This document shows, one piece after another, positions 1 through 64,000 of a stretch of 64,000 nucleotides of DNA. Every line of letters starts with the position of its first letter. Position 1 is the stretch's first letter. A program made the position numbers and the translations under genes. The DNA comes from Bryobacterales bacterium (GTDB lineage Bacteria; Acidobacteriota; Terriglobia; Bryobacterales; UBA6623): assembly GCA_028819575.1 (NCBI GenBank), contig JAPPLB010000147.1, positions 251 through 64,250 of the forward strand, in the 5' to 3' direction. Under the pieces are notes generated by a model. The model was not told where the DNA came from, searched no databases, and worked only from the letters and a program-made list of their open reading frames with translations.

Positions 1-167
1 ACTTTCACCTTGTCGAACAAGGACCGATCAAGTAGAGGGCCGTAGATCTCGCCGGCCATGATCGGCTGAAAGTCGATCTTCTGCCGCGTTCCATCGGAAA
101 ACTCCACTTCAAGCGTGTATTCGCCATCGATCTGCACCCCCGTGACACGATGGATGGAGTGATTCAT
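1..167 (-). CDS. DUF2442-like small protein, C-terminus runs off window
   Basis: Hand translation from minus-strand ATG at 167-165 gives MNHSIHRVTGVQIDGEYTLEVEFSDGTRQKIDFQPIMAGEIYGPLLDRSLFDKV. It lies 4 nt downstream of a DUF4160-like gene, which is the usual pairing. Confidence 0.55.
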   Translation of the reverse strand, partial: MNHSIHRVTGVQIDGEYTLEVEFSDGTRQKIDFQPIMAGEIYGPLLDRSLFDKVK

Positions 168-171
168 AGCA

Positions 172-489
172 CTATTTTAGCGGCGCGATGGGTTCGGGAG
201 AACATCCTTTCTGCAAGGCTCTCCAGTCTTTCTTCAATTCATCTTGATGCAATTTCGACCACGCTTCGACCAACCGGCGCTGCCTTCGTGGCAGGTTTCC
301 GGCAAGCAACTCGATGGGGTCGATCCCGTAAATTCCTACCTCGTCCTGATAGTACGCGTGGAAATGTGGCGTGTGATGCGGCTCCCCAACCTCCACGAAC
401 ATACGAATGATAATTCCGAAAAACCGGCTGATCTCTGGCACATCGCATTCTATCGCCGTGATCTCTGGAGGACTGGTTCTCTTCCTCAA
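172..489 (-). CDS. DUF4160-like small protein
   Basis: 105-aa ORF. The core FGIIIRMFVEVGEPHHTPHFHAYYQDE fits my memory of the DUF4160 signature. Confidence 0.65.
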   Translation of the reverse strand: MRKRTSPPEITAIECDVPEISRFFGIIIRMFVEVGEPHHTPHFHAYYQDEVGIYGIDPIELLAGNLPRRQRRLVEAWSKLHQDELKKDWRALQKGCSPEPIAPLK

Positions 490-745
490 AACAGCTTGTC
501 AATAAGCTGCACCCGTGTAGTAGTTGACTGCCTCGGAGCCGATAAAACGCTCATTCCATGAAATAAAAAAGCAGGGTCAATCTTGGGCGCGGAATTAGTA
601 ACTCAGCAGGATCGAGTCGTGCGGGAAACCGATCGTTGGAGCACAAGACAAGTCCTTCAAGCAAGCAGGAAACCAACACCTGCGAGATAAACAACAGGCT
701 TTCCAGCTATGCCGCAAACTACCGCCAGACAGGGAGCAGCCGGTC

Positions 746-2002
746 TCAGAGAATCGGCTCCGTCCAGTTCTCGATGACCGCTTTGAGGTGAGTCATGAAC
801 TGATCGGCGACCGCACCGTCGATGACGCGATGGTCAAAGCTCAGAGTGGCGTAGCAGATCGAGCGGATGCCGATGGCGTCGCCCACCGCCACGGGTGCTT
901 TGTGGATCGCGCCGAGCCCGAGGATAGCGGACTGCGGCTGGTTGATCGCCGGCGTCGCGAATAAGCTGCCGTAGCTTCCGTAGTTCGTGATCGAGAACGT
1001 GCCTTGGGTCACTTCGTCGGGCTTGAGTTGCCTGTTTCGGGCGCGGTTGGCGAGATCGTTCACGGTCTTCTGCAGCCCGAGAATGCTTTTTTCGTCGACA
1101 GCCGGGATCACCGGGACGATCAATCCTGCCGTGAGAGCCACGGCCATCCCGATGTTGATGTCCTTGTAGATGACCACTTGGTCGCCATCGAGCGAGACGT
1201 TGATTGCGGAGTGCTCCTTCAGAGCTGCGGCGGATGCTCGCAGGAAAAACGGCATGAAGGTGAGCTTCGTGCCGTTCTGTTCGAGGAACTTGTGCTTGGC
1301 TTCGTCACGGGCCTTCACGATGACGGAGCAATCGATCTGATGAACCGTCGCCACGTGCGGCGCCAGCCGCATGCTGAGTGACATGTGCTCGGCGATCGTT
1401 CGCCGCATCGTCGAGAGCGGTTCGACGCTGTAGCTGCCGAAGCGGGCCGCCGGAGCGGGCCGGAAGGTGCCCAACGCCTCTTCCGAAACGGGAGCGGAAG
1501 CAGGAACCTCCGCTGCGCTTTCGCGCGCCTTCAAATAGGCCTCGATGTCCTTCTTCGAGATGCGGCCGCCTTGGCCGGTTCCGGTGACTTGGCTCAGGTC
1601 GATGTCGTGCTCTTTGGCCAGCCGGCGCACCAGCGGAGACGAACGAATCCGCCTGTCGCCGTCGGGCTTGCCATTGACAACCGCTGCAACGGCTTGGGTT
1701 ACTGCGGGCGACGCGGCTGGTTCTTGCCGGGAAGGTTCGGCGGGCGCCTCCTCTTTATTGCCGTCCGAACCATCACCGATCCTCGCAACGAGGGTGTTGA
1801 TTTCCACGGTCTCGCCTTCTTGCACGAAGATCTCCTGGAGTACGCCGGCGACAGGTGCGGGCACCTCGGAATCGACCTTGTCGGTGGAGATCTCGAACAA
1901 CGGTTCGTCTCGCTCGACCTTGTCGCCGATTTGCTTCATCCATTTTGTGATCGTGCCTTCGACGATGCTTTCGCCCATCTGGGGCATTACGACGTCGCTC
2001 AT
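746..2002 (-). CDS. 2-oxoacid dehydrogenase E2 component (dihydrolipoamide acyltransferase)
   Basis: N-terminal lipoyl domain (EISTDKV), E3-binding domain (SSPLVRRLAKEHDIDL) and C-terminal catalytic motif FDHRVIDGA. Substrate class (pdh/odh/bkd) is not decidable by eye. Confidence 0.9.
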   Translation of the reverse strand: MSDVVMPQMGESIVEGTITKWMKQIGDKVERDEPLFEISTDKVDSEVPAPVAGVLQEIFVQEGETVEINTLVARIGDGSDGNKEEAPAEPSRQEPAASPAVTQAVAAVVNGKPDGDRRIRSSPLVRRLAKEHDIDLSQVTGTGQGGRISKKDIEAYLKARESAAEVPASAPVSEEALGTFRPAPAARFGSYSVEPLSTMRRTIAEHMSLSMRLAPHVATVHQIDCSVIVKARDEAKHKFLEQNGTKLTFMPFFLRASAAALKEHSAINVSLDGDQVVIYKDINIGMAVALTAGLIVPVIPAVDEKSILGLQKTVNDLANRARNRQLKPDEVTQGTFSITNYGSYGSLFATPAINQPQSAILGLGAIHKAPVAVGDAIGIRSICYATLSFDHRVIDGAVADQFMTHLKAVIENWTEPIL

Positions 2003-2057
2003 GAGTTCCTCTTATGTCTCGATAGCCTCCGTCCGGCGGGGGTGGTGCGCCCAGCCA

Positions 2058-2765
2058 TCACAGTTCCCGCATGGTTCGTTCGAAGACCGCCCCGAAGTTT
2101 CTCGCCAGAGCGCGCTTGACGTCCTCTTGCGGCGGCGGCGATCCGAGCAGGCGCTCCATCGACGTGACAGGCCTCGTCAGTCCGCAGGGAACGATATAGC
2201 CGAAATAGCTCAAGTCTGTCGATACATTGAGCGCAAAACCGTGCGAGGTCACCCAACGGCTGATGTGGACTCCGATGGCGCCCAGCTTGGCGGGACCGGC
2301 CCAAATACCGGTGGCGCCCGGCACGCGGCCCGCCGAGATGCCGAATTCGGCCATCGTGTCGACCATGACTTGCTCCAGTGCTCTGACGAATGCCAGCACG
2401 TCTCGCTTCCAGTCTCTCAAGTCCAGTATGGGGTAGCCGACAATCTGCCCGGGACCATGATAGGTGACATCGCCGCCGCGATCTGTCTCCCAATAATCGA
2501 TGCCTTTCTTCTCGAAGACCTCACGCGGGACAAGGACGTTCTGTTCCTTGGCGTTACGCCCCATGCTTACCACGTGCGGGTGCTCGACGAACAAGAGACG
2601 GTCGGGAATATCGCCGGCCTTGCGCCGCCTGACAATCTCCCGCTGCAAGTCCCAAGCGCGCCCGTACGCAACGCGTCCGAGGTCCTGGTATTCACAGATA
2701 CGCTCCGTCACGCCCGGCCGGGTCTGGTTGTCCACTGCAGCTAGCGTCGAAACCGTCATGAACAA
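2058..2765 (-). CDS. lipB: Octanoyltransferase LipB
   Basis: Shows the GGDVTYHGPGQIVGYPI and AIGVHISRWVTSHGFALNV motifs and the PCG active-site Cys. Lies between the E2 and E3 genes. Confidence 0.9.
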   Translation of the reverse strand: MFMTVSTLAAVDNQTRPGVTERICEYQDLGRVAYGRAWDLQREIVRRRKAGDIPDRLLFVEHPHVVSMGRNAKEQNVLVPREVFEKKGIDYWETDRGGDVTYHGPGQIVGYPILDLRDWKRDVLAFVRALEQVMVDTMAEFGISAGRVPGATGIWAGPAKLGAIGVHISRWVTSHGFALNVSTDLSYFGYIVPCGLTRPVTSMERLLGSPPPQEDVKRALARNFGAVFERTMREL

Positions 2766-2766
2766 C

Positions 2767-4161
2767 TCAGGCGTTGATCGCCAGCCCGGCTACGCTGTTG
2801 AATCCTTCCTGTACTGCTTCCGCCAGCGTGGGATGTGCGTGGATCGTGGTCATGATCGACCCTACCGTCGCTTCGCTTGACATCGCCAGTACGGCTTCAT
2901 TGATCAATTCCGTCGCGGAAGGACCGATGATGTGCACCCCGAGAATCTCGCCGTATGTCTCCTCGGCAACAACCTTCACAAAGCCGCCGTGCGAGCCGAG
3001 GATGGATGCCTTGCTGTTGCCCGCAAAGGGGAACTTGCCGGCCTTGACGTTGTGCCCCAGTTCACGGGCCTTGGCTTCGGTGAGTCCGACGCTGCCGATC
3101 TGCGGCTCGCAGTAAGTCGCCGAGGGGCTCTGCAGGTAGTTGATCGGATCAACATCTTTGCCAGCGATACTGCCCACCGCGACAAGGCCTTCCATCATGG
3201 CTACGTGGGCGAGTTGCGGTGTGTCTGCGACGATGTCGCCGATGGCGTAGACGCCGGGCTCGGCGGTTCGCATCCATTCATCGGTAATCACAAAATCGCG
3301 GTCCATCTTGATCTTGGTATTTTCGATGCCGACATTGTCCGTATTGGGCTTGCGGCCGATGGCCACGAGTAGCTTCTGAGCGGAAAGCTCTTTCTGTTCC
3401 CCTTTCGAGTCGGTGTATTCCAGGTCCACGCCGCTGCGAGCGTTCTTGACCTTGTTTACCTTCGCACCCACTTCCAGTCGAATGCCCTTTTTTTTGAAGG
3501 CGCGGGCCAGTTCCTTGGAAACCTCCTCGTCCTCGATCGGGACCAGGCGAGGGAGCATCTCGAGGATGGTCACTTCCGTACCAAAGCTCCGGAAGATGGA
3601 GGCGAACTCGACGCCGACCGCGCCCGCGCCGATGATGGCCAGCGATGCGGGAACATCCTCGAGGTCAAGGATCTCGATATTGGTGAGGATGCGGTCGGGA
3701 TCCGCCTCGAGGCCCCCCAGCATCCGCGCCTCTGAGCCCGACGCCAGAATGATGTTCTTCGCGCTCAGCGTGCGGCGATGCCCACCATCGGTCACCTCGA
3801 CTTTGCCGCCGCCGAGAAGCCGTCCATAACCCCGAATGCTCTCGACCTTGTTCTTTTTGAAGAGGAACTCGACGCCCTTGGCGTGCTGGATCACGACCTC
3901 CGTCTTGCGCTTGTTGATCGTCTTGAAATCGAGTTCGATGCCGGTGTGTTTGATGCCCCACTGTTCGCCGTTGAGGGCGTGTTCGTAAAGTTCGGCGTAG
4001 TGCAGGAGCGCTTTCGTCGGAACGCAACCGACATGCAGGCAAGTGCCGCCGAGCATCTTGTCCTTCTCGATGACGCCCACGTTCAGGCCGTATTGGCCGG
4101 CCCGAATCGCGGCCACATAGCCTCCGGGACCGCTGCCAATCACAAGAAGGTCGTATTCCAT
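2767..4161 (-). CDS. lpdA: Dihydrolipoyl dehydrogenase (E3)
   Basis: LLVIGSGPGGY FAD fold, redox-active GGTCLHVGCVPTK and C-terminal HAHPTLAE. Start chosen at MEYDLLVIG (ATG at 4161) rather than the ORF-track start at 4206. Confidence 0.9.
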   Translation of the reverse strand: MEYDLLVIGSGPGGYVAAIRAGQYGLNVGVIEKDKMLGGTCLHVGCVPTKALLHYAELYEHALNGEQWGIKHTGIELDFKTINKRKTEVVIQHAKGVEFLFKKNKVESIRGYGRLLGGGKVEVTDGGHRRTLSAKNIILASGSEARMLGGLEADPDRILTNIEILDLEDVPASLAIIGAGAVGVEFASIFRSFGTEVTILEMLPRLVPIEDEEVSKELARAFKKKGIRLEVGAKVNKVKNARSGVDLEYTDSKGEQKELSAQKLLVAIGRKPNTDNVGIENTKIKMDRDFVITDEWMRTAEPGVYAIGDIVADTPQLAHVAMMEGLVAVGSIAGKDVDPINYLQSPSATYCEPQIGSVGLTEAKARELGHNVKAGKFPFAGNSKASILGSHGGFVKVVAEETYGEILGVHIIGPSATELINEAVLAMSSEATVGSIMTTIHAHPTLAEAVQEGFNSVAGLAINA

Positions 4162-4894
4162 GTATGAGAGAGCCATCAGTTTATCAGAGGGCCTGTTCCC
4201 TCCCATCCTTCCCTGAGCTTTCGATCCGCCAAGCCGTCACCATGCCCAACGAGAAAAAGCGGGGACAGGCCACGGCCCGGGAGGGGCGGGCCAATACCGG
4301 TATATCCGGTTCATCAGCGCCGGGAGTATCGAGACCGGCGGACATATCGCCTCTGGAAAAACAGGAACAACGAAACCGGTCCTCGCCGCCCAAAACCGTT
4401 AGGGCGCCAGCAACTCAGCCCTAAAGATCTATCACGAAACACGAGTCACGAAACACGGCTTTTCCGGCCCTTCGGTTCGCTGTAGTTCTGCAACGATAGC
4501 ACTACCAGGAAATGCTGCCCGGACCGCCTAACCCTCTGCAAAATCAATGCTTTCCAGCCCACTACTTCTTGTTTTTTATTGCAGGCTGTTGCGCACAAGT
4601 GCACAACGGGGGTACGGGGAAGTACACAGGTCTGCATTCCATCCAACGTTCTCGGTCGGCCTCAAGACAAGCGCCCTTCGCCGCATCTCCCGTCGTCCTC
4701 CGGGCTCGTTCCGCTGCTGCGAATGCAATATGAAACCATGCTGAGAAAGGGGAAAGTTCTATAGTGCGTCGACACGCTGCTGCCCTCCGATTGCACGAAC
4801 AGGCGTGTTGCGGTATGCTGAACGGCAGTGGACCTCGTTCCGGGGTCTTCTTTCCCTCCACTCTCTTCCGTGCGGTTCCGGCGGATCTTCGTCC

Positions 4895-6142
<1,248 letters not shown>

Positions 6143-6474
6143 CAGCCCGCGGAGAAAGTACCATGGAAGGCGTGGCGGTCTGATGAAGCCACTCGACGCA
6201 AGAACGCTGCGCATTGTTCTTCAACCGCCAAGCAACCTCTTCGGCCCCGGAGAGGATAACGCTGCCTGCGTGACTTGCACTACGGGCTTGCTGACTTACG
6301 AAGAACGAAGTCGGAAGTCCTTGCGCTTCAGTTCTCCGTAGGTAAATGACCAAATCTCATTGGATGTCTTCCGATCGTCTGGATGGTACCGGACGAAGAC
6401 CACCCGGGGGATCTCAGTGGAGGATGGACCGCGGGCTCTCCACTGGTCAGGATTCCCGATTGCTGTAATCTTGG

Positions 6475-6855
6475 TTGCGAATGAAAGCACTGGAATGGAC
6501 GCTCCGCATCGCTCTCTTCGGAGAGTTTCTCGGTCACGGCATCTTCGCTTATCGGGCCGTTCCCCATTTCCAGGAGCTCATGGCCGGATCGCTTGGGGTC
6601 TCGACCGAGACAGCGGCAAATATTCTCCCGATCATCGGCATCATCGACTTCGGGATTGCAATCCTGGCGCTTGTCTATCCCATGCGAGCGGTGCTGGTCT
6701 ATGCGGCGCTCTGGGGATTGCTCACCGGCCTGTCACGGCCGATCTCGGGCAATGAGATCTGGGACTTCGTCGAGCGCTGGCCGAATTGGGGCGTCCCCCT
6801 TGGGCTGCTGCTGGTGCGTGGCTGGCCGAAGCAAGTCCGCGATTGGTTTCGTTAG
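6475..6855 (+). CDS. Small integral membrane protein, unknown function
   Basis: 126-aa ORF with about 4 hydrophobic helices. No family recognised. Confidence 0.5.
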   Translation: MRMKALEWTLRIALFGEFLGHGIFAYRAVPHFQELMAGSLGVSTETAANILPIIGIIDFGIAILALVYPMRAVLVYAALWGLLTGLSRPISGNEIWDFVERWPNWGVPLGLLLVRGWPKQVRDWFR

Positions 6856-6872
6856 AAACGTGGTTCCGCAGG

Positions 6873-7772
6873 CTAGGAAGCGAAGTGGTAGATCCCTGCA
6901 GCCGTCTTGCCGAGAATCCACTTCTTATCCTCGGAAGTGAAGAAGGGAATGATGTCTTTCATGACCACTAGCTCGTAGAAATTGGCGTAGAGCATCCGCT
7001 GCGGTCCGAAGCGGTCGTAGACCCTCCTCAAGTACGGCCACATATCGCGGTAGGGGATCTCCTCTTTCGAGGGATTGTGCAACGACGTCCGGATGTAGAC
7101 GTTCGGGAACTTCTCGAGGTCAAGAATCTGGTCGATGCCCTCATCGTCCGGCCGCCTGATGTCGATCATGGCGAAATGGTCAATGACGATTTTGACGCCG
7201 GGGAAGCGCTCGGCCATGTCCGCAACTTGCGAAATCTGATGAGGCGCCAGGAAGATATTGAACATCGCGCCGAGTTCCTCGGCTTTCTTCCATAGCGGAT
7301 AAACCGCCGGATCGTTCATCCAGACAACGTCCCGGTCATAGATCGGACTGAGCCGGAGCCCGGAAAAGCCCTGCTCCTTGACGAGGCGTTCGAGCCTGGC
7401 GGGGTTCTCGGGATCACCGGGGGCGTGCAGGCGGTAGCCGACAAGCAGGCCGATCGCGGCGAATCGGTCCGGGTGTTGTTTGAGCATGTATGCGGGATAG
7501 GAATTGTCCGTCCCGTAGTAGCACACGTGACTGATGACGACCTTGTCGATCTTGTAGAGCTGCATTTGGGAGAGGATGTGCTCCATCGAATACTCGCGGT
7601 CGGGCCGATTGTTCGGGCAGTTCGAGAGCCTCGAGTTGATCGGAAAGCGCTCGTCATGCAGTACCCAGGCGTGCTCGGCTGCGTTGATGATCGGGTCGAC
7701 CTCTTTAGCGGCGGCGTCTGAAGCCGCGAGTGCTCCGGCTGTGCTGAGTGCAAGGTATTCACGACGGGTCAT
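6873..7772 (-). CDS. Amidohydrolase-2 family protein with Tat-like signal
   Basis: N-terminus MTRREYLALSTAGALAASDAAA. Body resembles metal-dependent hydrolases of the amidohydrolase_2 type (VIDHFAM). Confidence 0.7.
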   Translation of the reverse strand: MTRREYLALSTAGALAASDAAAKEVDPIINAAEHAWVLHDERFPINSRLSNCPNNRPDREYSMEHILSQMQLYKIDKVVISHVCYYGTDNSYPAYMLKQHPDRFAAIGLLVGYRLHAPGDPENPARLERLVKEQGFSGLRLSPIYDRDVVWMNDPAVYPLWKKAEELGAMFNIFLAPHQISQVADMAERFPGVKIVIDHFAMIDIRRPDDEGIDQILDLEKFPNVYIRTSLHNPSKEEIPYRDMWPYLRRVYDRFGPQRMLYANFYELVVMKDIIPFFTSEDKKWILGKTAAGIYHFAS

Positions 7773-7820
7773 GGCAGGGCCTCACGTACGAGTCTACGCG
7801 TTCACAGGTGCCCGAGGCTA

Positions 7821-8285
7821 CTACGAACTCGAGCCGGCGGCGCTGCCGAAGAGTTCCCACAGCTTCTCTGAGCGGAACGCAAAGATCTTCTCCACATCCT
7901 TGGCGACGAAAAGACGGTTGACCAGCGAACCGCCAGGAACGGCGTAACTCACTCGATCTTCGGCGAAAGTACCGCCACGATCTTCGCGAAAGAGGTGCTC
8001 ATGGTCCCAAAGCCGATAGGGGCCGCGAATCTGCTTGTCAACGAAACGACGTGGTGGCTCCCAGGCCGCGATTTCACTCCGCCACCGGATCGGCAAGCCT
8101 CGGACTCGAAGGCGGTAATCGATCGTGACTCCTACGGCCAAGTCGATCGGACGAGGCGTGAGAACTTCGAACCGCAGCCAGGGTGGCGTCAGGATTTCGA
8201 GATTGTGAGCGTCCGAGAAAAAAGCAAAGACCTCTTCGAGAGGCCTTGGCAGCCAGACTGAGCTACTGTGCTCGAAGATCGTCAT
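7821..8285 (-). CDS. SRPBCC (START/cyclase-dehydrase-like) family protein
   Basis: 154-aa ORF. The pattern LPRPLEEVFAFFSDAHNLEILTPPWL...GPYRLWDHEH is typical of SRPBCC proteins as I remember them. Confidence 0.65.
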   Translation of the reverse strand: MTIFEHSSSVWLPRPLEEVFAFFSDAHNLEILTPPWLRFEVLTPRPIDLAVGVTIDYRLRVRGLPIRWRSEIAAWEPPRRFVDKQIRGPYRLWDHEHLFREDRGGTFAEDRVSYAVPGGSLVNRLFVAKDVEKIFAFRSEKLWELFGSAAGSSS

Positions 8286-8396
8286 TCGCCGCTTAGCATC
8301 TCTTCAGCATATAGGGCTCCGACGGGAGTGTCCTCATGCTTGTAGTATTAACCCACTCCCCCGCAAGAAGGCTCCAGGCAGTCAGAACCGACTGCC

Positions 8397-9488
8397 ATGC
8401 CCTACGACAAACGCACCGTCGAAACAGGTCGCTCGATTTACGAAACAGCCGTCAGCAGCTTGCAGCTCACGCTGTCCGAAGAGGACATGAATTACCTCTA
8501 CGCCCAGCAGGTCATCGGCATCGATCCCAAGAGCCGCATCATCCTCGAATCCAAGAGAGCCTCTGCCAAACCGAAGAACGAACGTATCGATCTGTTCGAG
8601 AAAGTCAACCGACAGATCATCAAACGCCGCTGGGCTGGAGGCATCGTGATTAAGGCCGTTCGTTCATCCTGCGAATCGCGGCCTCCCTACAAGCGTCTTC
8701 TCTTCCTTCCCCGCCAAATGGTGACCATGACACTACCGCACCGGAAGATCAAAAAGAACGCTTACGTACGCCACGATGGCGACCTCCGCTTAAGCTTCCA
8801 CGTCGATGAAGAAATCGGCCTTCCCTACGGCACCTATGCGCGCCTCATCCTGATGTACCTGACCACCGAACGCGTTCGCAGCAAAGACCGCCGCTTCGAG
8901 CTAAAGTCAACCTGGCGAGCATTCCTTCAAAACATGGAGCTGCCTTGGGGTGGTAATTCGTACCGTCAGATCAAAGAACAGCTCTTCCGTCTCTGCTCCA
9001 CAACCTTCTCCACACACATCGGCAAAAAGGGCGAAGACGAGAAGCACGACAGCCTGCTAATCACCGACCGCTGGTTTCACTCCTCCAACCTCATCGAGAT
9101 CACCTTCAGCGACTCCTTCTTCAACCTCACCCAGCAATCCGTCATTCCTCTAGAGGCAGATAAAGTTCGCCAACTCAAACGTTCGCCTCTCGCCCTCGAC
9201 ATCTACGCCTGGCTCACATACCGCGCTCACAGAATTGACAGAGAGCACTTCATTTCATGGGGAGGGCTCCGCAAGCAATTCGGCTCCTCACTCGGCCGCG
9301 AGCGAGACTTTCGCTCCCGCTTCAAGACAACCATGAACCACGTCCTCAGCCTCAACCCCGTTGCTCCCTATGTGGCCATGAACCGCAAAGGCTTACGGCT
9401 CGCCCCGAACAATCCCGCTGACATGGAATGGATCGAACGTCAGATCGCCAAAGCCACCAGCCTCACACGAGCTCCGTTAATCATCTGA
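8397..9488 (+). CDS. Plasmid replication initiator, RepA (RPA) family-like
   Basis: 363 aa. The stretch LPYGTYARLILMYLTTERVRS and the general layout match my memory of the Pfam RPA (replication initiator protein A) family. It is immediately followed by iterons. Confidence 0.65.
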   Translation: MPYDKRTVETGRSIYETAVSSLQLTLSEEDMNYLYAQQVIGIDPKSRIILESKRASAKPKNERIDLFEKVNRQIIKRRWAGGIVIKAVRSSCESRPPYKRLLFLPRQMVTMTLPHRKIKKNAYVRHDGDLRLSFHVDEEIGLPYGTYARLILMYLTTERVRSKDRRFELKSTWRAFLQNMELPWGGNSYRQIKEQLFRLCSTTFSTHIGKKGEDEKHDSLLITDRWFHSSNLIEITFSDSFFNLTQQSVIPLEADKVRQLKRSPLALDIYAWLTYRAHRIDREHFISWGGLRKQFGSSLGRERDFRSRFKTTMNHVLSLNPVAPYVAMNRKGLRLAPNNPADMEWIERQIAKATSLTRAPLII

Positions 9489-9526
9489 TATTTTCCGCAA
9501 TCCCTCGAAATTCTTTTCACGAAGTG

Positions 9527-9686
9527 GGGACTATCGTCGCGCTTTTTATGGGGACTATTGTCGCGCTTTCTGCGGGGACTATTATCGCGCTTTGCCGGGG
9601 ACTACTGTCGCGTTTTGCGGGGACTACTGTCGCAATTTTCCGGGGACTACTGTCGCAGTTTGCGGGGACTTTGGTCGCGTTCGCCG
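9527..9686 (+). repeat. Seven direct iterons (candidate oriV)
   Basis: GGGGACTAYYGTCGCG-YTTT units start at 9527, 9551, 9575, 9598, 9620, 9643 and 9665 (period 22-24 nt), directly 3' of the RepA-like gene. An inverted half-site AGTCCCC lies at 9776-9782. Confidence 0.85.
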
Positions 9687-9849
9687 AATCGCACCTCTTT
9701 CCTCTCCTGTATTTGTCCTTAAACCTTCCTAAAGGCCGCGCGCGCCCGCCTAACCTTCCTGTGGAAATGTGGAGAAGTCCCCACACGGTTGCGCCTGCCG
9801 GCGCTTGAGAGCACCTCGATTCGATGCAAGGATTTGACAGGAGGTGCAT

Positions 9850-10155
9850 ATGCGATTCCTTGCCCAACACAAGACCGCAGCCGCCAGAGCTGCTGCTCTT
9901 GGCGTGCTGATCCTTCTGCATGCCGCTCCGTTGGCAGCGACGACACCCACCACCGGCCCCTGGGTCGATGCCGTGACCACGTTGCAGACGGCCTTCACCG
10001 GCACCATCGCACGCGGATTGAGCCTGGTTGCCATCGTCATCGGCGGCTTGATGTTCGCCTTTGGAGAAGGCGGCAGCAAGAGAGCTTTGGCCGGCATCAT
10101 CTTCGGCCTCGGCATGACGCTCGGCGCCGCCAACTTCATCGATTGGCTCTTCTGA
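9850..10155 (+). CDS. virB2: T4SS pilin, VirB2/TrbC-like
   Basis: Signal-like N-terminus plus two hydrophobic helices (GLSLVAIVIGGLMFAFGEG, AGIIFGLGMTLGAANFI). AGGAGG at 9839-9844 favours ATG 9850 over the GTG at 9844. Confidence 0.75.
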   Translation: MRFLAQHKTAAARAAALGVLILLHAAPLAATTPTTGPWVDAVTTLQTAFTGTIARGLSLVAIVIGGLMFAFGEGGSKRALAGIIFGLGMTLGAANFIDWLF

Positions 10156-10170
10156 GGCGGCTGGCTCTTC

Positions 10171-10494
10171 ATGTCGGCTGTCTACGGAAAGCGGTCCTGG
10201 CAAGCCTGCCGATCCCTGGCCCGCCCGCTCACAGTCATGGGCTGTGAGCGGAGGGCTTTCATTCTGGCGGCCATGTTCGGCGCCGTGACCTTCAACCTCC
10301 TCAACGCCTTTCTGCCTGGACTCCTGATCTTTCTGACCGGCTACATCATCGGCTGGCTGGGAACCCGCCACGATCCTCACATGATGCAGGTCGTCAAAGC
10401 TTCCGCGAGCGCCAAACCCCGCTACGATCCCGCGAAGCGGCCCGCGGCCGAGGCGGAGATCGAGATCGTCAGCAGCACCCTAACGACTGCATGA
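10171..10494 (+). CDS. virB3: T4SS VirB3/TrbD-like protein
   Basis: 107 aa with one hydrophobic hairpin. Sits between pilin and VirB4, with an ATGA overlap to VirB4. Confidence 0.7.
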   Translation: MSAVYGKRSWQACRSLARPLTVMGCERRAFILAAMFGAVTFNLLNAFLPGLLIFLTGYIIGWLGTRHDPHMMQVVKASASAKPRYDPAKRPAAEAEIEIVSSTLTTA

Positions 10495-12905
10495 CTCCCA
10501 TCACCCAATCCTCACGCAAGCGATACGAACAGGCCGGCTCGCTGGCCGAAGAGCTGCCCTATTGGGGCTGGGTGGACAAGCGTACCTTGCTCACCCGTCC
10601 CGGAGGACTGGTCACGCTGGCTGAGCTTCACCCCTGCGGCATCGCCGGCAGCTCGCCTGAAAACCTCGATCATGTCCTGGCTTCCTGGATGCGGCTGCTC
10701 GGTCAGCTCGATGAAGACGTGCGCTTCTCGCTGATCGTCACCCGCAGGCCGGTTCGCTCCGATGCGGTCGCCGCGATCGGCAACGATCGCCTGCCGCCTG
10801 CCATCTTCGAATCCCGGGCGGATGAGATCGTGCGGCGCTCCGGAGAGCTGCGCTTCTACGCCGCCTGGACGCTCGACTCGCGGCTGCAGGAAGCACGGCC
10901 CAAAGGCGGAGTCGCCGCGTCTTGGCTGAAGCGGCTCACCAGCAACGGCAAGGCCCAGCGGCTCTATGTGCAGAAATCCATCGCCCGCGCGTCGGAACGG
11001 CTGCAACGCATCGTCGATGCCGGCCGTGGACTGGTCACGGACGTATCCCCGAGCACGGTGCTCGAAGAAAAGGAAGCCACCGCCGTGCTCGGCGACATGA
11101 TCAACCGGCCGGGCACCGTTGCGCCGGTTCACGAAGGCGGAGCACTACATTGGTCCTGGGGACTCTCTCAGCTCGAAGGACACCGCCGCCACCTGACTCT
11201 CGACGACGAGCCCCTCGCCATCTACTCGCTGCTCGAACCGCCGCCGAAGGCGACCGCCAACATCCTGTGGGAGCTGCTCACCCTTCGGGCCACCTGGACC
11301 TTCGTTTGGGAATGGCAAGGCTTGTCGATCGGCAAGGCGCGGGGAATCATCCGCTCCGCGCAGAAGCACTTCTTTTCCTCGCGCTACTCGATGATGGCGC
11401 ACGCCAGAGGAACCGAAGGAACCGAAGCAGCGTTGGTCGATTCGGCAGCAGCGGCGGAATCGGCCGCGCTGGGCGATGCGCTCGTCGAGCTTCAGTCCGA
11501 GGGCATCCCCTGGGGCAAGCTGGCGGCTTCTCTCTCGATTCATGCCCCCGACCTGCAGCAGCTCGAAGAACTCGATTCCTCCGTCGTCAAGATCTTCACC
11601 GGCCGCGACATCAAGATCCTGCGCGAAGGCTACGGGCAACTCTCCACCTGGTTCGCCCGTCTGCCCGGGCAAGCAGCCAGCCGGCAATTGCGCCGGATGC
11701 CCGTCTCGGCCGGAACCGCGCTGTGCTGCTCCGCGATCTTCGCGCCCGGTCGAGGCGAACCGGAGTCGGACCACTTGGAAGCGCCGGCGCTGGCAACGCT
11801 CGAAACCCGTTGCGGAACCCTCTACGACTACGACCTTTTCGCCGGTTCCGACGTAGGCCACTCCCTCGTTCTCGGCAGCACCGGAGCCGGTAAGAGCTTC
11901 CTGCTCAACTTCCTTCTGGTTCACGCTCTGCGCTACAACCCGCGCGTCTCGATCCTCGACCTCGGCGGGAGCTACCGCAACCTCACGGCCATGCTCGGCG
12001 GAAGCTACCTGCGCCTCGACGGCGCCGGAGGCGGTACGCCCTTGCGGCCGTTCACTCTTCCCGAAGGTGAGCGAACCTACGAGTTTCTCACCGGCTGGAT
12101 CACCCAACTGCTCGCGCTGGGAGGCTACACGACCACCGGAGACGACACCACCGATATTCGCCGCCGCATCGAAGACGTGTACGGGATCGCAGCCAGCCAG
12201 CGCCGCATGAGCTCTCTGGTCGAGACGCTGGCGCCACGCATGAAGGACGCCATGAATCGCTGGAGAGGCAACGGTCAGTGGGGAAAGGTCTTCGACCAGC
12301 CCGGCCAGGGCAACGAGATCAATGGTAACGACTGGCAGGTTGTCGATCTGGCCGGAGCAAAGCAGTTTCCCGATCTGGTGTCCGCCGCCCTGACCTATTG
12401 CCTGGAGCGCTTGAGACTGGAGCTCGAGCGCCCCGAAGAAACCACCCGGCTCAAGATTCTCGTTGTCGATGAGGCATGGCGCTTCCTCGCTGAACCCGCG
12501 ACGGCGAACTACCTCGCCGAAGCCGCGCGGACCTGGCGCAAGCGCAACGCCGCCCTGATCCTGGCAACGCAGTCCGTCACCGACGTTGCCGGCGGAACCT
12601 CCACCGGCGCACTGATCGAGTCGATTCCCAACCGACTGTTCCTATCGATCCGCGACCTTACCTACGAAGCCGCCGCAAAGCTGCAATTGTCGGAAGCCGA
12701 AACATCACTCATCCAGAACCTGATCCCCAAGCGCGAAGTCTATGCCCGCAATCCTAACAGCCGCGAAGTGCTCACTCTCAACGTGGACCGGCGCAGCTAC
12801 TGGATGTTCACTTCCAACCCCATCGAGGAAGAGAAGCGATCCGCCGCGATCAAGCGAACGGGAGATCTCCAACAAGCCATCGAGGAGCTGGCGAGAGAAA
12901 GCTGA
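10491..12905 (+). CDS. virB4: T4SS ATPase VirB4/TrbE
   Basis: 804 aa with Walker A LGSTGAGKSF and Walker B ILVVDEAW. Size and position are typical of VirB4. Confidence 0.9.
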   Translation: MTPITQSSRKRYEQAGSLAEELPYWGWVDKRTLLTRPGGLVTLAELHPCGIAGSSPENLDHVLASWMRLLGQLDEDVRFSLIVTRRPVRSDAVAAIGNDRLPPAIFESRADEIVRRSGELRFYAAWTLDSRLQEARPKGGVAASWLKRLTSNGKAQRLYVQKSIARASERLQRIVDAGRGLVTDVSPSTVLEEKEATAVLGDMINRPGTVAPVHEGGALHWSWGLSQLEGHRRHLTLDDEPLAIYSLLEPPPKATANILWELLTLRATWTFVWEWQGLSIGKARGIIRSAQKHFFSSRYSMMAHARGTEGTEAALVDSAAAAESAALGDALVELQSEGIPWGKLAASLSIHAPDLQQLEELDSSVVKIFTGRDIKILREGYGQLSTWFARLPGQAASRQLRRMPVSAGTALCCSAIFAPGRGEPESDHLEAPALATLETRCGTLYDYDLFAGSDVGHSLVLGSTGAGKSFLLNFLLVHALRYNPRVSILDLGGSYRNLTAMLGGSYLRLDGAGGGTPLRPFTLPEGERTYEFLTGWITQLLALGGYTTTGDDTTDIRRRIEDVYGIAASQRRMSSLVETLAPRMKDAMNRWRGNGQWGKVFDQPGQGNEINGNDWQVVDLAGAKQFPDLVSAALTYCLERLRLELERPEETTRLKILVVDEAWRFLAEPATANYLAEAARTWRKRNAALILATQSVTDVAGGTSTGALIESIPNRLFLSIRDLTYEAAAKLQLSEAETSLIQNLIPKREVYARNPNSREVLTLNVDRRSYWMFTSNPIEEEKRSAAIKRTGDLQQAIEELARES

Positions 12906-12909
12906 AGAC

Positions 12910-13224
12910 ATGCCCTGGCGGATCGCAACCGGACTGAGCCTGATCATTTGGGTGATCGCCATCCTTCTCGTTGGCGAGCGGCTCAAGTACTTGGAGCCCT
13001 ATGCCAAGCTGCTCTTCGCTCACTACACCTGGAACGTCAGCCTCTACCTGATGATCGCCGCCGTGACCCTCTACGCCTTCATCTACTGGCTCGCCCGGCG
13101 CGCAGGCCTGGGCGATCTGGGCGGCAAGCTCAAGCTCATGGACAAGCGGCTCGTTGCCGGCGAATCCCACGACGACGAGCTCGCGCGGCGGCTGCAGCGC
13201 GAGCGCATGGGAGAGCTCGAATGA
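12910..13224 (+). CDS. Small 2-TM membrane protein
   Basis: Internal ATG at 12910 just after the virB4 stop. Two hydrophobic helices followed by a charged tail. Confidence 0.5.
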   Translation: MPWRIATGLSLIIWVIAILLVGERLKYLEPYAKLLFAHYTWNVSLYLMIAAVTLYAFIYWLARRAGLGDLGGKLKLMDKRLVAGESHDDELARRLQRERMGELE

Positions 13225-13484
13225 GCGTTCGATCCTGCCGCGTCTGCAGCTGTACGGATTTCGACGCCTGCATCGAACCGGACGGGTTTCCCTGTTGCTG
13301 GGTCGAGGACGACCTTTGCTCGGCTTGCGCCTTTTTTGCGCAAGGCGACAGGGTGGTTTTGCTCGAAGAAGCTGAGGACTTCAGCGGAAAGGAGGTCACT
13401 TTACCGGCCTCGACACGAATCATGGGACCGTACTCGCTCCAAGAACGCGAGGATCCATCGGACACAACAACTGGTGCTTCCTGA
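13221..13484 (+). CDS. Small Cys-rich protein
   Basis: ATGA overlap with the previous ORF. N-terminus MSVRSCRVCSCTDFDACIEPDGFPCCWVEDDLCSAC carries 9 Cys in 35 aa. Confidence 0.45.
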   Translation: MSVRSCRVCSCTDFDACIEPDGFPCCWVEDDLCSACAFFAQGDRVVLLEEAEDFSGKEVTLPASTRIMGPYSLQEREDPSDTTTGAS

Positions 13485-13533
13485 ACCTCGACATGCGGGA
13501 ACAACACATTGCCGGGGGAAAGGAGAGTGATTC

Positions 13534-14511
13534 TTGCGAGGCCGTGAAGTAGAAGCGCGCAGCGGGGCACGCTCGGGTCGAGCGGGCCCCGTCCGCTTCA
13601 AGCCCGTCCCCCACAGTCTCGGCTCGCAAGACGACCGCAGCCAGACTCCCAGCAAACCAAACACCCGACAGCGTCCCGCGCGCTCTCGACGTTCCAGCAA
13701 CCGCGCTCCGCGCCAGCGGCCTTCCCGCCGCAATCGCTCTGCTGACCGCATCGACTTCAAGCAGCGCAAGCGCCAGGCGCTCGACGACGTAGCGACCTAC
13801 CGCGTCGTCAGCGTGCGCGATCTGGTCGAGCGGCGCTTCGGAGGCAACGCCTTCGCCGCCCGCAAGGGCATCGACGCCCTCAAGAACGAGGGATTGCTCC
13901 ATGAGCACACCGTTCGCGTGAAAAGCGGCAAGACCTTCCGCGTCCTGTTCGCTTCACAGAAAGGCCGGCGCCAGGCATGGTGCAGCCGCAAGAACGACGA
14001 TCAGCGCTATTGGTGCGGCTTGGCGAAGCCTTCGGAAATCCGCCACGACGCCACCGTCTACCGCGCTGCCCACAGCGAGATCGCAAAGCTGGAGAAAGCC
14101 GGCTCTTCCGTCAAGCGCATCCAGCTCGACTACGAAATGAAATCCCGCGTGTCGAAGATTGCCGAGAGGGCGCGAGCGAAAGACGGCGGCGAATCCGCCT
14201 TCCTCGCCAAGATCGAGGCCGCCAAGCAGATGAACCTGCCCACCGGCAGCGACGGGAAAGTTCACTACCCCGACGCCCGCATCGAGTACGAGGACGAGCA
14301 GGGCAACCCCGGACGTGTCGATGTCGAAGTCACCAGCGGCAACTACCGCAGCAAGGGCCTGCAAGCCAAACTCTCAGCCGGCTTCAAGCTCTACGCCAAC
14401 GGCAATGCCGCCAAACAGCGCATTGCCTCTGCCTTGGGGATCAGAGAGCCCAAGAGAGGCGGCGGAAGCAAAAGCGGTGCGAGCCGCGATGAGGAGCTGT
14501 TCGAGTTATGA
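13534..14511 (+). CDS. Hypothetical; possibly replication-relaxation family (winged helix + PD-(D/E)xK-like core)
   Basis: TTG start with GGAAAGGAG 8 nt upstream. Basic N-terminal tail, a wHTH-like segment, and YPDARIEYEDEQGNPGRVDVEVTSG resembling a PD..E.. nuclease core. Family call is from memory only. Confidence 0.4.
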   Translation: MRGREVEARSGARSGRAGPVRFKPVPHSLGSQDDRSQTPSKPNTRQRPARSRRSSNRAPRQRPSRRNRSADRIDFKQRKRQALDDVATYRVVSVRDLVERRFGGNAFAARKGIDALKNEGLLHEHTVRVKSGKTFRVLFASQKGRRQAWCSRKNDDQRYWCGLAKPSEIRHDATVYRAAHSEIAKLEKAGSSVKRIQLDYEMKSRVSKIAERARAKDGGESAFLAKIEAAKQMNLPTGSDGKVHYPDARIEYEDEQGNPGRVDVEVTSGNYRSKGLQAKLSAGFKLYANGNAAKQRIASALGIREPKRGGGSKSGASRDEELFEL

Positions 14512-15488
14512 AGTTCCCCCACCTCAACGGGCGCGCCGGCAAGCTGGCAGATTCGCTGGATCTGCCAGCTAATCTTGCGGAATGGCTCGCCGTTTCTGCG
14601 CTTCATTCCGGCTGCTTTCTCCGCTCTCAGCTTCAGTTCTACGGCGGGTACGACGAAGAAAGCCGCAGATCACTCACCCGCGTTATTCGGAAATTATTGG
14701 AAAAGAATCTCATCACCGAAACCCCTGTCGAATCGCTTGGACTGCTCGCCCGCGTCACCAACAAATCCATCTACCGCCTTATTGGTGCGGACAACATCCG
14801 CCACCGGCGCCTTGCAAGCTGGCCCCTGATGTTCCGGCGCTTGCTCGCTCTCGACTACGTTCTCGACCACCCTCAGCTCCCCTGGCTGCCCACGGAAAAC
14901 GAGAAAGTCGCCTGCTTCGATCGGCTTGGAATCAACCATGCCAACCTGCCGCGCCGGGTTTGGAACAACGCCACCGGATACACGGTGCGGCTCTTCGCGA
15001 ACAAGCACCCGATCGCCGTCGATCCCCGCGGCAAGCAAGCCCACTTCGTCTACACCGATTCGGAAGAGAAATCGCCGCAGGGGGTTCGGAGCTGGCGAAC
15101 CGAACACGCGGCGCTGTGGTCCGATCTTCACCGCCTCGGCTTTGACCTTCACATCGTTCACGCCAGCTTCAACCCTCGGCTCGAAGAGAGCGTGAGCCGA
15201 GTGTTCTCAAGCTGGATGAATCAACCTCATTCGACCGTCACCCGTGCCGAGATCGAAGCCGAGATCGCGCTCGTCCAACAGGCCATCCAGTCCGATGACG
15301 AATCCGCCCTGAGGGTCTACGGCGGTTTCAACGGCGCGCTGCATGCTTCCGCCGCTCTCAAGGACCGGCTCGAGGAGCAAACCTCCACCGGTGCCTACAC
15401 CGCCACCTATTCCACCTGGCTCTCCCAACGGATCGCACAGGCCGTCCGCAACCCCAACCCTTCCGGCTCGCACACCCCAAATGCCTAA
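14508..15488 (+). CDS. Hypothetical; possibly replication-relaxation family paralog
   Basis: ATGA overlap with the previous gene. N-terminal wHTH-like segment (CFLRSQLQFY...RVIRKLLEKNLI). Low-confidence family call. Confidence 0.35.
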   Translation: MKFPHLNGRAGKLADSLDLPANLAEWLAVSALHSGCFLRSQLQFYGGYDEESRRSLTRVIRKLLEKNLITETPVESLGLLARVTNKSIYRLIGADNIRHRRLASWPLMFRRLLALDYVLDHPQLPWLPTENEKVACFDRLGINHANLPRRVWNNATGYTVRLFANKHPIAVDPRGKQAHFVYTDSEEKSPQGVRSWRTEHAALWSDLHRLGFDLHIVHASFNPRLEESVSRVFSSWMNQPHSTVTRAEIEAEIALVQQAIQSDDESALRVYGGFNGALHASAALKDRLEEQTSTGAYTATYSTWLSQRIAQAVRNPNPSGSHTPNA

Positions 15489-16164
15489 CCACGAAAGGCT
15501 TTCCCTGATTCAGATGACACTTTCGAGACTGAAACCATCCTCCGCATACCCCGCAGCTTTCGCGGCTTTCTCCCTTCTCTTCGCGCCGGCGCTCGCCGCT
15601 CAGAACAGCGGCCGCGGCTTCATCAAGGCTCAGGCCGGTTCGACACTTTTCAGCGGTGAATCGAACCTCACCGCCAGCGGCGGCTTCGGCGTCCGGATCA
15701 CCGGCTACCTCGACCTGTTTGCCGAGGCAGGCACGTTGCAGGACGTTCGAACCCATGAGCTGCAAAGCAATCTCGCTGCCCTTTCCACTCTCGCTGCCGA
15801 AGAGTTCAGCGTGCCTCTCGATCTGAACAGGCCCATCACCTGCCAGTACGGTTTCTTCGGCTCTCGCATCACGATACCGATGAGAAGCGTGATCACTCCG
15901 TTTTTCGAAATCGGCGGCGGAGCCGGCCGTCTCGATGTCCAATCGCCCGGCTTCATCCCCAGCTTCGTCCTCACCTATTTGGTGGATCGACAAATCAACC
16001 GCTACAAGAAGACCCATCCGCTGCTCGCGACAGGTGGAGGCGTCCATCTTGCCGTCACGCGAAGGTTCGGCATCGACATCGGCTATCGCTTCCTGCGAGT
16101 CTTCACCTCCAAACCCGCCATCATCGCGAACCAGGTCCACGCCGGCATCGTCTACCGCTTCTGA
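15481..16164 (+). CDS. Outer-membrane beta-barrel protein (OmpW/OmpA-beta-like)
   Basis: Signal peptide ending PALAAQN, alternating-hydrophobic strands, and C-terminal AGIVYRF ending in Phe. The start may instead be ATG 15514. Confidence 0.6.
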   Translation: MPNHERLSLIQMTLSRLKPSSAYPAAFAAFSLLFAPALAAQNSGRGFIKAQAGSTLFSGESNLTASGGFGVRITGYLDLFAEAGTLQDVRTHELQSNLAALSTLAAEEFSVPLDLNRPITCQYGFFGSRITIPMRSVITPFFEIGGGAGRLDVQSPGFIPSFVLTYLVDRQINRYKKTHPLLATGGGVHLAVTRRFGIDIGYRFLRVFTSKPAIIANQVHAGIVYRF

Positions 16165-16172
16165 GGCCCGCC

Positions 16173-17000
16173 ATGAAACCTGCCGACTTCATTGACGACA
16201 TGTATCGTCCCGACGACCTGGTTGCCCTGGTGCTGGTGTCCCGAGACGAAGAGACGAAAACCCAGCAGAGGATCTGGAACGCCAAGAAGGCCGCTTCGAA
16301 GGAGGTTCTGAAGTGGCTGAAGTACTCCAATTCGCACGGCTACGACATCTACATCGGCATGAACCCCTTGCAGCCCGGATCGCGCACCCGCAATAAGGAG
16401 GACGTTCAGGAAGTCCGCCGCGTCTACCTCGACCTCGACGAGGACGGCCCGTCGAAGCTCAAGGAGGTTCTCCAGGATGGCTTCAGCGGCAGGCTGCCTT
16501 CCGCCTCCTACATCATCAATACCTCTCCGGACCGCTACCAGTTGATCTGGAACGTCAAGCCCGGTTCCTTCACGCCCAGCGAGGCCGAATCTCTGATGCG
16601 CGGCCTCGCCGCCCGCTACGGCGGCGACCGCGCCGTGACCGACGTTTCGCGCGTCCTGCGGTTGCCCGGCTTCAAGCATCGCGGCAAGAACACCTGGATC
16701 ACGATGAGCGCCACGTCGGCGAAGCTCAGCAGCAAACAGGATTGGCCGGCTACCCTCTTCGTGGAGCCGGAGCGAACGGCAAGCGTCAGGCGCAAAAGCT
16801 CTTCCCCACACCGCTCTGGTGGAGATACTTCCCCCTCGGGCCACGATTGGGGCTGGACCAAGGACCAGCTTCGCGACGGCGTTGCCCCCGAAGAGCTGGA
16901 AATCCAACTTGCGGCAGCGCGTCCCGACAAACGCGATCCCGCCGACTACGCCAAGCGCACGGTCGCCCGGGCGCGTGAATCACTTTCACTGGAGCGATGA
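16173..17000 (+). CDS. RepB-type DNA primase domain protein
   Basis: The pattern DDLVALVLV...HGYDIYIGMNPL...VRRVYLDLDEDG...RVLRLPGFKH is typical of RepB_primase / conjugative primase proteins as I recall them. Confidence 0.65.
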   Translation: MKPADFIDDMYRPDDLVALVLVSRDEETKTQQRIWNAKKAASKEVLKWLKYSNSHGYDIYIGMNPLQPGSRTRNKEDVQEVRRVYLDLDEDGPSKLKEVLQDGFSGRLPSASYIINTSPDRYQLIWNVKPGSFTPSEAESLMRGLAARYGGDRAVTDVSRVLRLPGFKHRGKNTWITMSATSAKLSSKQDWPATLFVEPERTASVRRKSSSPHRSGGDTSPSGHDWGWTKDQLRDGVAPEELEIQLAAARPDKRDPADYAKRTVARARESLSLER

Positions 17001-18418
17001 AACCTCGACTCTCGCCCTTCGTCCTGGGCTTCGTCCTGTTGGCGGAAGGCTGGGCCTCGCTCGGAACCGAGATCCTCGCCCTCCGCCGCTTGACGCCCTG
17101 GGCCGGTTCCACGGTCGACGTGACCTCGATACTGCTGGCCGTCTACCTCGCCGCGCTGGCCGGAGGCTACCGCCGTGGAGGCCTGCTGGCTCGTCTGGGC
17201 GATCCCCGCCCGCGCCTGGCGCGCCGCCTGGCCGCCGCCTCCCTGTGGTCGGCCTTCTGGCTGTCGGAACCCGGCGTGCTGCTGGCCTTCTCGCTGCCGG
17301 CCGCTCCGCTGTTGCAGACCTTCGCCTATGCGGTGGTAGGGATCGCGCCGGTCGGCTGGCTGCTCGCCGAATGCGTGCTGCTCGCTCACGCCTGCGCACC
17401 CCTTCGCGACGCTTCCGAGCGCGCCGGCGGTGTCTTCGCCTTGTCCACGGTCGGCAACGTCACCGGAGCACTGGCGGCGACCTTCCTGCTGCTGCCCACG
17501 CTGGGGCTCGCAGCGGCCGTTTTCTCCGTCATGGCCGCTTCCGCCGCGGCCGCGCTTCTGGTGTCGCACCGCAGCATTTCTGTCCACATGCTGCTCTTCG
17601 CCGCTTGCTGGCCGGCCCTCGATCTATGGATCGAGGCCACCCAATACGTCGCCCGCAACGCCTACGCCGACTACCGCATCGTCGCTATCGACGACGATGC
17701 CCGGGTTCTAGTCATCAACAACCAGTCGGCTTCGCGGCATGATCGGGAAGGCCGGGGTTGGGAGTACGCCGAGTTGTTGGAACGCACACTGTGCGGCGCC
17801 GGCGAACACCGCGTGCTCGTTCTTGGCGCTGCCGGCATGACCATCGGCCAGGGCGCGCCGTGCGAACTCGATCTCACCTTCGTTGACATCGATCCCGAGC
17901 AGGAGCAGATCGCCGCGCAGTTTCTCGGCGCCCCGGGAGATACAGCCGGAGAGTTCGCCGGCAGGGACGCCCGCTCCTACCTGCGCGACTCCGAATCCGG
18001 ATGGCAGGCGATCGTCGTCGATGCCTTCACCAATCCCCGCTCCCTGCCGCGGCATTTGCTCACCGCCGAGTTCTACCGCCTTGCGCGTTCCCGGCTCGCA
18101 GACGGCGGCTCTCTCTACGTCAACCACACCACCTACCCGGGCGAAGAGCTCTTCATCACGAGAGCCGAGCGAACCTTGCGAAGCGTTTTCTCCGCGTGCA
18201 CCGTTCGCGCCGCTCAGCTTCCCCCGTCAACCGACTGGCACGAGGAAGCATCCTTCGACCGCAATCTTCTCTTCCGCTGCACGAGGAGCCCCCTCGACGG
18301 CGACCGCGTGATCTACTCCGACAGCGTTTCCAGAGCCGACCTGGACCGCTCTCTTCGATTGCCAAAAAATCGAGGTCATCGAACAATGTTCATGAAAGGA
18401 GACAGCACCCATGAGTAG
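16997..18418 (+). CDS. Fused polytopic membrane / spermidine-synthase-like (class I MTase fold) protein
   Basis: About 220 aa with 6-7 TM helices. Then VLVLGAAGMTIGQG, FVDIDPEQ, IVVDAF and LADGGSLYVN, which resemble aminopropyltransferase motifs. Confidence 0.6.
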   Translation: MKPRLSPFVLGFVLLAEGWASLGTEILALRRLTPWAGSTVDVTSILLAVYLAALAGGYRRGGLLARLGDPRPRLARRLAAASLWSAFWLSEPGVLLAFSLPAAPLLQTFAYAVVGIAPVGWLLAECVLLAHACAPLRDASERAGGVFALSTVGNVTGALAATFLLLPTLGLAAAVFSVMAASAAAALLVSHRSISVHMLLFAACWPALDLWIEATQYVARNAYADYRIVAIDDDARVLVINNQSASRHDREGRGWEYAELLERTLCGAGEHRVLVLGAAGMTIGQGAPCELDLTFVDIDPEQEQIAAQFLGAPGDTAGEFAGRDARSYLRDSESGWQAIVVDAFTNPRSLPRHLLTAEFYRLARSRLADGGSLYVNHTTYPGEELFITRAERTLRSVFSACTVRAAQLPPSTDWHEEASFDRNLLFRCTRSPLDGDRVIYSDSVSRADLDRSLRLPKNRGHRTMFMKGDSTHE

Positions 18419-18614
18419 ACGCTTGACCTATCAGAAGCGCATCGGACCGGACGGCCAACCCGTATCGGTCCCCGTCGTTCCCCCCGACGCCACGCCCGAA
18501 GAGATCGAGGCGATCGTGTCGGAAGAAGGCGCGGCCATCATGACCGACGAGCAGCAGGCCGCCTTCGACAAGTACGTCGGCGAGGGAGTCACTCGCGATG
18601 GCCGTGCACGTTGA
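18411..18614 (+). CDS. Small acidic hypothetical protein
   Basis: 67-aa ORF overlapping both neighbours by a few codons. No family recognised. Confidence 0.35.
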   Translation: MSRRLTYQKRIGPDGQPVSVPVVPPDATPEEIEAIVSEEGAAIMTDEQQAAFDKYVGEGVTRDGRAR

Positions 18615-20832
18615 CGACATAAACGAGCGCGACGAAAACGGTGCCGGCTACTTGCACCACGCCGCCATCAATGATGACGGTCCTGTGGTTCGGTGGTTGC
18701 TTCAGAATGGAGCCGATCCGAATCAGCCCGATCATGATGGCCGCCGGCCCTTGCATGAGGCCGCCGAATCCAAATCCATCGTATCTGTTGCTCTGTTGCT
18801 TGAAAACGGAGCAAGCCCGCACGTTCACGAAAAGCACCTTGAACAAACACCCTTGCATCGAGCAGCCCTGTTCGGCTCATCCGAAGTATCTGAACGCTTG
18901 ATCGAAGCCGGCGCGGACCCCAACGCACGTGATTCGAACGGCGATACCCCGCTTCACCTGGCCCTCAGCGACCTCACCAACGAGAAGTCGCAGCTACCCG
19001 TGATCAATCGTTTGCTTGAAGGCGGAGCCGACCCCGACTTGGCCGACAGACAGTTAGGTCGAACGCCGCTGAACCTTGCCGCCGTCTACGGCAAACTCGA
19101 AACTGCCGATCGCTTGCTCGAAGCAGGGGCACACACCCATTGTCCCGACAAGGACGGCTATAGCGCCTTGCACGTAGCTTCGCGGTGCTCGGCGGCACTG
19201 ACAGAACGCTTGCTGAAGGCCGGCGCAAGCCCGCACACCCACTCCCATAGCGGCCGCACACCGCTCCACGAAGCAGCCTCATTCAGCTCGACAAGGAGCG
19301 TCGAGCGATTGCTCGAAGCAGGAGCCGACCCCAACAGCCGTGATAGGCACGGACAAACCCCCCTGCACTTGGCCGCTTCGGCCCAATCAACCGAGACGGT
19401 CGAGCGCCTGATCGAAGCCGGTGCGGACCCCAATGCGAAAAACGAGATCGGCTGGACCCCGCTGCATTCGGCGGCCGTTGCCAACGATATGCAGACCATC
19501 GACCACTTGCTCAAAGCCGGCGCCGACATGAGAGCCCACAAACCCGGAGATGTCGGAACACCTTTGGAGCTCGCCAAGACGTACAAATCGGCCGAAGCCG
19601 TAGGCCATCTCGCCCGCGCCGAAACCGTCCGTGACTCGGCCGAGCAATCGCCTTCCTACAACCGCTACCGCCGCACGGAAAACACACCCTCTAACGAACG
19701 CGGAGAGACCGTGCCGCAGAACGGCAAGGAACTCTCCCAACAGTCGAACACTCAACACCAAAACCACCACAAGGAGAACCCCATGCCGCAAGAACACTGG
19801 AGCAAAAGCAAAAGCGCACGGCAATTCACCGAACAGGTTGCCGAGCGCGTCGCCAAGCAGGTCGAGCAGGGCAAGGCCCCCTGGCAGAAAGGATGGGACA
19901 AGCCCAAAGGTGCAGACTTGCAGCCCTTCAATCCTGCAACCTTGAAGCGCTTCAAGGGACTCAACTCCGTCCAGCTTCGTTCCGTTGCCGAGGAGAAAGG
20001 CTACAACGATCCGCGCTGGATGAGCTTCCAGGCCGCCAACCAGATCGGAGCGAAAATCCGCAAGGGCGAGCGCGGCACCCGCGTCGAATACCTGCGCTTC
20101 CCGCCCAAGTCGGCGGACAAGGATGCGCCTGGCGTCGGCGCCGACGGCAAGTTGAAGGAACCGCCCAAAATCTCCCACCACACCTACACCGTGTTCAACG
20201 CCGAGCAGATCGAGAAGATGCCGCCGCTGGATCAGCAGTTACCCAAGGATCCCCAGCAGCACGAGATCTGCGAACGCGCCGAGCGCATGATCCAGGACTC
20301 CGGCGTGAAGTTGGAGAATCCGCCCAACGGGCAGAACTTCGCCAACTACGACAAGGATCGAGACACCATCGTGATCCCCGATATCGAGAAGTTCAAGTCG
20401 CCCGAAGCCTACTACGGCCAGGCCGTGAAGGAAATGACGAACCAGGCCGGCCACAAAGCTCAACAGGACCGCTCCGAACCGCAGAACGAAGCCCAGCAGC
20501 ATACTGCAGCCGCTCGCCAGGACATGCGCAGCGAAATGGCCTGCCTGACCATTAACGAGAAACTGCATCTTCCCAAGGAGCCCACCGGCGAGCGCCACCA
20601 GAAGCAATGGGCGGAAACCATCCGGAAGAACCCCAACGAACTGCGCTACGCCGCCAGGGACGCCGACCAGATCGCCGACCAGGTGCTCCAGCACGACCGG
20701 CCGCAGCAACGCCAGCAGTCCGAGCCCAGCCGCGAGGCCTCTACTGCTCAGGTCACTCCCGAGCGGGTGCAGGAAACCCAACGCGCCCTGCAACAGCCGC
20801 AACGCGAAATGGCCGCCGCCATGAGTCGCTAG
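18598..20832 (+). CDS. Ankyrin-repeat / ArdC-like fusion protein with degenerate metallopeptidase motif
   Basis: About 10 ankyrin repeats (G-TPLH-A...LLEAGADPN) in aa 1-330. An ArdC N-domain (APWQKGW...FNPATLKRFKGLNSVQL...RWMSFQAANQIGAKIRKGERG) follows. KEMTNQAGH stands where the paralog has HELGHWTGH. Confidence 0.8.
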   Translation: MAVHVDDINERDENGAGYLHHAAINDDGPVVRWLLQNGADPNQPDHDGRRPLHEAAESKSIVSVALLLENGASPHVHEKHLEQTPLHRAALFGSSEVSERLIEAGADPNARDSNGDTPLHLALSDLTNEKSQLPVINRLLEGGADPDLADRQLGRTPLNLAAVYGKLETADRLLEAGAHTHCPDKDGYSALHVASRCSAALTERLLKAGASPHTHSHSGRTPLHEAASFSSTRSVERLLEAGADPNSRDRHGQTPLHLAASAQSTETVERLIEAGADPNAKNEIGWTPLHSAAVANDMQTIDHLLKAGADMRAHKPGDVGTPLELAKTYKSAEAVGHLARAETVRDSAEQSPSYNRYRRTENTPSNERGETVPQNGKELSQQSNTQHQNHHKENPMPQEHWSKSKSARQFTEQVAERVAKQVEQGKAPWQKGWDKPKGADLQPFNPATLKRFKGLNSVQLRSVAEEKGYNDPRWMSFQAANQIGAKIRKGERGTRVEYLRFPPKSADKDAPGVGADGKLKEPPKISHHTYTVFNAEQIEKMPPLDQQLPKDPQQHEICERAERMIQDSGVKLENPPNGQNFANYDKDRDTIVIPDIEKFKSPEAYYGQAVKEMTNQAGHKAQQDRSEPQNEAQQHTAAARQDMRSEMACLTINEKLHLPKEPTGERHQKQWAETIRKNPNELRYAARDADQIADQVLQHDRPQQRQQSEPSREASTAQVTPERVQETQRALQQPQREMAAAMSR

Positions 20833-20956
20833 TTCTCATTCGAGGTTCCTCATGCCGTACAAGACGGGCCTTTCTCCCTGCAGCAGCAGTGTGGACGGCC
20901 TTCCCTAGCGCCGCCTCATGGACTGGAGCCGTTAGACCTGCCCGAAGGCTGATTCG

Positions 20957-21997
20957 ATGACGAAATGGAAGAAGGGCAGTAGCGCCCGTCAGTTCGCGGA
21001 GAAGGCTGCGGAGAAGATGATCGAGCAGCTCAAGAAGGGTGTCGCTCCCTGGCAGAAGGAATGGGATAAGCCCGAGGGCTCGGAGCTTCCCCCATTCAAC
21101 CCCGTCACCGGAACCCGCTACCGCGGCCTCAACTCATTCGTGCTGGCTTCGGAAGCCGGCGAGCGTGGATATGCAGATCCGCGATGGACCACCTATCGCG
21201 GCGCGAAGAAGGTCGGAGCGCAAGTCCGCAGGGGCGAGAAGGGAGTCGGAGTCGAGTACTGGAAGTTCCCCACCAAGGAGCAGGAGGACAGGGTACGCGC
21301 CGCGATCGCTGCCGGCCAGCAGCCCGAAGAACTCAAGATCATCCACCGCACTTACACGGTGTTCAACGCCGAGCAGATCGAAGGGATGCCTTCTCTCGAA
21401 AGCGAGCTCAAGAAGGTGAACCAGTGGGAAACCTGCGAACGCGCCGAAGCCTTGCTGCAGGCGTCGGGCGCGAACATCGAACACCGTGGCGGCAACCGAG
21501 CTTTCTACCGTCCCTCACAGGACTTGATCGTGCTGCCGAAGCAGGAGCAGTTCCACTCGCCCGAAGCCTACTACTCGACGGCGCTTCACGAGCTCGGCCA
21601 CTGGACCGGACACAAGAGCCGGCTCGATCGCTCGGAACTGATGAAGGGCAGCTTCGGTTCTCCGGAGTACGCCAAGGAAGAACTGCGGGCGGAAATGACT
21701 TCCGTGACCGTCAATGGGATGCTGCGGCTGCCGCACGATCCGAACAGCCATGCATCCTATGTCGGTTCCTGGATCAAGACTCTTGAGGACAACCCCAACG
21801 AGCTGCGCTACGCAGCCCGCGACGCCGGCAAAATGTCGGATTACATCCTTCAGTTCGACCGTTACCAGGAGCGCCAGGCCGAAGAAAAGCCCCGCGAAGC
21901 GGGCCTTTCCTCATCGGTTTACCGGCAACAGCCTGATCTCAGCCAGCGACCGCAGCCGCAACCGGGGAAAGAGCCGGTTTCAGCACTGGATCGCTGA
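20957..21997 (+). CDS. ardC: Antirestriction protein ArdC (ssDNA-binding N-domain + zincin peptidase)
   Basis: APWQKEW, FNPVTGTRYRGLNSFVL, RWTTYRGAKKVGAQVRRGEKG, and an intact HELGHWTGH. Confidence 0.85.
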   Translation: MTKWKKGSSARQFAEKAAEKMIEQLKKGVAPWQKEWDKPEGSELPPFNPVTGTRYRGLNSFVLASEAGERGYADPRWTTYRGAKKVGAQVRRGEKGVGVEYWKFPTKEQEDRVRAAIAAGQQPEELKIIHRTYTVFNAEQIEGMPSLESELKKVNQWETCERAEALLQASGANIEHRGGNRAFYRPSQDLIVLPKQEQFHSPEAYYSTALHELGHWTGHKSRLDRSELMKGSFGSPEYAKEELRAEMTSVTVNGMLRLPHDPNSHASYVGSWIKTLEDNPNELRYAARDAGKMSDYILQFDRYQERQAEEKPREAGLSSSVYRQQPDLSQRPQPQPGKEPVSALDR

Positions 21998-22006
21998 TTT
22001 CAAGGT

Positions 22007-22048
22007 GCCCCGTTAAAAAACCTTAACGGGGCATCCTAACGGGGCATA
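22007..22048 (+). terminator. 10-bp hairpin after ardC plus direct 11-mer repeat
   Basis: GCCCCGTTAA (22007-22016) pairs with TTAACGGGGC (22023-22032). TAACGGGGCAT is repeated again at 22036-22046. No T-tract, so it may be a protein site rather than a terminator. Confidence 0.35.
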
Positions 22049-22099
22049 TTCCACTTTTCGCAACTTGCAGTTTCTCAAGCAGTTAAGCAATTCTGCTCA

Positions 22100-22213
22100 C
22101 CCCGCCTGTGCCATGCGAGGCGGGGTTCGTGTGCGTGTAGCGACCCCCCCTTTTTGCCACTTCGTATGGCACGGCCTCTGCCCTACGGGCCGAGGTTCGG
22201 GGGGTCGCTACAC
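22100..22213. promoter_or_regulatory. Candidate oriT core: nested inverted repeats
   Basis: A 7-bp hairpin CCCCGCC/GGCGGGG (22100-22125). Then a perfect 15-bp IR GTGTAGCGACCCCCC (22135-22149) / GGGGGGTCGCTACAC (22199-22213) enclosing two small hairpins. Lies between the ArdC genes and the coupling-protein gene. Confidence 0.35.
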
Positions 22214-22250
22214 GCTTGATCGATCCCTGCGGGAAGGCCGGAAGCGCTTT

Positions 22251-22460
22251 GCGCTGAAAATCCGCCGCTTGAAAAGCTTTCTCGCTCGCTGCGCTGAATC
22301 CCTGTTGACGCCCCGCTGAACGAAACTCCATCACGTTCGCTTTTCAGCGTTTTTCAGTTTTTCGACTCGATAGGATTCAGTACCCACCTCCTCGAATCCC
22401 ACTGAATACGCCTGTTGTCACTCGGATTCAGTTCGTTTCTTGGCAGCTTACGCCGTTCAG
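22251..22460. repeat. Cluster of about 9 CTGAA/TTCAG short repeats
   Basis: GCGCTGAA at 22251 and 22291, and CGCTGAA at 22314. TTCAG at 22343, 22353, 22376, 22427 and 22456. CTGAAT at 22402. All lie in 210 nt of non-coding DNA upstream of virD4. Confidence 0.5.
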
Positions 22461-22612
22461 CCCTTCTCTGCCTTTTCTCCCCGACCCGGATTCTCCAAGA
22501 AGCTCAGACCGCCGATACTCAGCTCGTGCAAATCGACGGCTTGTACGAAATGGGAATCTCCTGCTTCTGAGGCGACTAGATCGCCGCTCTCTCCGCGTCG
22601 AACCGGCCCGCT

Positions 22613-24682
22613 ATGCTTTGCCGATTCGCCTTCGCTTGGCATCCTGTATGCATGAAGTTCGCGCTTCCCTGGATCGCCGGTTTCCTTCTCTCGCTCTCCC
22701 GCTGGCGCTGGGAGCCCTTCCCCGCTTCCGGTGCGAACCCGTTCCTCGATCTTATCGAGCTGAACGATCCCGCTCTCTTCCATCTCATCGTGGGCTGGTA
22801 CTATCTCGCGCCCTGGGCCGCCGCCGGAGTCGGCGGAGCGCTGCTTCTCTCGATGTGGCAAATCTGGTTCGCCGGCCTCGGCAACGGCAGCGGCGGCCGT
22901 GGTTCGCTGCCGCGCTGGCCGTCATCCTCGAATGACAAGTCGATCTCTCTCGTCGTGGGGGAAACCCACCACCCCACCAGGCCGGTCGAGTCGGAACAAC
23001 CCGACTGGCTGGTGCTCTCCGAAAAAGGACTCTTTACCGGCGTTGCCGTAGTCGGAGCCGTGGGGACCGGCAAGACCTCCGCCTGCATGCAACCCTTCGC
23101 CGAGCAGCTCTTCTCGTGGCAGTCCCATGACTCCCACAAGAAAGCGGCCGGCCTCGTGCTCGAAGTCAAAGGCGACTTCTGCTACGCCATCCGCGACGTG
23201 CTGGACAAGCACGGCCGCGGCGACGACTACCTTGAAATCGGCCTCAACAGTCACTGGCAGTGGAACCCCCTCGATGCGCACTGGATGGATTCCTACTCGC
23301 TGGCGTACACCATCGCCTCGCTGATGAACCAACTCTTCGGCCGCGGCAAGGAGCCCTTCTGGCAGCAGGCATCCACCAATCTCGTTCGCAACATCATCGA
23401 ACTCTACCGCGTCACCACCGGCTGGGTGACTCTTCAAGATGTGTACAACTGCGCGATCGATCCCGAGCTGCTCGGCAACAAGATCGAAAAAGCCTACAGC
23501 GAAGCCGCTCCACCCCCTCCGCCCGAGGCTCGCATCTTCGTTCCGCAGTGGGCGTTCACCGCTCACGGCCGTAAGCTCAAGGATTGGGAATGGAAGGACG
23601 AGCCCGACAAGGAGAAGTCGGCTGTTGTTGACGCCGATCTTGTCGCCACTCTTACGAAGCTCAGCATCGACCATCGCACCGTCGAGCCGCCCGCTGCGAA
23701 CACCGCCGGCAAGTCACCCCGTCTGGAGCGAATCGAGGCTGTGAAGCGCTGGTATCACCTCGACTGGATGAAGATCGATCTGAAGCTGCGAACCTCCATC
23801 GTCGAAGGAATCTCCGTTTTCCTGGGACTTTTCGATACCCCCGAAGTTGCCCGCATGTTCTGCCCGCCTGAACCCGAGCGCGAGCCGGAAACCATGTCAC
23901 CTGCGAACGGAGCTGCGGCCGGGGCAACGCAGATCGCCACCTTGCGGCCTCTTCCCTCGCTCAGCTCGCTCATCGAGGAAGGCAAGGTGATCTGCCTCAA
24001 CATGCCCGTTTCATCCAACGCCGCCCTCGCTCGCGCGATCGGCGTGATGCTCAAGCAAAGCTGGCTGGGCGCGCTGCTGCTGCGTCCGGCCGACATGCGC
24101 AAGCTGCCCACGAAGTACTTCCGGCCGGCCGTCTTCCTGTGCGACGAATACCAGTCGTTCGCCACCGTAGGCGAGGCCGATCCCAGCGGAGACGAGAAAG
24201 CCTTCGGCCTCAGCCGGCAGTCGCGCTGCATCCCGATCGTCGCCACGCAGTCGATTTCCTCGCTGCGCTCCGTCACCGGCAGCGGCGAAGCCTGGCGCAC
24301 CCTGTTTCAGAACCTCAGAACGAAGGTCTTCCTCTCTCTCAGCGACGATTCCTCCGCCCGCATCGCTTCGGAAATGTGCGGCCAGGTCGAAGTGCTCAAG
24401 ACCGCCTACTCCTTCAACGAGTCCACGCCGAAGGCCGGCATCTCGCTCTTCAGCGGGGCGCCCGGAGGCGGCAAGTCCTCGCTGGGAGTCTCCAAGTCCT
24501 TCCAGGACCGCATGGAACCGCTTTTCCGGCCAAAGGCATTTGCCGAGCTCGATACCGGCCAGGCCATCGTGCTGCCCTACGACGGTAAGAAGAACCTGTC
24601 CGCCCGCCGCTGCTACCTCAAGCCGTTCTACCTGCCACGTGATCTCAGCTACTGGCGCCAGCAAGAGAAAGGAATGATATGA
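22613..24682 (+). CDS. virD4: Type IV coupling protein (VirD4/TraG-like)
   Basis: N-terminal TM helices, Walker A VVGAVGTGKTS and Walker B VFLCDEYQSF. The start may be ATG 22652 (MKFALPW). Confidence 0.85.
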   Translation: MLCRFAFAWHPVCMKFALPWIAGFLLSLSRWRWEPFPASGANPFLDLIELNDPALFHLIVGWYYLAPWAAAGVGGALLLSMWQIWFAGLGNGSGGRGSLPRWPSSSNDKSISLVVGETHHPTRPVESEQPDWLVLSEKGLFTGVAVVGAVGTGKTSACMQPFAEQLFSWQSHDSHKKAAGLVLEVKGDFCYAIRDVLDKHGRGDDYLEIGLNSHWQWNPLDAHWMDSYSLAYTIASLMNQLFGRGKEPFWQQASTNLVRNIIELYRVTTGWVTLQDVYNCAIDPELLGNKIEKAYSEAAPPPPPEARIFVPQWAFTAHGRKLKDWEWKDEPDKEKSAVVDADLVATLTKLSIDHRTVEPPAANTAGKSPRLERIEAVKRWYHLDWMKIDLKLRTSIVEGISVFLGLFDTPEVARMFCPPEPEREPETMSPANGAAAGATQIATLRPLPSLSSLIEEGKVICLNMPVSSNAALARAIGVMLKQSWLGALLLRPADMRKLPTKYFRPAVFLCDEYQSFATVGEADPSGDEKAFGLSRQSRCIPIVATQSISSLRSVTGSGEAWRTLFQNLRTKVFLSLSDDSSARIASEMCGQVEVLKTAYSFNESTPKAGISLFSGAPGGGKSSLGVSKSFQDRMEPLFRPKAFAELDTGQAIVLPYDGKKNLSARRCYLKPFYLPRDLSYWRQQEKGMI

Positions 24683-25896
24683 GCTTGTCTTTGGAAGAAG
24701 TGCTGGCTGCCCTTCCCAAGAGGCTCCGAAAGGTCTTTGAGGATTCCTCCGTCACCGAGTTGATGATCAACTCTCCCGACTCGGTCTGGTTCGAGAAAGA
24801 AGGATGCCTCTATCCCGTCTACACCGACAAGACCCCCAAGGCCGAGGCGCTCACCGAGCGGATGCTCGATACCTTCGTCAAGCGCATCGCGCGCCCCCTG
24901 GGGCTCGACGCCGACAAGAAATCTCCCATCGTCGATGCCCGCTTGCCTGACGGCTCGCGCGTCGCCATCGCCTGCCCGCCCATCACCGAGGGCCTGGCTC
25001 TCTCGATCCGCCGCTTCGGCAGCCGATCCTGGACCGCTGCCAAGCTCGTCGAGACAGGCGCGGTTCCGGCCGAGGTTCTCTCGCTCATCGTCCGGGCTCT
25101 CAGCCAGCGCGAGAACGTCATCATTTCCGGAGGGACAGGAACCGGCAAGACCACGATGCTCAGCGCATTCGCCTCGCTCATCAACGAGGAAGAACGGATC
25201 GTATGCATCGAGGACACCCGCGAGCTTCACATCCCCGCTCCCAACTGCCTGCGGCTGGAAGCCAAGAGCATCCGGGAGGAAAAGGAAGGCGTACCCGTCA
25301 CGATCCGCGATCTGGTGCGCCATGCGCTTCGCCACCGTCCGGACCGGCTCATCGTAGGCGAGGTTCGCGGCGAGGAAGCCCAAGACCTCATCGAGGCGCT
25401 CAACACCGGCCACGGCGGTTCTATCTCTACCGTCCACGCCAACTCCGCACGGGCGGCGCTCACGCGCCTGGCAACCTGCGCCCTGCAATCCAAATCCGCT
25501 CCGCCGTGGGACGTGATCTGCGAACACGTCGCACTGGCGGTGCAGTACGTCATCCACCTGCATCGCTTCCTCGACGGTCGCCGTGGGGTGCATCAGGTTC
25601 TCAAAGTCAACAGCTACGACCGCAACCTGCAGGACTACAACTGCTCGATCATTTGGGAAGCTCCCCCGATCAACAGCAACGGCAACGGCCACCCCGGCGC
25701 CGAACACATCATCACCCGCGCCCTCGATCCCGCTCTCTCCATCCGTTACTGCATCGAATGCTCCGCAGAGCTGCCAAGCTCCGGTAAGGGCAGCCAGTCC
25801 GATCTCTGTATCGGTTGCCGCCGCAAGAAACAAAATCGCGCCGCCTACCTTCGCCGCAAAGCCGAATCGGAGAACTCAACTCCTTCCGACGACTGA
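24679..25896 (+). CDS. virB11: T4SS ATPase VirB11/TrbB (T2SS-E family) with C-terminal Cys4 tail
   Basis: Walker A SGGTGTGKTT, Asp box IEDTREL, Walker B RLIVGEVRGEEA and His box TGHGGSISTVHA. C-terminal CIEC...CIGC. ATGA overlap with virD4. Confidence 0.85.
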   Translation: MSLSLEEVLAALPKRLRKVFEDSSVTELMINSPDSVWFEKEGCLYPVYTDKTPKAEALTERMLDTFVKRIARPLGLDADKKSPIVDARLPDGSRVAIACPPITEGLALSIRRFGSRSWTAAKLVETGAVPAEVLSLIVRALSQRENVIISGGTGTGKTTMLSAFASLINEEERIVCIEDTRELHIPAPNCLRLEAKSIREEKEGVPVTIRDLVRHALRHRPDRLIVGEVRGEEAQDLIEALNTGHGGSISTVHANSARAALTRLATCALQSKSAPPWDVICEHVALAVQYVIHLHRFLDGRRGVHQVLKVNSYDRNLQDYNCSIIWEAPPINSNGNGHPGAEHIITRALDPALSIRYCIECSAELPSSGKGSQSDLCIGCRRKKQNRAAYLRRKAESENSTPSDD

Positions 25897-26378
25897 CCCC
25901 ACAACCGCTTCCTCGAGAACGCTTAAAGCCGCCTTCTCGAGTCCACGAATCCTATCCAGTGCGGAGAGGCCGCTCGCGGCAACGCTCTCCGGTTTCGTCG
26001 CGTTGAACGCGCCGAGAACTTTCTGGCGTCAGTACCTGCCGCCTTTTCCCACACGATGGGTGAGAGAGGGCGCCCAGCTTTGCTGCCTGCCGCCTGCCCC
26101 TCGATACGGAGCCCGCGGCCGGTGCGGTCCGGAGTCGCCGGCATGCTGCCGGCCAGGTCGATTACTCTGGCTTCGTTTTCTCGCCCGGTGAAGTGACGAC
26201 GTCGAGCTGCTCCCACCCTTGTCGCCAGGTCGGTTCACTCTATCCTCGGGTTCGAGGCCGCGAGCGGTCGACGGCAAAAACGCTTGTCAAGATCCTCGCA
26301 GCAGTTTTTGCGAAGGATAGGGTGCGCCAGGTTGACGCGCCGGCAAACGGGGGAACCGATCGAGGCGATCGTCTTCCC

Positions 26379-27467
26379 TCAGTGGAGATCGACGAGGCCG
26401 CACTTGAAGCCGGGAGGATCAGGAATCAGGGTCTTAGAGAGCTGTGGTAGCGGCGGCAGCCGGTCGAGCGCCCAGGCGAGCCTCTCAGGAGGAAGGCACA
26501 TTCCCGGCCAGGTCGAGGCGCCCGGATTCGCTCGCTGGTAGCTCTTTTGATCGAAGTAGCGTCCGAACACCATCAATTCGAACCACTCGTAGCGATGCGG
26601 AGCGTACTGTTCGAGCTCGTCATGAGTCATGTGCTTCCAATACTCGATGCGGTCCTTACGCCATTCCAGCGTCAGCGCATCGTCGATGAAATAGAACTGG
26701 GTAAAGTCCGCCAGAGTTTCCGCTGCCCGGCTGCGAGTCTCCATTTCGTAACCGTCCCGTTCCCGCAACGGCTGGCCGGATTCCTGCAGCAAGGCGCGGT
26801 CCGCATCGTAGGCTACAAGCCAGCTTTCGTGCAGCACTAAGCCATTTACCTCTTGGTTCTCGTACCAGCAGGCTTGACGAACTCTTCTCTCGTATAGATG
26901 CATCAGCTCGTGTAAAAAGGTTTGCTTCTCACCATACGGATGTCCGCTGTTGCGGCCATTCGACCAGACAATCATTCTGCTGGCCGAGCCGGCAGCCCCC
27001 GGAACCAAAGGAATCTCACCTGAACGTGTGACATACAGCGCGCCAGCGACAAGAGGCATGTAACGAAGCATCGTGTCCGATATCCCATCGGGCCACTTCG
27101 CCCCTAATGCGGTGCGGGCTCCGGATTCCACCTCGACTTCGCGTGGCTCCAGGGGCTCGCACTCGAAATCGTTGACGGGACAATCCTTCGCTTCTAGTTG
27201 CAACCTTGCCGGTGAGGGAAGATCGGGAATGCTGAACCATCCAGCCGAATCGGTATGCACCGGAATCGGACAATCCGGCTGGCAATCGATCACCTTGACC
27301 CGTACGCCTTGCAAGGGAATGATCGGGAACTCCCCCGGTCCTAGTTTGTACCAGTTCTCATCAAGAAGTTCTTCGTCGATACGTCCCACCTGACCCGAAA
27401 ACTCTTGCGCCAAAAGAGACGCTGCAGCGAGCTGCATCAACGGCAGAATCAAAGCGAGTCTTGTCAT
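26379..27467 (-). CDS. Secreted HExxH metallopeptidase-like protein
   Basis: Start taken at ATG 27467 (signal peptide MTRLALILPLMQLAAASLLAQE). Contains FLHELMH. The upstream 450 aa of the ORF-track entry were rejected (see noticed_but_rejected). Confidence 0.6.
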   Translation of the reverse strand: MTRLALILPLMQLAAASLLAQEFSGQVGRIDEELLDENWYKLGPGEFPIIPLQGVRVKVIDCQPDCPIPVHTDSAGWFSIPDLPSPARLQLEAKDCPVNDFECEPLEPREVEVESGARTALGAKWPDGISDTMLRYMPLVAGALYVTRSGEIPLVPGAAGSASRMIVWSNGRNSGHPYGEKQTFLHELMHLYERRVRQACWYENQEVNGLVLHESWLVAYDADRALLQESGQPLRERDGYEMETRSRAAETLADFTQFYFIDDALTLEWRKDRIEYWKHMTHDELEQYAPHRYEWFELMVFGRYFDQKSYQRANPGASTWPGMCLPPERLAWALDRLPPLPQLSKTLIPDPPGFKCGLVDLH

Positions 27468-27578
27468 ATCTATTTGACGTATCGGCGCTTGCGGGCGTTG
27501 CCCTTTCAGCTCTTCTACACCCTTCGAAACTAGCACAATCGGCTTGTCAGAAATCCAGTTCGGTGGGACGATTTCCTC

Positions 27579-29042
27579 ATGACCTGCTTGCGGAGTATCT
27601 CTCGATTCGTAGTTGTGTTCATGGCCCTGGTGGGCATCACAGCCGCTGCCGTTCCGGCCGGCTGGATCGCCCTTCGCTATGAAGCCCCCAGCGGAGAAGA
27701 TCAGAAGGGACATTGGATCATCGTCAAGGCTCCCGAGGACGGCCTGGCCGCCTGGTGGAGCGACGCCGAACTCGCCAAGATCGCGGCGAACGACCCGGAC
27801 TATGTGAAACGGCTGGAAACCGACTGGACCCCATCGGACCATCCCGTAGCCGAAGAGGATGAAGCCGAGCGCCTGGCCGTGGAACTGGCCGAGTATTGGG
27901 GCGGCGACCTGCCGCAGGCCAACTTCTGGGCGCATGGCGCGTTGACCCGACGCGGCGATACGCTGAGCGCTTTTCGCTGGGAGCAGGACGGACCGGCGCA
28001 ACGGACCGACCTGGAAGACGCCGGCGAGCGCCCGAAGACGGCCGTAGCTCCGATCGATCCCGACCCGGTCGATCAGCGTTACGACAACAGCACGGACCTC
28101 GTAAGCTACGGCGACCGCTGGGGCAGTCACTTGACCGGCGGCACGCTCGATCATGTCTACACGTCCGAGCAGAACAAGGCGCAGCGGCGTCATCACCCCA
28201 ACTCGCCACCCGCAGGCGAAGTTACACAGAAGACCAAAGAAACGGTCAAAGCCTGCCGCGAAGCAAGCCTCGAAGCCGAGCTGGGGGTGTTCGAGAACTA
28301 TGTCCGTGGCTGGGGCGGACTCAGCGCCAAGAGCCTGACCTACGGACTGCCAGCAAACTGTGTTTCGGACCCCGGACCGCTCGCCCTGGCACCGCCACCT
28401 CCGCCTCCGTCGCCGCCGCCTCCACCGCCTCCGCCTCCTCCACCGGCGCAGCCGAAACCCAACCCACCCAAACCGCCAAGTCCTACTCTCTACAGTGCCT
28501 GCGATGGCAGCAAGCATGCCACGCAGGCTGCGGCCAACGCCGTGGACTGCTCTCCACCGCCTCCACCGCCGTCCGACCCCGATCCGGAGCCGGAGCCTGA
28601 GCCGGTAACACCGCGTCCTTCCAAACCGAGACCTCCCAAGCCTACTCGCTACACTGCCTGCGACGGCAGCAAGCACTCCACACAGGCCGCGGCAAATGCC
28701 GTTGACTGCTCTCCACCACCGCCACCGCCGCCGCCTCCGCCACCTCCACCGCCGCCTCCTCCGCCTCCACCACCTCCACCGCCGCCTGAAGAGGACTACG
28801 AAGCTTGCGACGGTACGATGCACAGCACCCAGGCCGCAGCCGACGCCGTAGATTGCTCTCCACCGCCTCCTCCTCCGGAGCCACCTGAACCGCTACCTCC
28901 ACCAGACGATCCGACCTACACCGCTTGCGACGGAACACTCCATTACAGCCAGGAGGATGCCGATGCCATCCCCTGCTACGGCGAGGAAACCAACGAGCTA
29001 TGCGAGGAGGACCCCTTCGCGCCAGGATGCGACCAGTTCTAG
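27579..29042 (+). CDS. Membrane-anchored proline-rich protein with four Cys-pair repeats
   Basis: N-terminal TM helix, then a ~270-aa domain. Then 4 copies of Y-x-ACDG-x-x-H-x-x-Q-x-x-A-x-A-(V/I)-(D/P)-C separated by poly-Pro runs of up to 27 consecutive Pro. Confidence 0.6.
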   Translation: MTCLRSISRFVVVFMALVGITAAAVPAGWIALRYEAPSGEDQKGHWIIVKAPEDGLAAWWSDAELAKIAANDPDYVKRLETDWTPSDHPVAEEDEAERLAVELAEYWGGDLPQANFWAHGALTRRGDTLSAFRWEQDGPAQRTDLEDAGERPKTAVAPIDPDPVDQRYDNSTDLVSYGDRWGSHLTGGTLDHVYTSEQNKAQRRHHPNSPPAGEVTQKTKETVKACREASLEAELGVFENYVRGWGGLSAKSLTYGLPANCVSDPGPLALAPPPPPPSPPPPPPPPPPPAQPKPNPPKPPSPTLYSACDGSKHATQAAANAVDCSPPPPPPSDPDPEPEPEPVTPRPSKPRPPKPTRYTACDGSKHSTQAAANAVDCSPPPPPPPPPPPPPPPPPPPPPPPPPEEDYEACDGTMHSTQAAADAVDCSPPPPPPEPPEPLPPPDDPTYTACDGTLHYSQEDADAIPCYGEETNELCEEDPFAPGCDQF

Positions 29043-29062
29043 TCGGGAAACGGTCAACAGCT

Positions 29063-29989
29063 ATGACACTTCGTTTGAAACGCTTCGCTGTTCTGAGCTT
29101 TGCCCTACTCTCGCTGGCGGCTTCTTCGGAAGCCGCCAAGCGCATTCACCTCGACGACCTTCTGCAGGACGTTGCCATTCAGGCCAGGGTGCGGCACACC
29201 ACCGTGATCGTTCTCCCTCCAGCGGAGATCATCCTCGACTACGTTGCCGGCGACACCACCACGTGGGCCGTCACCGGTTCCGCCAACGTCGCCTACCTCA
29301 AGCCCGGCGAGAAGGACGCCATCACCAACATCGTTCTGGTATGCAAATCCGGCAACATCTACAGCTTCAAGGTCACCGAGGATGAGAACTCCGATCCCGA
29401 CCTCGTCGTTTACATCGACTACCCCGGAGCGATGCCCGACGAGTCAACCCCCGGCAGCACCAAGCCGGTGCTCCACGAACCCAAATACGTCAGCCGCATG
29501 GACATTGCCGTCTACCAGGAAGCCGCCAAGCAAGCCGAAGAGAACGCCCGCACGGCATGGAAGCAAGCCGAGCAACGCATGCAGGCTGCCATCGACCAAT
29601 TCCGCTCCACCTACCCCACCCTGATCCGCTTCGAGTACCGCCTCGACAAGAAAGCCGTCAATTCACCGTTCCGGATCGCCGGCATGTGGCATGACGGCCG
29701 CTTCACCTACGTCAGAAGCCATGCCACCGAAGCGCCGGCGTTATATGAAGTCCGGGACGGCGATCCTTCCCTCGTCGCCTACGACCTCACTCCTGACGGT
29801 CTGTTTATCGTCAACCGCGTCGTCGAAGACGGGTTCTTCCAGATCGGCAAGCAGCGTGCGAAGTGGTGGCGCGAAGAACCCCACGCACAACCCGATCCTC
29901 AACTCGTCCAAGGCCGCATCAGTCTTGCCACACCCAAGGTGAAGGATGAAACTCAAGCTCCCCAACCTACTGCCGAATTGGATCAGTAA
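29063..29989 (+). CDS. virB9: T4SS VirB9/TrbG-like
   Basis: Start at ATG 29063 (signal MTLRLKRFAVLSFALLSLAASSEA). VIVLP...W.V.G..N..YLKP...TNIVLV and position before VirB10 support the call. Confidence 0.75.
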   Translation: MTLRLKRFAVLSFALLSLAASSEAAKRIHLDDLLQDVAIQARVRHTTVIVLPPAEIILDYVAGDTTTWAVTGSANVAYLKPGEKDAITNIVLVCKSGNIYSFKVTEDENSDPDLVVYIDYPGAMPDESTPGSTKPVLHEPKYVSRMDIAVYQEAAKQAEENARTAWKQAEQRMQAAIDQFRSTYPTLIRFEYRLDKKAVNSPFRIAGMWHDGRFTYVRSHATEAPALYEVRDGDPSLVAYDLTPDGLFIVNRVVEDGFFQIGKQRAKWWREEPHAQPDPQLVQGRISLATPKVKDETQAPQPTAELDQ

Positions 29990-31202
29990 CCGCGTCGCTG
30001 ATCCCGAGGGAACCGCTCCCAAGGGACTCGTGTTCAAAAGCGGAGTGATCCTGCTCACTCTCATGATGGCGTCGGTCATCTTCCTCGCTCCCAGCGAAGA
30101 GAACGGCGCCACTGAAGCTTCCGTCGCGCCGGCGCTTCCGCCCCCTGCAGGACCTGCAGCCGTCACCAAGGGCGACCAGGACATTCAATCCGCCGCCGAC
30201 CGCCGCTCCGCCGAGGAATCCCGCATCGCACGCCGCAAACAGGAAGCCGCCGATCGCGCCCGGCAATTCGAAGAGCGGTTCCTTCGCGAACAGGCCGAGC
30301 TCGAAGCCGAAGCAGCCGCCAACCGCGAAGCGATCGCCGCTTCCCGTCAGGAAAACCTCACTGCCGAGGAAGAACTGCATCAGAACCTGCGCCTCGAAAA
30401 AATCCAGCGCGAAGACCTCAGCTTGCGCTCCGCTCCCGTCGCCCTCAGCTTCCGGACCCCCGAATCCCAAGCAAGACCTCTCATAGTCGAATCCACCCCT
30501 GCACCCACTCCCGCCGCTGCGCCGCAACAACCCCCGCAGTCTGCCGCGCCGCCTGCCGCACAGCCCCCGGCTACGCCGGCCGAGCGTGCGCTCGAAGAAA
30601 GCAATCTCGTCGCCGCCACCCGCCGCCCCTCAAGCGCACGCGGTTGGGAGCGCATCGAGGGCGGTCAGTGGATCGAGGCCGTCCTCGTCACTCAAATACG
30701 AGGCGACGCTCCCGGACCCGCGATCGCACGCGCCTCAACTCCATTCTGGTCACGCGACCGTCAACGCATCCTCATTCCACGCGGCGCCCGCTTCGTCGGC
30801 CGCGTGCAGGCCGTTCAAGGGTTGAACCAATCACGGCTCACCGTGACCTTCGACCGCCTGATCTTCGACAACTACAACATCCGGATGCCCTTCGCCGGAC
30901 TTTCCCAGGCCGGCGAAGCCGGTCTGCAGGACCAGGTGAAACGCCACTACCTCGCAACCTTCGGCGCGGCCGGCGCCGTCGGCGTGATTTCCGGCCTGAC
31001 TCTTCGCAACACACAGAGCTACGGCTTCAACGTCCCTGCCGGACAGGCCGCCCGCATGGAAGCCGGCCGTTCGCTCGGCGAGTCCACCAGCGCCATCATG
31101 AACCGCTACCTGAACCGCATGCCCACCATCATCATTCGCGCCGGACACCGCATCCGCATCTACTTCGTTTCCGATCTTCTCGTACCCAGGAGGCCCGCAT
31201 GA
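29946..31202 (+). CDS. virB10: T4SS VirB10/TrbI-like
   Basis: N-terminal TM helix, Pro/Ala-rich linker, and a C-terminal barrel region ending PTIIIRAGHRIRIYFVSDL. Confidence 0.8.
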   Translation: MKLKLPNLLPNWISNRVADPEGTAPKGLVFKSGVILLTLMMASVIFLAPSEENGATEASVAPALPPPAGPAAVTKGDQDIQSAADRRSAEESRIARRKQEAADRARQFEERFLREQAELEAEAAANREAIAASRQENLTAEEELHQNLRLEKIQREDLSLRSAPVALSFRTPESQARPLIVESTPAPTPAAAPQQPPQSAAPPAAQPPATPAERALEESNLVAATRRPSSARGWERIEGGQWIEAVLVTQIRGDAPGPAIARASTPFWSRDRQRILIPRGARFVGRVQAVQGLNQSRLTVTFDRLIFDNYNIRMPFAGLSQAGEAGLQDQVKRHYLATFGAAGAVGVISGLTLRNTQSYGFNVPAGQAARMEAGRSLGESTSAIMNRYLNRMPTIIIRAGHRIRIYFVSDLLVPRRPA

Positions 31203-32137
31203 CCCACCCGACACCATCTGAGAGAATCAACCCCGTTTCCCCGGATTCGTCGCGATCCGCTCCGGATCCCGGAAAAATCACGCGCTCAGACGCCCGTAGA
31301 GGCGTTTTCTCCGATCTGGTGGACCCCCAGCACCCCCCACGGCGCAAGCGCCGCAGCCTGAGCTTGCTCGTCGTGATGGCGCTTCTACTCATCGGAGTCG
31401 GCCGGGCCGCCTGGCCCGTCATCGACGTATCGGCCGTTGCCCAGCTCATCGAAACCGTGCGGCTGGCCACCGATTCGCTGGATCAGGTTACCTCCGCAAA
31501 GCAAGCCCTGCTGGGGGAGGTTGCCGTCTTGACCGGAACATGGAGCGACCTGACCGGCTCAGCCTACGAGCTTGGAGAAAACGCCAGCTCGCTCACGACC
31601 GAGTTCAGCCTCACTCAGATCGAAACGGCACTCAACACCCGTAAGACCAATGAGCAGAACGCCTGGCCCACCGCGACCGACATACAGAATGCCTACGCGG
31701 GAGAAGATGCCACGGTGATCCAACAGGTTCTCGACGCACACCAAGCAGCCACAACGATCCGCCAGGCCGAGCGTAACGTCTGGTACGACTCGCAGATCGT
31801 CATCGCCGAAGCCGGCGAGTTTCTCAACGCCATCGAATCCACCGCTTCCACGCAGAACAGCGAAACCACCCAGGGTCTCGGCGCTCAGCTCGACCGCCAG
31901 ATCGCGGTTGCCTCTTCCACCCGCGATATTGCCGCACGCCAGCTCGAAGTGTCACTCAAAACTCAGCAGCGCGCCGCCATCCTTGACAGCCAGCGCTCCA
32001 TCGCTCAGGCGAATCAACGACGCCGCGCCCTGCAGCTCCGGACTGAAATGCAAGACGCCATCGCGGATCATCAGGCAGACTTCAATGCCGCCGCCTTTGA
32101 TCAGAATCTCTATACCCCTGTCCTTCCGACCTACTGA
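31199..32137 (+). CDS. trbJ: TrbJ/VirB5-like T4SS minor pilus component
   Basis: Start at ATG 31199 (ATGA overlap with virB10). TM/signal LLVVMALLLIGVGRAAWPVIDV, then long Q-rich helices. Confidence 0.55.
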   Translation: MTHPTPSERINPVSPDSSRSAPDPGKITRSDARRGVFSDLVDPQHPPRRKRRSLSLLVVMALLLIGVGRAAWPVIDVSAVAQLIETVRLATDSLDQVTSAKQALLGEVAVLTGTWSDLTGSAYELGENASSLTTEFSLTQIETALNTRKTNEQNAWPTATDIQNAYAGEDATVIQQVLDAHQAATTIRQAERNVWYDSQIVIAEAGEFLNAIESTASTQNSETTQGLGAQLDRQIAVASSTRDIAARQLEVSLKTQQRAAILDSQRSIAQANQRRRALQLRTEMQDAIADHQADFNAAAFDQNLYTPVLPTY

Positions 32138-32166
32138 TACACCCTTTTCTCGCTTGCCCCTAGTCC

Positions 32167-33168
32167 ATGCCCGTCCCCACCCCGCCTCCGGATCAGAGCA
32201 ACCCCAAATTCGTTCTCGACGCTCTGACTCAGGGGCTGATGGATGTTGCCGACGGTCCGATCCTTTCGGCCGGCAATGCTCTCTGGATGGGTCTGGCTCT
32301 CATCATCGTCGCCTGGACCGGGATGCGCACCGCTTTCTCCGGCGACGGCTGGAACGCATGGGAGATCGTCAAGCTCATCATCATGCTTTCCATTCCCCGT
32401 GGCATGCTCCAGTTCTATGCCGTTGATTTCCCCGGAATCGGACTCTCCTTCCCCGAGATCATCGTTCAACAGGGATCGTGGCTGAACGGCATCATCGTTG
32501 ACGACACGGGCAGCGCCGTATGGGAGTGGCTCCGCGACTACATCAGCAACACCTGGCTCACCTTCAGCGAGCAGGAAATCGGTTTCGGATCATTGTTCAG
32601 CGTTCATGCCGTTGCCGGCAAACTCCTCGTTCTCGCCGTTCTCGCCTTCTCTTCCCTGCTGACCCTGATTGTGGTTCTCGTCGGCTATTCCTTCATCCTC
32701 TTCGCTCAGATCGCCATTGCGATCCTCACGCTGTTCGGCCCGCTGTTCATCCCCTGGATGATCTTCGGTCCGCTGAGCTTCCTGTTCTGGAGCTGGTTTC
32801 GCATGATGATCACCTACTCGCTCTACGCGGCCGTTTCCGCCGCCATCTTCCGGATCATGATGCAGCTCATCATGACGGTCGGCGACCGCTACCAAGCCAA
32901 CTTCAACCCCGAACAAGTCATTGCCGCCTTGAGCAATCCTGCCACCGCAGCAACGGGACTATTCGATTCCGTCATATGGTTCATCAGCTATGTCCTGGCT
33001 CTGCTCACCACCCTGCTCGCCACTTTCAAAATCCCCGAGCTCGCAGGCGGTCTTGTCAGTGGAGCCGCCGCAGGCGGAGGAATTGCCGGAACCGCGATCG
33101 CAGCCGGAGCAGCCGTCAAAGGCGGCGCCGCTGCCAGCAAAGTCGTCGGTAAAGCTACAGGAGGATAA
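32167..33168 (+). CDS. virB6: T4SS VirB6/TrbL-like polytopic membrane protein
   Basis: 333 aa with 6 or more TM helices and a Gly/Ala-rich C-terminal tail. Positioned between TrbJ and VirB8. Confidence 0.65.
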   Translation: MPVPTPPPDQSNPKFVLDALTQGLMDVADGPILSAGNALWMGLALIIVAWTGMRTAFSGDGWNAWEIVKLIIMLSIPRGMLQFYAVDFPGIGLSFPEIIVQQGSWLNGIIVDDTGSAVWEWLRDYISNTWLTFSEQEIGFGSLFSVHAVAGKLLVLAVLAFSSLLTLIVVLVGYSFILFAQIAIAILTLFGPLFIPWMIFGPLSFLFWSWFRMMITYSLYAAVSAAIFRIMMQLIMTVGDRYQANFNPEQVIAALSNPATAATGLFDSVIWFISYVLALLTTLLATFKIPELAGGLVSGAAAGGGIAGTAIAAGAAVKGGAAASKVVGKATGG

Positions 33169-33174
33169 CCCTTC

Positions 33175-33822
33175 ATGAACGAAAAAAACGTCCGCGAGTA
33201 TGCCGAGGCATGGGCCGCACACGCATCCGCCGCCCGCACCTTGCGCTGGATCGTCGGAGCCTTGATCGTTGTCTTGCTCGTTACCTCGATCGGTTGGCTT
33301 CGTAGCGCTGCGCACGAGCCCCAACCGCTATTCGTTCGCGTCGATGACGTCGGCCGCGCCGAGGTCGTTGACTACGAAGCCCTGCAATTCGACAAAGACC
33401 CGGTTTCCCCCGTCACCAAGTTCTTCCTCGCCCGTTTCGTTCGCGACCACTACGAACGTCGGCGCGGCGGCGTGCGGGAAGCCTGGACACGCAGCCTCTA
33501 CTTTCTCACCCAAGAGCTGGCGCAATCAGCCAGCGCCACCGACGCGGAGAACATCGCCGCCGTCATTTCCGGCCAGGCTTCCGAAATCGTCATGGAAAAC
33601 TTGACGCTGCGCATCACGCCTTCTGAGGAGCCGCCCTTCACCGCGATCGCCACCTACACCCTGATCTACCAACGCCGGGGAACGGAATTAGGACGAGAGC
33701 TCTGGAGCACCGAGATTCGCTTCCACTTCCTCGACGGCGTGCCTTCGGAATACGTGCTGGTGAATCCCATCGGCCTGAGCGTTTCCTACCTCCGAGCCGA
33801 TCGCGCGGTCAGCGAATCATGA
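33175..33822 (+). CDS. virB8: T4SS VirB8/TrbF-like
   Basis: 215 aa with a single N-terminal TM helix and an NTF2-like periplasmic part (FLARFVRDHYER...). Confidence 0.7.
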   Translation: MNEKNVREYAEAWAAHASAARTLRWIVGALIVVLLVTSIGWLRSAAHEPQPLFVRVDDVGRAEVVDYEALQFDKDPVSPVTKFFLARFVRDHYERRRGGVREAWTRSLYFLTQELAQSASATDAENIAAVISGQASEIVMENLTLRITPSEEPPFTAIATYTLIYQRRGTELGRELWSTEIRFHFLDGVPSEYVLVNPIGLSVSYLRADRAVSES

Positions 33823-33950
33823 GCGAAGAGCCCCGCTTGCACAAGGCCTTGCGCTTCGCCGTCGAGCTGACTCTCATCCTGGCGACCGCCGCAGCCTTCG
33901 GTCTCTTCATCTTCCTTGCGGGAAGCTCCCGGCCCTTGTGGGTTCAGTGA
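33819..33950 (+). CDS. Tiny 1-TM ORF (43 aa)
   Basis: Found by hand. ATGA overlap with the virB8 stop. Sequence MSEEPRLHKALRFAVELTLILATAAAFGLFIFLAGSSRPLWVQ. Confidence 0.35.
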   Translation: MSEEPRLHKALRFAVELTLILATAAAFGLFIFLAGSSRPLWVQ

Positions 33951-34033
33951 TGACCGACGCACTTGCCATTGTGATTCTGATCGAAGTCGCTTTGACGAGC
34001 GCTGTTCTCGCCTACTGCGGTTTCGACTCCTGA
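33950..34033 (+). CDS. Tiny hydrophobic ORF (27 aa)
   Basis: Found by hand. Its ATG overlaps the previous TGA by 1 nt. Sequence MTDALAIVILIEVALTSAVLAYCGFDS. Confidence 0.3.
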   Translation: MTDALAIVILIEVALTSAVLAYCGFDS

Positions 34034-34039
34034 CGCGCC

Positions 34040-34189
34040 ATGAGCCTCAAACCCTCACTGCTCGACCTTCCCTACATCGAGTACTTGCTGATTCCCCTGA
34101 TCTTCGTGTTGATCGTTGGACTGCTCACGCTGCTCGATCCACAGTCTCTCCCCCCTGAAATCTACCCCTGCATCGAGGTTGCGCCATGA
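34040..34189 (+). CDS. Tiny 1-TM ORF (49 aa)
   Basis: Found by hand. Sequence MSLKPSLLDLPYIEYLLIPLIFVLIVGLLTLLDPQSLPPEIYPCIEVAP. ATGA overlap with the next ORF. Confidence 0.35.
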   Translation: MSLKPSLLDLPYIEYLLIPLIFVLIVGLLTLLDPQSLPPEIYPCIEVAP

Positions 34190-34422
34190 ATCGATTCGAG
34201 TACGTCCGGCTGCGGGATTACGGCAATGTCGTAGTACGGCTTCAGGACTACAACCGCGTTGTGCCAGGCGGCGCCGAGAGAATCCGCACTCTGGTGGAGC
34301 AACAGGCCGCGCACCGCCGCCGTATCGCTTCTCGGGAGCCTTGTTTCGGATTCTCGATGGAAGCCGGTCTCTTCGCCGGAGCCTTGATGATGACGGCCGC
34401 AGCGCTGATTCGCGCCTGCTGA
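34186..34422 (+). CDS. Small protein with C-terminal TM helix
   Basis: 78-aa ORF, translationally coupled to the previous one. Confidence 0.4.
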   Translation: MNRFEYVRLRDYGNVVVRLQDYNRVVPGGAERIRTLVEQQAAHRRRIASREPCFGFSMEAGLFAGALMMTAAALIRAC

Positions 34423-34434
34423 AAGCTAGATTCC

Positions 34435-34905
34435 ATGAACGAACAGATCGACAATGCCGCCATCAACACCCGGGTGTTCAGAGCCTTCTACAGAACCCTG
34501 CAGTCCGAAGGCTTCAATGACGGCGAAGCTTGTGAACTCGCCCAGCGCGGCGCCGATCTCCTCACCGCTTCCCATGACCCATCGGACCGCGATTCGGAGA
34601 AGCCCGCCAATGCCGCTCCTGGCGGCAAAGCTGCTGAGGACACCTCTTCCGATAGCCCGTACACGTATTTTTTCTCCAGACTCATCTTCACCCGCCGCCT
34701 GGCGTTCACCGTGCTCTGTGTACTGCTAGCGCTGAGCGCATTCATTTTCTTCAGCGCCGTCCTCGACTTGGTAAGGGCGCCCCGGACCCAACGAAGCGTA
34801 GGTCGCTCATCCGACCCCCGCAAGCAGAAAGTCCTTCGTCTGCTGTCGCTCATTTCCATCCTGCTGTTGATCTACGGCCTGATGATGTTCGTCATTCCGA
34901 GCTGA
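34435..34905 (+). CDS. Hypothetical protein with 2 C-terminal TM helices
   Basis: 156-aa ORF. No family recognised. Confidence 0.5.
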   Translation: MNEQIDNAAINTRVFRAFYRTLQSEGFNDGEACELAQRGADLLTASHDPSDRDSEKPANAAPGGKAAEDTSSDSPYTYFFSRLIFTRRLAFTVLCVLLALSAFIFFSAVLDLVRAPRTQRSVGRSSDPRKQKVLRLLSLISILLLIYGLMMFVIPS

Positions 34906-34926
34906 TGAGAAGCCCTCGATAGCGTC

Positions 34927-35652
34927 ATGACCAAGATCGAATGGACTGACACGACCTGGAACCCCGTCACCGGCTGCACCGAGATCTCCCGCGGTTGCGA
35001 TTACTGCTACGCCAAGCTCTTGTCCGAGCGCTTCCGAGACACGCCCGGCCATCCCTTCGAAAACGGCTTTGACCTCACCTTGCGCCCCGAGCGGCTGCAA
35101 CAGCCGCTCTCGTGGAAAAAGCCCCGCATGATCTTCGTCAATTCCATGAGCGACCTGTTTCACAAGGAGATCCCCGTCGAGTTCATCGATCGCGTCTTCG
35201 ACACCATGGAAGCGGCCGACCGGCACATATTCCAGGTGCTCACCAAGCGCAGTTCGCTCATGAAGCGCTACCTCGAGCGCAGATACCCCCGGTCGCGAGC
35301 TCCCCGGCATATCTGGTGCGGCGTCTCGGTCGAAGACCTCGCGGCCACCACGCGAATCCGTCACCTTCGGGAAGCGCCGGCGACAGTGCGGTTTCTGTCC
35401 ATCGAGCCGCTTCTCGGTCCCGTGGGAGAGATCGACCTCAAAGGAATAGCGTGGGTCATCATCGGAGGCGAGAGCGGCCCCAAGGCCCGGCCGATGGATC
35501 GGCGCTGGGTGATCGACATCCGCGATCTATGCCAACGCGAGAACGTCGCCTTCTTCTTCAAGCAGTGGGGCGGGCGGACGCCGAAAGCGGGCGGACGCAC
35601 TCTTGATGGCGTCGAGCACAACGCGATGCCCTTGGCGGCCTTCAAGCACTGA
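34927..35652 (+). CDS. Phage Gp37/Gp68 family protein (DUF5131)
   Basis: N-terminus MTKIEWTDTTWNPVTGCTEISRGCDYCYA is the hallmark of this family. Confidence 0.8.
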   Translation: MTKIEWTDTTWNPVTGCTEISRGCDYCYAKLLSERFRDTPGHPFENGFDLTLRPERLQQPLSWKKPRMIFVNSMSDLFHKEIPVEFIDRVFDTMEAADRHIFQVLTKRSSLMKRYLERRYPRSRAPRHIWCGVSVEDLAATTRIRHLREAPATVRFLSIEPLLGPVGEIDLKGIAWVIIGGESGPKARPMDRRWVIDIRDLCQRENVAFFFKQWGGRTPKAGGRTLDGVEHNAMPLAAFKH

Positions 35653-35867
35653 TGCTCATCAACCGTAGACCTGATCCTTAGGAGCGAACACCAGATAAAT
35701 GAAACCCAAAATCGTTCTCGAAGCTCTGTTGGAGTGGTTAGCAGCCTTCCTCATTGGAGTATTAATCGGGTTCATCATCACTCATTCGGCGAAACGCAAT
35801 GCTCAACTCCCCCATTGCCCGTCGTGCTGCCCTGAGCCTGCTCTACACTGTCCCTCGGAGGCAGCCC

Positions 35868-36146
35868 ATGGAACCCGACGACACAATCCTCTTTGACACT
35901 CTCAGGGAAGCGGGAGCTTCACCACAACTTGCTCACAGAGCCGTACAGGAGGTCTTCAAAATTGCTGGTCACAACATCACCACCACAGTCGAATCTCGTA
36001 TCGCGGAGAGCAACTCCAAAATCGAGAGCCTACGCCGCGAAATGCAGCATTTTGCAACGAAAGATTACGTGCAAAATACCAAAATCTGGTGGTTGGTCAC
36101 AGCGGGGGCCGTGGGTGGCCTTGTGGGCACCCAACTTCCGACCTAG
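35868..36146 (+). CDS. DUF1640-like coiled-coil protein with C-terminal TM
   Basis: Start at ATG 35868, preceded by GGAGG. FDTLREAGASPQLAHRAVQEV..., a coiled coil, then a TM helix. A paralog lies at 38070. Confidence 0.5.
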   Translation: MEPDDTILFDTLREAGASPQLAHRAVQEVFKIAGHNITTTVESRIAESNSKIESLRREMQHFATKDYVQNTKIWWLVTAGAVGGLVGTQLPT

Positions 36147-36387
36147 CTAATTTAGGAGCCGCGACATGACGGGCTCGAAATGCGACGACCTTCACTCTAT
36201 GACGCTTACTTGCATCCGCAACAGCAAACCGAACCGGAAGCCCACTCGCGCCCCTATCGATCGAAACGCTTCCCAGGTGACACGACGATACCACTGGCCG
36301 GCCAGGGCAACTACGACCTTGGCCGCACCCTTTACCTCCACGGGCAGGACGGCGCTGTCGATGACCGCGCTGCGCTTGTCCTCCTGT

Positions 36388-36443
36388 GGGGTGTTCTACG
36401 CCTTTCCGCCTGCAGGGGGTGAGCGGAAAGCTCCAAACACTTT
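36388..36443 (+). promoter_or_regulatory. Hairpin element copy 1 (degenerate left arm)
   Basis: Sequence ggggtgttctacgcctttccgcc-tgcagggg-gtgagcggaaagctccaaacacttt. AGGAGG at 36448 and ATG at 36465. Confidence 0.7.
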
Positions 36444-36464
36444 AACCAGGAGGATTTAACCATC

Positions 36465-36737
36465 ATGTCCAGCACCATCACCAAGCCCGTTGCGGAGGTT
36501 CGAGTCGGTAGGGTCAAGGCCGCCATCTGGCCCAACCAGACCGAATCCGGCGCCGTTCGCCACAACGTCACCTTCGCGCGCATCTACAAGGACGCCAACG
36601 GCGAGTGGAAATCCACTTCCAGCTTCGGCCGCGACGACCTGCTCGTTGTGGCGAAGGTCGCCGACCTGGCGCACACCAAGATCTTCGAGGTCGCCAACGG
36701 CCACGGCGCCGACCCGGACGGCGAACCGCAGTCCTGA
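36465..36737 (+). CDS. Small beta-rich protein, possibly PC4/YdbC-like ssDNA-binding fold
   Basis: 90 aa. RVGRVKAAIWPN...RHNVTFARIYKDANGEWKSTSSFGRDDLLVVAKVADLAHTKI loosely recalls PC4-type ssDNA binders. This is speculative. Confidence 0.45.
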   Translation: MSSTITKPVAEVRVGRVKAAIWPNQTESGAVRHNVTFARIYKDANGEWKSTSSFGRDDLLVVAKVADLAHTKIFEVANGHGADPDGEPQS

Positions 36738-36753
36738 TCCCCAGCCGTTCCCA

Positions 36754-36781
36754 GGCGGGGCGAAAGCCCCGCCTTTTTTTC
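36754..36781 (+). terminator. Rho-independent terminator
   Basis: GGCGGGGC-GAAA-GCCCCGCC followed by TTTTTTT. Confidence 0.8.
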
Positions 36782-36818
36782 ATGTTCTTGCTTCCAATGC
36801 CCGGAGAAACATCGTCTC

Positions 36819-37328
36819 ATGCCGCCTCGAAAACCACCCTACAGTGCCAAGGCCGTCTCGAATTTCTTCCTGGCCAAAAGCCGGAAAATCACACAGATGA
36901 AGCTCCACAAGCTCCTCTACTTCGCCCACGGCTGGCACCTCGGACTCACCAGTCTGCCCCTGTTGGACGAGATGGTTGAGGCTTGGGATCACAGCCCCAT
37001 CGTGCCCTCCGTCTTCCACGAATTCAAACTCTTCGGCAGCCGCCCCATCACCTGTTTCGCCCGGGAGTTCAACCCTGATGAATTTACACGCGAAATCGTT
37101 CCTCCCGTCGATGCCAGCGACACGTTCGTCCATGATCTGCTGGAACGTATCTGGAAAGTCTACAATGGTTTCTCCGACGACCAGTTGTTCCATATGACTC
37201 GCGCCGCGGGCTCTCCCTGGTCGAAAACTCACAACGAGCATCCCGGTATCAAGGGCGTCGATATCCCCAACCAGTTGTTCGCCGAGCACTTCGCCGAAAA
37301 GGTCCGGGAAAATGCCCGATCAGCCTGA
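36819..37328 (+). CDS. Panacea (DUF4065/SocA-like) domain antitoxin candidate
   Basis: MKLHKLLYFAHGWHLGLTSLPLLDEMVEAWDHSPIVPSVFHEFKLFG matches the DUF4065 core (KL.KLLYF..g..l......l..e...AW.hGPV). Confidence 0.75.
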   Translation: MPPRKPPYSAKAVSNFFLAKSRKITQMKLHKLLYFAHGWHLGLTSLPLLDEMVEAWDHSPIVPSVFHEFKLFGSRPITCFAREFNPDEFTREIVPPVDASDTFVHDLLERIWKVYNGFSDDQLFHMTRAAGSPWSKTHNEHPGIKGVDIPNQLFAEHFAEKVRENARSA

Positions 37329-37692
37329 TACAGAAGACGTTCGAGACAAGGCTACCGAGAATACGCGCCAACAAGCCGGCGAACCGCAAGTCGACGTCGG
37401 TTCTCTTGATCAGGCAGAGCACGATGAGCGGCTGAAACAGCTTCAGCAGGATCGTCTAGAACGAAAAAAATACGCGGAGAAAATCTTTCTTCTGATCGTC
37501 ATTTGGCTTGGGGTGATCATCTCACTGCTATTCCTGCAAGGTTTCTGCAACCTGTTACGGACTAGCCCGGATTGCCAACCATGCTTCTTTCTGTCCGATG
37601 CGGTGTTGATCGCCACCGTCACCACTACGACCGCCAGCGTCGTAGCCCTGTTCGTGTTGGTCGCCAAGTACTTGTATCCGAAACGTCCTTGA
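37312..37692 (+). CDS. Small 2-TM protein, candidate membrane toxin partner of the Panacea protein
   Basis: 17-nt overlap with the upstream gene. Acidic/coiled N-terminus, then IFLLIVIWLGVIISLLFLQGF and VLIATVTTTTASVVALFVLVAKYLY. Confidence 0.5.
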   Translation: MPDQPDTEDVRDKATENTRQQAGEPQVDVGSLDQAEHDERLKQLQQDRLERKKYAEKIFLLIVIWLGVIISLLFLQGFCNLLRTSPDCQPCFFLSDAVLIATVTTTTASVVALFVLVAKYLYPKRP

Positions 37693-37996
37693 ACCTGAAA
37701 TCCCTCGCCCTTCACCATGTGCTGCAAGGCTGCGAGGAAGCCCTGCCAGAACGCCGATCGGCAGTCCTGAAAGCTGCCTTTTCGTCCCCTGACAGGAACC
37801 CGAACCTGTTGAACACCCGCCGTGCGCGCACAGCCGCGCAGGGAGCCGCGATCCCGACTTCATGCATACCCATGGGCCTTTTTTCGCTGTAACGCGCAGG
37901 ACGGCCCGCAGAGCACGGATTGACGCCTATTACAGACGTACTCACCGACCGTTTTGACCGATTCCGCCGCGAATCCACGGTTTCACCCCCCGTCGA

Positions 37997-38047
37997 GGGT
38001 TCTCCGCTTTCCGCCAGGTCCGGGTGAGCGAAAAGCTCCCAACCCTT
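37997..38047 (+). promoter_or_regulatory. Hairpin element copy 2
   Basis: Sequence gggttctccgctttccgcc-aggtccgg-gtgagcgaaaagctcccaaccctt. CAGGAGGA, then ATG 38070. Confidence 0.75.
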
Positions 38048-38069
38048 ACGAACAGGAGGAAAACTCAAC

Positions 38070-38333
38070 ATGGCTAACAGCACAACCACCACCGATCCGC
38101 AGCGAACCGGACTGTTCGCTGCCTTGCGCAGTGCGAATGCTGACGAGTTGCTGGCTTATAATGCCGTCGAAGAGGTTCGCAACATGGCCGCTCAGAACAT
38201 CGACGAGAAGTTCGAAGTCCAAAACGCGAAGTTCGACGCTGTGAACGCCAGCATCAATTCGCTCCGCTGGATGACTGGCGGCCTTTTGATCCCCATTTCA
38301 TTGGGCATCATTGGTCTTTTGTTGAAGAGCTGA
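38070..38333 (+). CDS. DUF1640-like coiled-coil protein with C-terminal TM (paralog of 35868)
   Basis: 87 aa with the same architecture as 35868..36146. Confidence 0.55.
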   Translation: MANSTTTTDPQRTGLFAALRSANADELLAYNAVEEVRNMAAQNIDEKFEVQNAKFDAVNASINSLRWMTGGLLIPISLGIIGLLLKS

Positions 38334-38346
38334 CCTCTTCACTCCC

Positions 38347-38390
38347 GGCCGTCGCCGCTAGGCCCCAGCGGCGGCGGCCTTTCTTTCTCC
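38347..38390 (+). terminator. Rho-independent terminator
   Basis: GGCCGTCGCCGC...GCGGCGGCGGCC (1 mismatch) followed by TTTCTTTCT. Confidence 0.6.
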
Positions 38391-38530
38391 CTCACCACTG
38401 GCGATCACCAATCTCTCTGCCCTTGAATTGCAAGCTCAGAGAGATTGCGCCTGGCGCTCCTTCTCTCGACACCTTCCCCACACGGTGTTGCTGAGAGAAG
38501 CTCCCCCGCTCGGCTGACCGTCCCCTGGTC

Positions 38531-38581
38531 GGGTTCTCCGCTTTCCGCCTGGCAGTCGTGAGCGGAAAGCTCCAAACCCTT
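38531..38581 (+). promoter_or_regulatory. Hairpin element copy 3
   Basis: Sequence gggttctccgctttccgcc-tggcagtc-gtgagcggaaagctccaaaccctt. CAGGAGGA, then ATG 38605. Confidence 0.75.
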
Positions 38582-38604
38582 ACATCCAGGAGGACCACTT
38601 CACC

Positions 38605-39420
38605 ATGGCAGATCAAGACCCCGATGAATCCTTGGAAGAGAAACGCAACAGCTACGAGCGCAAGCTTTACGCCAAGCGCGAGAGGCTGCTCGCACGCGCC
38701 GACAAGGCCGAGCGGGAAGGCGACGCCCGCATCAAGAGAGCCAACGACGACGCTTCGGTGATCCCGCTGGGACAGCCGATCCTCGTAGGCCACCACTCGG
38801 AAAAGCGCGACCGCAACTTTCGCAAGCGGATCAACACCAACTTCACCAAAGGCCACGATCTGAAGCAGAAGGCTTCGAGGCTCCGCCAGCGGGCGGCCGG
38901 CGTCGGAACGGCCGGGATCTCTTCGGACGATCCCGATGCGGTCGTCAAGCTCAGCGAGAAGCTGGAGGAACTCGAAAAGAAGCAGCGGCTCTACAAGGCG
39001 ATCAACAAGGCCTTGCGCAAGGCCGACCGCACCGGCAGCGACGAGGAGCTGAAGGAGCTGGGGCTCAGCGACAAGACCATCGCCGAGCTGAAGACTCCCG
39101 ACTTCGCCGGCTATCGCGGCATCCCCTCTTACGTTCTCTCGAACAACAGCTCGAACATGCGCCGGATCCGCCAGCGGATCGAGGCGCTGCGGGAGGCCGT
39201 GGACGACCGGACGAGCGAAGAGGTCCACGGTGAAATTCGCATCGTGGACAACGTGGAAGAGAACCGCGTGCAGGTTTTCTTCCCCGGCGTTCCTTCACAG
39301 GAGGTTCGCTCGAAGCTCAAGCAGAACGGTTTCCGATGGTCGCCCACGGCGGGAGCGTGGCAGAGGCATCGGAGCGAAGCCGCGCTGTGGTGGGCGCGGC
39401 GATGCTGCGGAGTGGAGTAA
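38605..39420 (+). CDS. DUF3560 domain protein
   Basis: GQPILVGHHSEKRDRNFRKRI plus a C-terminal VQVFFPGVPSQEVRSKLKQNGFRWSPTAGAWQR module. Recalled as the DUF3560 pattern common on plasmids. Confidence 0.7.
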   Translation: MADQDPDESLEEKRNSYERKLYAKRERLLARADKAEREGDARIKRANDDASVIPLGQPILVGHHSEKRDRNFRKRINTNFTKGHDLKQKASRLRQRAAGVGTAGISSDDPDAVVKLSEKLEELEKKQRLYKAINKALRKADRTGSDEELKELGLSDKTIAELKTPDFAGYRGIPSYVLSNNSSNMRRIRQRIEALREAVDDRTSEEVHGEIRIVDNVEENRVQVFFPGVPSQEVRSKLKQNGFRWSPTAGAWQRHRSEAALWWARRCCGVE

Positions 39421-39437
39421 CCCCATGTCCGCAACCT

Positions 39438-39478
39438 GGCCCTTGGGGATCAACCCGATGCCCAAGGGCCTTTTTTTA
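39438..39478 (+). terminator. Rho-independent terminator
   Basis: Perfect 10-bp stem GGCCCTTGGG/CCCAAGGGCC, then 7 T. Confidence 0.8.
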
Positions 39479-39479
39479 T

Positions 39480-39505
39480 GCGCTTGAGCTTCCGCGCTTG
39501 AGCGC
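39480..39505 (+). repeat. GCGCTTGAGC tandem motif, copy A
   Basis: Sequence gcgcttgagc-ttcc-gcgcttgagcgc, immediately after a terminator. Confidence 0.6.
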
Positions 39506-39699
39506 CATTCCGATCCAGAGAGACTGACGTCGATGTCCAGCGGCCGCAGCTTCACTGGATCAATATTCGAATCCAGCGAGTTTCGGTCCGGACGCGATTG
39601 CTCTGTCCGCGAAAACAGTGTCAGATTTCATCACGCTTGCGGCCGACGTCGCCACTTCTCATTCCCGTAATCTGAAGTCAGAGCACTTGGAGCCCTCTC

Positions 39700-40005
39700 A
39701 TGAGCCAACTCTACGATCCCGACAAGGAACGCCCCGCATGGTCATCGGCCAAGCCCATCCCCTGCGCCGATTGCGGCACCCTTCTCGAAGACGACTGGTG
39801 GAAGAGCGGACCGCAGGCTAGCGTCTGCCGTCGATGCCAGAACAAGCGCTACGAAGCCAAGACCCGGGGAACCCCCGAAGGCGAGCGCCGCCGCAAGCGC
39901 AAGACGCTGCTCGCCAAGCTCAAGCGCCTCGAAGACCGCATGGAGCGCGATCAGCGCACCCATGCGCAGGTCTGTGAAGAGCTGAAGTCCCTCAGCAACT
40001 CCTGA
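39700..40005 (+). CDS. Small zinc-ribbon + basic coiled-coil protein
   Basis: 101 aa with CADC...CRRC, then an R/K-rich helix. No hairpin element upstream. Confidence 0.5.
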   Translation: MSQLYDPDKERPAWSSAKPIPCADCGTLLEDDWWKSGPQASVCRRCQNKRYEAKTRGTPEGERRRKRKTLLAKLKRLEDRMERDQRTHAQVCEELKSLSNS

Positions 40006-40111
40006 CCTCAACAACCAACTTCGGCGTGCGGCGCCGGAGCGGGCCCCGATCGATGGGCTCGTCCGGCTTTCCCTAGCTGCTCTTTACTTGAGCCTTGTCC
40101 TTCCTCGCGGC

Positions 40112-40165
40112 GGGTTCTCCGCTTTCCGCCAGTCACAGGTGAGCGGAAAGCTCCCCACCCGCCTT
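40112..40165 (+). promoter_or_regulatory. Hairpin element copy 4
   Basis: Sequence gggttctccgctttccgcc-agtcacag-gtgagcggaaagctccccacccgcctt. CAGGAGG, then ATG 40182. Confidence 0.75.
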
Positions 40166-40181
40166 ACAGGAGGTTTCATCG

Positions 40182-40442
40182 ATGACGCAGAAAACCCACT
40201 CGATCATCGCCTACACCGCCGATGCCGACATCTACTGCCCCGGCTGCGCCCGCGAGTACTTCAAGCTCATCCACGGATGGAAGTTCGCCCTGGCGCTGCT
40301 TAGCGCTCCGCACGACCAGCACGGCATTCCGGAAACCATCAAGGACCAGGCCGGCAACGAAGCCGGCGTGGTTTTCGCGATCAGCGAGCCCGCCGACTAC
40401 CCCGAAGCCTGTTGCGCCTGTTTCGAGCTCATCCGCGATTGA
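40182..40442 (+). CDS. Small Cys4 protein
   Basis: 86 aa with CPGC near the N-terminus and CCAC near the C-terminus. Confidence 0.5.
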   Translation: MTQKTHSIIAYTADADIYCPGCAREYFKLIHGWKFALALLSAPHDQHGIPETIKDQAGNEAGVVFAISEPADYPEACCACFELIRD

Positions 40443-40509
40443 TCCTTACTCGCTCTCCGCTCGTTTTCGTTCCGTCTTTCAGCACTGTGTTCGTACTGTC
40501 CCCCTGCCC

Positions 40510-40561
40510 GGGTTCTCCCGCTTTCCGCCGTCCCAGGGTGAGCGAAAAGCTTTGAACCCTT
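40510..40561 (+). promoter_or_regulatory. Hairpin element copy 5
   Basis: Sequence gggttctcccgctttccgcc-gtcccagg-gtgagcgaaaagctttgaaccctt. CAGGAGGA, then ATG 40585. Confidence 0.75.
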
Positions 40562-40584
40562 TCGAGGCAGGAGGACAATCAATC

Positions 40585-40998
40585 ATGGCAAGCGCGAGAA
40601 AGACCGTCAGCTTCCGTTGCGACCGCGCGTTCTTCGATCGCATGGTCGAGGCCAGCAACAACCACCGGCTCAGCCTTTCCGAATGGATGCGGCGATCATT
40701 GGAGGAAACCGTCGAGCTGCAGCTCCCCCGCAGCGTCTCCAGCGGCTGGAAACAGGCCATCCTCGAGGAAGGCAAGATCGGAGCCTTCTTTGCCGGCAAC
40801 ACCGGCAATCTCCCGGAGAACCTGATCGGGAAGGCCATCGAGGCTGTCACCGATCAAGGCATCACCTGGACCGGCGTCATCGACGAGGTGCGTTTTCGGA
40901 CCCACCGCATCGTGATCGTCAAGGTCCGGCCGCGCGTCGCGCGCAGCCAGGTCGTCCGGGAAGAGCAGCCCACGGCCGTCGACAGCGGCGCCGTCTGA
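40585..40998 (+). CDS. Ribbon-helix-helix (CopG/Arc-like) domain protein
   Basis: Start at ATG 40585 after the SD. KTVSFRCDRAFFDRMVEASNNHRLSLSEWMRRSLEE fits a beta-strand/helix/helix pattern. Confidence 0.55.
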   Translation: MASARKTVSFRCDRAFFDRMVEASNNHRLSLSEWMRRSLEETVELQLPRSVSSGWKQAILEEGKIGAFFAGNTGNLPENLIGKAIEAVTDQGITWTGVIDEVRFRTHRIVIVKVRPRVARSQVVREEQPTAVDSGAV

Positions 40999-41021
40999 GC
41001 CACGTCGCCGCGCTCATCCGT

Positions 41022-41053
41022 CCCGCCGCGCCTTGCGGCGGGGCTTTCCCTTG
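41022..41053 (+). terminator. Terminator-like hairpin
   Basis: CCCGCCGC-GCCTT-GCGGCGGG, then CTTTCCCTT (weak T-tract). Confidence 0.5.
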
Positions 41054-41054
41054 A

Positions 41055-41125
41055 AAAACCCTCTCTCCGGAGCCGCTGACGCGGCGATCCGCTTCGAAGT
41101 GGACCCCCAGCACCCCCGGATTCGA
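41055..41125 (+). repeat. 71-nt intergenic repeat, copy 1
   Basis: 56/71 identical by hand alignment to 46012-46082. Contains the GCCGC-TGAC-GCGGC hairpin and GTGGACCCCCAGCACCCCCGGATTCGA. Confidence 0.65.
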
Positions 41126-41407
41126 GCCGGATCCGGATGGCGCTGCATCCTGCCGAGCCCATTATCTTGCGTTCGATGAGAACGCGCCACCCCAACATCT
41201 TGTGTCTCCGAAGTTCCGCGGACGGCAACATCTTGGTGCCCGCCCCTGGCTTCGCCCCGGCTGCGATCGCACACAGCGCTGGCTCAACTTCACGAGCCAG
41301 CGCGCTCGGTGCCGGCGCCCTTTCGCTCTTGCCACTCAAGCCGTTCCAAGAGACGATGCGCATGAGACTCCCCATGCGCTTGCGCCCCTTCGCCGCCCTC
41401 GCCTGGC

Positions 41408-41458
41408 GGGTTCTCCGCTTTCCGCCTGGTACGGACGAGCGGAAAGCTCCCAACCCTT
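41408..41458 (+). promoter_or_regulatory. Hairpin element copy 6
   Basis: Sequence gggttctccgctttccgcc-tggtacgg-acgagcggaaagctcccaaccctt. CAGGAGGA, then ATG 41479. Confidence 0.75.
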
Positions 41459-41478
41459 GCCACCAGGAGGATTCCATC

Positions 41479-41736
41479 ATGGAGAACGTCATCATCGCCA
41501 ACCCCACGTCCGTTGCCGAATCGTGGGAAATGATCTGTCCCGGCTGCCGCCGCGACGACGAGATCCGCATTAAAGCGACCATCGAGGTCATCCTGCACCG
41601 CCACGGAACGGACCCCACCGATTCCGATACCGAGTGGGACAACGCCAGCATCGCCTTCTGCGAGCACTGCGGCTTCACCGGCATTGTTCGCGATTTCTAC
41701 GACGCCTTCAGCAAGCACAACAGCGGCGGCCGTTAG
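41479..41736 (+). CDS. Small Cys4 (zinc-ribbon-like) protein
   Basis: 85 aa starting at ATG 41479, with CPGC...CEHC. Confidence 0.5.
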   Translation: MENVIIANPTSVAESWEMICPGCRRDDEIRIKATIEVILHRHGTDPTDSDTEWDNASIAFCEHCGFTGIVRDFYDAFSKHNSGGR

Positions 41737-41800
41737 GCCGCCGTTACCCCTCCCAGTAGCTGCTGCCGGCGGCAGCCCTTCCGTTTCCTTCCCCTGAGTC

Positions 41801-41851
41801 GGGTTCTCCGCTTTCCGCCAAGCAAGGGCGAGCGGAAAGCTCCAAACCCTT
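41801..41851 (+). promoter_or_regulatory. Hairpin element copy 7
   Basis: Sequence gggttctccgctttccgcc-aagcaagg-gcgagcggaaagctccaaaccctt. CAGGAGGA, then ATG 41875. Confidence 0.75.
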
Positions 41852-41874
41852 ACCCCTCAGGAGGACACAACTCA

Positions 41875-42411
41875 ATGAGTGCTTTCGTAGTCAACCCGAC
41901 GCACATCGCCACGTGTGCGCAGATCATCCGCGAGATCGTTTTCCAATACGAAGACGATCCCCCCAGCGACACCGGCATTCGCATGGACCTGGCCATGGCG
42001 AATGTCATCAGCGTCGCCTACCGCTACGGTCCGGAAGGCCAGCGCGACAACCAGGCGATGTTCGCCTCGACCCTCACCAAGCTCTCCGATGCCAACTGGG
42101 ACACCATTGACGCGGCTCTCCCCGCAGGAATCAGCGACGTGAACGAAGCCTGCTTCGACGACGGCTACACGTTCTCGGACTTCCTCAGCGATTGCCGTTC
42201 CGCCGAGGCCATCCCCTACAGCAACGCCGAGGCCTGCGAGTACCTCAGTTGCCTCAACTACCAGTCGTGCGAATCGCCCGGCTGGAAAGACAGCAAGGCT
42301 CGGATGTGGATTCTCGAATCGAAGTCCGTTCTCGCCGGACGGCTTGCCAGGCAGGTTCTGGGAAACCGCCGCGTTTGGTCCACTCGCGAACCCGATCATC
42401 AAGTCGCCTGA
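41875..42411 (+). CDS. Hypothetical acidic protein
   Basis: 178-aa ORF behind hairpin copy 7. No family recognised. Confidence 0.55.
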   Translation: MSAFVVNPTHIATCAQIIREIVFQYEDDPPSDTGIRMDLAMANVISVAYRYGPEGQRDNQAMFASTLTKLSDANWDTIDAALPAGISDVNEACFDDGYTFSDFLSDCRSAEAIPYSNAEACEYLSCLNYQSCESPGWKDSKARMWILESKSVLAGRLARQVLGNRRVWSTREPDHQVA

Positions 42412-42435
42412 TCGCTCTTCCCCTTCTCCTTCCCA

Positions 42436-42468
42436 CCCCCGCCGCGATCGCGGCGGGGGTTTTCTTTG
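42436..42468 (+). terminator. Rho-independent terminator
   Basis: CCCCCGCCGCGA/TCGCGGCGGGGG palindromic stem, then TTTTCTTT. Confidence 0.75.
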
Positions 42469-42509
42469 TCGATACCGCGCTGCCGGCCGCACCGCGCTTC
42501 CTTCGCTGC

Positions 42510-42558
42510 GGGTTCTCCGCTTTCCGCCTGACACGGGCGAGCGGAAAGCTCCCAACCC
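42510..42558 (+). promoter_or_regulatory. Hairpin element copy 8
   Basis: Sequence gggttctccgctttccgcc-tgacacgg-gcgagcggaaagctcccaaccc. AAAGGAG, then GTG 42585. Confidence 0.7.
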
Positions 42559-42584
42559 AACCCAGCGAAAGGAGATCTTCCCAG

Positions 42585-42920
42585 GTGAAGACAAAGCCCG
42601 AAACCATCGAAGTGATGTTCCGAAAATACCGGGACAAGAGCACGGAGATCCTCGCCGTGTTCCCCTACGAGGCCCACGACCGCGCAGGCGGGTACGTGAC
42701 CTGCTATGCGCACATCGGCCAGCACGGAGGCGCCCAGATGGCGCACGTCCACTCCGCAACCCGGCCGGCGAAGCCCGATGAGTACGACTCGCTGTATCGC
42801 GAGCTCAAGCAAATCTACGAGCGGCCGAAGTTCCCCGGCGATCCCGTCTACAAGCTCAGGATCGTCAAGCGGCGTTCCTCGAAGCGCATGAGGGAAGCCC
42901 TTGAGAAAGCGAGGCGATAG
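42585..42920 (+). CDS. Hypothetical small protein
   Basis: GTG 42585 lies 10 nt after GGAG (alternative ATG 42615). First gene of a three-gene coupled unit. Confidence 0.45.
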   Translation: MKTKPETIEVMFRKYRDKSTEILAVFPYEAHDRAGGYVTCYAHIGQHGGAQMAHVHSATRPAKPDEYDSLYRELKQIYERPKFPGDPVYKLRIVKRRSSKRMREALEKARR

Positions 42921-42924
42921 CGCC

Positions 42925-43221
42925 ATGTCCGATCAGTTGCACTTCATCCGCAGCGGCGTCGAGCTCGATCCGGAAGTGAAAGTCCCGATGGTCGAGTGCG
43001 GTTGCTGCGAGTTTCACCACCGTTCCGACTTCTGGGGCGACTGCCGCACCGACTCCCAGCGCTTCATGCCCCACCATCCCGCCGACGGCGAGCCGGAGTA
43101 TGTCTGCGCGGACGGCCACCACTGGATTTCCGATGCCGAATGGATACGGCGCGAGGACGCCCGTACCCAGCAGGCCAACTCTCACCCTCACACCCCGAAC
43201 ACCGAAGGAGCCTCATCATGA
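42925..43221 (+). CDS. Small Cys/His-rich protein
   Basis: Start at ATG 42925. Contains ECGCCEFHH...CRTD...CADGHH. Confidence 0.45.
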   Translation: MSDQLHFIRSGVELDPEVKVPMVECGCCEFHHRSDFWGDCRTDSQRFMPHHPADGEPEYVCADGHHWISDAEWIRREDARTQQANSHPHTPNTEGASS

Positions 43222-43556
43222 TTCGCCACGAAGAGATCGAAATGGAAACCCTGCCCGATCCCTGCCCCGATACGTCCTATCTGGAGCAGGAGGGCTTCGA
43301 AGAACGCATGCGGCAGGCCGAGAACGGCCACTTCGGATTCATGGGAATCCGCGCAAGCTGCACCCTCCGCATCGGGATCGGCCAGGCCGATCACGTCATT
43401 CTTCACCGCTTCAAGAGCCCCGGCGTTTGGGGAGTCGAAACCGACTCCTCACCCGAGCACATCCGGATGCTCTTCGAAGACGAGCGGTCAGTCCTTCTCG
43501 CGATGCTCGACGCCATCGGCTGCCGGCGCAGCGGAGGCACCCACAGCACTTCCTGA
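43218..43556 (+). CDS. Hypothetical protein
   Basis: ATGA overlap with the previous gene. 112 aa. Confidence 0.45.
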   Translation: MIRHEEIEMETLPDPCPDTSYLEQEGFEERMRQAENGHFGFMGIRASCTLRIGIGQADHVILHRFKSPGVWGVETDSSPEHIRMLFEDERSVLLAMLDAIGCRRSGGTHSTS

Positions 43557-43615
43557 GAACCTCTTTTCAACCAGGCCCTTGCGCGTCCCCGCGACGCCCG
43601 AGGGACTCTTTCCGT

Positions 43616-43641
43616 GCGCTCGAGCTTCCGCGCTTGAGCGC
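43616..43641 (+). repeat. GCGCTTGAGC tandem motif, copy B
   Basis: Sequence gcgctcgagc-ttcc-gcgcttgagcgc, followed like copy A by ..ATT..GAT(T)CCAGAG. Confidence 0.6.
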
Positions 43642-43763
43642 AAATTGATTCCAGAGCAAATGGATCCAGAGTCGGATTCCTTTGCTCGGCCGACAATCGC
43701 TCTTGATCGACAATCACGATCAGCGCGGCTGACCTGCAGTCAAGTCCTTCCTCCCCCTGTCGA

Positions 43764-43814
43764 GGGTTCTCCGCTTTCCGCCAGGTACGGGTGAGCGGAA
43801 AGCTCCCAACCCTT
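43764..43814 (+). promoter_or_regulatory. Hairpin element copy 9
   Basis: Sequence gggttctccgctttccgcc-aggtacgg-gtgagcggaaagctcccaaccctt. CAGGAGGA, then ATG 43838. Confidence 0.75.
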
Positions 43815-43837
43815 TGCCATCAGGAGGAAACCTCATC

Positions 43838-44065
43838 ATGTCACTCTCCCCCACCGTCGAATTGAGCCTCACGCTACAGGCGCAGCGCGAGGACGACGCT
43901 CCGGAGAAGCCTGTCTGCGCCCGATGCCGCAGCACCGAGATCACCTTCGACGCCACCGCCTATTGGGACGCCAGGCAGCAGCAGTTCGAGTACGACATTT
44001 TCGGCGAGAAGGCGCTCTGCCTGAATTGCGACGGCAAGCAGCCCGTCGATTGGATTCCGGCCTGA
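43838..44065 (+). CDS. Small Cys4 zinc-ribbon protein
   Basis: 75 aa starting at ATG 43838, with CARC...CLNC. Confidence 0.5.
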   Translation: MSLSPTVELSLTLQAQREDDAPEKPVCARCRSTEITFDATAYWDARQQQFEYDIFGEKALCLNCDGKQPVDWIPA

Positions 44066-44095
44066 CCATCCCGCCTCTTGCCTCCTGCCTGAACA

Positions 44096-44145
44096 GGGTT
44101 CTCCGCTTTCTGCCATCTACGGGCGAGCGGAAAGCTCCAAACCCA
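44096..44145 (+). promoter_or_regulatory. Hairpin element copy 10
   Basis: Sequence gggttctccgctttctgcc-atctacgg-gcgagcggaaagctccaaaccca. CAGGAGAG, then ATG 44168. Confidence 0.75.
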
Positions 44146-44167
44146 TTCATCCAGGAGAGATCGCCCG

Positions 44168-44674
44168 ATGACTCGAACCCTCGTACTAGACCACAGCCCC
44201 GCTTCCCTCGACTCCCCCACCTGTCCGCGTCCCGCTTTCTACAGCATGAGCGATCTTCTCGAAGCCTCCATCATCGATGCCCGCTCTCTTGATTCCCGCA
44301 TCTACCAACCCAACTACATCGCCTTGCACGATGCCTCCGTCAGCGTGCAATGCCAGGTCTGCCTGGCCGGCTGTCTGATCGCGGGAACCCTCGAAGGAAC
44401 ACCGGACCAATCGTTCACACCCGAACACTTCGACAGCAACGTTCGCGGCAACCTCGAATCTCTCAACTGCATGCGCCAGGGCCGCTGGCTGTTCGCGTTC
44501 TACGAGTTTTACCGCCACTGGCCTCGCACCCCGATCGAAAACCGCCTTCGCAAACTGCCGAAACCCGACAACTCCCGTTTCCGCTGCTGGAACAGTTTCC
44601 ACTCCCACCTGAATTCCCTGGAATCCACGTTACCCGAGCTGCGCGAGATCGAGCTGAGCAAGCATTGGTTCTAA
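44168..44674 (+). CDS. Hypothetical protein
   Basis: 168-aa ORF behind hairpin copy 10. No family recognised. Confidence 0.5.
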   Translation: MTRTLVLDHSPASLDSPTCPRPAFYSMSDLLEASIIDARSLDSRIYQPNYIALHDASVSVQCQVCLAGCLIAGTLEGTPDQSFTPEHFDSNVRGNLESLNCMRQGRWLFAFYEFYRHWPRTPIENRLRKLPKPDNSRFRCWNSFHSHLNSLESTLPELREIELSKHWF

Positions 44675-44691
44675 TCTCTCCGCTTTCCGCC
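44667..44691 (+). promoter_or_regulatory. Hairpin element copy 11, left arm only
   Basis: Sequence ggttct-aatc-tctccgctttccgcc. No GAGCGGAAAGCTCC partner, SD or ORF follows. Minus-strand genes start 60 nt later. Confidence 0.6.
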
Positions 44692-44753
44692 AGGTAACAC
44701 GAATCGGTTCGGGTGTACAGCATGCTGAATCGCCAAGGCCAGGAGAATACTAG

Positions 44754-45173
44754 TCACTCGTCCTTGACCTCGGCTTGAAGGATCACCGCGGTCTCGCTTC
44801 CGCCAAACCTGGACTTGAATACGGTCATCCCGGCGTACTCGTACTCCGGCGGCGCTTCGTTCATTTCCTTTTGCATCGTGCCGGTCCGGCTGGTCGCGAG
44901 CAATAGGTAGCGGTAGCGCCGGCCCTCGGGGTCCAGCGTCATGATGACGACGACTTCGTTGCCGGCAAAAGCAGTCGTGCCTCCTTGCGTACCAACGAAG
45001 CGGTAGCCCCGCGCACCGGCTTCGTTGAGTTCCTTTTGCATGGTGCCGGTCCGGGTGGTGGCCAGCAGCAGGAACCTGTCCGTCTGCCCGGCCTCCTTTT
45101 CTACGGCGAGAAGATTCGTAGCGACAAGCACCAGGGCGATCGTGATGCAGGTGCGGATCTTAGTCATGGTCAT
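44754..45173 (-). CDS. Secreted protein with two internal ~55-aa repeats
   Basis: Signal MTMTKIRTCITIALVLVATNLLA. LLLATTRTGTMQKELNEAGARGYRF and LLLATSRTGTMQKEMNEAPPEYEY are duplicated. Start taken at ATG 45173. Confidence 0.6.
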   Translation of the reverse strand: MTMTKIRTCITIALVLVATNLLAVEKEAGQTDRFLLLATTRTGTMQKELNEAGARGYRFVGTQGGTTAFAGNEVVVIMTLDPEGRRYRYLLLATSRTGTMQKEMNEAPPEYEYAGMTVFKSRFGGSETAVILQAEVKDE

Positions 45174-45472
45174 CCTTCCTTTTGGTGCCGGCCAAGCGTT
45201 GGGCGGGTTCGGTGGTGTCAGCATAAACGTCTCACCACAAATAACGGGAATTATATCAGCGTGCAGGTGGTGCGTAGCGTAGCTTGGAGTACTCTATGGC
45301 CGCCAGCGAACCTGTCTTCAGTTCGACCGAAAACACGACAGCAAAGGCGCTTTTGATGGTATCCCCGATGGAATCCAGCTTCCTCAGGGCCAACGCTGCG
45401 CTGCCGCTCTTCGCTCGCTCACGACCACTGATCGATCGCCGGCGCCGCGAGCTAGCCCTCGCGTTCGGCGCT

Positions 45473-45787
45473 TCACTGGCCGTTCGCCCGTACGATGAAC
45501 CTGGGATCGCGTTCCTTGATCCATTCCTCGATATCGCTCGCCGCGATCACCCCGCCTTCGGCCGGCATCTTCGCCACGAACCGCCGCTTGAGCGCCTGAT
45601 GATGCTGCACGGAGATGTCCCGGTCGCCGGTCGCCTTGAACAGGATGTTGCGCGCCAGGTCGGCCGGTCCGCTGCCGCCGTAGCCCCACTCGAATCCCGA
45701 GGGGCTGTGCCACACTCATTCCTGGCTGATTCCTTCTACGACGGCGTAGCCGGCTTCGCGGCGGCAGATCACGTCATGGAGCTTCAT
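45473..45787 (-). pseudogene. GFEWGY-motif protein (recalled as DUF6166) interrupted by in-frame TGA
   Basis: From ATG 45787 the reading is MKLHDVICRREAGYAVVEGISQE-TGA(45718-45716)-VWHSPSGFEWGYGGSGP... The TGA aligns with Trp in the paralog at 63178 (THDWVVHSPGGFEWGYSGNGP). Confidence 0.6.
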
Positions 45788-46011
45788 CGTTCTTACCCCC
45801 CGGTCCATCTTGCCACAGGCCGAGCGGCGGGCGCGGCCGGCGTGTCTCCGCTCCGTTGTCGCTGTGTCTCCCGTCGCGCTGCGGTGCCTGTTTCGTCACG
45901 GCCGCCGTGCCGTGCCGAGTCTTTTGTTTTCAATTTTCTTTCGCTCCGGCCGTCGCTCATACGCGGTTCGGTTTCGGCCCGCTTTCGCACGGCGCGGGCA
46001 TCGATGAGGAA

Positions 46012-46082
46012 TAAACCCTTTCCTGGAGGCCGCTGACGCGGCGGTCCTCGATGCTGTGGACTCCCAGCACCCCCGGATTCGA
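46012..46082 (+). repeat. 71-nt intergenic repeat, copy 2
   Basis: See 41055-41125. Confidence 0.65.
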
Positions 46083-46174
46083 TGGAGGATCGTGCACTGG
46101 TCGCCGGCGCCCGGCGCGCGGATCCGGCTCAACCAGGTCCACGAACCGGCCTTTCAGCCCGCTTTTTCTCTGAC

Positions 46175-46195
46175 GCGCTTGAGCGCGTTCGAGCG
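46175..46195 (+). repeat. GCGCTTGAGC motif, copy C (variant)
   Basis: Sequence gcgcttgagcgc-gttcgagcg, 90 nt upstream of parA. Confidence 0.45.
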
Positions 46196-46222
46196 TGGAC
46201 GTCTTGTCAAAATCCTCGATCC

Positions 46223-46277
46223 GTGCAGAATTGAAGTTATGCATGCTTGCAGGTTTGCAGGCTTGACATCTTGCAGA
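46223..46277 (+). promoter_or_regulatory. TGCA-repeat cluster upstream of parA (candidate operator/centromere) with TTGACA box
   Basis: Carries GTGCAGAATTG, ATGCATGC, CTTGCAGG, TTTGCAGG and CTTGCAGA. TTGACA lies at 46263-46268. Confidence 0.5.
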
Positions 46278-46285
46278 GGACGCCT

Positions 46286-46939
46286 ATGAAAACCATCGCC
46301 ATCGTCAGCCAGAAAGGTGGTTCCGGAAAGACCACCCTGGCCTTGCACCTGGCCGTCGCTTCGGCCGTTGCCGGCCGGAACACCGCCGTCATCGACCTCG
46401 ATCCGCAGGCTTCCGCTGCCAACTGGTCGGACCGAAGGGAAGCGGAACTGCCGGTCGTGCTCTCGGCTCATGCGAGCCGCTTGCGCCACGAGATCGCTCG
46501 CGTCCGTGAGACCGGCGGCGAAATGCTCTTCGTCGATACCGCTCCGCATTCCGACAGCGCAGCTCTCGAAGCTGCGCAGCGCGCCGATCTGGTGCTCATC
46601 CCCTGCCGGCCGGCGATCCTCGATCTGGAGGCGATCACCAATACTCTCGCCTTCCTTCGCACCACCGGCACGCCCGTTCTCGTGGTTCTCAACGCGATCG
46701 CCGCCACGGGTCAGGACGCGCGGCTGGCCACCGAAGCGCTCTCCGCCCACCAGGTCGAAACCTGCCCCGTCCGGCTGGGCCGCCGCATCGCCTTCGCTCG
46801 CGCGCTCGTCAGCGGCCAAGCCGCGCAGGAGTTCGAGCCCGGCGGCAAGGCCGCTCGGGAAGTTGCAGAATTGCATACCTTCGTTCTTGCACGTTTGCAG
46901 GACTTCAAACCTTCAACCAACGGAAACCCCTTGACATGA
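46286..46939 (+). CDS. parA: ParA/Soj-family partition ATPase (small type Ib-like)
   Basis: MKTIAIVSQKGGSGKTT deviant Walker A, with DLDPQ and FVDTAP. Start at ATG 46286. Confidence 0.9.
   Translation: MKTIAIVSQKGGSGKTTLALHLAVASAVAGRNTAVIDLDPQASAANWSDRREAELPVVLSAHASRLRHEIARVRETGGEMLFVDTAPHSDSAALEAAQRADLVLIPCRPAILDLEAITNTLAFLRTTGTPVLVVLNAIAATGQDARLATEALSAHQVETCPVRLGRRIAFARALVSGQAAQEFEPGGKAAREVAELHTFVLARLQDFKPSTNGNPLT
46862..46901 (+). repeat. Second TGCA-repeat cluster inside the 3' end of parA
   Basis: Carries GTTGCAGAATTGCATA, TTGCAC and TTTGCAGG. Shares TGCAGAATTG with the upstream cluster. Confidence 0.45.
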
Positions 46940-47178
46940 CCAACAACGCTTTCGCTTCCGCTTTGTCCAAGAAAAATTCGCCGACGCCGGATCCGGCCGA
47001 GGCCTCGCGCCCCGCCGCTGCCGGCAAGGTCAAACGCAAACACGTCGGAGGCTATTTCGATCCGGAGGTCGCGCGGCGTTTGCGGATGCTGGCGTCGGAA
47101 GAGGAAACCACCGTGCAGGAGCTGCTGACCGAAGCCCTGCGGCTGATGTTCAACAAGCGCGGCTTGTCGGTTCTCTGA
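46936..47178 (+). CDS. ParG-like RHH centromere-binding protein candidate
   Basis: 80 aa, ATGA-coupled to parA. Disordered N-terminus, then KRKHVGGYFDPEVARRLRMLASEEETTVQELLTEALRLMFNK, which looks like an RHH. Confidence 0.6.
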   Translation: MTNNAFASALSKKNSPTPDPAEASRPAAAGKVKRKHVGGYFDPEVARRLRMLASEEETTVQELLTEALRLMFNKRGLSVL

Positions 47179-47197
47179 TCTTCCCGAGGAACACGCC

Positions 47198-47440
47198 ATG
47201 CTTGACACGACCCTTCACCTTCCCACTCCGGCCCTGTTGGTTTTCGTTTTTGTCGTCGCCTCCGTCTGCTGGGCGCTCGGATCGCGGCTTACCCGTAAGT
47301 CTGGTGATGGACCTTTCCGGTCCTGGCCTTGCCGCTGGTTCAATCTGCTCGACATCCTCGCGGTGGCTTGCTTCATCGCCGTCATCACTGTTGTTTCGTT
47401 CTTCCTGGTCCACTATCCGGCCGGGCCGGTTTCACCCTGA
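47198..47440 (+). CDS. Small 2-TM membrane protein
   Basis: 80-aa ORF with two hydrophobic helices. Confidence 0.45.
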   Translation: MLDTTLHLPTPALLVFVFVVASVCWALGSRLTRKSGDGPFRSWPCRWFNLLDILAVACFIAVITVVSFFLVHYPAGPVSP

Positions 47441-47509
47441 CAGGGACCGCCTTGCGGCCTTCGGTCCGGCTGCCGGCCGGTTGCTACAATGAGGGCCTCG
47501 CGAGGCCCC

Positions 47510-48139
47510 ATGTCCTCCACCACTTCAGCGCCTCTCTCTCATCAACAGCGCGAATCGAGCGAGCTCTATCACAGCGATGCCTACGCCTGGTCCCTCGAGC
47601 AGTCCGACGCCCTTCGCCGCCGCGACTTTGACGCCATCGATTGGGAGAATGTCATCGAGGAGATCGAATCCGTGGGCAGGACCGAAAAACGTATCTGGAC
47701 CTCGAAATGCGCCAATACCATCACGCACCTTCTCAAGATCGAGCACGCCAGGATGGCGACGCCTGAAGAGGTTACCGGCTGGGAAGAGGAAGTTCAGGAC
47801 TTCCGCACCGACATGGCTGGGGTCATCGTTGACAATCCCCGCCTGCAGAACCTCTACCCCGAAATGTTCCGCGCCGCCTGGCACCAGGGGCGCAGCAAAG
47901 CGGTCCGCGATCTCGCTTCCTACGATGTTCAGCACAACCTCGAGCCCGATCATCGATCAGCCCGCAAGACTCGCGACCGTACGCTTCCTTCTTCCTGCCC
48001 CTACCGCCTCCACGACGTGACCGCCTTCACCTACGACCGCAAAAACGCCCTTCATGAGCATGACCCCGAAATTCTTCCCGAGGCGGTCCGGCGTTCGCTC
48101 GACTACCACCGCTCGCGCGCGCAGCAGTGGGACCGCTAG
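47510..48139 (+). CDS. DUF29 family protein, copy 1
   Basis: ELYHSDAYAWSLEQSDALRRRDFDAIDWENVIEEIESVGRTEK is the DUF29 signature as I recall it. Start at ATG 47510. Confidence 0.75.
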   Translation: MSSTTSAPLSHQQRESSELYHSDAYAWSLEQSDALRRRDFDAIDWENVIEEIESVGRTEKRIWTSKCANTITHLLKIEHARMATPEEVTGWEEEVQDFRTDMAGVIVDNPRLQNLYPEMFRAAWHQGRSKAVRDLASYDVQHNLEPDHRSARKTRDRTLPSSCPYRLHDVTAFTYDRKNALHEHDPEILPEAVRRSLDYHRSRAQQWDR

Positions 48140-48306
48140 TTTCCTTCCTTTTGCGCAGCTTTTCGCCCATCGCTTCGTTGCGGTGCTCCTCTTCGCTTCG
48201 ACGCCTTGATACGCTCGCCGTCAGCGGCATCTGAATGTTCGTGCCCGCTCTCTTCGTTCCTTTCGGATGCCGGCCACTTGCTACAATAAATCGCTCGCGA
48301 GGCCCC

Positions 48307-48936
48307 ATGTCCACGGCTGCTTCAACACCCTCCACCCTTGAGCAGCAGCGCTCCGCCGAGCTCTACCACGATGACCCCTATTCCTGGTCGCTCGAGCAAG
48401 CCGATGCTCTACGGCGCCGCGACTTCGCTTCTGTCGATTGGGAGAATGTCATCGAGGAGATCGAAGCGGTGAGCCGCAATGAAGCCAGCACCTGGGTTTC
48501 CAATTGCGCGAACGCCATCGAGCACATGCTCAAGATCGAGCATTGCAAGCTCGTTCAGCCCTACGTCGTTCGCAATTGGAGTGATGAGATTCCCGGATAC
48601 CGCGACGGCATGGAAACAGCTTCCCGCAAGAATCCGGGCATCACCTCGCGCTTCGACGAGCTCTTCCGCGAAGCCTGGAACGACGCTCGCAACCACACTC
48701 TGACTGCGCTCTCCCGCTATGACGTGGAGCACAAGCTTTCGCCCGATCGTCCACAGTCTTACAAGCGCCGCAACATGCTTCTCCCCCGCGAGTGCCCCTA
48801 CGATTTTGCCGACGTCACCGGCATCTTCCATGTTCGCGGCGACCGCAAACCCCACTACGACCGCTTCGTTCTTCCGCCTTCCATTCAGAAGATCGTCGAT
48901 GAGCGCTGCCGCGATTCTCCTTCCCGCGACCGCTGA
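48307..48936 (+). CDS. DUF29 family protein, copy 2
   Basis: ELYHDDPYSWSLEQADALRRRDFASVDWENVIEEIEAVSRNEA. Start at ATG 48307. Confidence 0.75.
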   Translation: MSTAASTPSTLEQQRSAELYHDDPYSWSLEQADALRRRDFASVDWENVIEEIEAVSRNEASTWVSNCANAIEHMLKIEHCKLVQPYVVRNWSDEIPGYRDGMETASRKNPGITSRFDELFREAWNDARNHTLTALSRYDVEHKLSPDRPQSYKRRNMLLPRECPYDFADVTGIFHVRGDRKPHYDRFVLPPSIQKIVDERCRDSPSRDR

Positions 48937-48948
48937 TTCGCTCCCTCC

Positions 48949-49560
48949 TTGACCATTTTCGATCCTTCCTCTCCTCCTTTACTCTCGACTCCTTTGCCCT
49001 CCGGCGTTATCTCCGACCTCCGCATCTGGTCCTTTCGCCAGGCGGCGGCTCTGCGCCGCCATGAGGTCGAATCTCTCGCCTGGGACGACCTGGCCGCTCA
49101 GATCGGCTTTCTCGCCGACGTGCAGGTTCAATACTTCTCCTGGCTCTGCTCTTCCGTCATATCCGCCTATCTCATCATGGAGTTCTGTCCCACTCCTTCC
49201 CGGGAATTGCTCTTTGGCCTGCACCGTTCCATTCACAGCTACCCGTTCGCTTTCGAGCGCCTCTTTCGCAACTGTCCTTCCCTTCATCCGGAGTTGAAAC
49301 CGGCTTTTTCCTCTGCATGGAAGACCGCTCGGGATTCCGCCTGTAGCGACCTTGCTCGTCTTTCCCTCGACGAGTACGACGAGAGTGATTACCACAACGC
49401 CTCTGCGGCTTTCGATTCCTTGCTCCCCTCAAGAAATCCCTACCGCTTCGAGCATGTCACCGGCTTCCATCTTCTTGACGATGGCCTTTCTCAGCTTGAA
49501 AGCTTCACCGTTCCCCCCGCCCGCGTTCTTGAATCCATCGATCGGCGTCAGAACGTCTAG
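48949..49560 (+). CDS. Divergent DUF29-like protein, copy 3
   Basis: SDLRIWSFRQAAALRRHEVESLAWDDLAAQIGFLAD keeps the layout but is much more diverged. Confidence 0.5.
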   Translation: MTIFDPSSPPLLSTPLPSGVISDLRIWSFRQAAALRRHEVESLAWDDLAAQIGFLADVQVQYFSWLCSSVISAYLIMEFCPTPSRELLFGLHRSIHSYPFAFERLFRNCPSLHPELKPAFSSAWKTARDSACSDLARLSLDEYDESDYHNASAAFDSLLPSRNPYRFEHVTGFHLLDDGLSQLESFTVPPARVLESIDRRQNV

Positions 49561-49792
49561 CTCTTCCCGGCTTTTCGTGTTCAGCTCGATCCCTTGATCC
49601 TTCTTTCCCGAGCCATCGAGATTGCCGAGATCATCGAAGCTCTCTTCTCTCCCTCGAAGCTGCCGTGGCCTCTCGCCATGGCGGTCGGGGAAGGGAAGTC
49701 CCGTCAACTCTACTCCACGGTCCGGTACGACCCCAACGAGGTTTCCGTATCGTGTTTCGTTCGGCCCTCTCACCGAGCGCCTCTCAGATCAG

Positions 49793-49830
49793 ATCAGCGG
49801 CTCAGGCCGCTGATGGCAGCTTTCCCTTTT
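49793..49830 (+). terminator. Terminator-like hairpin
   Basis: ATCAGCGGC-TCAG-GCCGCTGAT, then GGCAGCTTTCCCTTTTC. Confidence 0.45.
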
Positions 49831-49833
49831 CGC

Positions 49834-49859
49834 GCGCTCGAGCAACTTCGCTTGAACGC
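49834..49859 (+). repeat. GCGCTTGAGC tandem motif, copy D (variant)
   Basis: Sequence gcgctcgagc-aact-tcgcttgaacgc, directly after a terminator-like hairpin. Confidence 0.5.
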
Positions 49860-50074
49860 TTTTTGAAGCATGAGCAATGAGATCCGGACACGGATGCCTT
49901 TGCTCGGCCAAGCCAGGGTAATCGGCGCCCTCCGCGTCGCCTCACCCCGTCGATGGCCACCGACCCCGTTTTTTGCGCGAACTGCTCTGCACTGACCTTC
50001 TTTCGCCGGCAAGAGAAGTTGCGTCGACGGCCGTTTCCTTGCCGCCCGCGGCCGAGCGAGCCAATACTGTCTGC

Positions 50075-50605
50075 ATGCACGCCACCGAGGAAAGCCGCAT
50101 CACCTGGCTCTCGAACCTCTTCCGCGATCACGACCGCTACATGAAGAGCGCCCGCCGCAGCCGCTGGTCGTTCTTCACCCTGATCGCTGCCTTCGCAGTG
50201 TATATATGCGTGCTGCCCTTCCTGCGCAACCCCACGCACATCGCGATCGCCGCCGCGATCTTCCTGCTCTTCGCCTTGCAATACATCATCGTCGAACTGA
50301 TCGATGAGCGCCCCGGTTCTCCGCTTCCCGCCAGACTGCGGCGAGCGGTAAGCTCACGAACCTCACCACCAAGGAGAAACGACATGGACAATCCCTTCGA
50401 CTGCAACAAGCTCAACGAGCACTGCGAAACCCTCCGCAGGGAGTTGCTGCACGCCTCGCAGAACGGCCACCTCGATCCCCTCAGAATGACCGAGCAAGAC
50501 GAGAAGAACATCATCCATCACGTCAATGAGCTCTCGAAGGTCTGCTCGAAGGTCCTCGTCTACATGAACTCGATGAAGAAAACCCGAGAAGCTCTCTTCT
50601 CGTAA
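50075..50605 (+). CDS. 2-TM protein ORF that reads in frame through hairpin copy 12; true 3' end uncertain
   Basis: From ATG 50075: MHATEESRITWLSNLFRDHDRYMKSARRSRWSFFTLIAAFAVYICVLPF...IAAAIFLLFALQYIIVELI. Paralogous in layout to 50804. No stop occurs before 50605. Confidence 0.35.
   Translation: MHATEESRITWLSNLFRDHDRYMKSARRSRWSFFTLIAAFAVYICVLPFLRNPTHIAIAAAIFLLFALQYIIVELIDERPGSPLPARLRRAVSSRTSPPRRNDMDNPFDCNKLNEHCETLRRELLHASQNGHLDPLRMTEQDEKNIIHHVNELSKVCSKVLVYMNSMKKTREALFS
50315..50362 (+). promoter_or_regulatory. Hairpin element copy 12 (diverged)
   Basis: Sequence ggttctccgcttcccgcc-agactgcg-gcgagcggtaagctcacgaacc. AAGGAG, then ATG 50384. Confidence 0.65.
50384..50605 (+). CDS. Small helical protein behind hairpin copy 12
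   Basis: 73 aa, MDNPFDCNKLNEHCETLRRELL... SD spacing is the same as in the other hairpin modules. Confidence 0.45.
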   Translation: MDNPFDCNKLNEHCETLRRELLHASQNGHLDPLRMTEQDEKNIIHHVNELSKVCSKVLVYMNSMKKTREALFS

Positions 50606-50803
50606 TCTCTACGCCTGCGGGGCTCGCCCGAGCGGACCCCGCCTTGCGGTCCTCTCGCCGGCGCCGGCGCCGACCGCTCTTTCCCGGCCTTTCGAAGCAG
50701 AGAAGTCTCGACGTCGCTTTTCCGCTCTGTCTGCGGTTCTCAGGAACGAGCTGTCGCGATCCCGCGCTTGTCGGATGCCCCCATCGGCTTCATACTTCCC
50801 CCT

Positions 50804-51175
50804 ATGGACCATCACTACCGCGAACACCTGCGCATCGACACGCTCCGCGCACGCCGCCGCGCCTACGTCATCATCGCCGGCTTCGCCGGCTTCCTCGCTA
50901 CGCTCTACTTCACGAGCGATCCCGACGACACCCTTACCCTCGCGATCGCACTGGTCTTCTACTTCGTTACCGTGCTGATCGTCCCCGACCGCTGGTTCGG
51001 CCGCGGCGCTCTCGACCGCCACGACGATTCCTCTTCCGCCAGCGGCCCGCAGCCGGCCTTACGTAAGCAACCTCCGGCGGCTCCGGCCCGGCTTCAAGCC
51101 TGGCCGGCGAGGGAAGGACCGCTCCCGCCGCTCCCCCCAGGTGCGCGGCGGCCGCATGAGAGGACTGAATCATGA
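50804..51175 (+). CDS. 2-TM protein, paralog of 50075
   Basis: MDHHYREHLRIDTLRARRRAYVIIAGFAGFLATLYF...LAIALVFYFVTVLIV, then a low-complexity tail. A TTG at 50768 is an alternative start. Confidence 0.45.
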   Translation: MDHHYREHLRIDTLRARRRAYVIIAGFAGFLATLYFTSDPDDTLTLAIALVFYFVTVLIVPDRWFGRGALDRHDDSSSASGPQPALRKQPPAAPARLQAWPAREGPLPPLPPGARRPHERTES

Positions 51176-51738
51176 TCGAGCCTTCTGGTGAAACCCGCCG
51201 GCTGGTCTGGGACAATCTGATCGATTCGGACCGCATGTGCCGCTACTACGGCTACTTGGCCCACCGCCTCAAACGGCTGAATGATCTGTTGCAAGTCTCG
51301 GGCATCGTGCTCGTCGTACTCACTATCTCTTCATTCTTATACCGGCTACCTGGCTGGATCGTCTTTTCGGCTGTCAACCTCGCAGCTTTGTCCTTCGCTC
51401 TCTCGTCGATTCGCGGCTATTCCGCCAAGGCGCTCCGCAGCAACGAGATCTTCAGGCAGCTTGGACGGCTCAACGTCGAATGGGAGCTGCTCTGGAACAA
51501 TGTGAGCACCAAGGACGACGACACCGTTCTGGAGTCCTGGAAGAAGCTCAGCGAGCGCCAGCTTGCTCTCATCGAGCGAGCTCCCTTCGATCTGCCTCTT
51601 TCCGCTTCGCTCGCCCGGAAATCGCAGCAGGAAGCCTACGAGTATTGGAGCGAGTTCGCCCGCACCCATCAGAGTTCGTCCACGGCTGTTGTCCCCGGCG
51701 AGTCGCGCAGCGCCGCTGCAAGCATCGCCCATCACTGA
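51172..51738 (+). CDS. 2-TM protein with SLATT-like topology (speculative)
   Basis: ATGA-coupled to the previous gene. Amphipathic helix (RMCRYYGYLAHRLKRLNDLLQ), two TM helices, then a helical cytoplasmic tail. Confidence 0.45.
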   Translation: MIEPSGETRRLVWDNLIDSDRMCRYYGYLAHRLKRLNDLLQVSGIVLVVLTISSFLYRLPGWIVFSAVNLAALSFALSSIRGYSAKALRSNEIFRQLGRLNVEWELLWNNVSTKDDDTVLESWKKLSERQLALIERAPFDLPLSASLARKSQQEAYEYWSEFARTHQSSSTAVVPGESRSAAASIAHH

Positions 51739-51766
51739 TCGGCAAAACTGCGGAGTTCGCTTGCCC

Positions 51767-52255
51767 TCAGCGGCGCCGCCACGCTCTCGGGTCATAGGCC
51801 TCCTTGTAGCCCCACATGCCGCGCCGCTCGCTTTTCGCCGCGCTCTCGGCATCCTGGTAGCGGTTGTCAAAGCAGGCGATCGCATGGCCGGACCGCACCA
51901 GCCATTCGCCCACGTCGCGGCCCTGGCAGTTCACCGTCCCCAGGACACGGCCGTAGTAGTCGAACCCCTCGATCCGCACTTTCACCCGCCTGCCGCCAAT
52001 CTCGCGAATCAACGCTCCTTTGACCCGCTTGCCGTGGTTGAACCAGAACCCGTAGTGGTGCTTCGCAGGCTGATTCCACTCTGGAGCATCCAGGGCCGCC
52101 AAGCGCACCCGGTAGCCGGCGACCTTGATCCCATCGCCGTCCGTGACATACGGCCGTCCGGTGATCGTGTCGCCCGGCCGCTTGCGCCACGCATGTTTCG
52201 CGATCAGGTAGAACGCAACCAGGATCGCGATCAGCAGCAGCAGTTCCATCGTCAT
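51767..52255 (-). CDS. Membrane-anchored thermonuclease (SNase-like) family protein
   Basis: N-terminal TM helix. Then VTDGDGIKV...VRLAALDAPE...GRVLG...ESAAKSERRGMW, which are staphylococcal-nuclease-type motifs. Confidence 0.75.
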   Translation of the reverse strand: MTMELLLLIAILVAFYLIAKHAWRKRPGDTITGRPYVTDGDGIKVAGYRVRLAALDAPEWNQPAKHHYGFWFNHGKRVKGALIREIGGRRVKVRIEGFDYYGRVLGTVNCQGRDVGEWLVRSGHAIACFDNRYQDAESAAKSERRGMWGYKEAYDPRAWRRR

Positions 52256-52265
52256 TCACCCGCTG

Positions 52266-52280
52266 CGGGTTCTCCGCTTT
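52266..52280 (+). promoter_or_regulatory. Hairpin element copy 13, truncated after 15 nt
   Basis: The sequence gggttctccgctttc is followed directly by A/T-richer unrelated sequence (aaaacttctcgacaccg...). Confidence 0.6.
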
Positions 52281-52481
52281 CAAAACTTCTCGACACCGTT
52301 AAGGCAGAAATCAAAAAGTACCCCGCAGAACGCCATTTGAATAAGCTCTTCAACGACATTCGACAGGAATATCTTGAAATTGCTGTCCCAAAACGGCAGT
52401 GGCACAAACTCAGGTGTCAAACGAAATCGGGGTCTGATTAGCAAGAGGCGATCAGGCACCGCAACGTGTACATCCTTTCCT

Positions 52482-54527
52482 CTAGGTTAATAACTTCTCA
52501 ATCCAGTGAATTCGAACTGCGAATTCGCTCTGCGGCTCCTTCTTCATGGCTCGCCGGACCCGCTTCAAGTATCGTCGCCCCCGTCTTTTGCGCGCCGCAG
52601 CCGCTGCTAAGCCCATGAACAGCTTATTATCTTCAGCAATCCGAGCAAAAATTTGAGGCTTGAGATCCCGATCGACGAATAGATTGGCCACACCTGCTCT
52701 GATCCGTCGACAGCGATCCCATTCGAACGAAAAGATCGACGATGGCAGTCGCCGCTCAAGCAGCTGCCAAGCCTCGTTAGGCAGACGATCGGAAGCCGCT
52801 GCCATGTGAGTTGCCTCGAATCCTAGCTGAGCAAGTTCCGCTGCATTACGTGATCGAGTGCCGAAGGCTCGTGTTAGAAGGTAAGCCTTGAAGTAGGCAG
52901 CGTGCCCCTCGGAGACCTGCCCTGTGGCGTCCTGAACAGCAATCAGCCATGGATCAACACCGACTTTGTTTGGAACCACATCTGGTTGTAGCACCCGTGC
53001 AAGAGCCACTAACAGAGCTCGATGCTTCCCGGATCCGGTGACCAGATACTGGGAAACAGCCAACGGGTCGCTCGCTGCCGCTGCGAGCCAACCCTCAAGC
53101 CCTCGGCTCTCGGAGTCGTTTTCCAATGCCGAACCAACAACCTCAAGCACTGTGGCCGAGCCGAATTGACTAACAGCACGCATCGCCAGATCGCTGCGCC
53201 GAGCGGCTACCAGCGCATCCAAAGCCGCCGCCTGGCCCTCACCCAATCGGTCTATAACCGCAAACGCGTCATCCTCGATTATGAGATCTTGCGACCAGAA
53301 CGTCGGCTCAGTTACTAACTCAGGTCGATATGCGAGCGCATCCTGCGCTAGGTCAGGTTCTCGTCTTAACCCTTCTGCAAGTTCACTGAGCGTAAGCGCT
53401 TCGAACGTACTCTGCGGAACCATGCGAAGAGTTTCTCCACCTTCGAGTAAGGGGATCAATTTACCAGGGTCACTACTCCATACTGCGCGGCCTAACCAGA
53501 CAGCAGCTTTCGCCAGATCGTCGGTTTCCACCAACTCCAGATGTCGCAATAGGAAGTCGAGCGTATAGTCATTAAGCTCACCACCATTGGTGAGCGCCGC
53601 ATTTGCCACAATTCCACACGCAGCTCGTGCCTCCACGGAGCCCAGCTCATCCTGAAGCAGCATTATCGCCTCTCCAACGGCTTCGGGACGAGACTTGAAT
53701 TCCTCAACCATGCGGTGAAGCTGGCACAATGACTTGAAAGCCCATCGACCCATCGCTCCATCACCGCCGATGTGGCACAGGAAGGTCCGCAATCCAGAGG
53801 CGTCCGGGTGCGCTAGATCGCTGATGGCTTCTACGAGCCAAGAGTCTGTATGGACCTCTTTAGTCTCTGCGTCCATAGCGTCTGCAAAGCGCCTTCGGAC
53901 GCTTCGATCTGTCGACGGCAGAAGCTGGAGATCGAAGCTTATTCCCTTACTAGAGCGGTCCGACGCCGCCAACGTGCAGAAACGGAACGTCCGACGCAGG
54001 CGGGGCCATTGCTGTGACCAAAGAGCCAGGATGACCCGATCGACGTTGACGCCGACCGGCCGTGCCGCGATAATGCGGCTGGTCGGCTCTCCGTATAGAC
54101 CGACGAGCACATATCGGCTCCATGCCTTCTCTGTGTCCGTCAGCGCAACAGGATTAGATCCAATGTCGTGCGTCAACGGTTTTCTGTAATAGTCTAAATT
54201 CGAACCGTGTGGTCTTTGAAACAATACAACAAGACCGTCCAATGACCTCAACATGGCTAGATCGGCGAAATCGATCAGAATGCTGTGCGTCCAAACGCAG
54301 CCTGGTCGAGGCATTTCTGGTGCCGCCCATGTACGCGCCAGAACGTAAGCGCCGAACTCAGTAAGAGGGTAACCAGTGAGATAACCTTCTTTGTCGATGC
54401 AAGCACCTGTGCCAGAGATGTCGCTCAACACGAGCATCGACTTGGCATCGGGAGGTTTCAGTGTCACCGAAGCCGCGAGTTGACGGTGACCCTCGGAATA
54501 ACCATGAAGAGTCTGCTGGAGTGTCAT
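52482..54527 (-). CDS. Large (~680 aa) protein, operon gene 5; GAP1-like by position
   Basis: ATG 54527 forms an ATGA overlap with the upstream GTPase stop. The ORF-track start 54557 is also possible. No catalytic motif seen. The family name is inferred from operon architecture only. Confidence 0.6.
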   Translation of the reverse strand: MTLQQTLHGYSEGHRQLAASVTLKPPDAKSMLVLSDISGTGACIDKEGYLTGYPLTEFGAYVLARTWAAPEMPRPGCVWTHSILIDFADLAMLRSLDGLVVLFQRPHGSNLDYYRKPLTHDIGSNPVALTDTEKAWSRYVLVGLYGEPTSRIIAARPVGVNVDRVILALWSQQWPRLRRTFRFCTLAASDRSSKGISFDLQLLPSTDRSVRRRFADAMDAETKEVHTDSWLVEAISDLAHPDASGLRTFLCHIGGDGAMGRWAFKSLCQLHRMVEEFKSRPEAVGEAIMLLQDELGSVEARAACGIVANAALTNGGELNDYTLDFLLRHLELVETDDLAKAAVWLGRAVWSSDPGKLIPLLEGGETLRMVPQSTFEALTLSELAEGLRREPDLAQDALAYRPELVTEPTFWSQDLIIEDDAFAVIDRLGEGQAAALDALVAARRSDLAMRAVSQFGSATVLEVVGSALENDSESRGLEGWLAAAASDPLAVSQYLVTGSGKHRALLVALARVLQPDVVPNKVGVDPWLIAVQDATGQVSEGHAAYFKAYLLTRAFGTRSRNAAELAQLGFEATHMAAASDRLPNEAWQLLERRLPSSIFSFEWDRCRRIRAGVANLFVDRDLKPQIFARIAEDNKLFMGLAAAAARKRRGRRYLKRVRRAMKKEPQSEFAVRIHWIEKLLT

Positions 54528-55417
54528 CCGCCCAATGTGCGGCACTCCATCAGCCATGCGAGTGGCCTGGTCAAGTCATGAGTCTTGGCTCCGTTCTCCA
54601 AGAGCATGATACGTTTCGACGGAGAATCTAGATTCCTAAGCGCTTCTGCTTCTGGCTTGGGGTGCGCATTCGAGTTGGTCTTATCATAATCACCGCCTTG
54701 GGCGCTAAGCCCATAAATGCGCCATGTCCAATCATCAGCCCCGAGCTGCAGATACTGAGCTAGGAGCGGCAACTTCTGTTCGAGATAGGCCCGTGGGCTC
54801 AGACCTTCTCCGCTAGCCTTGTCCCATGCTGACATCATAATCGCCAACCGTCGGGGACCGTTGTCAAGAGGCGACCGACGTAGTAGTTGCAGTAAGTCCG
54901 CCAACTGAACCTGAGTCGGTGCGAGTTCCGGATGCCACTGAACTACCGGATTCTCCGACACCTCAAGTCCCATTTCATTGGACAGTGCAACTTCATCAAC
55001 AACCCATTTCGGCGCCTGGATTTTGTCTGCATGGATGAAGAAAATAACATCACCTTCATAAAGGATCTTTGCTATTTCTGGATCACATTCGCGATCTTCC
55101 CACATTCGCCTATAGGCTTCTCCAGGGACATCCGGAAATGTGACACGTACAGGCACGCCCGCGTTATCTAATAGATTCATACTGACTAGGCGATTTCCAG
55201 CGACCGCGGTTCGATCCTGGACCTTGGCATCACGCCAACGCGCTGCAATCTCGTTCAAGTGGGAGACTTCCCCTCTGGATAGCTCGTGGAAGCGCAACAA
55301 CGTGTCCACGTCACGCTCGGTTATAAGATGCCAGAGCGCCGCGAGAAATGTAGTCTTCCCAGACTCCGGTAGCCCGATGATGACAATGGAACGTTCAGCC
55401 ATTATCCCTTCCCTCAA
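54524..55417 (-). CDS. P-loop GTPase, operon gene 4
   Basis: G1 IIGLPESGKTT, G3 FPDVPGE and possible G4 MSAWDK. ATGA overlap with the upstream gene. Confidence 0.75.
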   Translation of the reverse strand: MREGIMAERSIVIIGLPESGKTTFLAALWHLITERDVDTLLRFHELSRGEVSHLNEIAARWRDAKVQDRTAVAGNRLVSMNLLDNAGVPVRVTFPDVPGEAYRRMWEDRECDPEIAKILYEGDVIFFIHADKIQAPKWVVDEVALSNEMGLEVSENPVVQWHPELAPTQVQLADLLQLLRRSPLDNGPRRLAIMMSAWDKASGEGLSPRAYLEQKLPLLAQYLQLGADDWTWRIYGLSAQGGDYDKTNSNAHPKPEAEALRNLDSPSKRIMLLENGAKTHDLTRPLAWLMECRTLGG

Positions 55418-56439
55418 GCGTCTAAAGGTACAATTCGCGCAAAAGCGCGTACAAATTCCGGCCTAACAGGCAGTGACACATCCATTGGCGGCGCGGGCTC
55501 GAGCCAGAACGTGAGCAGTTCGGGAACACCTGTGCCGCGCGGCACCGCGTTCGTCTTGGGCGCAGCTGCTATCTTGAACGGCTGAATGACAAAAAACACG
55601 TGATCGAAGAGCTGTTGAATCCTTTCCTTTAGAGAGATGAAGTTTTTTTCAGCTCTCGCCATATGGGGCGATTTATTCACCACATCAATCTTAGTGAGTA
55701 CCAGAGCGAGACGTTGGCCGGCCTGAACTGCTCCTCCGTCAACGAGCCCCTGGAGCATCATTAGGATTTCGCTACGCAAGTTGTGGCGGGCGCCGGAGTC
55801 TATAAGCCGATTGCCATCAACTAAGACGGTAAGTGAATCCGCACGACGCACCTCTGGGAAAGCCATGGCTATCGAAGCGTCATCAGCCGCGCCCTGATAC
55901 TCCTCGCCTGCCCTATCTCCCAAGACGATAGCTAGCCTGTGTCCCAACGGAGCACCTCCCAGATCAAGATGATAAAACCTTACCTCACCTCTGGGAGTAC
56001 GATATGTATGCGGCTCGGCCCTGCGGGAAGCAGCACGAGCATCGTGGCAAGTCTGTTCGAAGGCGTGCAGTGTTTGTGATCGAGCGAATCTGATTTTTGC
56101 AACCGGACCCACTTGAAAGAGCTCGTATAAACTGGCGATCAGGCTTGTCTTGCCAGCATCTCTGGGGCCAATGATGGCAATTACACGTGCGGCGCCCTTA
56201 CGGAGTAGCCTTGATGTTTCAGCTAGAGTCAATGTATCAGCACTCGGTAATACAATGCTCGAAGGCTCCTTAGACTTCTCCTCGCTCCCTCGATCTGTCT
56301 CGGACGTCTCCTCCGCCTCGCGGCCATAGTACGGACAAGCCGACAACTCGAAAGCCTCGACGCAAAGGTCTGTCTCTGAAACCCGACAATCCGGGTTGGA
56401 GCAGAACACTACGGCTTCATCATTGACATCGTTCGCCAT
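55414..56439 (-). CDS. P-loop GTPase with N-terminal Cys cluster, operon gene 3
   Basis: CSNPDC...CVEAFELSAC, then G1 IIGPRDAGKTS, G3 LGDRAGE and G4 LTKID. Confidence 0.75.
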   Translation of the reverse strand: MANDVNDEAVVFCSNPDCRVSETDLCVEAFELSACPYYGREAEETSETDRGSEEKSKEPSSIVLPSADTLTLAETSRLLRKGAARVIAIIGPRDAGKTSLIASLYELFQVGPVAKIRFARSQTLHAFEQTCHDARAASRRAEPHTYRTPRGEVRFYHLDLGGAPLGHRLAIVLGDRAGEEYQGAADDASIAMAFPEVRRADSLTVLVDGNRLIDSGARHNLRSEILMMLQGLVDGGAVQAGQRLALVLTKIDVVNKSPHMARAEKNFISLKERIQQLFDHVFFVIQPFKIAAAPKTNAVPRGTGVPELLTFWLEPAPPMDVSLPVRPEFVRAFARIVPLDA

Positions 56440-56442
56440 GAT

Positions 56443-57546
56443 TCACTCGAGCTTTCTAAGTAGCCGCTCGCGGTAGAACAGCTCACCTAGCAGTAGAGGC
56501 GTGACTGAATGCTCAGAATTCACGCACGTAGCAGCCGCCCAGCCAGCAATCCACGCGTCACCAGCACCAGTCTCACACTGACGCTGGATCGCAAAGTGGA
56601 GCGGAGAGGAGACCGGTGACGGATTCTGCTCTCCGACGAGCTTCTCAAGCCACTCTTGGTTCGCGGCGTTAATTACCACTGAAATAGTGGCGCTGTTCTT
56701 TTCTTCCAATCCCGCACGCGACAGCAAGGCCTTTACGGACGGTGGGCCTGGGAGGAACTCCGTACTGTCCGCCAGTTCCTTTGCGAATACCAACGGTCGC
56801 GCTTCATATTCCACGTCGCTAAAGGAGCAGTTATAGTCCCAACTTCGCTGTCCTATGAGCCACCATAACATCTGCAACTCTTCATCTTGGATGCTCATAA
56901 ACTGGTTCACAGCCCAGACGGCGTCCGCCTGTTCCAGGGTCATTGTCTTCATCGCAGTCCGCACGTCACCCGCTGCGATATTGAATGCTAAAGCTACGCT
57001 GTTCCAATCTGGAGTTTCTCGAACTTTGGCGGCGGCCTTCTTGAAATCGAGCTTGGGAGGCTCCGATGGACTGTAATCTTCAAGATCCGGACGTTTGCGA
57101 TTCTCCTCAGCAATGTGATCAATCGCACTCTCGGCTAGAGCACAGAGGTCCATCGGTACATTCAGTTTACGAGCGCCACCAAGTGCCGCCGTCGTTACCG
57201 CCAATGCCGCAGCTGCACCGATATCTTTGCCGTCCTCCATGAGTACAACAAGGCAGATACCAGCAAGAACCTCTAGCTCGCGATCGTTGTCCTGCATGTC
57301 AAATGCGTCATCAGCGTTCTTGAAGGCTTGGCGAATCTTCTGCAAGGTTTCAGGGGCGGCCTTCTGCCGGGTCCGAAAAACCAGACGAATCAGCGCCTCT
57401 ACATCATCCCGATTGGCGTCTCCGACGACGGAAAGTACACCCTTCCACCTAGCCTCCTTGAGCCCCTGATCGTCGCGGAGTTCAACTTCGCCGTACCAAC
57501 GATCAAAATCCTTATGTATAGGGGGCAGATCTGTTTCAGCCATCAT
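56443..57546 (-). CDS. All-helical protein, operon gene 2; GASH-like by position
   Basis: 367 aa, helix-rich by composition with no enzymatic motif. Its stop lies 3 nt before the next start. Confidence 0.6.
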   Translation of the reverse strand: MMAETDLPPIHKDFDRWYGEVELRDDQGLKEARWKGVLSVVGDANRDDVEALIRLVFRTRQKAAPETLQKIRQAFKNADDAFDMQDNDRELEVLAGICLVVLMEDGKDIGAAAALAVTTAALGGARKLNVPMDLCALAESAIDHIAEENRKRPDLEDYSPSEPPKLDFKKAAAKVRETPDWNSVALAFNIAAGDVRTAMKTMTLEQADAVWAVNQFMSIQDEELQMLWWLIGQRSWDYNCSFSDVEYEARPLVFAKELADSTEFLPGPPSVKALLSRAGLEEKNSATISVVINAANQEWLEKLVGEQNPSPVSSPLHFAIQRQCETGAGDAWIAGWAAATCVNSEHSVTPLLLGELFYRERLLRKLE

Positions 57547-58853
57547 TGTGTCTCCCGTTGTGCGACCTCACGCGCAACCATATCGAGAATACTGCGTTTA
57601 CCGGCTCGAAGCAGAGCCCGCCCGTAGCGTTCGGGCTCGGGCAGGACGAGTTCGTTCTCATCGATAAGATCAAGATGGAGCGCAATCTCCCGTCGTTGAC
57701 TCACCGTGAGATTCCAGAAGCGAAACACAAGGTTGCGGGTATCTTCATCACTCATTGCAACCTCCTTGTCGGCATCAGCCTCTTCAGCTGCATTAGGCGC
57801 AGTATCGGGCATTGCGGACGTATTTGGAGAGGGCTGTTTCACAACCAACGAGGCTACACGGCTCGGGATAGCGATGCAGTGGCGAAAGACAGACTCTCCC
57901 TGTTGAGTCAGTTGAGGACGGTACAGTTCCGGCCTGGACTGCCATTCCAGGCAATGTGTTTTGATTTCGATCTTCCGGTCACTGTCCTGCCCGAGAACAC
58001 TGATGTCGATCAGGTTGTAGCTAGGCTGCCATCCGACTTCATAGCGATCCGGGTTCACGGCACCTGTGCTGACACGGATGTAGTCTTCGTCCCTAGTAAT
58101 TCTCGTTTGGTGCTTATGCGCAAAGAGTTGAATTGTCGCTCGTCCACAGATGGCATCGTTCACCTCATCCTGGTCCAAAAACCAATCTGGTGGGTGATGG
58201 CACAGTACCAGGTTGACGACATCATCCACCGGATCGAGTACTGTCTGGAGCGGACTAAGATATAGGCTCGCAGGGTTATCATCCTTGCCATCTACACCGG
58301 ACAACAGAGTTGAAGTTAGGCCGTGGAGCATCAAATGAACTCCCCCCTCGATCAACAGACCCTGCTTCCAATAGAGACGATCTGGGGGGTAAATTTGACA
58401 GTTGAACAACTTAGCAAAATCATTGTAGGCTTCGAGCGGCGCAACCAGCGCGCGACCGCAGTCCTGATCAGCGAACTGTGTGCGTAGCTCGCGTTCGCGC
58501 TCATGTGGAGCCGCAGACACAATTGCTGCTTGCGCGTTCCGGACCGCGGGCGAATTGATTATGACTCTCCGGTCGATGTCATGATTGCCTGGGATCACAA
58601 AAACTCTTTCCATTGGACATCCACAGGCATCGGCAAATTCCTCGAGCCACCAAATTGCAGCCTTATACTCCTCTGGATCTCCCTTAAACGCTATGTCGCC
58701 GCCAATCAAGAGAGCACCGACTGGTCCGTGCTGTTGGATTCGCTCTCGAACATCTTGGACCATCCGTGTCCGAAAAGGCCGGTCCGGGTCGGTATCTGGA
58801 TTGATGCAATTCGGTGCTCGAAAATGGATGTCAGCGATGTGAAGCAACAACAT
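57543..58853 (-). CDS. Calcineurin-like metallophosphoesterase with C-terminal helical tail, operon gene 1 (putative effector)
   Basis: Motifs HIADIHF, LIGGDIAFKG, VIPGNHD, LCHHPP and FAHKHQ. A low-complexity linker precedes a ~90-aa helical tail. Confidence 0.75.
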   Translation of the reverse strand: MLLLHIADIHFRAPNCINPDTDPDRPFRTRMVQDVRERIQQHGPVGALLIGGDIAFKGDPEEYKAAIWWLEEFADACGCPMERVFVIPGNHDIDRRVIINSPAVRNAQAAIVSAAPHERERELRTQFADQDCGRALVAPLEAYNDFAKLFNCQIYPPDRLYWKQGLLIEGGVHLMLHGLTSTLLSGVDGKDDNPASLYLSPLQTVLDPVDDVVNLVLCHHPPDWFLDQDEVNDAICGRATIQLFAHKHQTRITRDEDYIRVSTGAVNPDRYEVGWQPSYNLIDISVLGQDSDRKIEIKTHCLEWQSRPELYRPQLTQQGESVFRHCIAIPSRVASLVVKQPSPNTSAMPDTAPNAAEEADADKEVAMSDEDTRNLVFRFWNLTVSQRREIALHLDLIDENELVLPEPERYGRALLRAGKRSILDMVAREVAQRETQ

Positions 58854-59059
58854 TTGCCAGGATACTAGTGGTCCGAAAAGAATGGAGAATTCTTCGATCC
58901 AGGCTTCCTAATCTCAGAAGTATTTTAGAACACCCATGAATCGAGGATGCCGCGAAGATCGATGGGTGTGAACGATTCCCGAAAAGTCCTTCTGAACTCT
59001 GCTGTGTCTCACAACTCCTAAGTTATAGTACGCCCATGCCCGCGTTGATTTCACGGGAT

Positions 59060-59290
59060 TTACGCCGTGCCGTGTGTTTGTTTTGATGTTGTCGAAATCG
59101 TTGCCCGCGCGCCGGCCTGGAGCTGGCGGGCGCGCAGAGCGGCGGCAATGATAACCCGGTAGACGCCTTGCTCCTCATCGTTCAGGATAAACCACGGTTG
59201 ATCAGGTGGCTTCTCCGATCTTTCAATTCGTAGGTACATGGAGTTCAGCCTATAGCACCCCCAAGAACGGAGCAATCGTGCCGAAGCCAC
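59060..59290 (-). CDS. Small ORF with RNA-polymerase-omega-like helix (very tentative)
   Basis: GVYRVIIAAALRARQLQAGA resembles the omega core (NRY.LV..AA.RARQL..G). Start may be ATG 59239. Could be non-coding. Confidence 0.2.
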   Translation of the reverse strand: MASARLLRSWGCYRLNSMYLRIERSEKPPDQPWFILNDEEQGVYRVIIAAALRARQLQAGARATISTTSKQTHGTA

Positions 59291-59464
59291 ATGGGGTAGC
59301 GCCTGATGGCGCTGGAGAACTGCCAGGCCTGAAGACTTACAATCCAGGCATGGCGGGCAGGACAGGGAAGCATCCCCACGGGACCGGCAGCAAGGCCGGA
59401 CCGGAAATACTGCACCCTCAGGGAGCTTTCAGCTGGGAACAGCGGCTGACTTGAGGAAGTGACT

Positions 59465-60151
59465 ATGTGCGGCCGGATCACCCAGCAACTGTCTCCGGAT
59501 CGGATTGGCGAGCTGTACGGCTTGCGGGCAATGCCGCTTTCGCCCGATCGAAAGCCTCGCTACAACGGCGCGCCCGGGCAGGACTTCAGCGCGTGCCGGG
59601 TCGAGCAGGACGGCGCCCGCGCGATCGTCCGGCTGCGCTGGGGATTGGTTCCCTCCTGGGCGCGTGACACCAGGACGGGTTCCCGGCTGATCAATGCCCG
59701 CGCCGAGTCCGTCCACTACAAGCCATCCTTCCGCTCCGCCTTCCGTTTGCGCCGCTGCCTGCTGCCCGTCGATGGCTGGTTTGAGTGGCGGAACAGAAGC
59801 CGCGGCAAGCAGCCCTATTTTCTGACCCTGCAGGACGGCTCGCCGCTGTCGTTCGCCGCGCTGTGGGAGCGCTGGGATCCCAGCGCCGCGCCGCTGGAGA
59901 CCTTCACCATCATTACCACGGCGGCCTCCCCAGGCCTGGAAGACATCCACCATCGCCAGCCGGCGATCATCGATCCCCGATGGTTCACGGAGTGGCTCGA
60001 CCCGCAGACGCCGCTGCCCGTACTGCTCGAGCTGGCGCGGCAACCCCATGACGGCCCCTTCGAGAGGCGTGCCGTCAGCGCCCGCGTGAACAATGTCCGC
60101 AACGACGATCCAGACGTCCTGACACCCCTATCGGGCAGCGGGTTATTGTGA
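59465..60151 (+). CDS. SOS-response-associated peptidase (SRAP/YedK/HMCES family)
   Basis: Starts MCGRITQQ, with the catalytic Cys2 right after Met. Also has RYNGAPGQ, LRWGLVPSW, INARAES and HHRQP. Start moved from GTG 59459 to ATG 59465. Confidence 0.85.
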   Translation: MCGRITQQLSPDRIGELYGLRAMPLSPDRKPRYNGAPGQDFSACRVEQDGARAIVRLRWGLVPSWARDTRTGSRLINARAESVHYKPSFRSAFRLRRCLLPVDGWFEWRNRSRGKQPYFLTLQDGSPLSFAALWERWDPSAAPLETFTIITTAASPGLEDIHHRQPAIIDPRWFTEWLDPQTPLPVLLELARQPHDGPFERRAVSARVNNVRNDDPDVLTPLSGSGLL

Positions 60152-60371
60152 CCACCCCGAAAACCCCTGCTCAGAGCGACTGTAACAGTAGGGATGCTTT
60201 CTGCTACGGTCGAAATGCGATCTGGTGAGCCACGAGGTTCGAACCGTGCCGTCCTCTTCGAGAGGTCTCTGCATCACTGCCTTCCTTGAGGTAGTGCTAG
60301 TGGATGCGTAGCACCACCAGGTCCAGCTAAAGATCGGCCACTTCTAGCATTAGAGAGGTCGAAGACCCAGG

Positions 60372-61100
60372 CTAATCTTCAACCACTAACTGCTTCTGTT
60401 TGATCCACTTTGCGCCGCTTGGGGTCACTACGAGAAGATCGATTGGACCGCCTACTGTTTTCTCACGATTCTGAAAGCGGAGGGTTTCAATCGTGCTGCG
60501 AATGCCAAAAACCGCGAAATCGATTGCGTCTTGCAGAGTAAAGAACTCAAATGGTACTCCGAAAGATGGCAATGGTACTGCTGGCAGGTCGCCCTCTTGG
60601 ACTAAGTTCACTTCATTGAGTAGACGCTGAAGAACATCGATTTCACCTCCCCAGTTAGCACCCTGTCGATTGACGGGATTCAAGCGAATGACCGGCCCAA
60701 CGGCGGGATCAACAGAAAAAAGTGTCTGCTCCCATCCTGCCTCCGTTTGAGTGTACCCAGCTATATGAAACATAGTGCCAGGGCGGACGCCGAGCGTAGA
60801 CAAGTAGGCCTTAAGTTCATTCGCAACCTGTTCGGCGTACAGATTCTTCCCCACTAGTTTTTCGACGATGAAGGACTCAACAAAGCCAGCGATGGGAACG
60901 CCGCCAATGTCTGCGGGACCGCAAGTTGCAATGCCAATGTTGTTCGGAGCTAGAAAGAGCTTCCTTGCACTATCAGATGTAGTTAGCGAGAGCGTGTGTT
61001 CCGGGCCGCCAGGCAGGGCACGGGGGATCGTGAGGGTCAGGCGACTATCAGCCGCCATGACGATTCCTTCGCGAGTGTAAACGCTGATGATGAGCGACAT
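60372..61100 (-). CDS. Proteasome-beta/HslV-like Ntn hydrolase with Ser after initiator Met
   Basis: From ATG 61100: M-SLIISVYTREGIVMAADSRLT aligns with T1-TIVGV...GVVIAAD17-R-T of proteasome beta subunits. The TTG at 61109 in the ORF track is less likely. Confidence 0.6.
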   Translation of the reverse strand: MSLIISVYTREGIVMAADSRLTLTIPRALPGGPEHTLSLTTSDSARKLFLAPNNIGIATCGPADIGGVPIAGFVESFIVEKLVGKNLYAEQVANELKAYLSTLGVRPGTMFHIAGYTQTEAGWEQTLFSVDPAVGPVIRLNPVNRQGANWGGEIDVLQRLLNEVNLVQEGDLPAVPLPSFGVPFEFFTLQDAIDFAVFGIRSTIETLRFQNREKTVGGPIDLLVVTPSGAKWIKQKQLVVED

Positions 61101-61105
61101 AGCGC

Positions 61106-61969
61106 TCAAGAGTCCTTGATCGGCGGCTGATTTGTTTCTTGCGACAGTTCGTTCAGACGTACCTCGAGAGCCTTAAGAAAGGCCTTTCGAACTTTGCTTT
61201 TCTGCGCGGAGTCGAGGTCGTGGCCAAGCACATTTCGCGAACTTGCCAGGAGAGGTGCATCAATCTGCTTCGGTCGTGTTTTCGTCTGTAAGATGCTGTC
61301 GAAAAGTGTGGCAACTTCTCCCTCAGGCACCTTGTTAGCTAAGTTCCGTGCGACTTTTTCGAGAGGATCGACAGCATCACTAGATCCACTTGGTTCAGGT
61401 GTAGGATCCTCAGAGAGTAGCTCAGATACGGTGTGAGAACTGCGCTTCATGAAATTGCCGAGGTCAGATGCTTCCCATTGGTAGGTTACATCGGCCTCTT
61501 GAAGAAGAAACAAGGACTGACTTCCGCGGGCCGGCTTGATTCCGATCAGGTGAACTCGAACCCCATACTCTTGTGCCACTTGTACCCCGACTCTGAGATC
61601 TTCATCCCCGGAAAGCAGTACGCACTCAGCCATAGCTCGGTTGCGTGCGAGTGTGATCATATCGGTGATGATCAGAGAATCAACACCTTTCTGCTGACCG
61701 TAAGAATTCACGAAGCCGAGTCGGATCTTGACATCCGTCAGTTCAGCCAACGCAATGTGCTGAGGTGACGGCCCCTGGGAAGTGCCGTCGTACCAGTAGA
61801 TTCTGAGCAACTTCAAGTTCGACTGAGTTTCCGCGAATGCCTTCAGGTAGGCAACAGCGGCACTGTGGTCGAGATTCATCTCACCGCGCTTCAACTTCTC
61901 ACCGAAAAGCTCGTGTGACCCCTGGGCGAAGAGGTAGCCTGCATCAACGAAGACGGCGACACGATCCAT
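61106..61969 (-). CDS. NYN (LabA-like, PIN-fold) nuclease domain protein with helical C-terminal extension
   Basis: From ATG 61969: MDRVAVFVDAGYLF, QQKGVDSLIITDM and LLSGDEDLRVGV are the NYN acidic motifs. Confidence 0.7.
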   Translation of the reverse strand: MDRVAVFVDAGYLFAQGSHELFGEKLKRGEMNLDHSAAVAYLKAFAETQSNLKLLRIYWYDGTSQGPSPQHIALAELTDVKIRLGFVNSYGQQKGVDSLIITDMITLARNRAMAECVLLSGDEDLRVGVQVAQEYGVRVHLIGIKPARGSQSLFLLQEADVTYQWEASDLGNFMKRSSHTVSELLSEDPTPEPSGSSDAVDPLEKVARNLANKVPEGEVATLFDSILQTKTRPKQIDAPLLASSRNVLGHDLDSAQKSKVRKAFLKALEVRLNELSQETNQPPIKDS

Positions 61970-62064
61970 GCCAAGTTTTCTCTTCAGAACCACGTGGAGG
62001 CCCCCGAAGGGGCCTCCTATTAAGCTGCCCAATTTATTAAGACTAGATCGGGCAACCACTACGA

Positions 62065-62406
62065 CTATATAGACACCTTGTTGCTCTTGTCAACCGCGAC
62101 GGCCGACTGCCTCACCTCTCTGCCGCCGACAGGACGGAGTGGCTGATCAAGCAGTGTCGTCGCCGCTGCGAGCACTATGTCTTGGATCAGTCTCCCGATG
62201 CTGCCCTCAGCGCGGTCCCAGCGGTTCCTTGCCTGTCTCCAGAGTGAAATCTGGAGCATCTCCTGAGACAGCACCACGAACTTTCCCCTTCTCTTCAGGG
62301 AATGTCTGCTCAAAGCGTCGTAGAGAAGGGGAGCATTCTGTGATCTGACGCTGATCATTACCGAAACGATCCTTTCCGCACCATGTCTCTTTGCAAATCT
62401 TCGCAT
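62065..62406 (-). CDS. Doubtful hypothetical ORF
   Basis: 113-aa ORF upstream of the NYN gene. Its start is only 20 nt from the divergent 62427 start, and no family is recognised. Confidence 0.2.
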   Translation of the reverse strand: MRRFAKRHGAERIVSVMISVRSQNAPLLYDALSRHSLKRRGKFVVLSQEMLQISLWRQARNRWDRAEGSIGRLIQDIVLAAATTLLDQPLRPVGGREVRQSAVAVDKSNKVSI

Positions 62407-62426
62407 GTGCCATATCGTAGGCTCCT

Positions 62427-63035
62427 ATGGCCAACTATACAGCGAGAGACCTTGTCGATACCGGTACATTGCCGCCCAGGGCACTGGAGGCCTGCGTCGA
62501 ATGCATCCGCTTGCGGCGCAACATCCTCGTAACTGGCGAGACAGGTTCTGGCAAGACCACCTTGATCCAGGCCCTGGCGGGCCTGCTCCCCGACAGCGAA
62601 CCCGTGCTCATTCTCGATGACGGCGACGAACTAGCACTGGACGATCTGCACCGAGAGCGTGTCTTTCTTCGGAGAGGAGACCTCCAGAATCCGCCGCGGC
62701 AAGTGGTTGCACGTGCTCTTCGGAACACGCCCCGCCGCCTCATAGTCGGTAACATTTGTCCTCCTGAGACCGGAGAGATACTGCGAGCTCTTGGCAGCGG
62801 CCGCTATAACGGCAGCTTGCTCGCAACGGGCGCGGCCTCAGCCGATACGGCTCTCCGCCAACTAGCTGCATGGAGCCTAGTCGATGGCTACTCCTGGGAG
62901 GCCGCCTGCCACGTAATCATCGCGCAGATTCACCTAGTGATGCGCCTCGCGCGTGGACCCGGCGGTTTCCGTCACGTGGCCGAAACCGCTTACTTGGAGG
63001 CGTCCGAAGGCGGCTGGACGCTACGGGCGGCTTAA
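62427..63035 (+). CDS. VirB11/CpaF-like ATPase core, N-terminally short and with degenerate catalytic motifs (possible remnant)
   Basis: Walker A GETGSGKTT is kept. LDDGDEL replaces IEDTREL, RLIVGNICPPET replaces RLIVGEVRGEEA, and SGRYNGSLLATGAA replaces TGHGGSISTVHA (compare the gene at 24679). Confidence 0.5.
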   Translation: MANYTARDLVDTGTLPPRALEACVECIRLRRNILVTGETGSGKTTLIQALAGLLPDSEPVLILDDGDELALDDLHRERVFLRRGDLQNPPRQVVARALRNTPRRLIVGNICPPETGEILRALGSGRYNGSLLATGAASADTALRQLAAWSLVDGYSWEAACHVIIAQIHLVMRLARGPGGFRHVAETAYLEASEGGWTLRAA

Positions 63036-63154
63036 TTTCGCACAGTTCCGTAGAATCTCCCACCCCAGCGCTCAGCGCAGTCCAACAGTAACCCGCAACG
63101 ACTGCCACCTCGCAGTCAGAAGAACGATTTAAGGTACCCGCGTGTAACCGGTAA

Positions 63155-63175
63155 ACGTAAGATGTCGTCTTACGT
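63155..63175. promoter_or_regulatory. Inverted repeat overlapping the 5' end region of the RHH gene (candidate operator)
   Basis: ACGTAAGA-TGTCG-TCTTACGT ends 3 nt before ATG 63178. Confidence 0.35.
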
Positions 63176-63177
63176 AC

Positions 63178-63690
63178 ATGTCAATGCACACTTTAACGTT
63201 CCGCCTCAGCAATGAGGACCATCGGAATCTAGAGAGGATTGTGAATGAGATGCAAGAGTCAACCAGCGTGGATCTTACATCGAGCGATGTCTTGCGGATG
63301 CTCATCCGCGAAGAGGTTCATAGACGGCAGTCGTATGGCCCGCACTTGTTGCGCGACGTAATTTGTACTCGGACTCACGACGGAAAAGCCGTAGTTACTG
63401 GAGTGACTCATGACTGGGTGGTGCATTCCCCCGGTGGATTCGAATGGGGTTATTCCGGGAACGGTCCCTTGGAGTTAGCGCTCAACGTCCTGCTCTACGC
63501 GACGGGAAATCGACGTTTCGCCGGTAAGCACTGCTTGCGATTCCGCGATGAGGTCGTCGGAAGAATTCCGCTATCGGGAGGCGTACTGCGTGCACGGGAA
63601 GTCCTTGAGTGGGTCGCACGCTTCAGCGACGACGACCGAGCCAGAGAAGCTGTGGCGGGGCGCAAAGAATCAGCGGAACCAGGGAGTTGA
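63178..63690 (+). CDS. RHH domain fused to GFEWGY-motif (DUF6166-like) domain
   Basis: N-terminus HTLTFRLSNEDHRNLERIVNEMQ...SDVLRMLIREEV is RHH-like. C-terminus VVHSPGGFEWGYSGNGPLELALNVLLYATG is a paralog of 45473-45787. Confidence 0.65.
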   Translation: MSMHTLTFRLSNEDHRNLERIVNEMQESTSVDLTSSDVLRMLIREEVHRRQSYGPHLLRDVICTRTHDGKAVVTGVTHDWVVHSPGGFEWGYSGNGPLELALNVLLYATGNRRFAGKHCLRFRDEVVGRIPLSGGVLRAREVLEWVARFSDDDRAREAVAGRKESAEPGS

Positions 63691-63729
63691 TCCCTCGCTT
63701 CTCTCTAGCGCACTCTTATAAGGTTTCTC

Positions 63730-63749
63730 GCAGAAAGGATCCTTTCTGC
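63730..63749. promoter_or_regulatory. Perfect 20-bp palindrome upstream of the serine recombinase gene
   Basis: GCAGAAAGGATCCTTTCTGC. A second imperfect IR TTGAACCCCC-TTTCC-AGGGGTCAA lies at 63781-63804. Confidence 0.4.
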
Positions 63750-63858
63750 AACGTTGCACCCGCTCCCCGGTTTTCACGCTTTGAACCCCCTTTCCAGGGG
63801 TCAAATAGCGTTACGGTGATAAAATCGTCACTGAAAGACGCTTGCAGGGTAACTGATC

Positions 63859-64000
63859 GTGAAAATTGGGTACGCCCGAGTCTCCACCGTCGACCAGGAC
63901 CCGGAGCTGCAAATCAGCGCTCTCAGCGACGCCCGCTGTGAACGAATCTTCACCGAGTACGCTTCCGGCATCACCCGCAAGCGCCCCGAACTCGACCGCC
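63859..64000 (+). CDS. Serine recombinase (resolvase/invertase family), N-terminal fragment, continues past window
   Basis: From GTG 63859: VKIGYARVSTVDQDPELQISALSDARCERIFTEYASGITRKRPELDR. This is the classic IGYARVST catalytic-Ser motif. Confidence 0.8.
   Translation, partial: MKIGYARVSTVDQDPELQISALSDARCERIFTEYASGITRKRPELDR

Follow-up and report, generated by a model that had tools for sequence, protein, structure and literature searches.

The 744-aa ankyrin-repeat protein of a Bryobacterales conjugative element carries a fused ArdC module that is an ancient, maintained pseudoenzyme, not a product of decay. The ankyrin (Ank) array in front of it is replaced as a cassette between elements with about 93% DNA identity. 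The gene lies beside a canonical ArdC gene in a stretch of 64,000 nucleotides, here called the window. The window encodes RepA, VirB4, VirB6, VirB8, VirB9, VirB10, VirB11, a type IV coupling protein (T4CP) and a RepB-type primase. The DNA carrying both ArdC genes is a conjugative element, the setting that the first-pass annotation of the sequence had assumed. The genes in this part of the window are:

16173–17000, + strand: RepB-type primase, a conserved upstream neighbour (PF16793, E = 2e-27; synteny)
16997–18418, + strand: fused MFS/spermidine-synthase-like membrane protein (NF037959, 88 bits, cut-off 40; synteny)
18598–20832, + strand: Ank-pseudoArdC fusion gene, 744 aa (ORF; Pfam Ank, ArdcN and MPTase-PolyVal)
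20957–21997, + strand: canonical ArdC, 346 aa, with intact metal site (Pfam ArdcN + MPTase; match to 6SNA)
22613–24682, + strand: type IV coupling protein, a conserved downstream neighbour (PF12696, PF10412; synteny)

The two ArdC genes had been described as tandem paralogs. Both open reading frames are present at these positions, and their ArdC modules are 46% identical over 346 aa (BLASTP, E = 2e-99). The fusion is identical to the NCBI entry [quoted passage not shown]. Neither ArdC gene was assigned to a specific family by PADLOC or NCBIfam. The fusion runs from ten ankyrin repeats through a disordered linker and an ArdC-N domain to a zincin-like domain, with these parts:

18634–19632, + strand: ten ankyrin repeats, aa 13–345, borders set by hand (repeat dissection; AF2)
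19633–19782, + strand: disordered linker, aa 346–395, rich in Q, N, S, T and H (sequence; pLDDT about 30)
19771–19785, + strand: internal AAGGAG-N6-ATG (Met396) where the ArdC module begins (sequence comparison)
19822–20196, + strand: ArdC-N ssDNA-binding domain, aa 409–533 (PF08401)
20272–20658, + strand: zincin-like fold without a metal site, aa 559–687 (PF18818; Foldseek)
20692–20829, + strand: conserved C-terminal tail, TPER...AMSR-COOH (dN/dS; shared motif)

Pfam Ank families match the protein with E = 1e-61. The repeats, first counted as about ten, form ten helix-turn-helix pairs modelled by AF2 at pLDDT >90. The ArdC-N domain is complete, as had been claimed, matching positions 2–123 of the 123 in PF08401 (E = 2e-26; 3e-33 for the 346-aa ArdC). 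MPTase-PolyVal (PF18818) scores 54.8 bits on the fusion (E = 1e-14, cut-off 27.5) and 147 bits on the neighbouring ArdC. A first AF2 run used the full-length fusion and 16 sequences, and the ArdC module was poorly modelled there (pLDDT 30–60). A second model, of the ArdC module only and built from 44 sequences, gave a pTM of 0.76, with ArdC-N at pLDDT >90. In this model the ArdC fold is retained: the module, zincin-like domain included, superposes on the R388/pSa ArdC structures 6I89 and 6SNA (Foldseek, E = 3.5e-15, TM 0.80–0.82). The module also aligns with R388 ArdC from end to end (phmmer, E = 4e-22).

R388/pSa ArdC (IncW; PF08401 + PF18818) has the same two-domain module and is likewise found on a conjugative element. 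Compared with it, the fusion is longer by about 395 N-terminal residues (the ten repeats and linker) and, at the C terminus, by a conserved tail of 45 aa. It also differs in the active site, where the two genes of the window diverge.

20428–20454, + strand: degenerate KEMTNQAGH of the fusion, aa 611–619, replacing HExxHxxxH (alignments)
21587–21613, + strand: intact HELGHWTGH of the live ArdC, aa 211–219 (alignments)

BLASTP places these two motifs exactly opposite each other, and phmmer alignment to 6SNA sets K611, E612 and N615 of the fusion opposite H201, E202 and H205 of R388 ArdC. The residue roles established for R388 ArdC include the metal ligands, E228 and the substrate tyrosine Y255 (PMC7213743). 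In the fusion, Asp stands in place of the third metal ligand E229, Gln in place of E228 and His in place of Y255 (R388 numbering). The six positions H201, E202, H205, E229, E228 and Y255 read K, E, N, D, Q and H. The general-base Glu is the only survivor among them; the three metal ligands (two His and one Glu) are lost along with E228 and Y255, more than the first-pass annotation had noted. The loss of both HExxH histidines is as first reported, and it is not the result of a misplaced motif: the 744-aa protein contains no further HExxH, and no HE..H occurs in the related fusion ORFs of loci L001–L011, described below. The 346-aa neighbour had been called intact and is a full member of the R388/pSa type. 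It matches 6SNA (E = 2e-45) and has all R388 metal-site residues as well as E228 and Y255. A dead site alone does not imply altered function, because an E229A mutant of R388 ArdC is fully active in conjugation (PMC7213743); ArdC function therefore does not need catalysis.

We compared the window with 11 related Bryobacterales loci with a dead fusion (the dead clade, L001–L011), taken from genome assemblies. All 11 show the same order: primase, MFS/spermidine-synthase-like gene, Ank-deadArdC, zero to three ArdC paralogs, a terminal ArdC, T4CP and VirB11. The MFS/spermidine-synthase-like gene is always directly 5' of the fusion gene. Unlike R388/pSa ArdC, the Ank-pseudoArdC is accompanied in these elements by further ArdC genes, two to five ArdC genes in total per locus. 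The two-gene pair of the first-pass annotation stands for the window but not as a fixed unit: the array varies, and the pair is one of its forms. The last ArdC before the T4CP is of the 346-aa type in every dead-clade locus and is 78–95% identical to that of the window. Its active-site residues are all intact in the 10 loci read (10/10) of the 11; the L011 copy was read out of frame and the L009 copy is split. Some intermediate paralogs have been inactivated independently at the active site. Relatives carry several copies of the element per chromosome, and the hosts of the family are free-living soil Acidobacteriota.

The dead site is common to about 49 protein clusters that are 37–74% identical overall, with intact ORFs. 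These clusters share new conserved residues: K-E-M-x-x-R, R-x-[DE]-M-R-R-E-M and G-E-R-H-K-x-Q-W. The dN/dS of the pseudo-peptidase domain is about 0.38 (range 0.18–0.70, 55 pairs), with 0.31 for the fused ArdC-N and 0.20 for the C-terminal tail. We regard the module as a maintained pseudoenzyme because so many clusters share the dead site, because its dN/dS is this low and because the ArdC fold superposes. Catalytic residues are lost, the modelled fold is kept and selection is purifying. A decaying duplicate would read differently, as a redundant fused ArdC drifting to loss, its dead motif without functional meaning. The dead module does evolve at about three times the rate of the live ArdC MPTase (dN/dS 0.38 vs 0.11), intermediate paralogs show independent active-site decay, and some fusion copies are broken by IS or frameshifts. 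However, the ORF is intact across those diverged clusters, each domain has an omega well below 1, the former active site has acquired conserved residues of its own, the predicted fold is of high confidence and relaxases have recruited the module. The selection and conservation data largely refute decay, which we consider very unlikely.

The recruitment by relaxases is seen in P0056 and P0061, where the dead module is joined to a MobA/MobL relaxase in a small RepA plasmid-like unit without a live ArdC. A relaxase pilots the T-strand into the recipient. Like RP4 TraC1 primase and relaxase-linked ArdC-N/MPTase proteins, these two join an ArdC-type module to a DNA-transfer enzyme. The fusion of the window differs, its partner being a binding array and not an enzyme, and the primase is a separate upstream gene. 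The motif of the C-terminal tail is common to dead, live and relaxase-fused members, and the tail is a candidate T4SS recognition signal.

Apparent stand-alone dead ArdC genes without ankyrin repeats (P0052, P0121, P0122 and others) all proved to be fragments of fusions. They arise from frameshifts in noisy contigs (L077, L079) or from an IS that sits in the linker (L078). In such fragmented copies, gene callers place the start at the internal Met396 site. Of the 12 dead-clade fusion genes compared (the window and L001–L011), 10 retain the AAGGAG of this site and two, L004 and L010, have AAGGAA; the live fusion L012 has no internal AAGGAG. Judged from the sequence, AAGGAG-N6-ATG may be the relic of a once-independent gene start, or possibly an internal initiation site.

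The ankyrin fusion had also been tied to the dead motif. This holds in the window but not in general, since Ank-ArdC fusions that keep HExxH form at least 17 clusters. The sister elements L012–L014 have one Ank-ArdC with a live site and no separate ArdC. In an NJ tree, dead fused modules group with intermediate paralogs, and live solo ArdC with live fused modules; the tree has long branches and is only indicative. This grouping fits poorly with a simple ancestral live fusion followed by duplication.

The live fusions bear on a two-component protease, in which the Ank array of the dead fusion captures a recipient protein and the pseudo-peptidase pairs with, or hands over to, a live ArdC that cleaves it. 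L012–L014 and about 17 clusters join the array covalently to a live peptidase, a link of the Rosetta-stone type. A live ArdC accompanies the dead fusions of conjugative elements (10 of 11 loci read), and the live MPTase is strongly constrained (omega 0.11). Yet the relaxase-deadArdC unit has no live ArdC, though a helper element could supply one, and ArdC proteins are not known to oligomerise. R388 ArdC also left HhaI undegraded and kept its function as a catalytic mutant (PMC7213743). We rate such a substrate adaptor as rather improbable.

The ankyrin array lies in an exchangeable stretch of the gene.

18626–19762, + strand: exchangeable cassette, the Ank array and most of the linker (window vs L001, blastn)

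The window and its closest relative, L001, share about 93% DNA identity. The cassette is unalignable between them, with flanks 93–95% identical (blastn); one breakpoint falls at codon ~10 and the other within the linker. The L001 array instead resembles that of L011, from another genome. Across the family, Ank and ArdC identities are decoupled, the array often has about double the dS of the adjacent ArdC module and arrays range from about 4 to about 27 repeats. One chromosome houses five elements whose arrays differ in length and sequence. Whole-array omega is 0.30–0.44, which indicates purifying selection. DARPin-type binding positions are mildly more variable (omega 0.19–0.66 vs 0.20–0.35), and we found no positive selection, with no omega >1 in the whole array or at these positions.

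The array is consistent with a recipient-protein binder or decoy, a function that fits the cassette exchange, the purifying selection on the array, the co-occurrence with live ArdC and the relaxase fusion. The repeats could equally let the protein self-assemble or recruit a helpful factor of the host. In its full form this recruiting role would have the protein coat the incoming strand, while the array brings in a useful factor (replication, repair or the co-encoded primase) or self-assembles on DNA. The gene does lie in a conserved block with the RepB-type primase, upstream of the coupling protein. A conserved partner would also predict purifying selection on the array without sites above omega 1, as is seen across the whole array. 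However, it leaves unexplained both the wholesale replacement of arrays between 93%-identical elements and the differing arrays of the five co-resident elements. We find this account improbable.

A target in a eukaryotic host is extremely unlikely. Legionella and Coxiella Ank effectors and DARPins use the same 33-residue repeat stack as a protein-binding surface, and the Dot/Icm-delivered effectors are, like the fusion, associated with a T4SS. NCBIfam models of Legionella Ank effectors (AnkY/AnkH/AnkG and others) do match the Ank region, but below their cut-offs. The best of these scores 119.9 bits against a cut-off of 600 and reflects generic repeats only. The T4SS here lies in a replicating, self-transmissible element (RepA, primase, coupling protein), the fusion partner is an ssDNA-binding antirestriction scaffold and the hosts are free-living in soil. 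Unlike those effectors, the fusion has a presumed bacterial target and an array joined to an ssDNA-binding scaffold, and there is no orthology.

Transfer of the element may start close by.

22006–22430, no strand assigned: conserved non-coding region from the live ArdC to the T4CP, candidate oriT (inverted repeats; fold; conservation)

This region is 72–90% identical in DNA in all syntenic loci. It contains a 17-bp inverted repeat (22133–22149 / 22199–22215) and an invariant ATCGATCCCTGCGGGAA at 22219–22235. Its ssDNA fold has z = -7.4, and outer stem pairs show compensatory changes. The candidate oriT is downstream of both ArdC genes, about 140 bp past the live ArdC. By analogy, IncP-like nicking would put both ArdC genes on the late-entering side. 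Their position in a leading region, as the first-pass annotation had it, is putative. No relaxase was found in the window by Pfam on about 45 ORFs or by tblastn with the MobA/MobL part of P0056/P0061, a nick site was not identified in it and no Rfam family matched across its whole length.

The fusion belongs to the polyvalent proteins as defined by Iyer, Burroughs, Anand, de Souza and Aravind (2017; PMC5512222), since it joins the ArdC-N and MPTase hub domains to another module. Such proteins of phages or conjugative elements unite at least two unrelated domains in a single chain, typically about these two hubs. Polyvalent proteins of conjugative elements are predicted to act early in the recipient, ArdC-N is preferentially N-terminal in them and an active MPTase has been proposed to free their domains by autoproteolysis (PMC5512222). 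Inactive peptidase versions beside ArdC-N have been mentioned (PMC6222260). In the fusion, by contrast, ArdC-N is internal, behind the Ank array, and autoproteolysis in cis is not expected because the MPTase has no metal ligands. Unlike in the polyvalent proteins surveyed, what is added here is an ankyrin solenoid, non-catalytic and exchanged as a cassette. The word "ankyrin" is absent from the main text of PMC5512222, and our literature search found no paper that ties ankyrin repeats to ArdC or to leading-region anti-defence. pSa ArdC and RP4 TraC1 enter the recipient as proteins (PMC5512222). R388 ArdC is needed by expression in the recipient, not the donor (PMC7213743), so protein transfer is not a given.

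We propose that the 744-aa protein, which has an ArdC chassis, acts as an accessory by which a Bryobacterales integrative conjugative element becomes established or counters defences. We hold this tentatively, at a little under an even chance. The fusion would probably be transferred into the recipient, where its ArdC-N domain would bind the transferred single strand. The flexible linker would present the ten-repeat solenoid, which may bind a recipient-cell protein and thereby block, sequester or recruit it, with an anti-defence outcome that we infer. The metal-free zincin-like domain would persist in a structural role, a pseudo-peptidase completing the ArdC fold, and together with the C-terminal tail would probably serve the handling of the fusion by the T4SS/coupling protein of the element. 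The canonical ArdC next door could supply any proteolysis that the system needs. Specificity would be changed by swapping whole ankyrin cassettes, not by point mutation.

A bolder version, which we think unlikely as a whole though worth stating, sees Ank-pseudoArdC as a natural library of ssDNA-tethered binders, each injected or expressed early by its conjugative element and neutralising a particular recipient defence protein. Cassettes would be swapped at fixed breakpoints to match host defences. The metal-free module and tail would be a portable T4SS ticket, copied onto relaxases by small mobilisable plasmids. The tandem ArdC arrays, in which a single live peptidase is obligatory and several copies are inactivated, would form a diversified anti-defence battery.

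ArdC is widespread on conjugative plasmids, and the role of its peptidase domain, and what it acts on, have been a question since the R388 structure. To our knowledge, no protease substrate is known for any ArdC. The present family separates the functions naturally, with a non-catalytic copy that carries an exchangeable binding array and a constrained catalytic copy. Its ankyrin arrays are a direct handle on the recipient proteins engaged by ArdC-type systems. Cassette exchange would give conjugative elements a new means of retuning their anti-defence specificity. The present findings would also extend anti-defence biology to the Acidobacteriota, where conjugation is almost unstudied.

The window carries two ArdC paralogs in tandem, as the first-pass annotation had claimed, and both ORFs have the positions and lengths it proposed. 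The upstream gene encodes an ankyrin–ArdC fusion with a dead metal site (the dead fusion), whose sequence is the same as that of an NCBI protein assigned to a Bryobacterales (Acidobacteriota) metagenome-assembled genome. The downstream gene encodes a live ArdC.

Features of the ArdC region in the window
18598-20832, + strand: dead fusion ORF, 744 aa
19771-19785: Shine-Dalgarno-like AAGGAG-N6-ATG (Met396), internal to the fusion gene, where its ArdC module begins
20692-20829: C-terminal tail of the fusion, TPER ... [LM]SR or LDR-COOH
20957-21997, + strand: live ArdC ORF, 346 aa
21860-21994: C-terminal tail of the live ArdC, same pattern
22006-22430, core 22095-22235: candidate oriT, a conserved non-coding stretch that separates live ArdC from the type IV coupling protein (T4CP)

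Pfam identifies ankyrin repeats in the fusion, and ten can be delimited (aa 13-345), in line with the earlier estimate of about ten. The repeats are followed by a linker of ~50 residues rich in Q/N/S/T/H; AlphaFold2 gives the repeats a pLDDT >90 and the linker ~30. ArdC-N (aa 409-533) matches its Pfam model over the full length with E 2e-26. At aa 559-687 the zincin-like MPTase-PolyVal domain scores 54.8 bits, compared with 147 bits for the live ArdC against the same model. The live ArdC is of the ordinary kind and matches the ArdC of the IncW plasmid R388 with an E of 2e-45.

In R388 ArdC the metal ligands are H201, H205, and E229, and the general base is E202. H205 is oriented by E228, and Y255 is the likely substrate-stabilizing residue (PMC7213743). 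BLASTP alignment of the two window proteins (346 residues, 46% identity) places KEMTNQAGH opposite HELGHWTGH. At the positions of H201/H205/E229/E202/E228/Y255 the fusion has K/N/D/E/Q/H, leaving the general-base Glu as the sole survivor, while the live ArdC retains all six. The proposed loss of both His ligands beside an intact neighbor is thus borne out, and it extends to the E229, E228, and Y255 positions. Modeled from a larger alignment, the dead module has a confident predicted fold (pTM 0.76), and the model superposes on R388 ArdC (Foldseek E 3.5e-15, TM 0.80-0.82); R388 ArdC aside, Foldseek returned no significant structural match. Judged by domain content and modeled fold, the fusion behaves as an ArdC/polyvalent protein. 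It is like the R388-type proteins in make-up, yet it lacks the catalytic site of that family. A simple pattern search also found ArdC-like ORFs without HE..H at four Mucilaginibacter/Bacteroidota loci (L050, L054, L059, and L071), which could be additional inactive versions of independent origin or could carry a variant motif.

A database search recovered ~49 protein clusters (overall identity 37-74%) in which the ArdC module has lost every ligand position. Across these clusters new residues are conserved in place of the lost ligands: K-E-M-x-x-R, R-x-[DE]-M-R-[RS]-E-M, and G-E-R-H-K-x-Q-W. Selection was estimated from twelve syntenic genes.

Median pairwise Nei-Gojobori dN/dS (omega)
Peptidase(-like) domain: dead fusion 0.38 (range 0.18-0.70); live ArdC 0.11
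ArdC-N: dead fusion 0.31; live ArdC 0.15
C-terminal tail: dead fusion 0.20; live ArdC 0.59

The dead domain is under about threefold weaker constraint than its live counterpart, and that constraint is still clear. A decaying duplicate is therefore a very improbable account of the fusion; by its pattern of conservation, the dead ArdC module is a maintained pseudoenzyme.

By its gene content, the window carries a conjugative element, with genes for RepA, VirB4, an outer-membrane protein (OMP), a RepB-type primase, an MFS/spermidine-synthase-like (MFS/SpdSyn) fusion, the two ArdC proteins, T4CP, VirB11, VirB9, VirB10, VirB6, and VirB8. To its left lie housekeeping genes, to its right a GTPase-associated conflict system. 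The left flank (746-7772) encodes 2-oxoacid dehydrogenase E2, dihydrolipoamide dehydrogenase, and an amidohydrolase, and RepA and T4SS genes follow from 8397, which places the left end of the integrated element near 7.8-8.4 kb. Neither a tRNA gene nor an integrase was seen. The conflict system is complete (52482-58853, - strand), comprising a GAP1-N1 protein (691 aa), DO-GTPase1, DO-GTPase2, GASH, and a calcineurin-like phosphoesterase with a GAAD domain. Small genes of mobile-element type lie at 34927-35652, 36819-37328, 38605-39420, 47489-48936, and 61106-62059 (DUF5131, SocA/Panacea antitoxin domain, DUF3560, two adjacent DUF29, and an NYN-domain protein).

A scan of one genome per species found eleven further loci with the dead fusion (L001-L011), all in Bryobacterales assemblies. 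Five copies in one chromosome indicate that the elements are integrative. In all eleven the genes run in the order VirB4, two genes of unknown function, OMP, primase, MFS/SpdSyn, dead fusion, 0-3 ArdC paralogs, terminal ArdC, T4CP, and VirB11. At every syntenic locus the gene next to the fusion on its upstream side is that for the MFS/SpdSyn membrane protein (16997-18418 in the window; NF037959, 88 bits), a surprising fixture in a block of conjugation genes. Ten loci, L002-L011, have a ~1 kb insert between candidate oriT and T4CP (15617-16630 in L003), which is absent from the window and L001. Its product is a 337-aa PP-loop protein (FSGGRTSAY) that PADLOC matches to SspD of the Ssp phosphorothioation system with E 1.6e-13; the gene may be cargo for DNA modification or anti-restriction.

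The terminal ArdC is 78-95% identical to the window's live ArdC. HELGHWTGH, the Glu-Glu pair, and the Tyr are present in this last ArdC before T4CP at every locus read; the L011 copy was read out of frame and the L009 copy is split by a frameshift. Between its dead fusion and live ArdC the window has no extra paralog; the relatives listed below have one to three.

Extra ArdC paralogs (locus coordinates)
L001: 11043-12203
L002: 11063-12184
L003: 11055-14090
L005: 11057-13180
L006/L007: 11060-12175

These intermediate paralogs are mixed, some intact (HEMGH, HELSH) and others independently degenerate (QELSS, QELCH, AELSK, YEMSR). Three more distant sister elements (L012-L014) have a single live-site Ank-ArdC at the equivalent position, without a separate ArdC. 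At least one live peptidase seems to be kept per element. Live Ank-ArdC fusions occur in at least 17 further clusters, one with reversed domain order, so ankyrin fusion and inactivation are separable. The existence of live fusions and the obligatory co-occurrence with live ArdC both support a rival reading, which we consider unlikely, in which the fusion acts as a targeting subunit feeding the live ArdC.

Two protein clusters, P0056 and P0061, join a MobA/MobL relaxase to a dead ArdC module. Relaxases pilot the T-strand into the recipient, so here the module is used on a protein that travels with DNA. The P0061 unit (~8.8 kb) encodes relaxase-deadArdC, RepA, an IS21 pair, and an HTH gene but no live ArdC, which argues that the dead module works without one in cis. 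On one ENA contig (L076, P0061 at 10001-12163) this unit is present three times and is probably a small mobilizable plasmid riding the same T4SS. Dead, live, solo, and relaxase-fused members all have a C-terminal tail that contains TPER and finishes in [LM]SR or a close variant, with tighter constraint on the tail of the dead fusion than on that of the live ArdC. This tail is a candidate T4SS recognition signal.

The ankyrin array has a history of its own. The window and its closest relative, L001, which has one more ArdC gene, are collinear in two blocks of ~93% DNA identity, 10525-18625 and 19763 onward; nothing aligns in the stretch between them, which spans codon ~10 to the linker's end. 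The L001 array is 79% identical to that of L011, from another genome with a more distant backbone. Across the family, arrays range from ~4 to ~27 repeats, and array and module identities are decoupled (46% and 92% in cluster P0010). Synonymous divergence of the array is often ~2x that of the adjacent module, indicating separate histories. Alignable arrays are under purifying selection (omega 0.30-0.44); canonical binding-surface positions are mildly more variable, with omega never >1. Arrays thus appear to diversify through recombination of functional cassettes; positive selection at individual sites was not detected.

The 3' cassette breakpoint coincides with the internal start site, which lines up with the start Met of solo ArdC. 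Met396 is invariant as the module start, and AAGGAG precedes it in 10 of the 12 dead-clade fusion genes that were compared, those of the window and L001-L011 (AAGGAA in L004 and L010); the live fusion of L012 lacks the internal AAGGAG-ATG. The signal is either left over from the start of a separate gene that became fused or a possible internal initiation site for a second, Ank-less product. Candidate Ank-less dead ArdC genes all turned out to be fragments of fusions. At L078 (5409-6764) a DDE transposase (IS) in the linker parts the array from the dead ArdC, which retains the internal start.

The 615-bp spacer ahead of T4CP holds the conserved non-coding region (72-90% identity at all loci). 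A perfect 17-bp inverted repeat there encloses a three-way junction, folds as ssDNA far better than shuffles (z = -7.4), and shows compensatory changes in its outer seven pairs across 12 loci. Invariant ATCGATCCCTGCGGGAA follows directly. We take this arrangement to resemble an IncP-like nick region (YATCCTG|Y), which makes it a candidate oriT. The region has no Rfam match, and the window yielded no relaxase. Should the nick fall on the + strand, as in IncP, the ArdC genes would be the last to enter and not, as the leading region of the first-pass annotation would have it, the first. A separate hairpin, TGCCCCGTTAA(6)TTAACGGGGCA (22006-22033), lies right behind the live ArdC stop.

One earlier paper (PMC6222260) speaks in general terms of inactive peptidase domains beside ArdC-N, and our literature search linked ankyrin neither to ArdC nor to leading-region anti-defense. 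New here are the ankyrin cassette on ArdC and its exchange, the conserved pairing of pseudo-ArdC and live ArdC in ArdC arrays of varying make-up, and the relaxase-dead ArdC fusions.

A catalysis-independent role is credible because the E229A mutant of R388 ArdC is functional in conjugation (PMC7213743) and pSa ArdC and TraC1 are transferred as proteins (PMC5512222). That the fusion recruits a helpful factor is rather improbable, and that it is an anti-eukaryote effector is the most improbable reading. The best-supported reading, held tentatively, is that the fusion is a DNA-tethered binder. ArdC-N would hold the transferred strand and the ankyrin solenoid would engage a recipient protein. The pseudo-peptidase would serve as scaffold and probably as part of the transfer signal, and any catalysis would be supplied by the live ArdC.

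Follow-up and report, generated by a model that had tools for sequence, protein, structure and literature searches.

A structured intergenic site with an invariant motif, probable origin of transfer of a conjugative element family in Acidobacteriota

The noncoding stretch between an ArdC gene and the gene of a VirD4-type coupling protein contains a site (core 22133-22237, with conserved flanks from about 22075) that is probably the origin of transfer of an integrative conjugative element of roughly 58 kb, whose host is a Bryobacterales (Acidobacteriota) genome. All positions refer to the window, i.e., the whole stretch of 64,000 nucleotides that was analysed. To judge from the sequence, an origin of transfer most likely accounts for the site better than a promoter of the coupling-protein gene, an RNA or an origin of replication would. 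The original prediction had proposed an origin here, and this reading is the best supported one on account of conservation, covariation of the repeat arms, placement and reuse of the site, the reasons first given for it being weaker. The flanking genes (primase, both ArdC genes, coupling protein and VirB11) were present as it described them, except that the conserved start codon of the coupling protein is the ATG at 22653 and not position 22613. The genes and features of the region are as follows:

14508-15488, plus strand: conserved 326-aa protein whose N-terminal part is a winged helix and whose alpha/beta domain has no match; in most relatives its gene immediately precedes the repeat and motif
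16173-17000: RepB-type primase (RepB_primase), gene of the element
18598-20832: ankyrin-ArdC fusion, gene upstream of the site
20957-21997, plus strand: ArdC, with an ssDNA-binding N-terminal domain and a zincin peptidase; adjoins the site upstream in the Bryobacterales clade only
22006-22046, plus strand: hairpin with 11-nt arms and direct repeat of TAACGGGGCA; found by repeat search, arms 100% complementary
22077-22085, plus strand: conserved box AAGCAGTTA, left edge of the block conserved in Bryobacterales; GCA.TTA columns invariant in nine lineages
22099-22126, plus strand: upstream hairpin, arms of 9 bp, loop containing a conserved GTGC; stem covaries among Bryobacterales lineages
22133-22149, plus strand: left (distal) arm GCGTGTAGCGACCCCCC, with constant core AGCGACCC and lineage-specific outer bases
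22150-22198, plus strand: 49-nt spacer with two hairpins (22155-22171 and 22174-22196)
22199-22215, plus strand: right (proximal) arm GGGGGGTCGCTACACGC, ending 7 nt before the invariant motif
22216-22237, plus strand: linker TTGATCG and invariant motif ATCCCTGCGGGAAGG (22223-22237), putative nick or recognition region
22247-22460, no strand: nine (G)CTGAA/TTCAG(C) repeats, of which the first three are forward, the next three reverse and the others of mixed orientation
22653-24682, plus strand: VirD4-type coupling protein, directly downstream of the site in most relatives
24679-25896: VirB11, next after the coupling-protein gene

The core consists of a perfect 17-bp inverted repeat enclosing two hairpins, followed by 7 nt and then by ATCCCTGCGGGAAGG. 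The large repeat had been predicted as perfect and with two small hairpins inside, which is the case, while its arms are 17 nt long and not 15. Folding of the segment 22128-22245 gave z values of −5.9 and −5.6 for the two strands, and none of 200 shuffled sequences folded as well. The 15-mer ATCCCTGCGGGAAGG occurs only once within the window and can form a mini-hairpin (TCCC-TGC-GGGA), the loop of which is its sole variable part. It must be noted that this motif, the most significant element of the region, was missing from the original prediction.

Conservation was assessed in 79 related loci, which were found via the coupling protein, the most distant of these proteins being about 50% identical. 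The 15-mer was identical (two mismatches at most) in about 55 of them, and in the coupling-protein loci it was always preceded by the arm GGGTCGCT. The gap between this arm and the 15-mer was 5-7 nt in most lineages and about 17-19 nt where an extra small hairpin lies between them. The arms, which covary over 15-18 bp across lineages, differ in sequence from one lineage to another and yet stay complementary. Among 43 distinct sequences, 85% of the cells were paired (73% after shuffling), and the covariation score was 0.331 versus 0.113 in shuffled alignments, a value reached by none of 500 shuffles; sliding the pairing gave scores of only 0.02-0.13. Five arm positions changed on both sides in 10-22 of the 43 sequences, four of them in 17-22, with almost no unpaired cells. 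The pairs were strictly Watson-Crick (5 G-T versus 7 A-C in 731 cells), and this absence of a G-T bias points to selection at the level of DNA and not of RNA. In addition, the spacer hairpins are kept despite their differing sequence, the mean z of spacer-only folding being −2.5 in 42 lineages.

The same site is found well beyond these loci. A metagenome scan, in which 100 stretches were matched, yielded at least 80 further copies, and as many as seven copies of the element family occur in one chromosome. The bare 15-mer was also seen 32 times in viral contigs, never with a repeat arm in register; these are chance matches and a phage origin of the site was therefore rejected. A DNA search of PLSDB with the 2.6-kb region and the 51-nt core returned only coding similarity to ArdC/TraC or chance matches.

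The usual order in the relatives is a 326-aa protein like that of 14508-15488, the repeat with its motif, the coupling protein and VirB11, with VirB2-B11 adjoining. In compact relatives only 3-20 nt separate the end of the motif from the first ATG in frame with the coupling protein, while in the window the start codon is 415 nt away from it, and in the closest clade (L002-L010) an inserted cargo gene separates the site from the coupling-protein gene. In three further loci (L021, L069 and L074) the site stands apart from that gene, between minus-strand or convergent genes, and 45 of 134 instances have a convergent gene as the next one downstream. With respect to the metagenome copies, 15 adjoin P4-type tyrosine integrases and others adjoin McrB-like cargo or a 326-aa-type protein without a coupling protein; the copies flanked by integrase or cargo had no transfer genes within the contig stretch covered. 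The candidate 326-aa-type protein was found within 3.5 kb of 12 of 80 metagenome copies, many of the contigs being short. The ArdC and primase genes are not adjacent to the site in distant relatives.

On the transferred strand of characterized origins the nick is preceded on its 5′ side by an inverted repeat, and origins of transfer are generally described as having a conserved nick region and, 5′ of this, a repeat that varies more (PMC3772185). Likewise, the site studied here is a noncoding cis site beside coupling genes, with an invariant 15-mer 3′ of a variable repeat. By analogy, a site-specific DNA-processing protein would recognize the Y shape into which the 17-bp repeat and its two inner hairpins fold, would also read the invariant ATCCCTGCGGGAAGG, which starts 7 nt 3′ of the stem, and would nick one strand in or beside it. 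The plus strand is the likelier one to be nicked because the repeat is then 5′ of the nick, and in that case the coupling-protein side would enter the recipient first and the ArdC and primase genes last. The nicked strand would be handed to the adjacent VirD4-type coupling protein and exported via the VirB-type secretion system, and the inverted repeat, entering last, would terminate transfer. The CTGAA array on the 3′ side may offer clade-specific protein-binding sites, and the nicking enzyme would belong outside all families searched. It must be considered that the heuristics for the strand disagree: the position of the repeat, 5′ of the motif, and the downstream integrases that point at the motif favour the plus strand, whereas the ArdC and primase genes, which point at it from upstream, favour the minus strand. 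The latter genes had been taken in the original prediction as a leading region directed toward the nick, a geometry that is doubtful since a repeat 5′ of the nick implies the opposite order of entry.

No relaxase of a known family was detected with Pfam and NCBIfam profiles among the plausible ORFs scanned in the window and among neighbouring genes in relatives, nor was one found among the genes called beyond the right end of the window, and a regular-expression search for the HUH three-histidine motif gave no match in about 160 related loci. An 814-aa ORF on the minus strand (26379-28823) was considered as a hidden relaxase and rejected, as it is mostly an antisense artefact of a proline-rich plus-strand gene; its real-looking part is only the C-terminal ~350 aa, a secreted HExxH protein. 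The best candidate for binding or processing the site, and for nicking, is the conserved 14508-15488 protein, which flanks the site in most relatives. Its winged helix is of the MarR/ArsR type, and clustering at 50% identity leaves about 1,900 representatives of its family, which includes fusions to ArdC. The family has no match in Pfam, NCBIfam or the sequences of the PDB and no significant fold match in the PDB; tblastn found no homolog in PLSDB plasmids, and repeating the profile search of the protein database gave only close homologues. No nuclease signature was detectable in the protein, and few residues are invariant across the wide family.

Among known systems, the MOBC origins (oriT2 of pAD1/pAM373, with TraX, PF13814) have a large inverted repeat beside an array of short repeats, as does the site in the window and its closest clade, and, like the site, they lie between the coupling-protein gene and the gene of a ~260-330-aa protein with an N-terminal winged helix, a layout shown by pTEF1. 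TraX is a non-HUH relaxase that binds direct repeats located 70-120 bp from the nick (PMC12857230). However, no match to PF13814 (Replic_Relax) was obtained with 30 family members of the 14508-15488 protein at E up to 1, the PD-(D/E)XK residues of TraX have no clear counterparts in this protein, and the short-repeat array of our site is limited to one clade. The alignment of the two families by hhalign, with TraX represented by a pTEF1-based alignment, was marginal (probability 5.5%, P = 0.007) over 110 columns that cover the winged helix and one further helix. We put forward only tentatively, as a possibility that we regard as less likely than not, that the site is the oriT of a large undescribed family of conjugative and mobilisable elements of Acidobacteriota whose relaxase, the winged-helix protein of 14508-15488, would represent a new non-HUH family. 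If this were true, islands with an integrase and nothing of the system but the site would be hitchhikers on it.

The MOBP origins (oriT of RP4/R751, borders of the Ti plasmid, oriT of H. pylori tfs4) also resemble the site in that their nick motif is a few bases 3′ of a more variable repeat (PMC3772185). They too are intergenic and beside DNA-processing and coupling genes, and the GATCCCTGC of the site resembles their consensus (C/T)ATCCTG(C/T). In contrast, the core hexamer ATCCTG is absent from the motif of the site, where an extra C gives ATCCCTG, and the sole consensus match, CATCCTGT at 22640, is no more frequent than chance predicts (9 in the window) and is not kept by the relatives. Other differences are the 49-93-nt structured spacer of the repeat, as opposed to a tight hairpin, the conserved stretch of 15 nt, which is longer than the MOBP core, and the fact that neither a MOBP relaxase (PF03432) nor a HxDx..HxH motif was found among the window ORFs scanned and in the related loci. 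To our knowledge, the motif is unlike every nick sequence so far known. In MOBF and MOBQ origins (R388 IR2-nic, oriT of RSF1010/R1162) a hairpin repeat precedes the nick on its 5′ side, with about 8 nt from the stem to the cleavage position, and the relaxase reads the hairpin plus single-stranded DNA. The R388 case has been described (PMC4176350). The site likewise has a hairpin-forming repeat 5′ of the putative nick region, but shows no sequence similarity to these origins, its stem encloses two extra hairpins and no HUH relaxase was found.

Of the other explanations, the one that survives best, and which we nevertheless hold to be unlikely, is a single-strand initiation site (ssi/sso), at which a primase would recognize the Y-shaped fold and conserved unpaired tail of the transferred strand and prime complementary-strand synthesis in the recipient, so that its role would be in establishment and not in nicking. 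The enzyme could be the RepB-type primase of the element or the RNA polymerase of the host. As a single strand the site does fold strongly and in a conserved manner, leaving a conserved 3′ tail unpaired, a feature that fits an origin of transfer equally, and mobilisable islands would gain from a priming site too. The ssiA and ssiB sites of RSF1010, which are recognized by RepB′, appear to have an architecture similar to that of the site. As in these and in the sso of rolling-circle plasmids, function would depend on a folded strand that has a conserved unpaired segment, the site is modular and orientation-specific, and the element itself encodes a RepB-type primase, the gene of which directly adjoins the site in L069 and is nearby in L074 and L129. 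On the other hand, that gene is present within 10 kb in only 21 of the 79 loci, including only six distant ones, whereas the constant neighbours are the 326-aa-type protein and the coupling protein. Each element has one copy in one orientation, and if the site served only for priming the element would be left with no candidate origin of transfer, since no other was found. The strict symmetry of the arms is silent on which strand folds. With regard to replication, RepA has separate iterons at 9540-9653 and the site was thus rejected as its origin.

A role in expression of the coupling-protein/VirB11 operon appears improbable. In this case, the 14508-15488 protein, or another repressor with a winged helix, would have its operator in the repeat, the CTGAA repeats would be further operators, and a GGGAAGG ribosome-binding site would be occluded in the small hairpin of the motif. 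The short distance to the ATG in compact relatives, the ability of TCCC and GGGA to pair and the MarR/ArsR-type helix of the conserved neighbouring protein are consistent with it; moreover, GGGAAGG could be a ribosome-binding site in the compact relatives, so expression signals may explain part of the conservation. It must also be noted that origins of transfer often overlap promoters and that both roles may be compatible. Against it are the 415 nt found in the window, the separate gene that intervenes in the closest clade, the convergent downstream genes mentioned above and the many copies that have no coupling-protein gene nearby. An RNA hairpin should, in addition, tolerate G-U pairs, which are not favoured here. 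Consensus scans for sigma-70-like promoters and terminators gave no match, a weakly informative result in this phylum.

It is very unlikely that the site is a folded substrate of a tyrosine recombinase, like integron attC or CTX attP, by which the element is integrated or resolved. As in attC sites, structure is conserved over sequence and a conserved core is present, and an integrase gene lies within 0.2-1.8 kb in the 15 metagenome copies referred to above and in L074. However, the copy in the window is internal to the integrated element and flanked by its genes on either side, some 42 kb from the integrase at the right end. In most related ICE loci no integrase gene lies close to the site, and there are no flanking duplicates. 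No tRNA genes adjoin the copies, and a tRNA-linked attachment site was accordingly rejected. Finally, a structured noncoding RNA or 5′ UTR element transcribed from the plus strand would agree with the covarying stems and with the orientation of the flanking genes in the window, but is the least credible of all, given that G-U pairs are not preferred over A-C, either strand folds as well as the other, the site is often opposed by convergent genes, and Rfam 15 gave no match at gathering score in the window and only noise for 21900-22700 at E up to 10.

In soil and among sponge symbionts, Acidobacteriota belong to the most abundant bacteria, and we know of no experimental work on their conjugation. 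As an origin of transfer, the site would most likely belong to a widespread, unstudied conjugative family of this phylum in which no known relaxase was detected. Since standard relaxase searches find nothing in it, such a family would be scored as a secretion system lacking a relaxase. The combination of a precise, highly conserved cis site and a single conserved candidate protein makes the start of transfer directly testable. The family could add a new relaxase family and a new type of origin to the tools that predict gene flow, and the site could serve as a handle for mobilisable vectors in a phylum that is difficult to engineer genetically.

As for the periphery of the noncoding stretch, all the repeats listed in the original prediction exist, with small corrections to their coordinates. 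The first hairpin and its direct repeat are present, the arms having 11 nt (22006-22016 and 22023-22033) instead of 10 bp and the direct copies of TAACGGGGCA lying at 22024-22033 and 22037-22046. This hairpin begins 9 nt past the stop codon of ArdC and is alignable in close relatives only; a terminator scan found no T-run at it. It is peripheral to the core and probably marks where the ArdC transcript ends or where a regulator binds. The second hairpin has arms of 9 nt (22099-22107 and 22118-22126), and not of 7 as had been indicated, and the variants of its stem across lineages include CCCCGCC/GGCGGGG, CCCTTCC/GGAAGGG and CCCTCGTG/CACGAGGG. The CTGAA/TTCAG repeats, estimated beforehand at about nine, are exactly nine between 22254 and 22460, versus approximately 0.4 expected from the window average (128 per 64 kb). 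Their positions are kept within the closest clade alone (L001-L010 and L016); L012-L018 retain them in part and other loci not at all, and the array probably provides putative sites for a clade-specific accessory or regulatory binding protein.

The intergenic region that precedes the coupling-protein gene was found to contain all four features named in the original prediction, according to direct sequence reading and repeat computation, and the surrounding genes, as scanned with Pfam and NCBIfam, were as it had stated, so that the observation itself is confirmed. Arm lengths were corrected: the arms of the second hairpin are 9 and not 7 nt long, and those of the large inverted repeat, which is indeed perfect with two hairpins in its spacer, extend over 17 and not 15 nt. 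The main coordinates are as follows.

8397-9488, RepA-type initiator (RepA_C/RPA)
9.8-12.9 kb, VirB2, VirB3 and VirB4
16173-17000, RepB-type primase
18598-20832, ankyrin-ArdC fusion
20957-21997, ArdC
22006-22016/22023-22033, hairpin plus direct TAACGGGGCA repeat (sequence read, computed repeats)
22099-22107/22118-22126, second hairpin, 9-nt arms (computed repeats)
22133-22149 and 22199-22215, large inverted repeat, perfect over 17 nt (computed repeats)
22254-22460, CTGAA/TTCAG array, nine copies

The intergenic region is followed by the genes for a VirD4-type coupling protein (conserved start, ATG at 22653) and VirB11, and then by VirB9, VirB10, VirB6 and VirB8. Housekeeping genes (Rho and the E2 and E3 subunits of a 2-oxoacid dehydrogenase) lie left of 8.3 kb, and a resolvase and a tyrosine integrase, with further housekeeping genes behind them, lie just beyond the right end of the window. 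Most of an integrated conjugative element of ~58 kb thus falls within the window. Directly after the RepA-type initiator gene, 4-5 tandem iterons of 22-24 nt (CGCTTTnTGCGGGGACTAyTrT, 9540-9653) probably constitute the vegetative replication origin of the element.

The count of nine CTGAA/TTCAG copies, as predicted, compares with ~0.4 expected for that stretch from the window density (128 per 64 kb). The 49-nt spacer of the large inverted repeat folded into two small hairpins, and 22128-22245 as single-stranded DNA adopted a Y-shaped fold on either strand (z = -5.9 and -5.6, equalled by no shuffle). The most important part of the observation, which had been missed, is an invariant motif, ATCCCTGCGGGAAGG, located at 22223-22237 and present once in the window.

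The coupling protein was used to retrieve 79 loci from species-representative genomes, most of them Acidobacteriota (Bryobacterales, Vicinamibacterales, Holophagales, Thermoanaerobaculia and others), with a handful assigned to bins of Gemmatimonadota or other phyla. The motif was found in ~55 of the 79 (up to 2 mismatches) and was 100% identical even where coupling proteins were only ~50% identical, its sole variation being in the middle of TCCC-TGC-GGGA (TGC, TCC or TTC). In nearly all cases it shared the strand of the coupling protein and followed GGGTCGCT(ac/cc), with the complementary AGCGACCC 60-90 nt further up. The bare 15-mer also occurred 32 times in viral contigs, where the repeat arm was never in register, and these were rejected as chance matches. 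DNA-level alignment of the intergenic region was possible within the Bryobacterales clade; there the conserved block reached left to ~22075 and included the box AAGCAGTTA as well as the 22099-22126 hairpin, in which the stem covaries too. Up to seven element copies were found per chromosome: the single Bryobacterales chromosomes OZ242366.1 and OZ241991.1 carry seven (loci L001, L012-L015, L018 and L051) and five (L003, L005-L007 and L016) diverged copies of the element family, respectively. In addition, some loci contain two copies of repeat and motif (L032, L033, L043, L134 and L149); in L033 (4769 + and 14539 -) two whole transfer modules stand head to head, and in L032 two inverted copies are 1.6 kb apart.

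The arms of the large repeat were compared in 43 distinct sequences, anchored on GCGAC/GTCGC. Their outer 6-8 bases were lineage-specific (GCGTGTAGCGAC, GCCCGTAGCGAC, GACGGGAGCGAC, GGACGTGAGCGAC, AGAAGTGAGCGAC, GTTGCGAGCGAC and AACCGGGAGCGAC), yet the two arms always matched each other. Paired cells amounted to 85.4% vs 72.7% in shuffles, and the covariation score was 0.331 vs 0.113 (reached by 0/500 shuffles), falling to 0.02-0.13 with the partner slid by 1-3 columns; at five positions both arms had changed in 10-22 sequences (17-22 for four of the five), with no more than 4 unpaired cells. It must be noted that the best-matching arm pair was picked among a few GCGAC/GTCGC candidates, which slightly biases these counts. 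The spacer sequence differed per lineage with two or three hairpins retained (spacer-only folding, mean z -2.5; 74% of lineages below -1.64).

In distant relatives the usual order was VirB4-B9-B10-B6-B8, a homologue of the product of ORF 14508-15488 (+), the repeat and motif, the coupling protein and VirB11. In the Bryobacterales clade an outer-membrane protein, the primase, an MFS/spermidine synthase-like protein and the ArdC genes come between that ORF and the site, so neither ArdC nor the primase constantly neighbours the site. When metagenomes were scanned with the pattern GGTCGC-N8-32-ATCCCTGCGGGAAGG, 100 matching stretches were obtained and 80 of them analysed; many had no coupling-protein or VirB gene in the available sequence, an absence that is often uninformative because many contigs are short. 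A P4-type tyrosine integrase neighboured the site in 15 loci, usually 0.5-1.8 kb downstream and directed at the motif, and other metagenome contigs with the site carried McrB-like cargo. The 14508-15488 homologue lay within 3.5 kb in 12/80, mostly several hundred nt upstream (nine of them at 263-533 nt), and in L095 and L111 it stood beside the site with no transfer genes in view. Such a modular distribution looks as expected of a cis-acting transfer site common to conjugative and mobilisable islands.

The site is best explained as an origin of transfer, a probable reading given the conserved, covarying repeat, the motif and their reuse; this part of the original prediction is supported. A single-strand priming site is a considerably less probable reading. 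Somewhat less likely still is a role as operator or UTR in the coupling-protein operon, which would be compatible with an origin. Where relatives are compact, the coupling protein has its first in-frame ATG 3-20 nt past the motif, which could thus be an expression signal; however, in L021, L069 and L074 the site is located elsewhere, flanked by minus-strand or convergent genes, among 134 site instances the next downstream gene ran on the opposite strand 45 times and lay within 60 nt only 34 times (rough gene calls), and in the window 415 nt separate motif and start codon, all of which disfavours a general role of this kind. Moreover, in several close relatives a ~1-kb PAPS reductase-like gene separates the conserved part (window 22011-22429) from the coupling-protein gene, so that this part is not simply the promoter of the latter. 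The inserted gene (8951-9964 in L002; also in L003-L010) encodes a PP-loop-like protein of 337 aa with an SGGRTS motif. A recombination site is improbable. An RNA has the smallest chance, since the arm pairs are strictly Watson-Crick (5 G-T vs 7 A-C in 731 cells), as selection at the DNA level predicts.

With respect to direction, the usual geometry, in which the repeat lies 5' of the nick and is transferred last, would place the nick on the + strand; the coupling-protein side would then enter first and the ArdC and primase genes last. This is the reverse of the leading-region argument originally made from those genes. The integrases just downstream, directed at the motif, fit the + strand, while ArdC and primase, upstream and directed at the site, fit the - strand, and the arms carry no strand signal. 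On balance we lean towards a nick on the + strand.

The site fits the general description of transfer origins, in which the nick region is conserved and the inverted repeat immediately 5' of it is more variable (PMC3772185). A MOBP origin (nick consensus (C/T)ATCCTG(C/T); PMC3772185) was ruled out, as the motif here, GATCCCTGC, is without the defining hexamer. The window resembles the pAD1-type layout, in which a large repeat is accompanied by a short-repeat array to which the relaxase binds at 70-120 bp from the nick (PMC12857230), but conservation of the CTGAA array is confined to the closest clade (L001-L010 and L016) and, in part, to L012-L018, the array being absent elsewhere. The site has an origin-like architecture, and no sequence relative of it turned up among the known plasmids and origin types used for comparison.

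In the element family that carries the site, no recognised relaxase was found by Pfam or NCBIfam scans covering a set of plausible window ORFs and the neighbouring genes in relatives, and the HUH three-histidine motif was absent from credible ORFs of ~160 loci. Apart from secretion proteins, the 326-aa product of 14508-15488 is the sole conserved protein beside the site. Its family comprises 1,876 representatives at 50% identity (E up to 0.001); the protein itself matched nothing in Pfam, NCBIfam or PDB sequences and has no homologue among PLSDB plasmids. In three members (P0162, P0183 and P0185) an N-terminal ArdC module is naturally fused to the protein, which links the family to single-stranded DNA handling. 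MOBC relaxases, such as TraX of pAD1 (Pfam PF13814), combine a winged helix with a PD-(D/E)XK domain (PMC12857230), and the pTEF1 homologue adjoins its coupling-protein gene. Profile-profile comparison of the two families gave a probability of 5.5% (P = 0.007), the 110 aligned columns spanning the winged helix and the DY(V/L)L..HP.L..(T/S)E stretch after it; the catalytic residues of TraX had no clear invariant counterparts, and the similarity is a lead, not membership.

Other traits of the window were observed. The long ORF 26379-28823 (-), 814 aa, was rejected, most of it being an antisense artefact of a proline-rich + strand gene (27579-29042; PPPP repeats at 28383-28877); only its C-terminal ~350 aa, with a signal peptide and an HELMH motif, seem real. 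TGGCATCCT (22636-22652), 8-10 nt upstream of the coupling-protein ATG, is kept in all Bryobacterales relatives amid variable bases, and its GGCATCCT recurs at 22029-22037 within the hairpin-repeat 22021-22037; from these sequences, a regulator site may lie at both intergenic ends. The ankyrin-ArdC fusion is unusual in joining at least six ankyrin repeats to a full ArdC module (ArdcN and zincin peptidase), and a second, stand-alone ArdC adjoins it. The fused MFS/spermidine synthase-like gene at 16997-18418 (NCBIfam NF037959) is odd cargo between primase and ArdC genes. A GTPase-centred conflict system at 52482-58853 (-) (GAP1-N1, DO-GTPase1, DO-GTPase2, GASH, and GAAD with metallophosphatase), followed by SRAP (59459-60151) and an NYN-domain gene (61106-62059), is probably defence cargo. 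Near the right element end, a short (202-aa) second VirB11/T2SSE-like ATPase (62427-63035) adjoins DUF6166.

Finally, an intergenic unit of 65-85 nt is repeated 11-13 times in one orientation (36402-44696, 50315-50379 and 52252-52281). It consists of GGGTTCTCCGCTTTCCGCC, a 10-12-nt loop and GAGCGGAAAGCTCCnAACCC; CAGGAGGA comes next and leads to the start codon of a small + strand gene. The hairpin sequence is nearly invariant, and an outer stem, paired with the ribosome-binding site, seems to vary among copies. The unit may serve to control translation or transcription, or act as a single-strand promoter, in a block of small genes (DUF3560, SocA/Panacea, and DUF29 in three copies); in the last case, the - strand would be the one transferred.

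Follow-up and report, generated by a model that had tools for sequence, protein, structure and literature searches.

A repeated 49-nt hairpin element precedes small accessory genes in conjugative elements of Bryobacterales

The hairpin element and its copies in the window

The DNA analysed here, a stretch of 64,000 nt (the window), was found to be a conjugative element with genes for a T4SS, ArdC, a RepB′-type primase and ParA, in line with the plasmid-type content proposed in the initial annotation. No relaxase or oriT was recognised in the window by Pfam and NCBIfam. Copies of a hairpin-forming inverted repeat lie ahead of small genes. A pattern search of the window found 11 full copies, all on the + strand, with 0 expected by chance, and repeat finding returned the identical set. 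A covariance model with filters off matched exactly these 11 full copies (44-78 bits, E <= 5.5e-9), and its remaining matches in the window were the reverse-strand shadow of the palindrome or noise. Two left-arm-only stubs were confirmed as real, and no right-arm-only copy was found in the window. The earlier count of 11 full and two left-arm copies on the + strand was confirmed. The features are as follows.

16173..17000, + strand: RepB′-type DNA primase gene (Pfam PF16793, E = 1.7e-27)
36391..36440, + strand: copy 1, variant left flank GTGTTCTACGCC, before a 90-aa gene with start codon at 36465 (covariance model, 51.1 bits)
36753-36774, + strand: intrinsic terminator
37997..38045, + strand: copy 2, G35 to A giving C15.A35, ATG at 38070 (pattern search, covariance model)
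38347-38379, + strand: intrinsic terminator
38531..38579, + strand: copy 3, before the DUF3560 gene, ATG at 38605 (pattern search, covariance model)
39438-39470, + strand: intrinsic terminator
40112..40160, + strand: copy 4, 7-bp outer stem (GGCGGGT/ACCCGCC), ATG at 40182 (covariance model)
40510..40559, + strand: copy 5, before the RHH gene, conserved loop GTCCCAGG, A35, one extra C in the internal loop (covariance model)
40585..40998, + strand: candidate cognate regulator of 137 aa, N-terminal ribbon-helix-helix (RHH) and beta-rich C-terminal domain
41020-41044, + strand: intrinsic terminator
41408..41456, + strand: copy 6, ATG at 41479 (pattern search, covariance model)
41801..41849, + strand: copy 7, ATG at 41875 (pattern search, covariance model)
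42435..42460, + strand: strong intrinsic terminator after unit 7
42510..42558, + strand: copy 8, 48 nt past the strong terminator, GTG at 42585 (covariance model)
43764..43812, + strand: copy 9, ATG at 43838 (pattern search, covariance model)
44096..44144, + strand: copy 10, C16 to T giving T16.G34, ATG at 44168 (pattern search, covariance model)
44677..44696, + strand: left-arm stub extending into the first loop bases; rearrangement junction, after which minus-strand genes follow (repeat finding)
50314..50363, + strand: copy 11, the most diverged (C14/T36, right arm GCGGTAAGC), ATG at 50384 (pattern search, covariance model)
52267..52281, + strand: left-arm stub (GGGTTCTCCGCTTTC) at the right border of the element-rich region (repeat finding)

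In the 49-nt element, an outer stem of 5 bp and an inner stem of 9 bp flank a 4x4 internal loop. The apical loop of the element is 13 nt (C-N8-GYGA) and its half-sites are 22 bp apart centre to centre, correcting the 12 nt and about 21 bp given earlier. It is part of a cassette in which a pyrimidine tract (real, as annotated, and located at -11..-6), the inverted repeat, a 9-nt linker and a strong SD follow one another before the start codon. In all 11 full copies, position 49 and the start codon are separated by 20-26 nt with an AGGAGG-like SD between them, as the initial annotation had described, and the substitutions it listed for copies 2, 5 and 10 were also confirmed. The product of the copy 10 gene belongs to a large paralogous family. 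Two CxxC motifs were present in 3 of the 11 element-led proteins of the window, fewer than the "many Cys4" proteins first reported. The stub at 52267..52281, read on the minus strand, lies 17 nt upstream of the start of an SNase gene (51767-52255).

The most conserved part of the element is a right-hand box at positions 30-43 (14 nt, GAGCGGAAAGCTCC), and the right half holds a nested 13-bp palindrome, GAGC-N5-GCTC. The left side of the internal loop is much less conserved than the right; in diverged relatives, GGAG replaces the left CTCC and pairs with the right CTCC. This weakens the proposal that both CTCC strings serve as anti-SD sequences. The variable part of the apical loop measured 8 nt in most copies (387 of 433) and 6-9 nt in the others, indicating that loop bases vary freely while loop length is constrained.

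Conservation of the family and pairing of the arms

Family copies were sampled from 4 Bryobacterales MAGs and metagenomes, and the number of distinct copies rose from 254 to 340 and then to about 430 with wider sampling. About 400 copies lie beyond the window, all of them in conjugative elements of Bryobacterales (Acidobacteriota). Within each locus they share a single orientation, and an SD and start codon follow at a fixed distance after 243 of 248 copies (about 98%). Approximately 75-85% of the array genes are preceded by the element. Orthologous units with proteins sharing 58-90% identity have invariant arms and different loops. When metagenomes were scanned with a pattern degenerate in the stem, the inner 5 bp, although left free, read TTTCC/GGAAA in 116 of 122 true copies, and the remaining 6 had a single mismatch there. 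Both arms and the 14-nt right-hand box are under strong purifying selection, and the position, orientation and tight start-codon coupling of the element are well established. The proposed regulatory role for a directional, start-codon-coupled hairpin is supported. Rfam, to which the initial annotation had pointed, gave no match even at E <= 1, no match was found in the PLSDB plasmid database or in the literature, and nothing similar to the element is catalogued so far.

It is highly improbable that the element is a recombination site (attC-like, as at the cassette boundaries of integrons) or a selfish repeat of the REP/MITE kind. Such a site would agree with arrays of small ORFs that each carry an imperfect hairpin and with the two left-arm stubs at rearrangement junctions, and outside the window two orphan arms (one right-arm-only and one left-arm-only) were found against 399 paired copies. 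However, no integrase was recognised by Pfam in the window, and the polarity is reversed relative to attC (GTT 5′, AAC 3′). Moreover, the element moves together with the downstream SD and start codon, its variants track the downstream gene, and it stands in one strict orientation, always at a gene start. Scattering without relation to start codons, named earlier as the mark of a selfish repeat, was not seen among the roughly 400 co-oriented copies.

The arms were then compared pair by pair. Double changes occurred at 6 pairs, compared with 1.7 in shuffles, and the observed value was reached in 0 of 500 shuffles; 22 double-change cells were observed and 2.5 expected. Gene-specific compensated variants were found at pairs 1-49, 3-47, 4-46, 5-45, 14-36, 15-35 and 18-32, in elements whose remaining copies are canonical. 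In L128/L130 the extended outer stem of the copy 4 orthologue reads GGCGGAT/ATCCGCC and is likewise compensated, copy 5 orthologues have a T15:A35 pair, and a distant relative, L134, carries compensated stems at pairs 12-38 and 15-35. These compensatory changes, at no fewer than 8 pairs, demonstrate that the ability of the arms to pair is required, and the fold predicted in the initial annotation is backed by them. The near absence of orphan arms (2 against 399 paired copies) also speaks for selection on pairing.

Departures on one side only were mainly of the A.C type when read on the + strand, equivalent to G.T on the template (50 against 21 copies; 78 against 32 haplotypes). Among the intermediates at pairs compensating through transitions, the ratio was 15 to 2 in the same direction. 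This excess could be a mutational bias, and the flanking chromosomal genes likewise show C-ending codons and negative GC3 skew. Symmetric changes in a palindrome can also arise through template-switch "correction" without selection.

Promoter signals, terminators and the mRNA

A sigma-70 consensus scan found a promoter in none of the copies, and canonical hexamers are absent. Other genes of the same elements have host-type TGnTACAAT or TAnnnT leaders without the hairpin. No positional conservation was found from -40 to -12; therefore, there is no upstream promoter to bring the left arm into RNA. Clear terminators were present at the end of 5 of the 11 window units, and across the family a terminator-like hairpin lies within 300 nt upstream of 88 of 323 copies, compared with 59 of 340 random control windows. 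The idea that each module is its own transcription unit was thus not borne out in general. The unit-8 element, on the other hand, follows a strong terminator that ends 47-51 nt before it and is conserved in at least 12 diverged relatives. Among the copies placed like unit 8 behind a terminator, 18 of 20 have all 14 pairs, and they equal or exceed the rest in pairing. Strong terminators about 48 nt before the conserved unit 8 argue for promoter activity in the element.

These data also bear on action in mRNA, where the arrays would be operons driven from head promoters and the hairpin would lie in the 5′ leader or between cistrons. It could keep the SD, which lies 9 nt further downstream, insulated or exposed, could stabilise the mRNA, or could be the place at which an RNA-binding protein or RNase of the element binds or processes the transcript, on the model of T7 RNase III sites with their stem bubble. 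Most copies stand directly behind the previous gene without a terminator, so that read-through mRNA with the whole hairpin must exist, and operon-like blocks carry other conserved motifs at the head and terminators at the end. The SD distance is fixed, the covarying fold is predicted to be stable as RNA, and the pyrimidine tract shows partial complementarity to the SD (on average 3.6 of 8 Watson-Crick pairs; 2.3 in controls). The small, beta-rich C-terminal domain of the RHH protein has a faint PUA-like or Upf1 barrel-like similarity. However, besides the absence of Rfam matches and of a conserved promoter before the left arm, the stem sequence is conserved and the loop centre free, opposite to what is usual in RNA hairpins recognised by proteins. 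A.C departures are commoner than G.U, perfect pairing is kept in units right behind strong terminators, and the left CTCC "anti-SD" is dispensable. Action in mRNA is considered unlikely.

A possible cassette for single- and double-stranded DNA

We tentatively favour, as a possible explanation, a portable promoter/operator-RBS cassette that also folds as ssDNA, a compact and non-canonical analogue of Frpo that is later repressed by an element-encoded factor. The cassette would combine non-canonical promoter activity with a ribosome-binding site, and one DNA would have two states, single-stranded when incoming and double-stranded when resident. In the single-stranded state, the arms would pair on the template strand of these genes, presumed to be the transferred strand, and a short duplex of the right-hand box would be restored on the single strand. 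Transcription, or priming and then transcription, of each gene could start before the element is fully double-stranded. In resident dsDNA, the two inverted box copies, 22 bp apart, would form an operator, and an element-encoded repressor would hold the weak promoter off. A possible dsDNA promoter has a -35 of TTTCCG (positions 12-17), an 18-nt spacer, a -10 of AAAGCT (36-41) and a start near position 48; because the variable loop is 6-9 nt, the putative hexamer spacer would be kept at 16-19.

The terminator placement, the A.C excess and the lack of upstream conservation argue for action at the DNA level over the RNA level. Besides Frpo, precedents for such a cassette are CUP/ArdK and ESAS, which has been described as a promoter lying within an inverted repeat; both are compared below. 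The hexamers themselves are poor, with 3/6 matches at -35 and AAnnnT at -10. Moreover, the surrogate non-template strand of the folded template reads AAAGCG without a T at -7, so host sigma-70 would see no -10. Frpo and ssi sites are single-stranded DNA promoters of F-like plasmids (Masai and Arai 1997; PMC11541004; PMC9849209). Like the element, Frpo lies upstream of early genes sharing one template strand, depends on intrastrand pairing and is proposed to allow expression ahead of complementary-strand synthesis. The analogy drawn in the initial annotation fails in its anatomy: the long Frpo stem-loop recreates canonical -35/-10 boxes and occurs once to a few times per plasmid, whereas the element is 49 nt, stands before nearly every gene and is fused to an SD, and its 9+5 bp stem is far too short for both hexamers and reconstitutes none.

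The obvious candidate for the repressor is the 40585 RHH protein. Its gene follows its own variant element copy, and its family is confined to the same element lineage. The protein model gave no informative structural match, and in the rearranged relative L134 the elements are kept with no RHH gene in the 21 kb examined.

The same layout could serve a promoter-operator-RBS that works in dsDNA only, a somewhat unlikely reading. The arms would be weak -35/-10-like sequences and, with 22 bp between them, would also provide the half-sites for a repressor encoded by the element (a dimer or tetramer, for instance of the RHH protein), with zygotic induction in a new host; no ssDNA fold would be involved, and covariation would be a by-product of template-switch correction or copy spread. 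The conserved arm sequence per se (the 116 of 122 metagenome copies), the loop of held length and free bases, the nested palindrome typical of small operators, the variant copy at the RHH gene, as for an autoregulated repressor, and the terminator immediately before unit 8 are all consistent with it. It leaves unexplained, however, the compensated outer pairs at least 40 bp apart, which a symmetric DNA-binding protein would not require, and the two different compensated stems in one element of one relative. Spacer shifts of +/-1-2 nt would turn the half-sites by 36-72 degrees, and the missing canonical hexamers count against it as well.

A close parallel is the ESAS/SAS motif found in Cluster K mycobacteriophages (PMC3203893; PMC11373665). 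Within its roughly 47-50 bp, 12-14 nt separate the arms of an inverted repeat and putative SigA hexamers are spaced by 17-18 bp; a conserved SD follows, a few nt from the ATG. The motif is proposed to combine a promoter and a regulator-binding site, and its function is unproven. The layouts nearly match in size, inverted repeat, place directly before an SD-bearing sequence near the ATG, single orientation, and many copies that are confined to the early, non-structural region of a mobile genome and are not found in the host chromosome. The likeness is incomplete: the sequences are dissimilar, the element lacks the SigA-like hexamers, departures in the ESAS arms lend no support to pairing whereas the element shows compensatory changes, and the carriers are an actinobacteriophage and an acidobacterial conjugative element.

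The CUP sequences and ArdK regulon of IncN pKM101/R46 (Delver and Belogurov 1997, cited in PMC6289460) likewise recur upstream of several leading/establishment genes of a conjugative element, and they serve both as promoter and as operator for a repressor that the plasmid encodes. They are longer, fewer and of sigma-70 type, and are not known to form covarying hairpins or to keep a fixed distance to the start codon; no homology to CUP was found, as PLSDB gave no match. CIRCE/HrcA is a perfect 9-bp inverted repeat with conserved primary sequence and a fixed, non-conserved spacer between promoter and start codon, a DNA operator with an mRNA effect too; its spacer is 9 nt rather than 13, its sequence unrelated and its regulon chromosomal heat shock. 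PeSL promoter-stem-loop cassettes of T4-type phages (PMC2839356; PMC4122927) are also repeated composite motifs beside small accessory ORFs in plastic regions of a mobile genome, and can mediate module shuffling. In PeSL, an early sigma-70 promoter stands beside a separate terminator-type stem-loop, whereas in the element the putative promoter and the inverted repeat overlap and a U-tract is lacking.

The primase gene at 16173-17000 raises a further reading, in which the RepB′-type or host primase would recognise the hairpin on the incoming strand as an ssi site and complementary-strand synthesis would start just upstream of each gene, followed by expression from an ordinary dsDNA promoter. 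RSF1010 ssiA/ssiB, recognised by the RepB′ primase (PMC8567376), offer the precedent: their hairpins measure 40 nt and carry a specific tail on the 5′ side, and the start lies 5 nt 3′ of the hairpin. They and G4-type sites resemble the element as specific hairpins of about 40-50 nt and act on ssDNA, as would the element, and the window encodes a primase belonging to that Pfam family. On those two flanks the template strand of the element has a moderately conserved TTAC linker and the complement of the pyrimidine tract. Mini-hairpins of the GCGAAAGC type are known at G4, ssiA and N4 initiation sites, and the right box could form one (GAGC-GGAAA-GCTC). However, priming accounts neither for the fixed SD distance nor for the presence of the element ahead of nearly all genes. 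The ssi sites known so far are found once on each strand, in RSF1010 inside oriV and unrelated to start codons, and the sequences are dissimilar, the likeness to ssiA being limited to a short pyrimidine run. This reading is quite improbable.

The three hypotheses of the initial annotation (operator, ssDNA promoter and 5′ UTR element) were thus narrowed but not cleanly separated. Because the element stands before almost every small accessory gene in this family of soil acidobacterial conjugative elements, it is probably one shared expression switch. It would be the common cis-regulatory leader for a regulon of small accessory/establishment genes in Bryobacterales conjugative elements.

Copies of the hairpin element in the window and in related loci

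The inner-arm pattern of the hairpin element, a 49-nt inverted repeat that precedes an SD and a start codon, matched the window 11 times, all on the + strand, and shuffled sequences gave no match. Repeat finding recovered the same family together with two left-arm stubs. A covariance model built from 144 related copies and run without filters on the 64 kb returned exactly the same 11 copies (44-78 bits) and nothing further above noise. All 11 had an AGGAGG-type SD behind them, and their start codons lay 20-26 nt past element position 49. The pattern, repeat and covariance searches thus bore out the thirteen-copy family before start codons proposed in the initial annotation, as 11 full copies and two stubs. 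The copies were restricted to a block of small genes downstream of the T4SS of a conjugative element, which spans ~8-52 kb of the window and whose recognised genes are all co-oriented on the + strand.

Genes of the conjugative element
Conjugative element, + strand: homologues of RepA, VirB4, VirB11, VirB9, VirB10, VirB6 and VirB8, and a coupling protein
16173-17000, + strand: RepB'-type primase (Pfam PF16793, E = 1.7e-27)
Conjugative element, + strand: two ArdC proteins, one fused to ankyrin repeats
18598-20832: about six ankyrin repeats fused to an ArdC-N and zincin metallopeptidase module, an unusual arrangement
20957-21997: the second, stand-alone ArdC, next to the ankyrin-ArdC fusion
36819-37692: Panacea-domain (SocA-like) pair between units 1 and 2 (a unit being an element copy plus its gene)
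44168-44674: gene of a 168-aa protein behind copy 10, from a large paralogous family
Conjugative element, + strand: ParA with an RHH partner; DUF29 proteins

Searches of the unannotated window ORFs against Pfam, NCBIfam and PDB sequences revealed neither a relaxase nor an oriT, and no integrase domain was found in the window ORFs scanned; the block is therefore only putatively a leading region. The proteins at 13534 and 14508 look by eye like replication-relaxation-type wHTH proteins. GC3 skew was -0.29 and -0.31 in element genes and -0.18 in flanking chromosomal genes. Because the coding strand is C-rich in both, composition is uninformative on the transferred strand. The + strand GC skew was -0.05 to -0.22, sustained over 8000-52000, and roughly 0 in the left flank; this negative skew is only partly element-specific. 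Neither protein of the Panacea pair had a tblastn match in 127 related loci, and compared with these loci the pair is inserted in this element only. The copy-10 protein family gave 183 tblastn matches (32-96% identity) and forms tandem arrays (related loci L005, L028, L038, L050 and others) with a ~600-nt period and a hairpin element per gene. It looks like a diversifying family, possibly of anti-defence decoys.

One genome per prokaryotic species was scanned for the exact pattern. This gave 54 loci, all in four Bryobacterales (Acidobacteriota) MAGs, one of which held more than 100 copies distributed among several diverged conjugative elements of the same kind. A metagenome scan with the inner 5 bp of the stem left free yielded ~120 further true copies with the same stem and no alternative inner stems beyond single mismatches. 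More distant relatives were reached via protein homologues, and only these contained compensated inner stems; canonical copies were added from L129-L131 and L135 and variant copies from L128, L130 and L134. In total, ~430 distinct copies were collected. Assemblies bearing the element include, for example, ERZ24894577, ERZ23495235 and SRR23258159. In related conjugative elements, the hairpin element is carried by 75-85% of genes lying downstream of virB8 and is absent from the T4SS genes; a prophage with a DUF3560 homologue had none.

The copies of every locus share one orientation, orphan arms are near-absent (2 versus 399 paired copies), and an SD and start codon lie 19-27 nt after the element in 243 of 248 copies. 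REP/MITE-like repeats are scattered in both orientations without fixed relation to gene starts, a class that is ruled out by this single orientation and start-codon coupling. The scatter in related genomes that the initial annotation had named as the mark of a selfish repeat was not seen, in keeping with a regulatory role. Integron attC sites have an adjacent IntI-type integrase and R''(RYYYAAC)...R'(GTTRRRY) polarity, and belong to the 3' end of the upstream cassette. The hairpin element was rejected as attC, since it has GTT 5' and AAC 3', its variants track the downstream gene, and the scanned ORFs held no integrase domain. A recombination site or selfish repeat, against which the same observations count, is very improbable.

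Anatomy and covariation of the arms

The consensus begins with a pyrimidine tract at -11 to -6, followed by GGGTT-CTCC-GCTTTCCGC-C-A-N7-G-Y-GA as the 5' part, GCGGAAAGC-TCCM-AACCC as the 3' part and then TTAC-N2-4-CC-AGGAGGA-N7-ATG. The stem has 9+5 bp with a 4x4 bubble. The gap between the arms measured 13 nt, where an apical loop of 12 nt had been described, and the half-sites were 22 bp instead of ~21 bp apart. The AGGAGG begins 9-10 nt after the element, with the start codon ~7 nt after the SD; no positional conservation was seen from -40 to -12. Between orthologous units whose proteins are only 58-90% identical, the arms were unchanged and the seven central loop bases differed, indicating strong purifying selection on the arms. 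The variable loop part was 8 nt long in 387 of 433 copies and 6-9 nt in the remainder.

Conservation was clearly higher in the right half, G30-C43 (GAGCGGAAAGCTCC), than in the left internal loop or the outer-left arm. The right box of this half (positions 30-42, e.g. 38560-38572), the most conserved box, is a small palindrome, GAGC-GGAAA-GCTC, with natural variation confined to the central five bases; GAGC and GCTC are essentially invariant, leaving no variation for covariation. Such a mini-hairpin would compete with the long hairpin. It resembles the GCGAAAGC-type mini-hairpins at the G4, ssiA and N4 initiation sites (PMC13037366). In a diverged lineage, GGAG stands in place of the left CTCC and pairs with the right CTCC.

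Among 144 distinct copies, 96.9% of cells were paired. Changes on both sides occurred in 6 of 14 pairs, compared with 1.7 in shuffles, and none of 500 shuffles reached the observed value; both-side-changed cells numbered 22 against 2.5 expected, far above slid controls. This covariation supports the outer- and inner-stem fold predicted earlier. Compensated outer-stem variants were GGATT/AATCC, GGGTG/CACCC and TCGCT/AGCCA, and the 7-bp outer stem of unit 4 (40112-40160) changed from GGCGGGT/ACCCGCC to GGCGGAT/ATCCGCC. Compensated inner pairs were C14:G36, G14:C36, A18:T32 and T15:A35, the last always before the gene of the RHH protein (40585-40998, + strand, behind copy 5). One distant relative (L134) carried two different compensated inner stems in one element. 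The compensated variants were gene-specific, the other copies in the same elements being canonical. Apical-loop pairing (20-29, 21-28) showed no covariation. A conserved helix between the pyrimidine tract and the SD was not retained, as it showed only a modest tendency (3.6 of 8 Watson-Crick pairs versus 2.3 in controls).

Symmetric DNA-binding proteins give no reason for gene-specific covariation at positions 40 nt apart; intrastrand pairing of the arms therefore matters, unless template-switch 'correction' of quasi-palindromes made the covariation pattern. A purely double-stranded promoter-operator leaves this covariation unexplained, although such correction could yield it without any role for pairing; we consider the purely double-stranded reading rather unlikely.

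Three observations lean towards DNA over mRNA as the folding molecule. Upstream of the left arm nothing is conserved as a promoter. Host-type -10 boxes do lie elsewhere on the same elements (TGnTACAAT before ParA-linked DUF29 genes and TAATCT before gene 39700). In at least 12 diverged relatives, the element of unit 8 (42510-42558 in the window) begins 47-51 nt past the end of a strong terminator, with no conserved promoter between. Copies right behind terminators were at least as perfectly paired as the rest. Most single-sided departures read A.C on the + strand, equivalent to G.T on the template strand (50 versus 21 copies; 78 versus 32 haplotypes), and intermediates of pairs compensating by transitions numbered 15 versus 2; as an argument for DNA, this A.C excess is weakened by possible mutational bias. 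The same three observations speak against an mRNA leader or intercistronic hairpin. On the other hand, most copies follow the previous gene without a terminator and operon heads bear other conserved motifs, so that mRNAs containing the whole hairpin must exist. On balance the mRNA explanation appears unlikely. The bounding of modules by rho-independent terminators, as first described, held for the 5 of 11 units with a clear terminator and not for the others. Short public contigs in Logan carried several genes each and gave no TSS information, and the window's own proteins were absent from the Logan index. Intrinsic terminators consist of a GC-rich hairpin and then a U/T run. The hairpin element was rejected as a terminator because it runs into TTACNNCC-AGGAGG and no copy appeared in the terminator scan.

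Possible mechanisms and known systems

A consensus scan found no recognisable sigma-70 hexamers in any copy. Sigma-54 (GG-N10-GC), ECF (GGAAC...CGT) and sigma-32 readings of the consensus were also rejected by eye, since for none of them did the two boxes occur ahead of the SD at the correct distance from each other. The best double-stranded promoter reading would be TTTCCG-N18-AAAGCT. In AAAGCT, the A and T that are invariant in a -10 box are present; position 36 varies, and copy 11 reads TAAGCT. The mirror reading on the other strand is AAAGCG, which would account for directionality, and the observed loop lengths hold the putative hexamer spacer at 16-19.

A dual-state cassette covers more features than the other readings do, and is a possible reading that we favour tentatively. 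The conserved stems would serve a reader of duplex sequence, and the covariation would reflect folding as a single strand. The loop, constrained in length and free in sequence, would be a spacer in the duplex state, the location behind terminators would point to promoter activity, and the RHH protein, whose gene follows a variant copy of its own, would be the natural candidate repressor. The family of this 137-aa protein is as narrowly distributed as the hairpin element. Its predicted model (pLDDT 71.5) comprises an RHH and a beta-rich domain, and Foldseek against the PDB gave no match at E < 0.1, no NikR and no informative structure. NikR-like regulators combine an RHH with an ACT-like tetramerisation domain and bind half-sites two helical turns apart; the predicted fold and the Foldseek result do not support the RHH protein as one of them.

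It is also conceivable, if somewhat doubtful, that these elements form a new class of ~50-nt structured ssDNA initiation signals, placed before nearly every establishment gene and recognised either by a factor that the element encodes or by host polymerase or primase acting in a non-canonical mode. The incoming strand would then allow every establishment gene to be expressed on its own, with silencing once the DNA is double-stranded and a repressor made. If true, this would extend the Frpo principle to another phylum by an unrelated, far smaller and massively repeated design. Frpo itself is a long stem-loop whose paired stem rebuilds -35 (TTGACA) and -10 (TATAAT) boxes ~17 bp apart (PMC11541004; PMC9849209). 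In contrast to this required long hexamer-bearing stem, the 9+5 bp stem of the hairpin element with its 4x4 bubble holds no hexamers, and the only -10-like site of its folded template strand would read AAAGCG, unlike the canonical -10 of Frpo. A Frpo-type ssDNA promoter was thus rejected by anatomy, the stem being too short and canonical hexamers missing from every copy. Frpo further lies in the leading region and is transcribed by host RNA polymerase from single-stranded DNA, the transferred strand serving as template; for the hairpin element, co-orientation of all the genes was seen, and a leading-region location is putative.

The RepB'-family primase encoded at 16173-17000 recalls RSF1010, in which one ssi per strand in oriV, with a specific 5' tail and a hairpin, directs primer synthesis 5 nt 3' of the hairpin (PMC8567376). 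However, all 11 copies share one strand and stand at gene starts, and they lack sequence similarity to ssiA, which makes a primase signal for a RepB'-type enzyme improbable.

In Cluster K mycobacteriophages, the ESAS is an inverted repeat of 15-17 bp, interrupted by a gap of 12-14 nt, that encloses a putative SigA promoter and adjoins a downstream conserved SD motif (SAS, GGGATAGGAGCCC) located 3-9 nt before the start codon (PMC3203893; PMC11373665). The hairpin element is like ESAS/SAS in architecture only (9+5 bp arms, 13-nt gap, SD directly downstream); the TTTCCG-N18-AAAGCT reading would match the ESAS geometry, but the sequence is different and lacks canonical SigA-like hexamers. Judged by these comparisons, it is an analogue of ESAS/SAS and not a member. 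Rfam cmscan gave no match at gathering thresholds in the whole window and none at E <= 1 in 36000-52500, and PLSDB megablast of 36-45 kb gave none. Literature searches covering ssDNA promoters, ssi/primase hairpins, conserved-upstream repeats and start-associated motifs yielded no description of the element. Functionally, it can be placed alongside ESAS/SAS, IncN CUP and T4 PeSL as a repeated regulatory cassette of a mobile element, and it may have kinship with single-strand signals such as Frpo and ssi; by sequence and by defining features it is outside all of these.

Neighbouring motifs and significance

Further motifs and genes around the hairpin elements
39477-39520, 43608-43691 and 49826-49909: third repeated motif, an inverted repeat GCGCTYGAGC-N4-6-GCTTGAGCGC with a conserved tail
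41056-41140 and 46013-46095: second conserved non-coding motif, ~90 nt, AAACCC..GCCGCTGACGCGGCGATCCGCTTCG..GGACCCCCAGCACCCCCGGATTCGA..CCGGATCCGGATGG
~41195-41238: motif ACATCTTGTG(T), also in 26 related loci (e.g. L001, L010, L021, L041, L130, L131)
46224-46277 and 46864-46901: TGCAGAATTG.../TTGCAGG repeats flanking parA
47481-47512 and 48278-48309: leader TTG(C/T)TACAAT-N5-7-CTCGCGAGGCCCC-ATG of ParA-linked DUF29 genes
52267-52281: left-arm stub, reading GAAAGCGGAGAACCC on the minus strand, 17 nt before the start of a staphylococcal-nuclease-like gene (51767-52255, minus strand)
52482-58853, minus strand: GTPase-associated conflict system (GAP1-N1, double-GTPase, GASH, GAAD-metallophosphatase)

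The ~90-nt motif contains small inverted repeats; it follows terminators, heads gene blocks and precedes parA. The motif also stands ~100-200 nt ahead of the DUF3560 element in L076, L069, L020, L015, L032 and L084, with the same location in L008, L087, L041, L010 and L013. Its candidate roles are promoter or regulatory region, sRNA and oriT. The GCGCTYGAGC motif, found 47-52 nt upstream of elements in L053 and L017 as well, always lies just past a terminator and opens the next gene block. The ACATCTTGTG(T) motif is co-oriented with the genes and usually forms a direct-repeat pair ahead of unit-6 or DUF3560 elements, at a spacing of 54 nt or in some cases 33 nt; it has the look of a site bound by another regulator.

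The TTG(C/T)TACAAT leader is extended -10-like, with a small inverted repeat and without a strong SD, and has orthologues in L024, L026, L039, L045, L046 and L120. Distant DUF29 paralogues in arrays have the hairpin element as leader instead, indicating two leader classes on one element. The region of TGCAGAATTG repeats is probably a partition site or an autoregulation region; the only sigma-70-like promoter match of the region lies at 46204-46231. On the minus strand, the 52267-52281 stub mimics the right-arm geometry before plus-strand genes, and GC content falls just past it. The conflict system directly adjoins the conjugative element on the right and is followed by SRAP, NYN-domain genes and DUF6166.

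The early expression of protective and establishment genes after conjugative entry is an active question, and to our knowledge Frpo, from enterobacterial plasmids, is the only characterised solution. The interest of the hairpin element lies in its scale, its clean covariation and its possible link to early post-conjugation gene expression. The family is an unusually clean natural experiment in the poorly studied Acidobacteriota, with one short element in hundreds of copies, covariation for the fold, a one-to-one link to start codons and a sequence so conserved as to imply a specific reader. Small proteins, mostly unknown, make up the regulon that the element marks out; they are candidates for anti-defence or establishment functions, and the element provides a search model for such genes in metagenomes. 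Given the common architecture, it may shed light on the still unexplained ESAS/SAS motifs of mycobacteriophages. If single-strand activity is true, ssDNA-dependent early expression would be widespread and would have evolved more than once.
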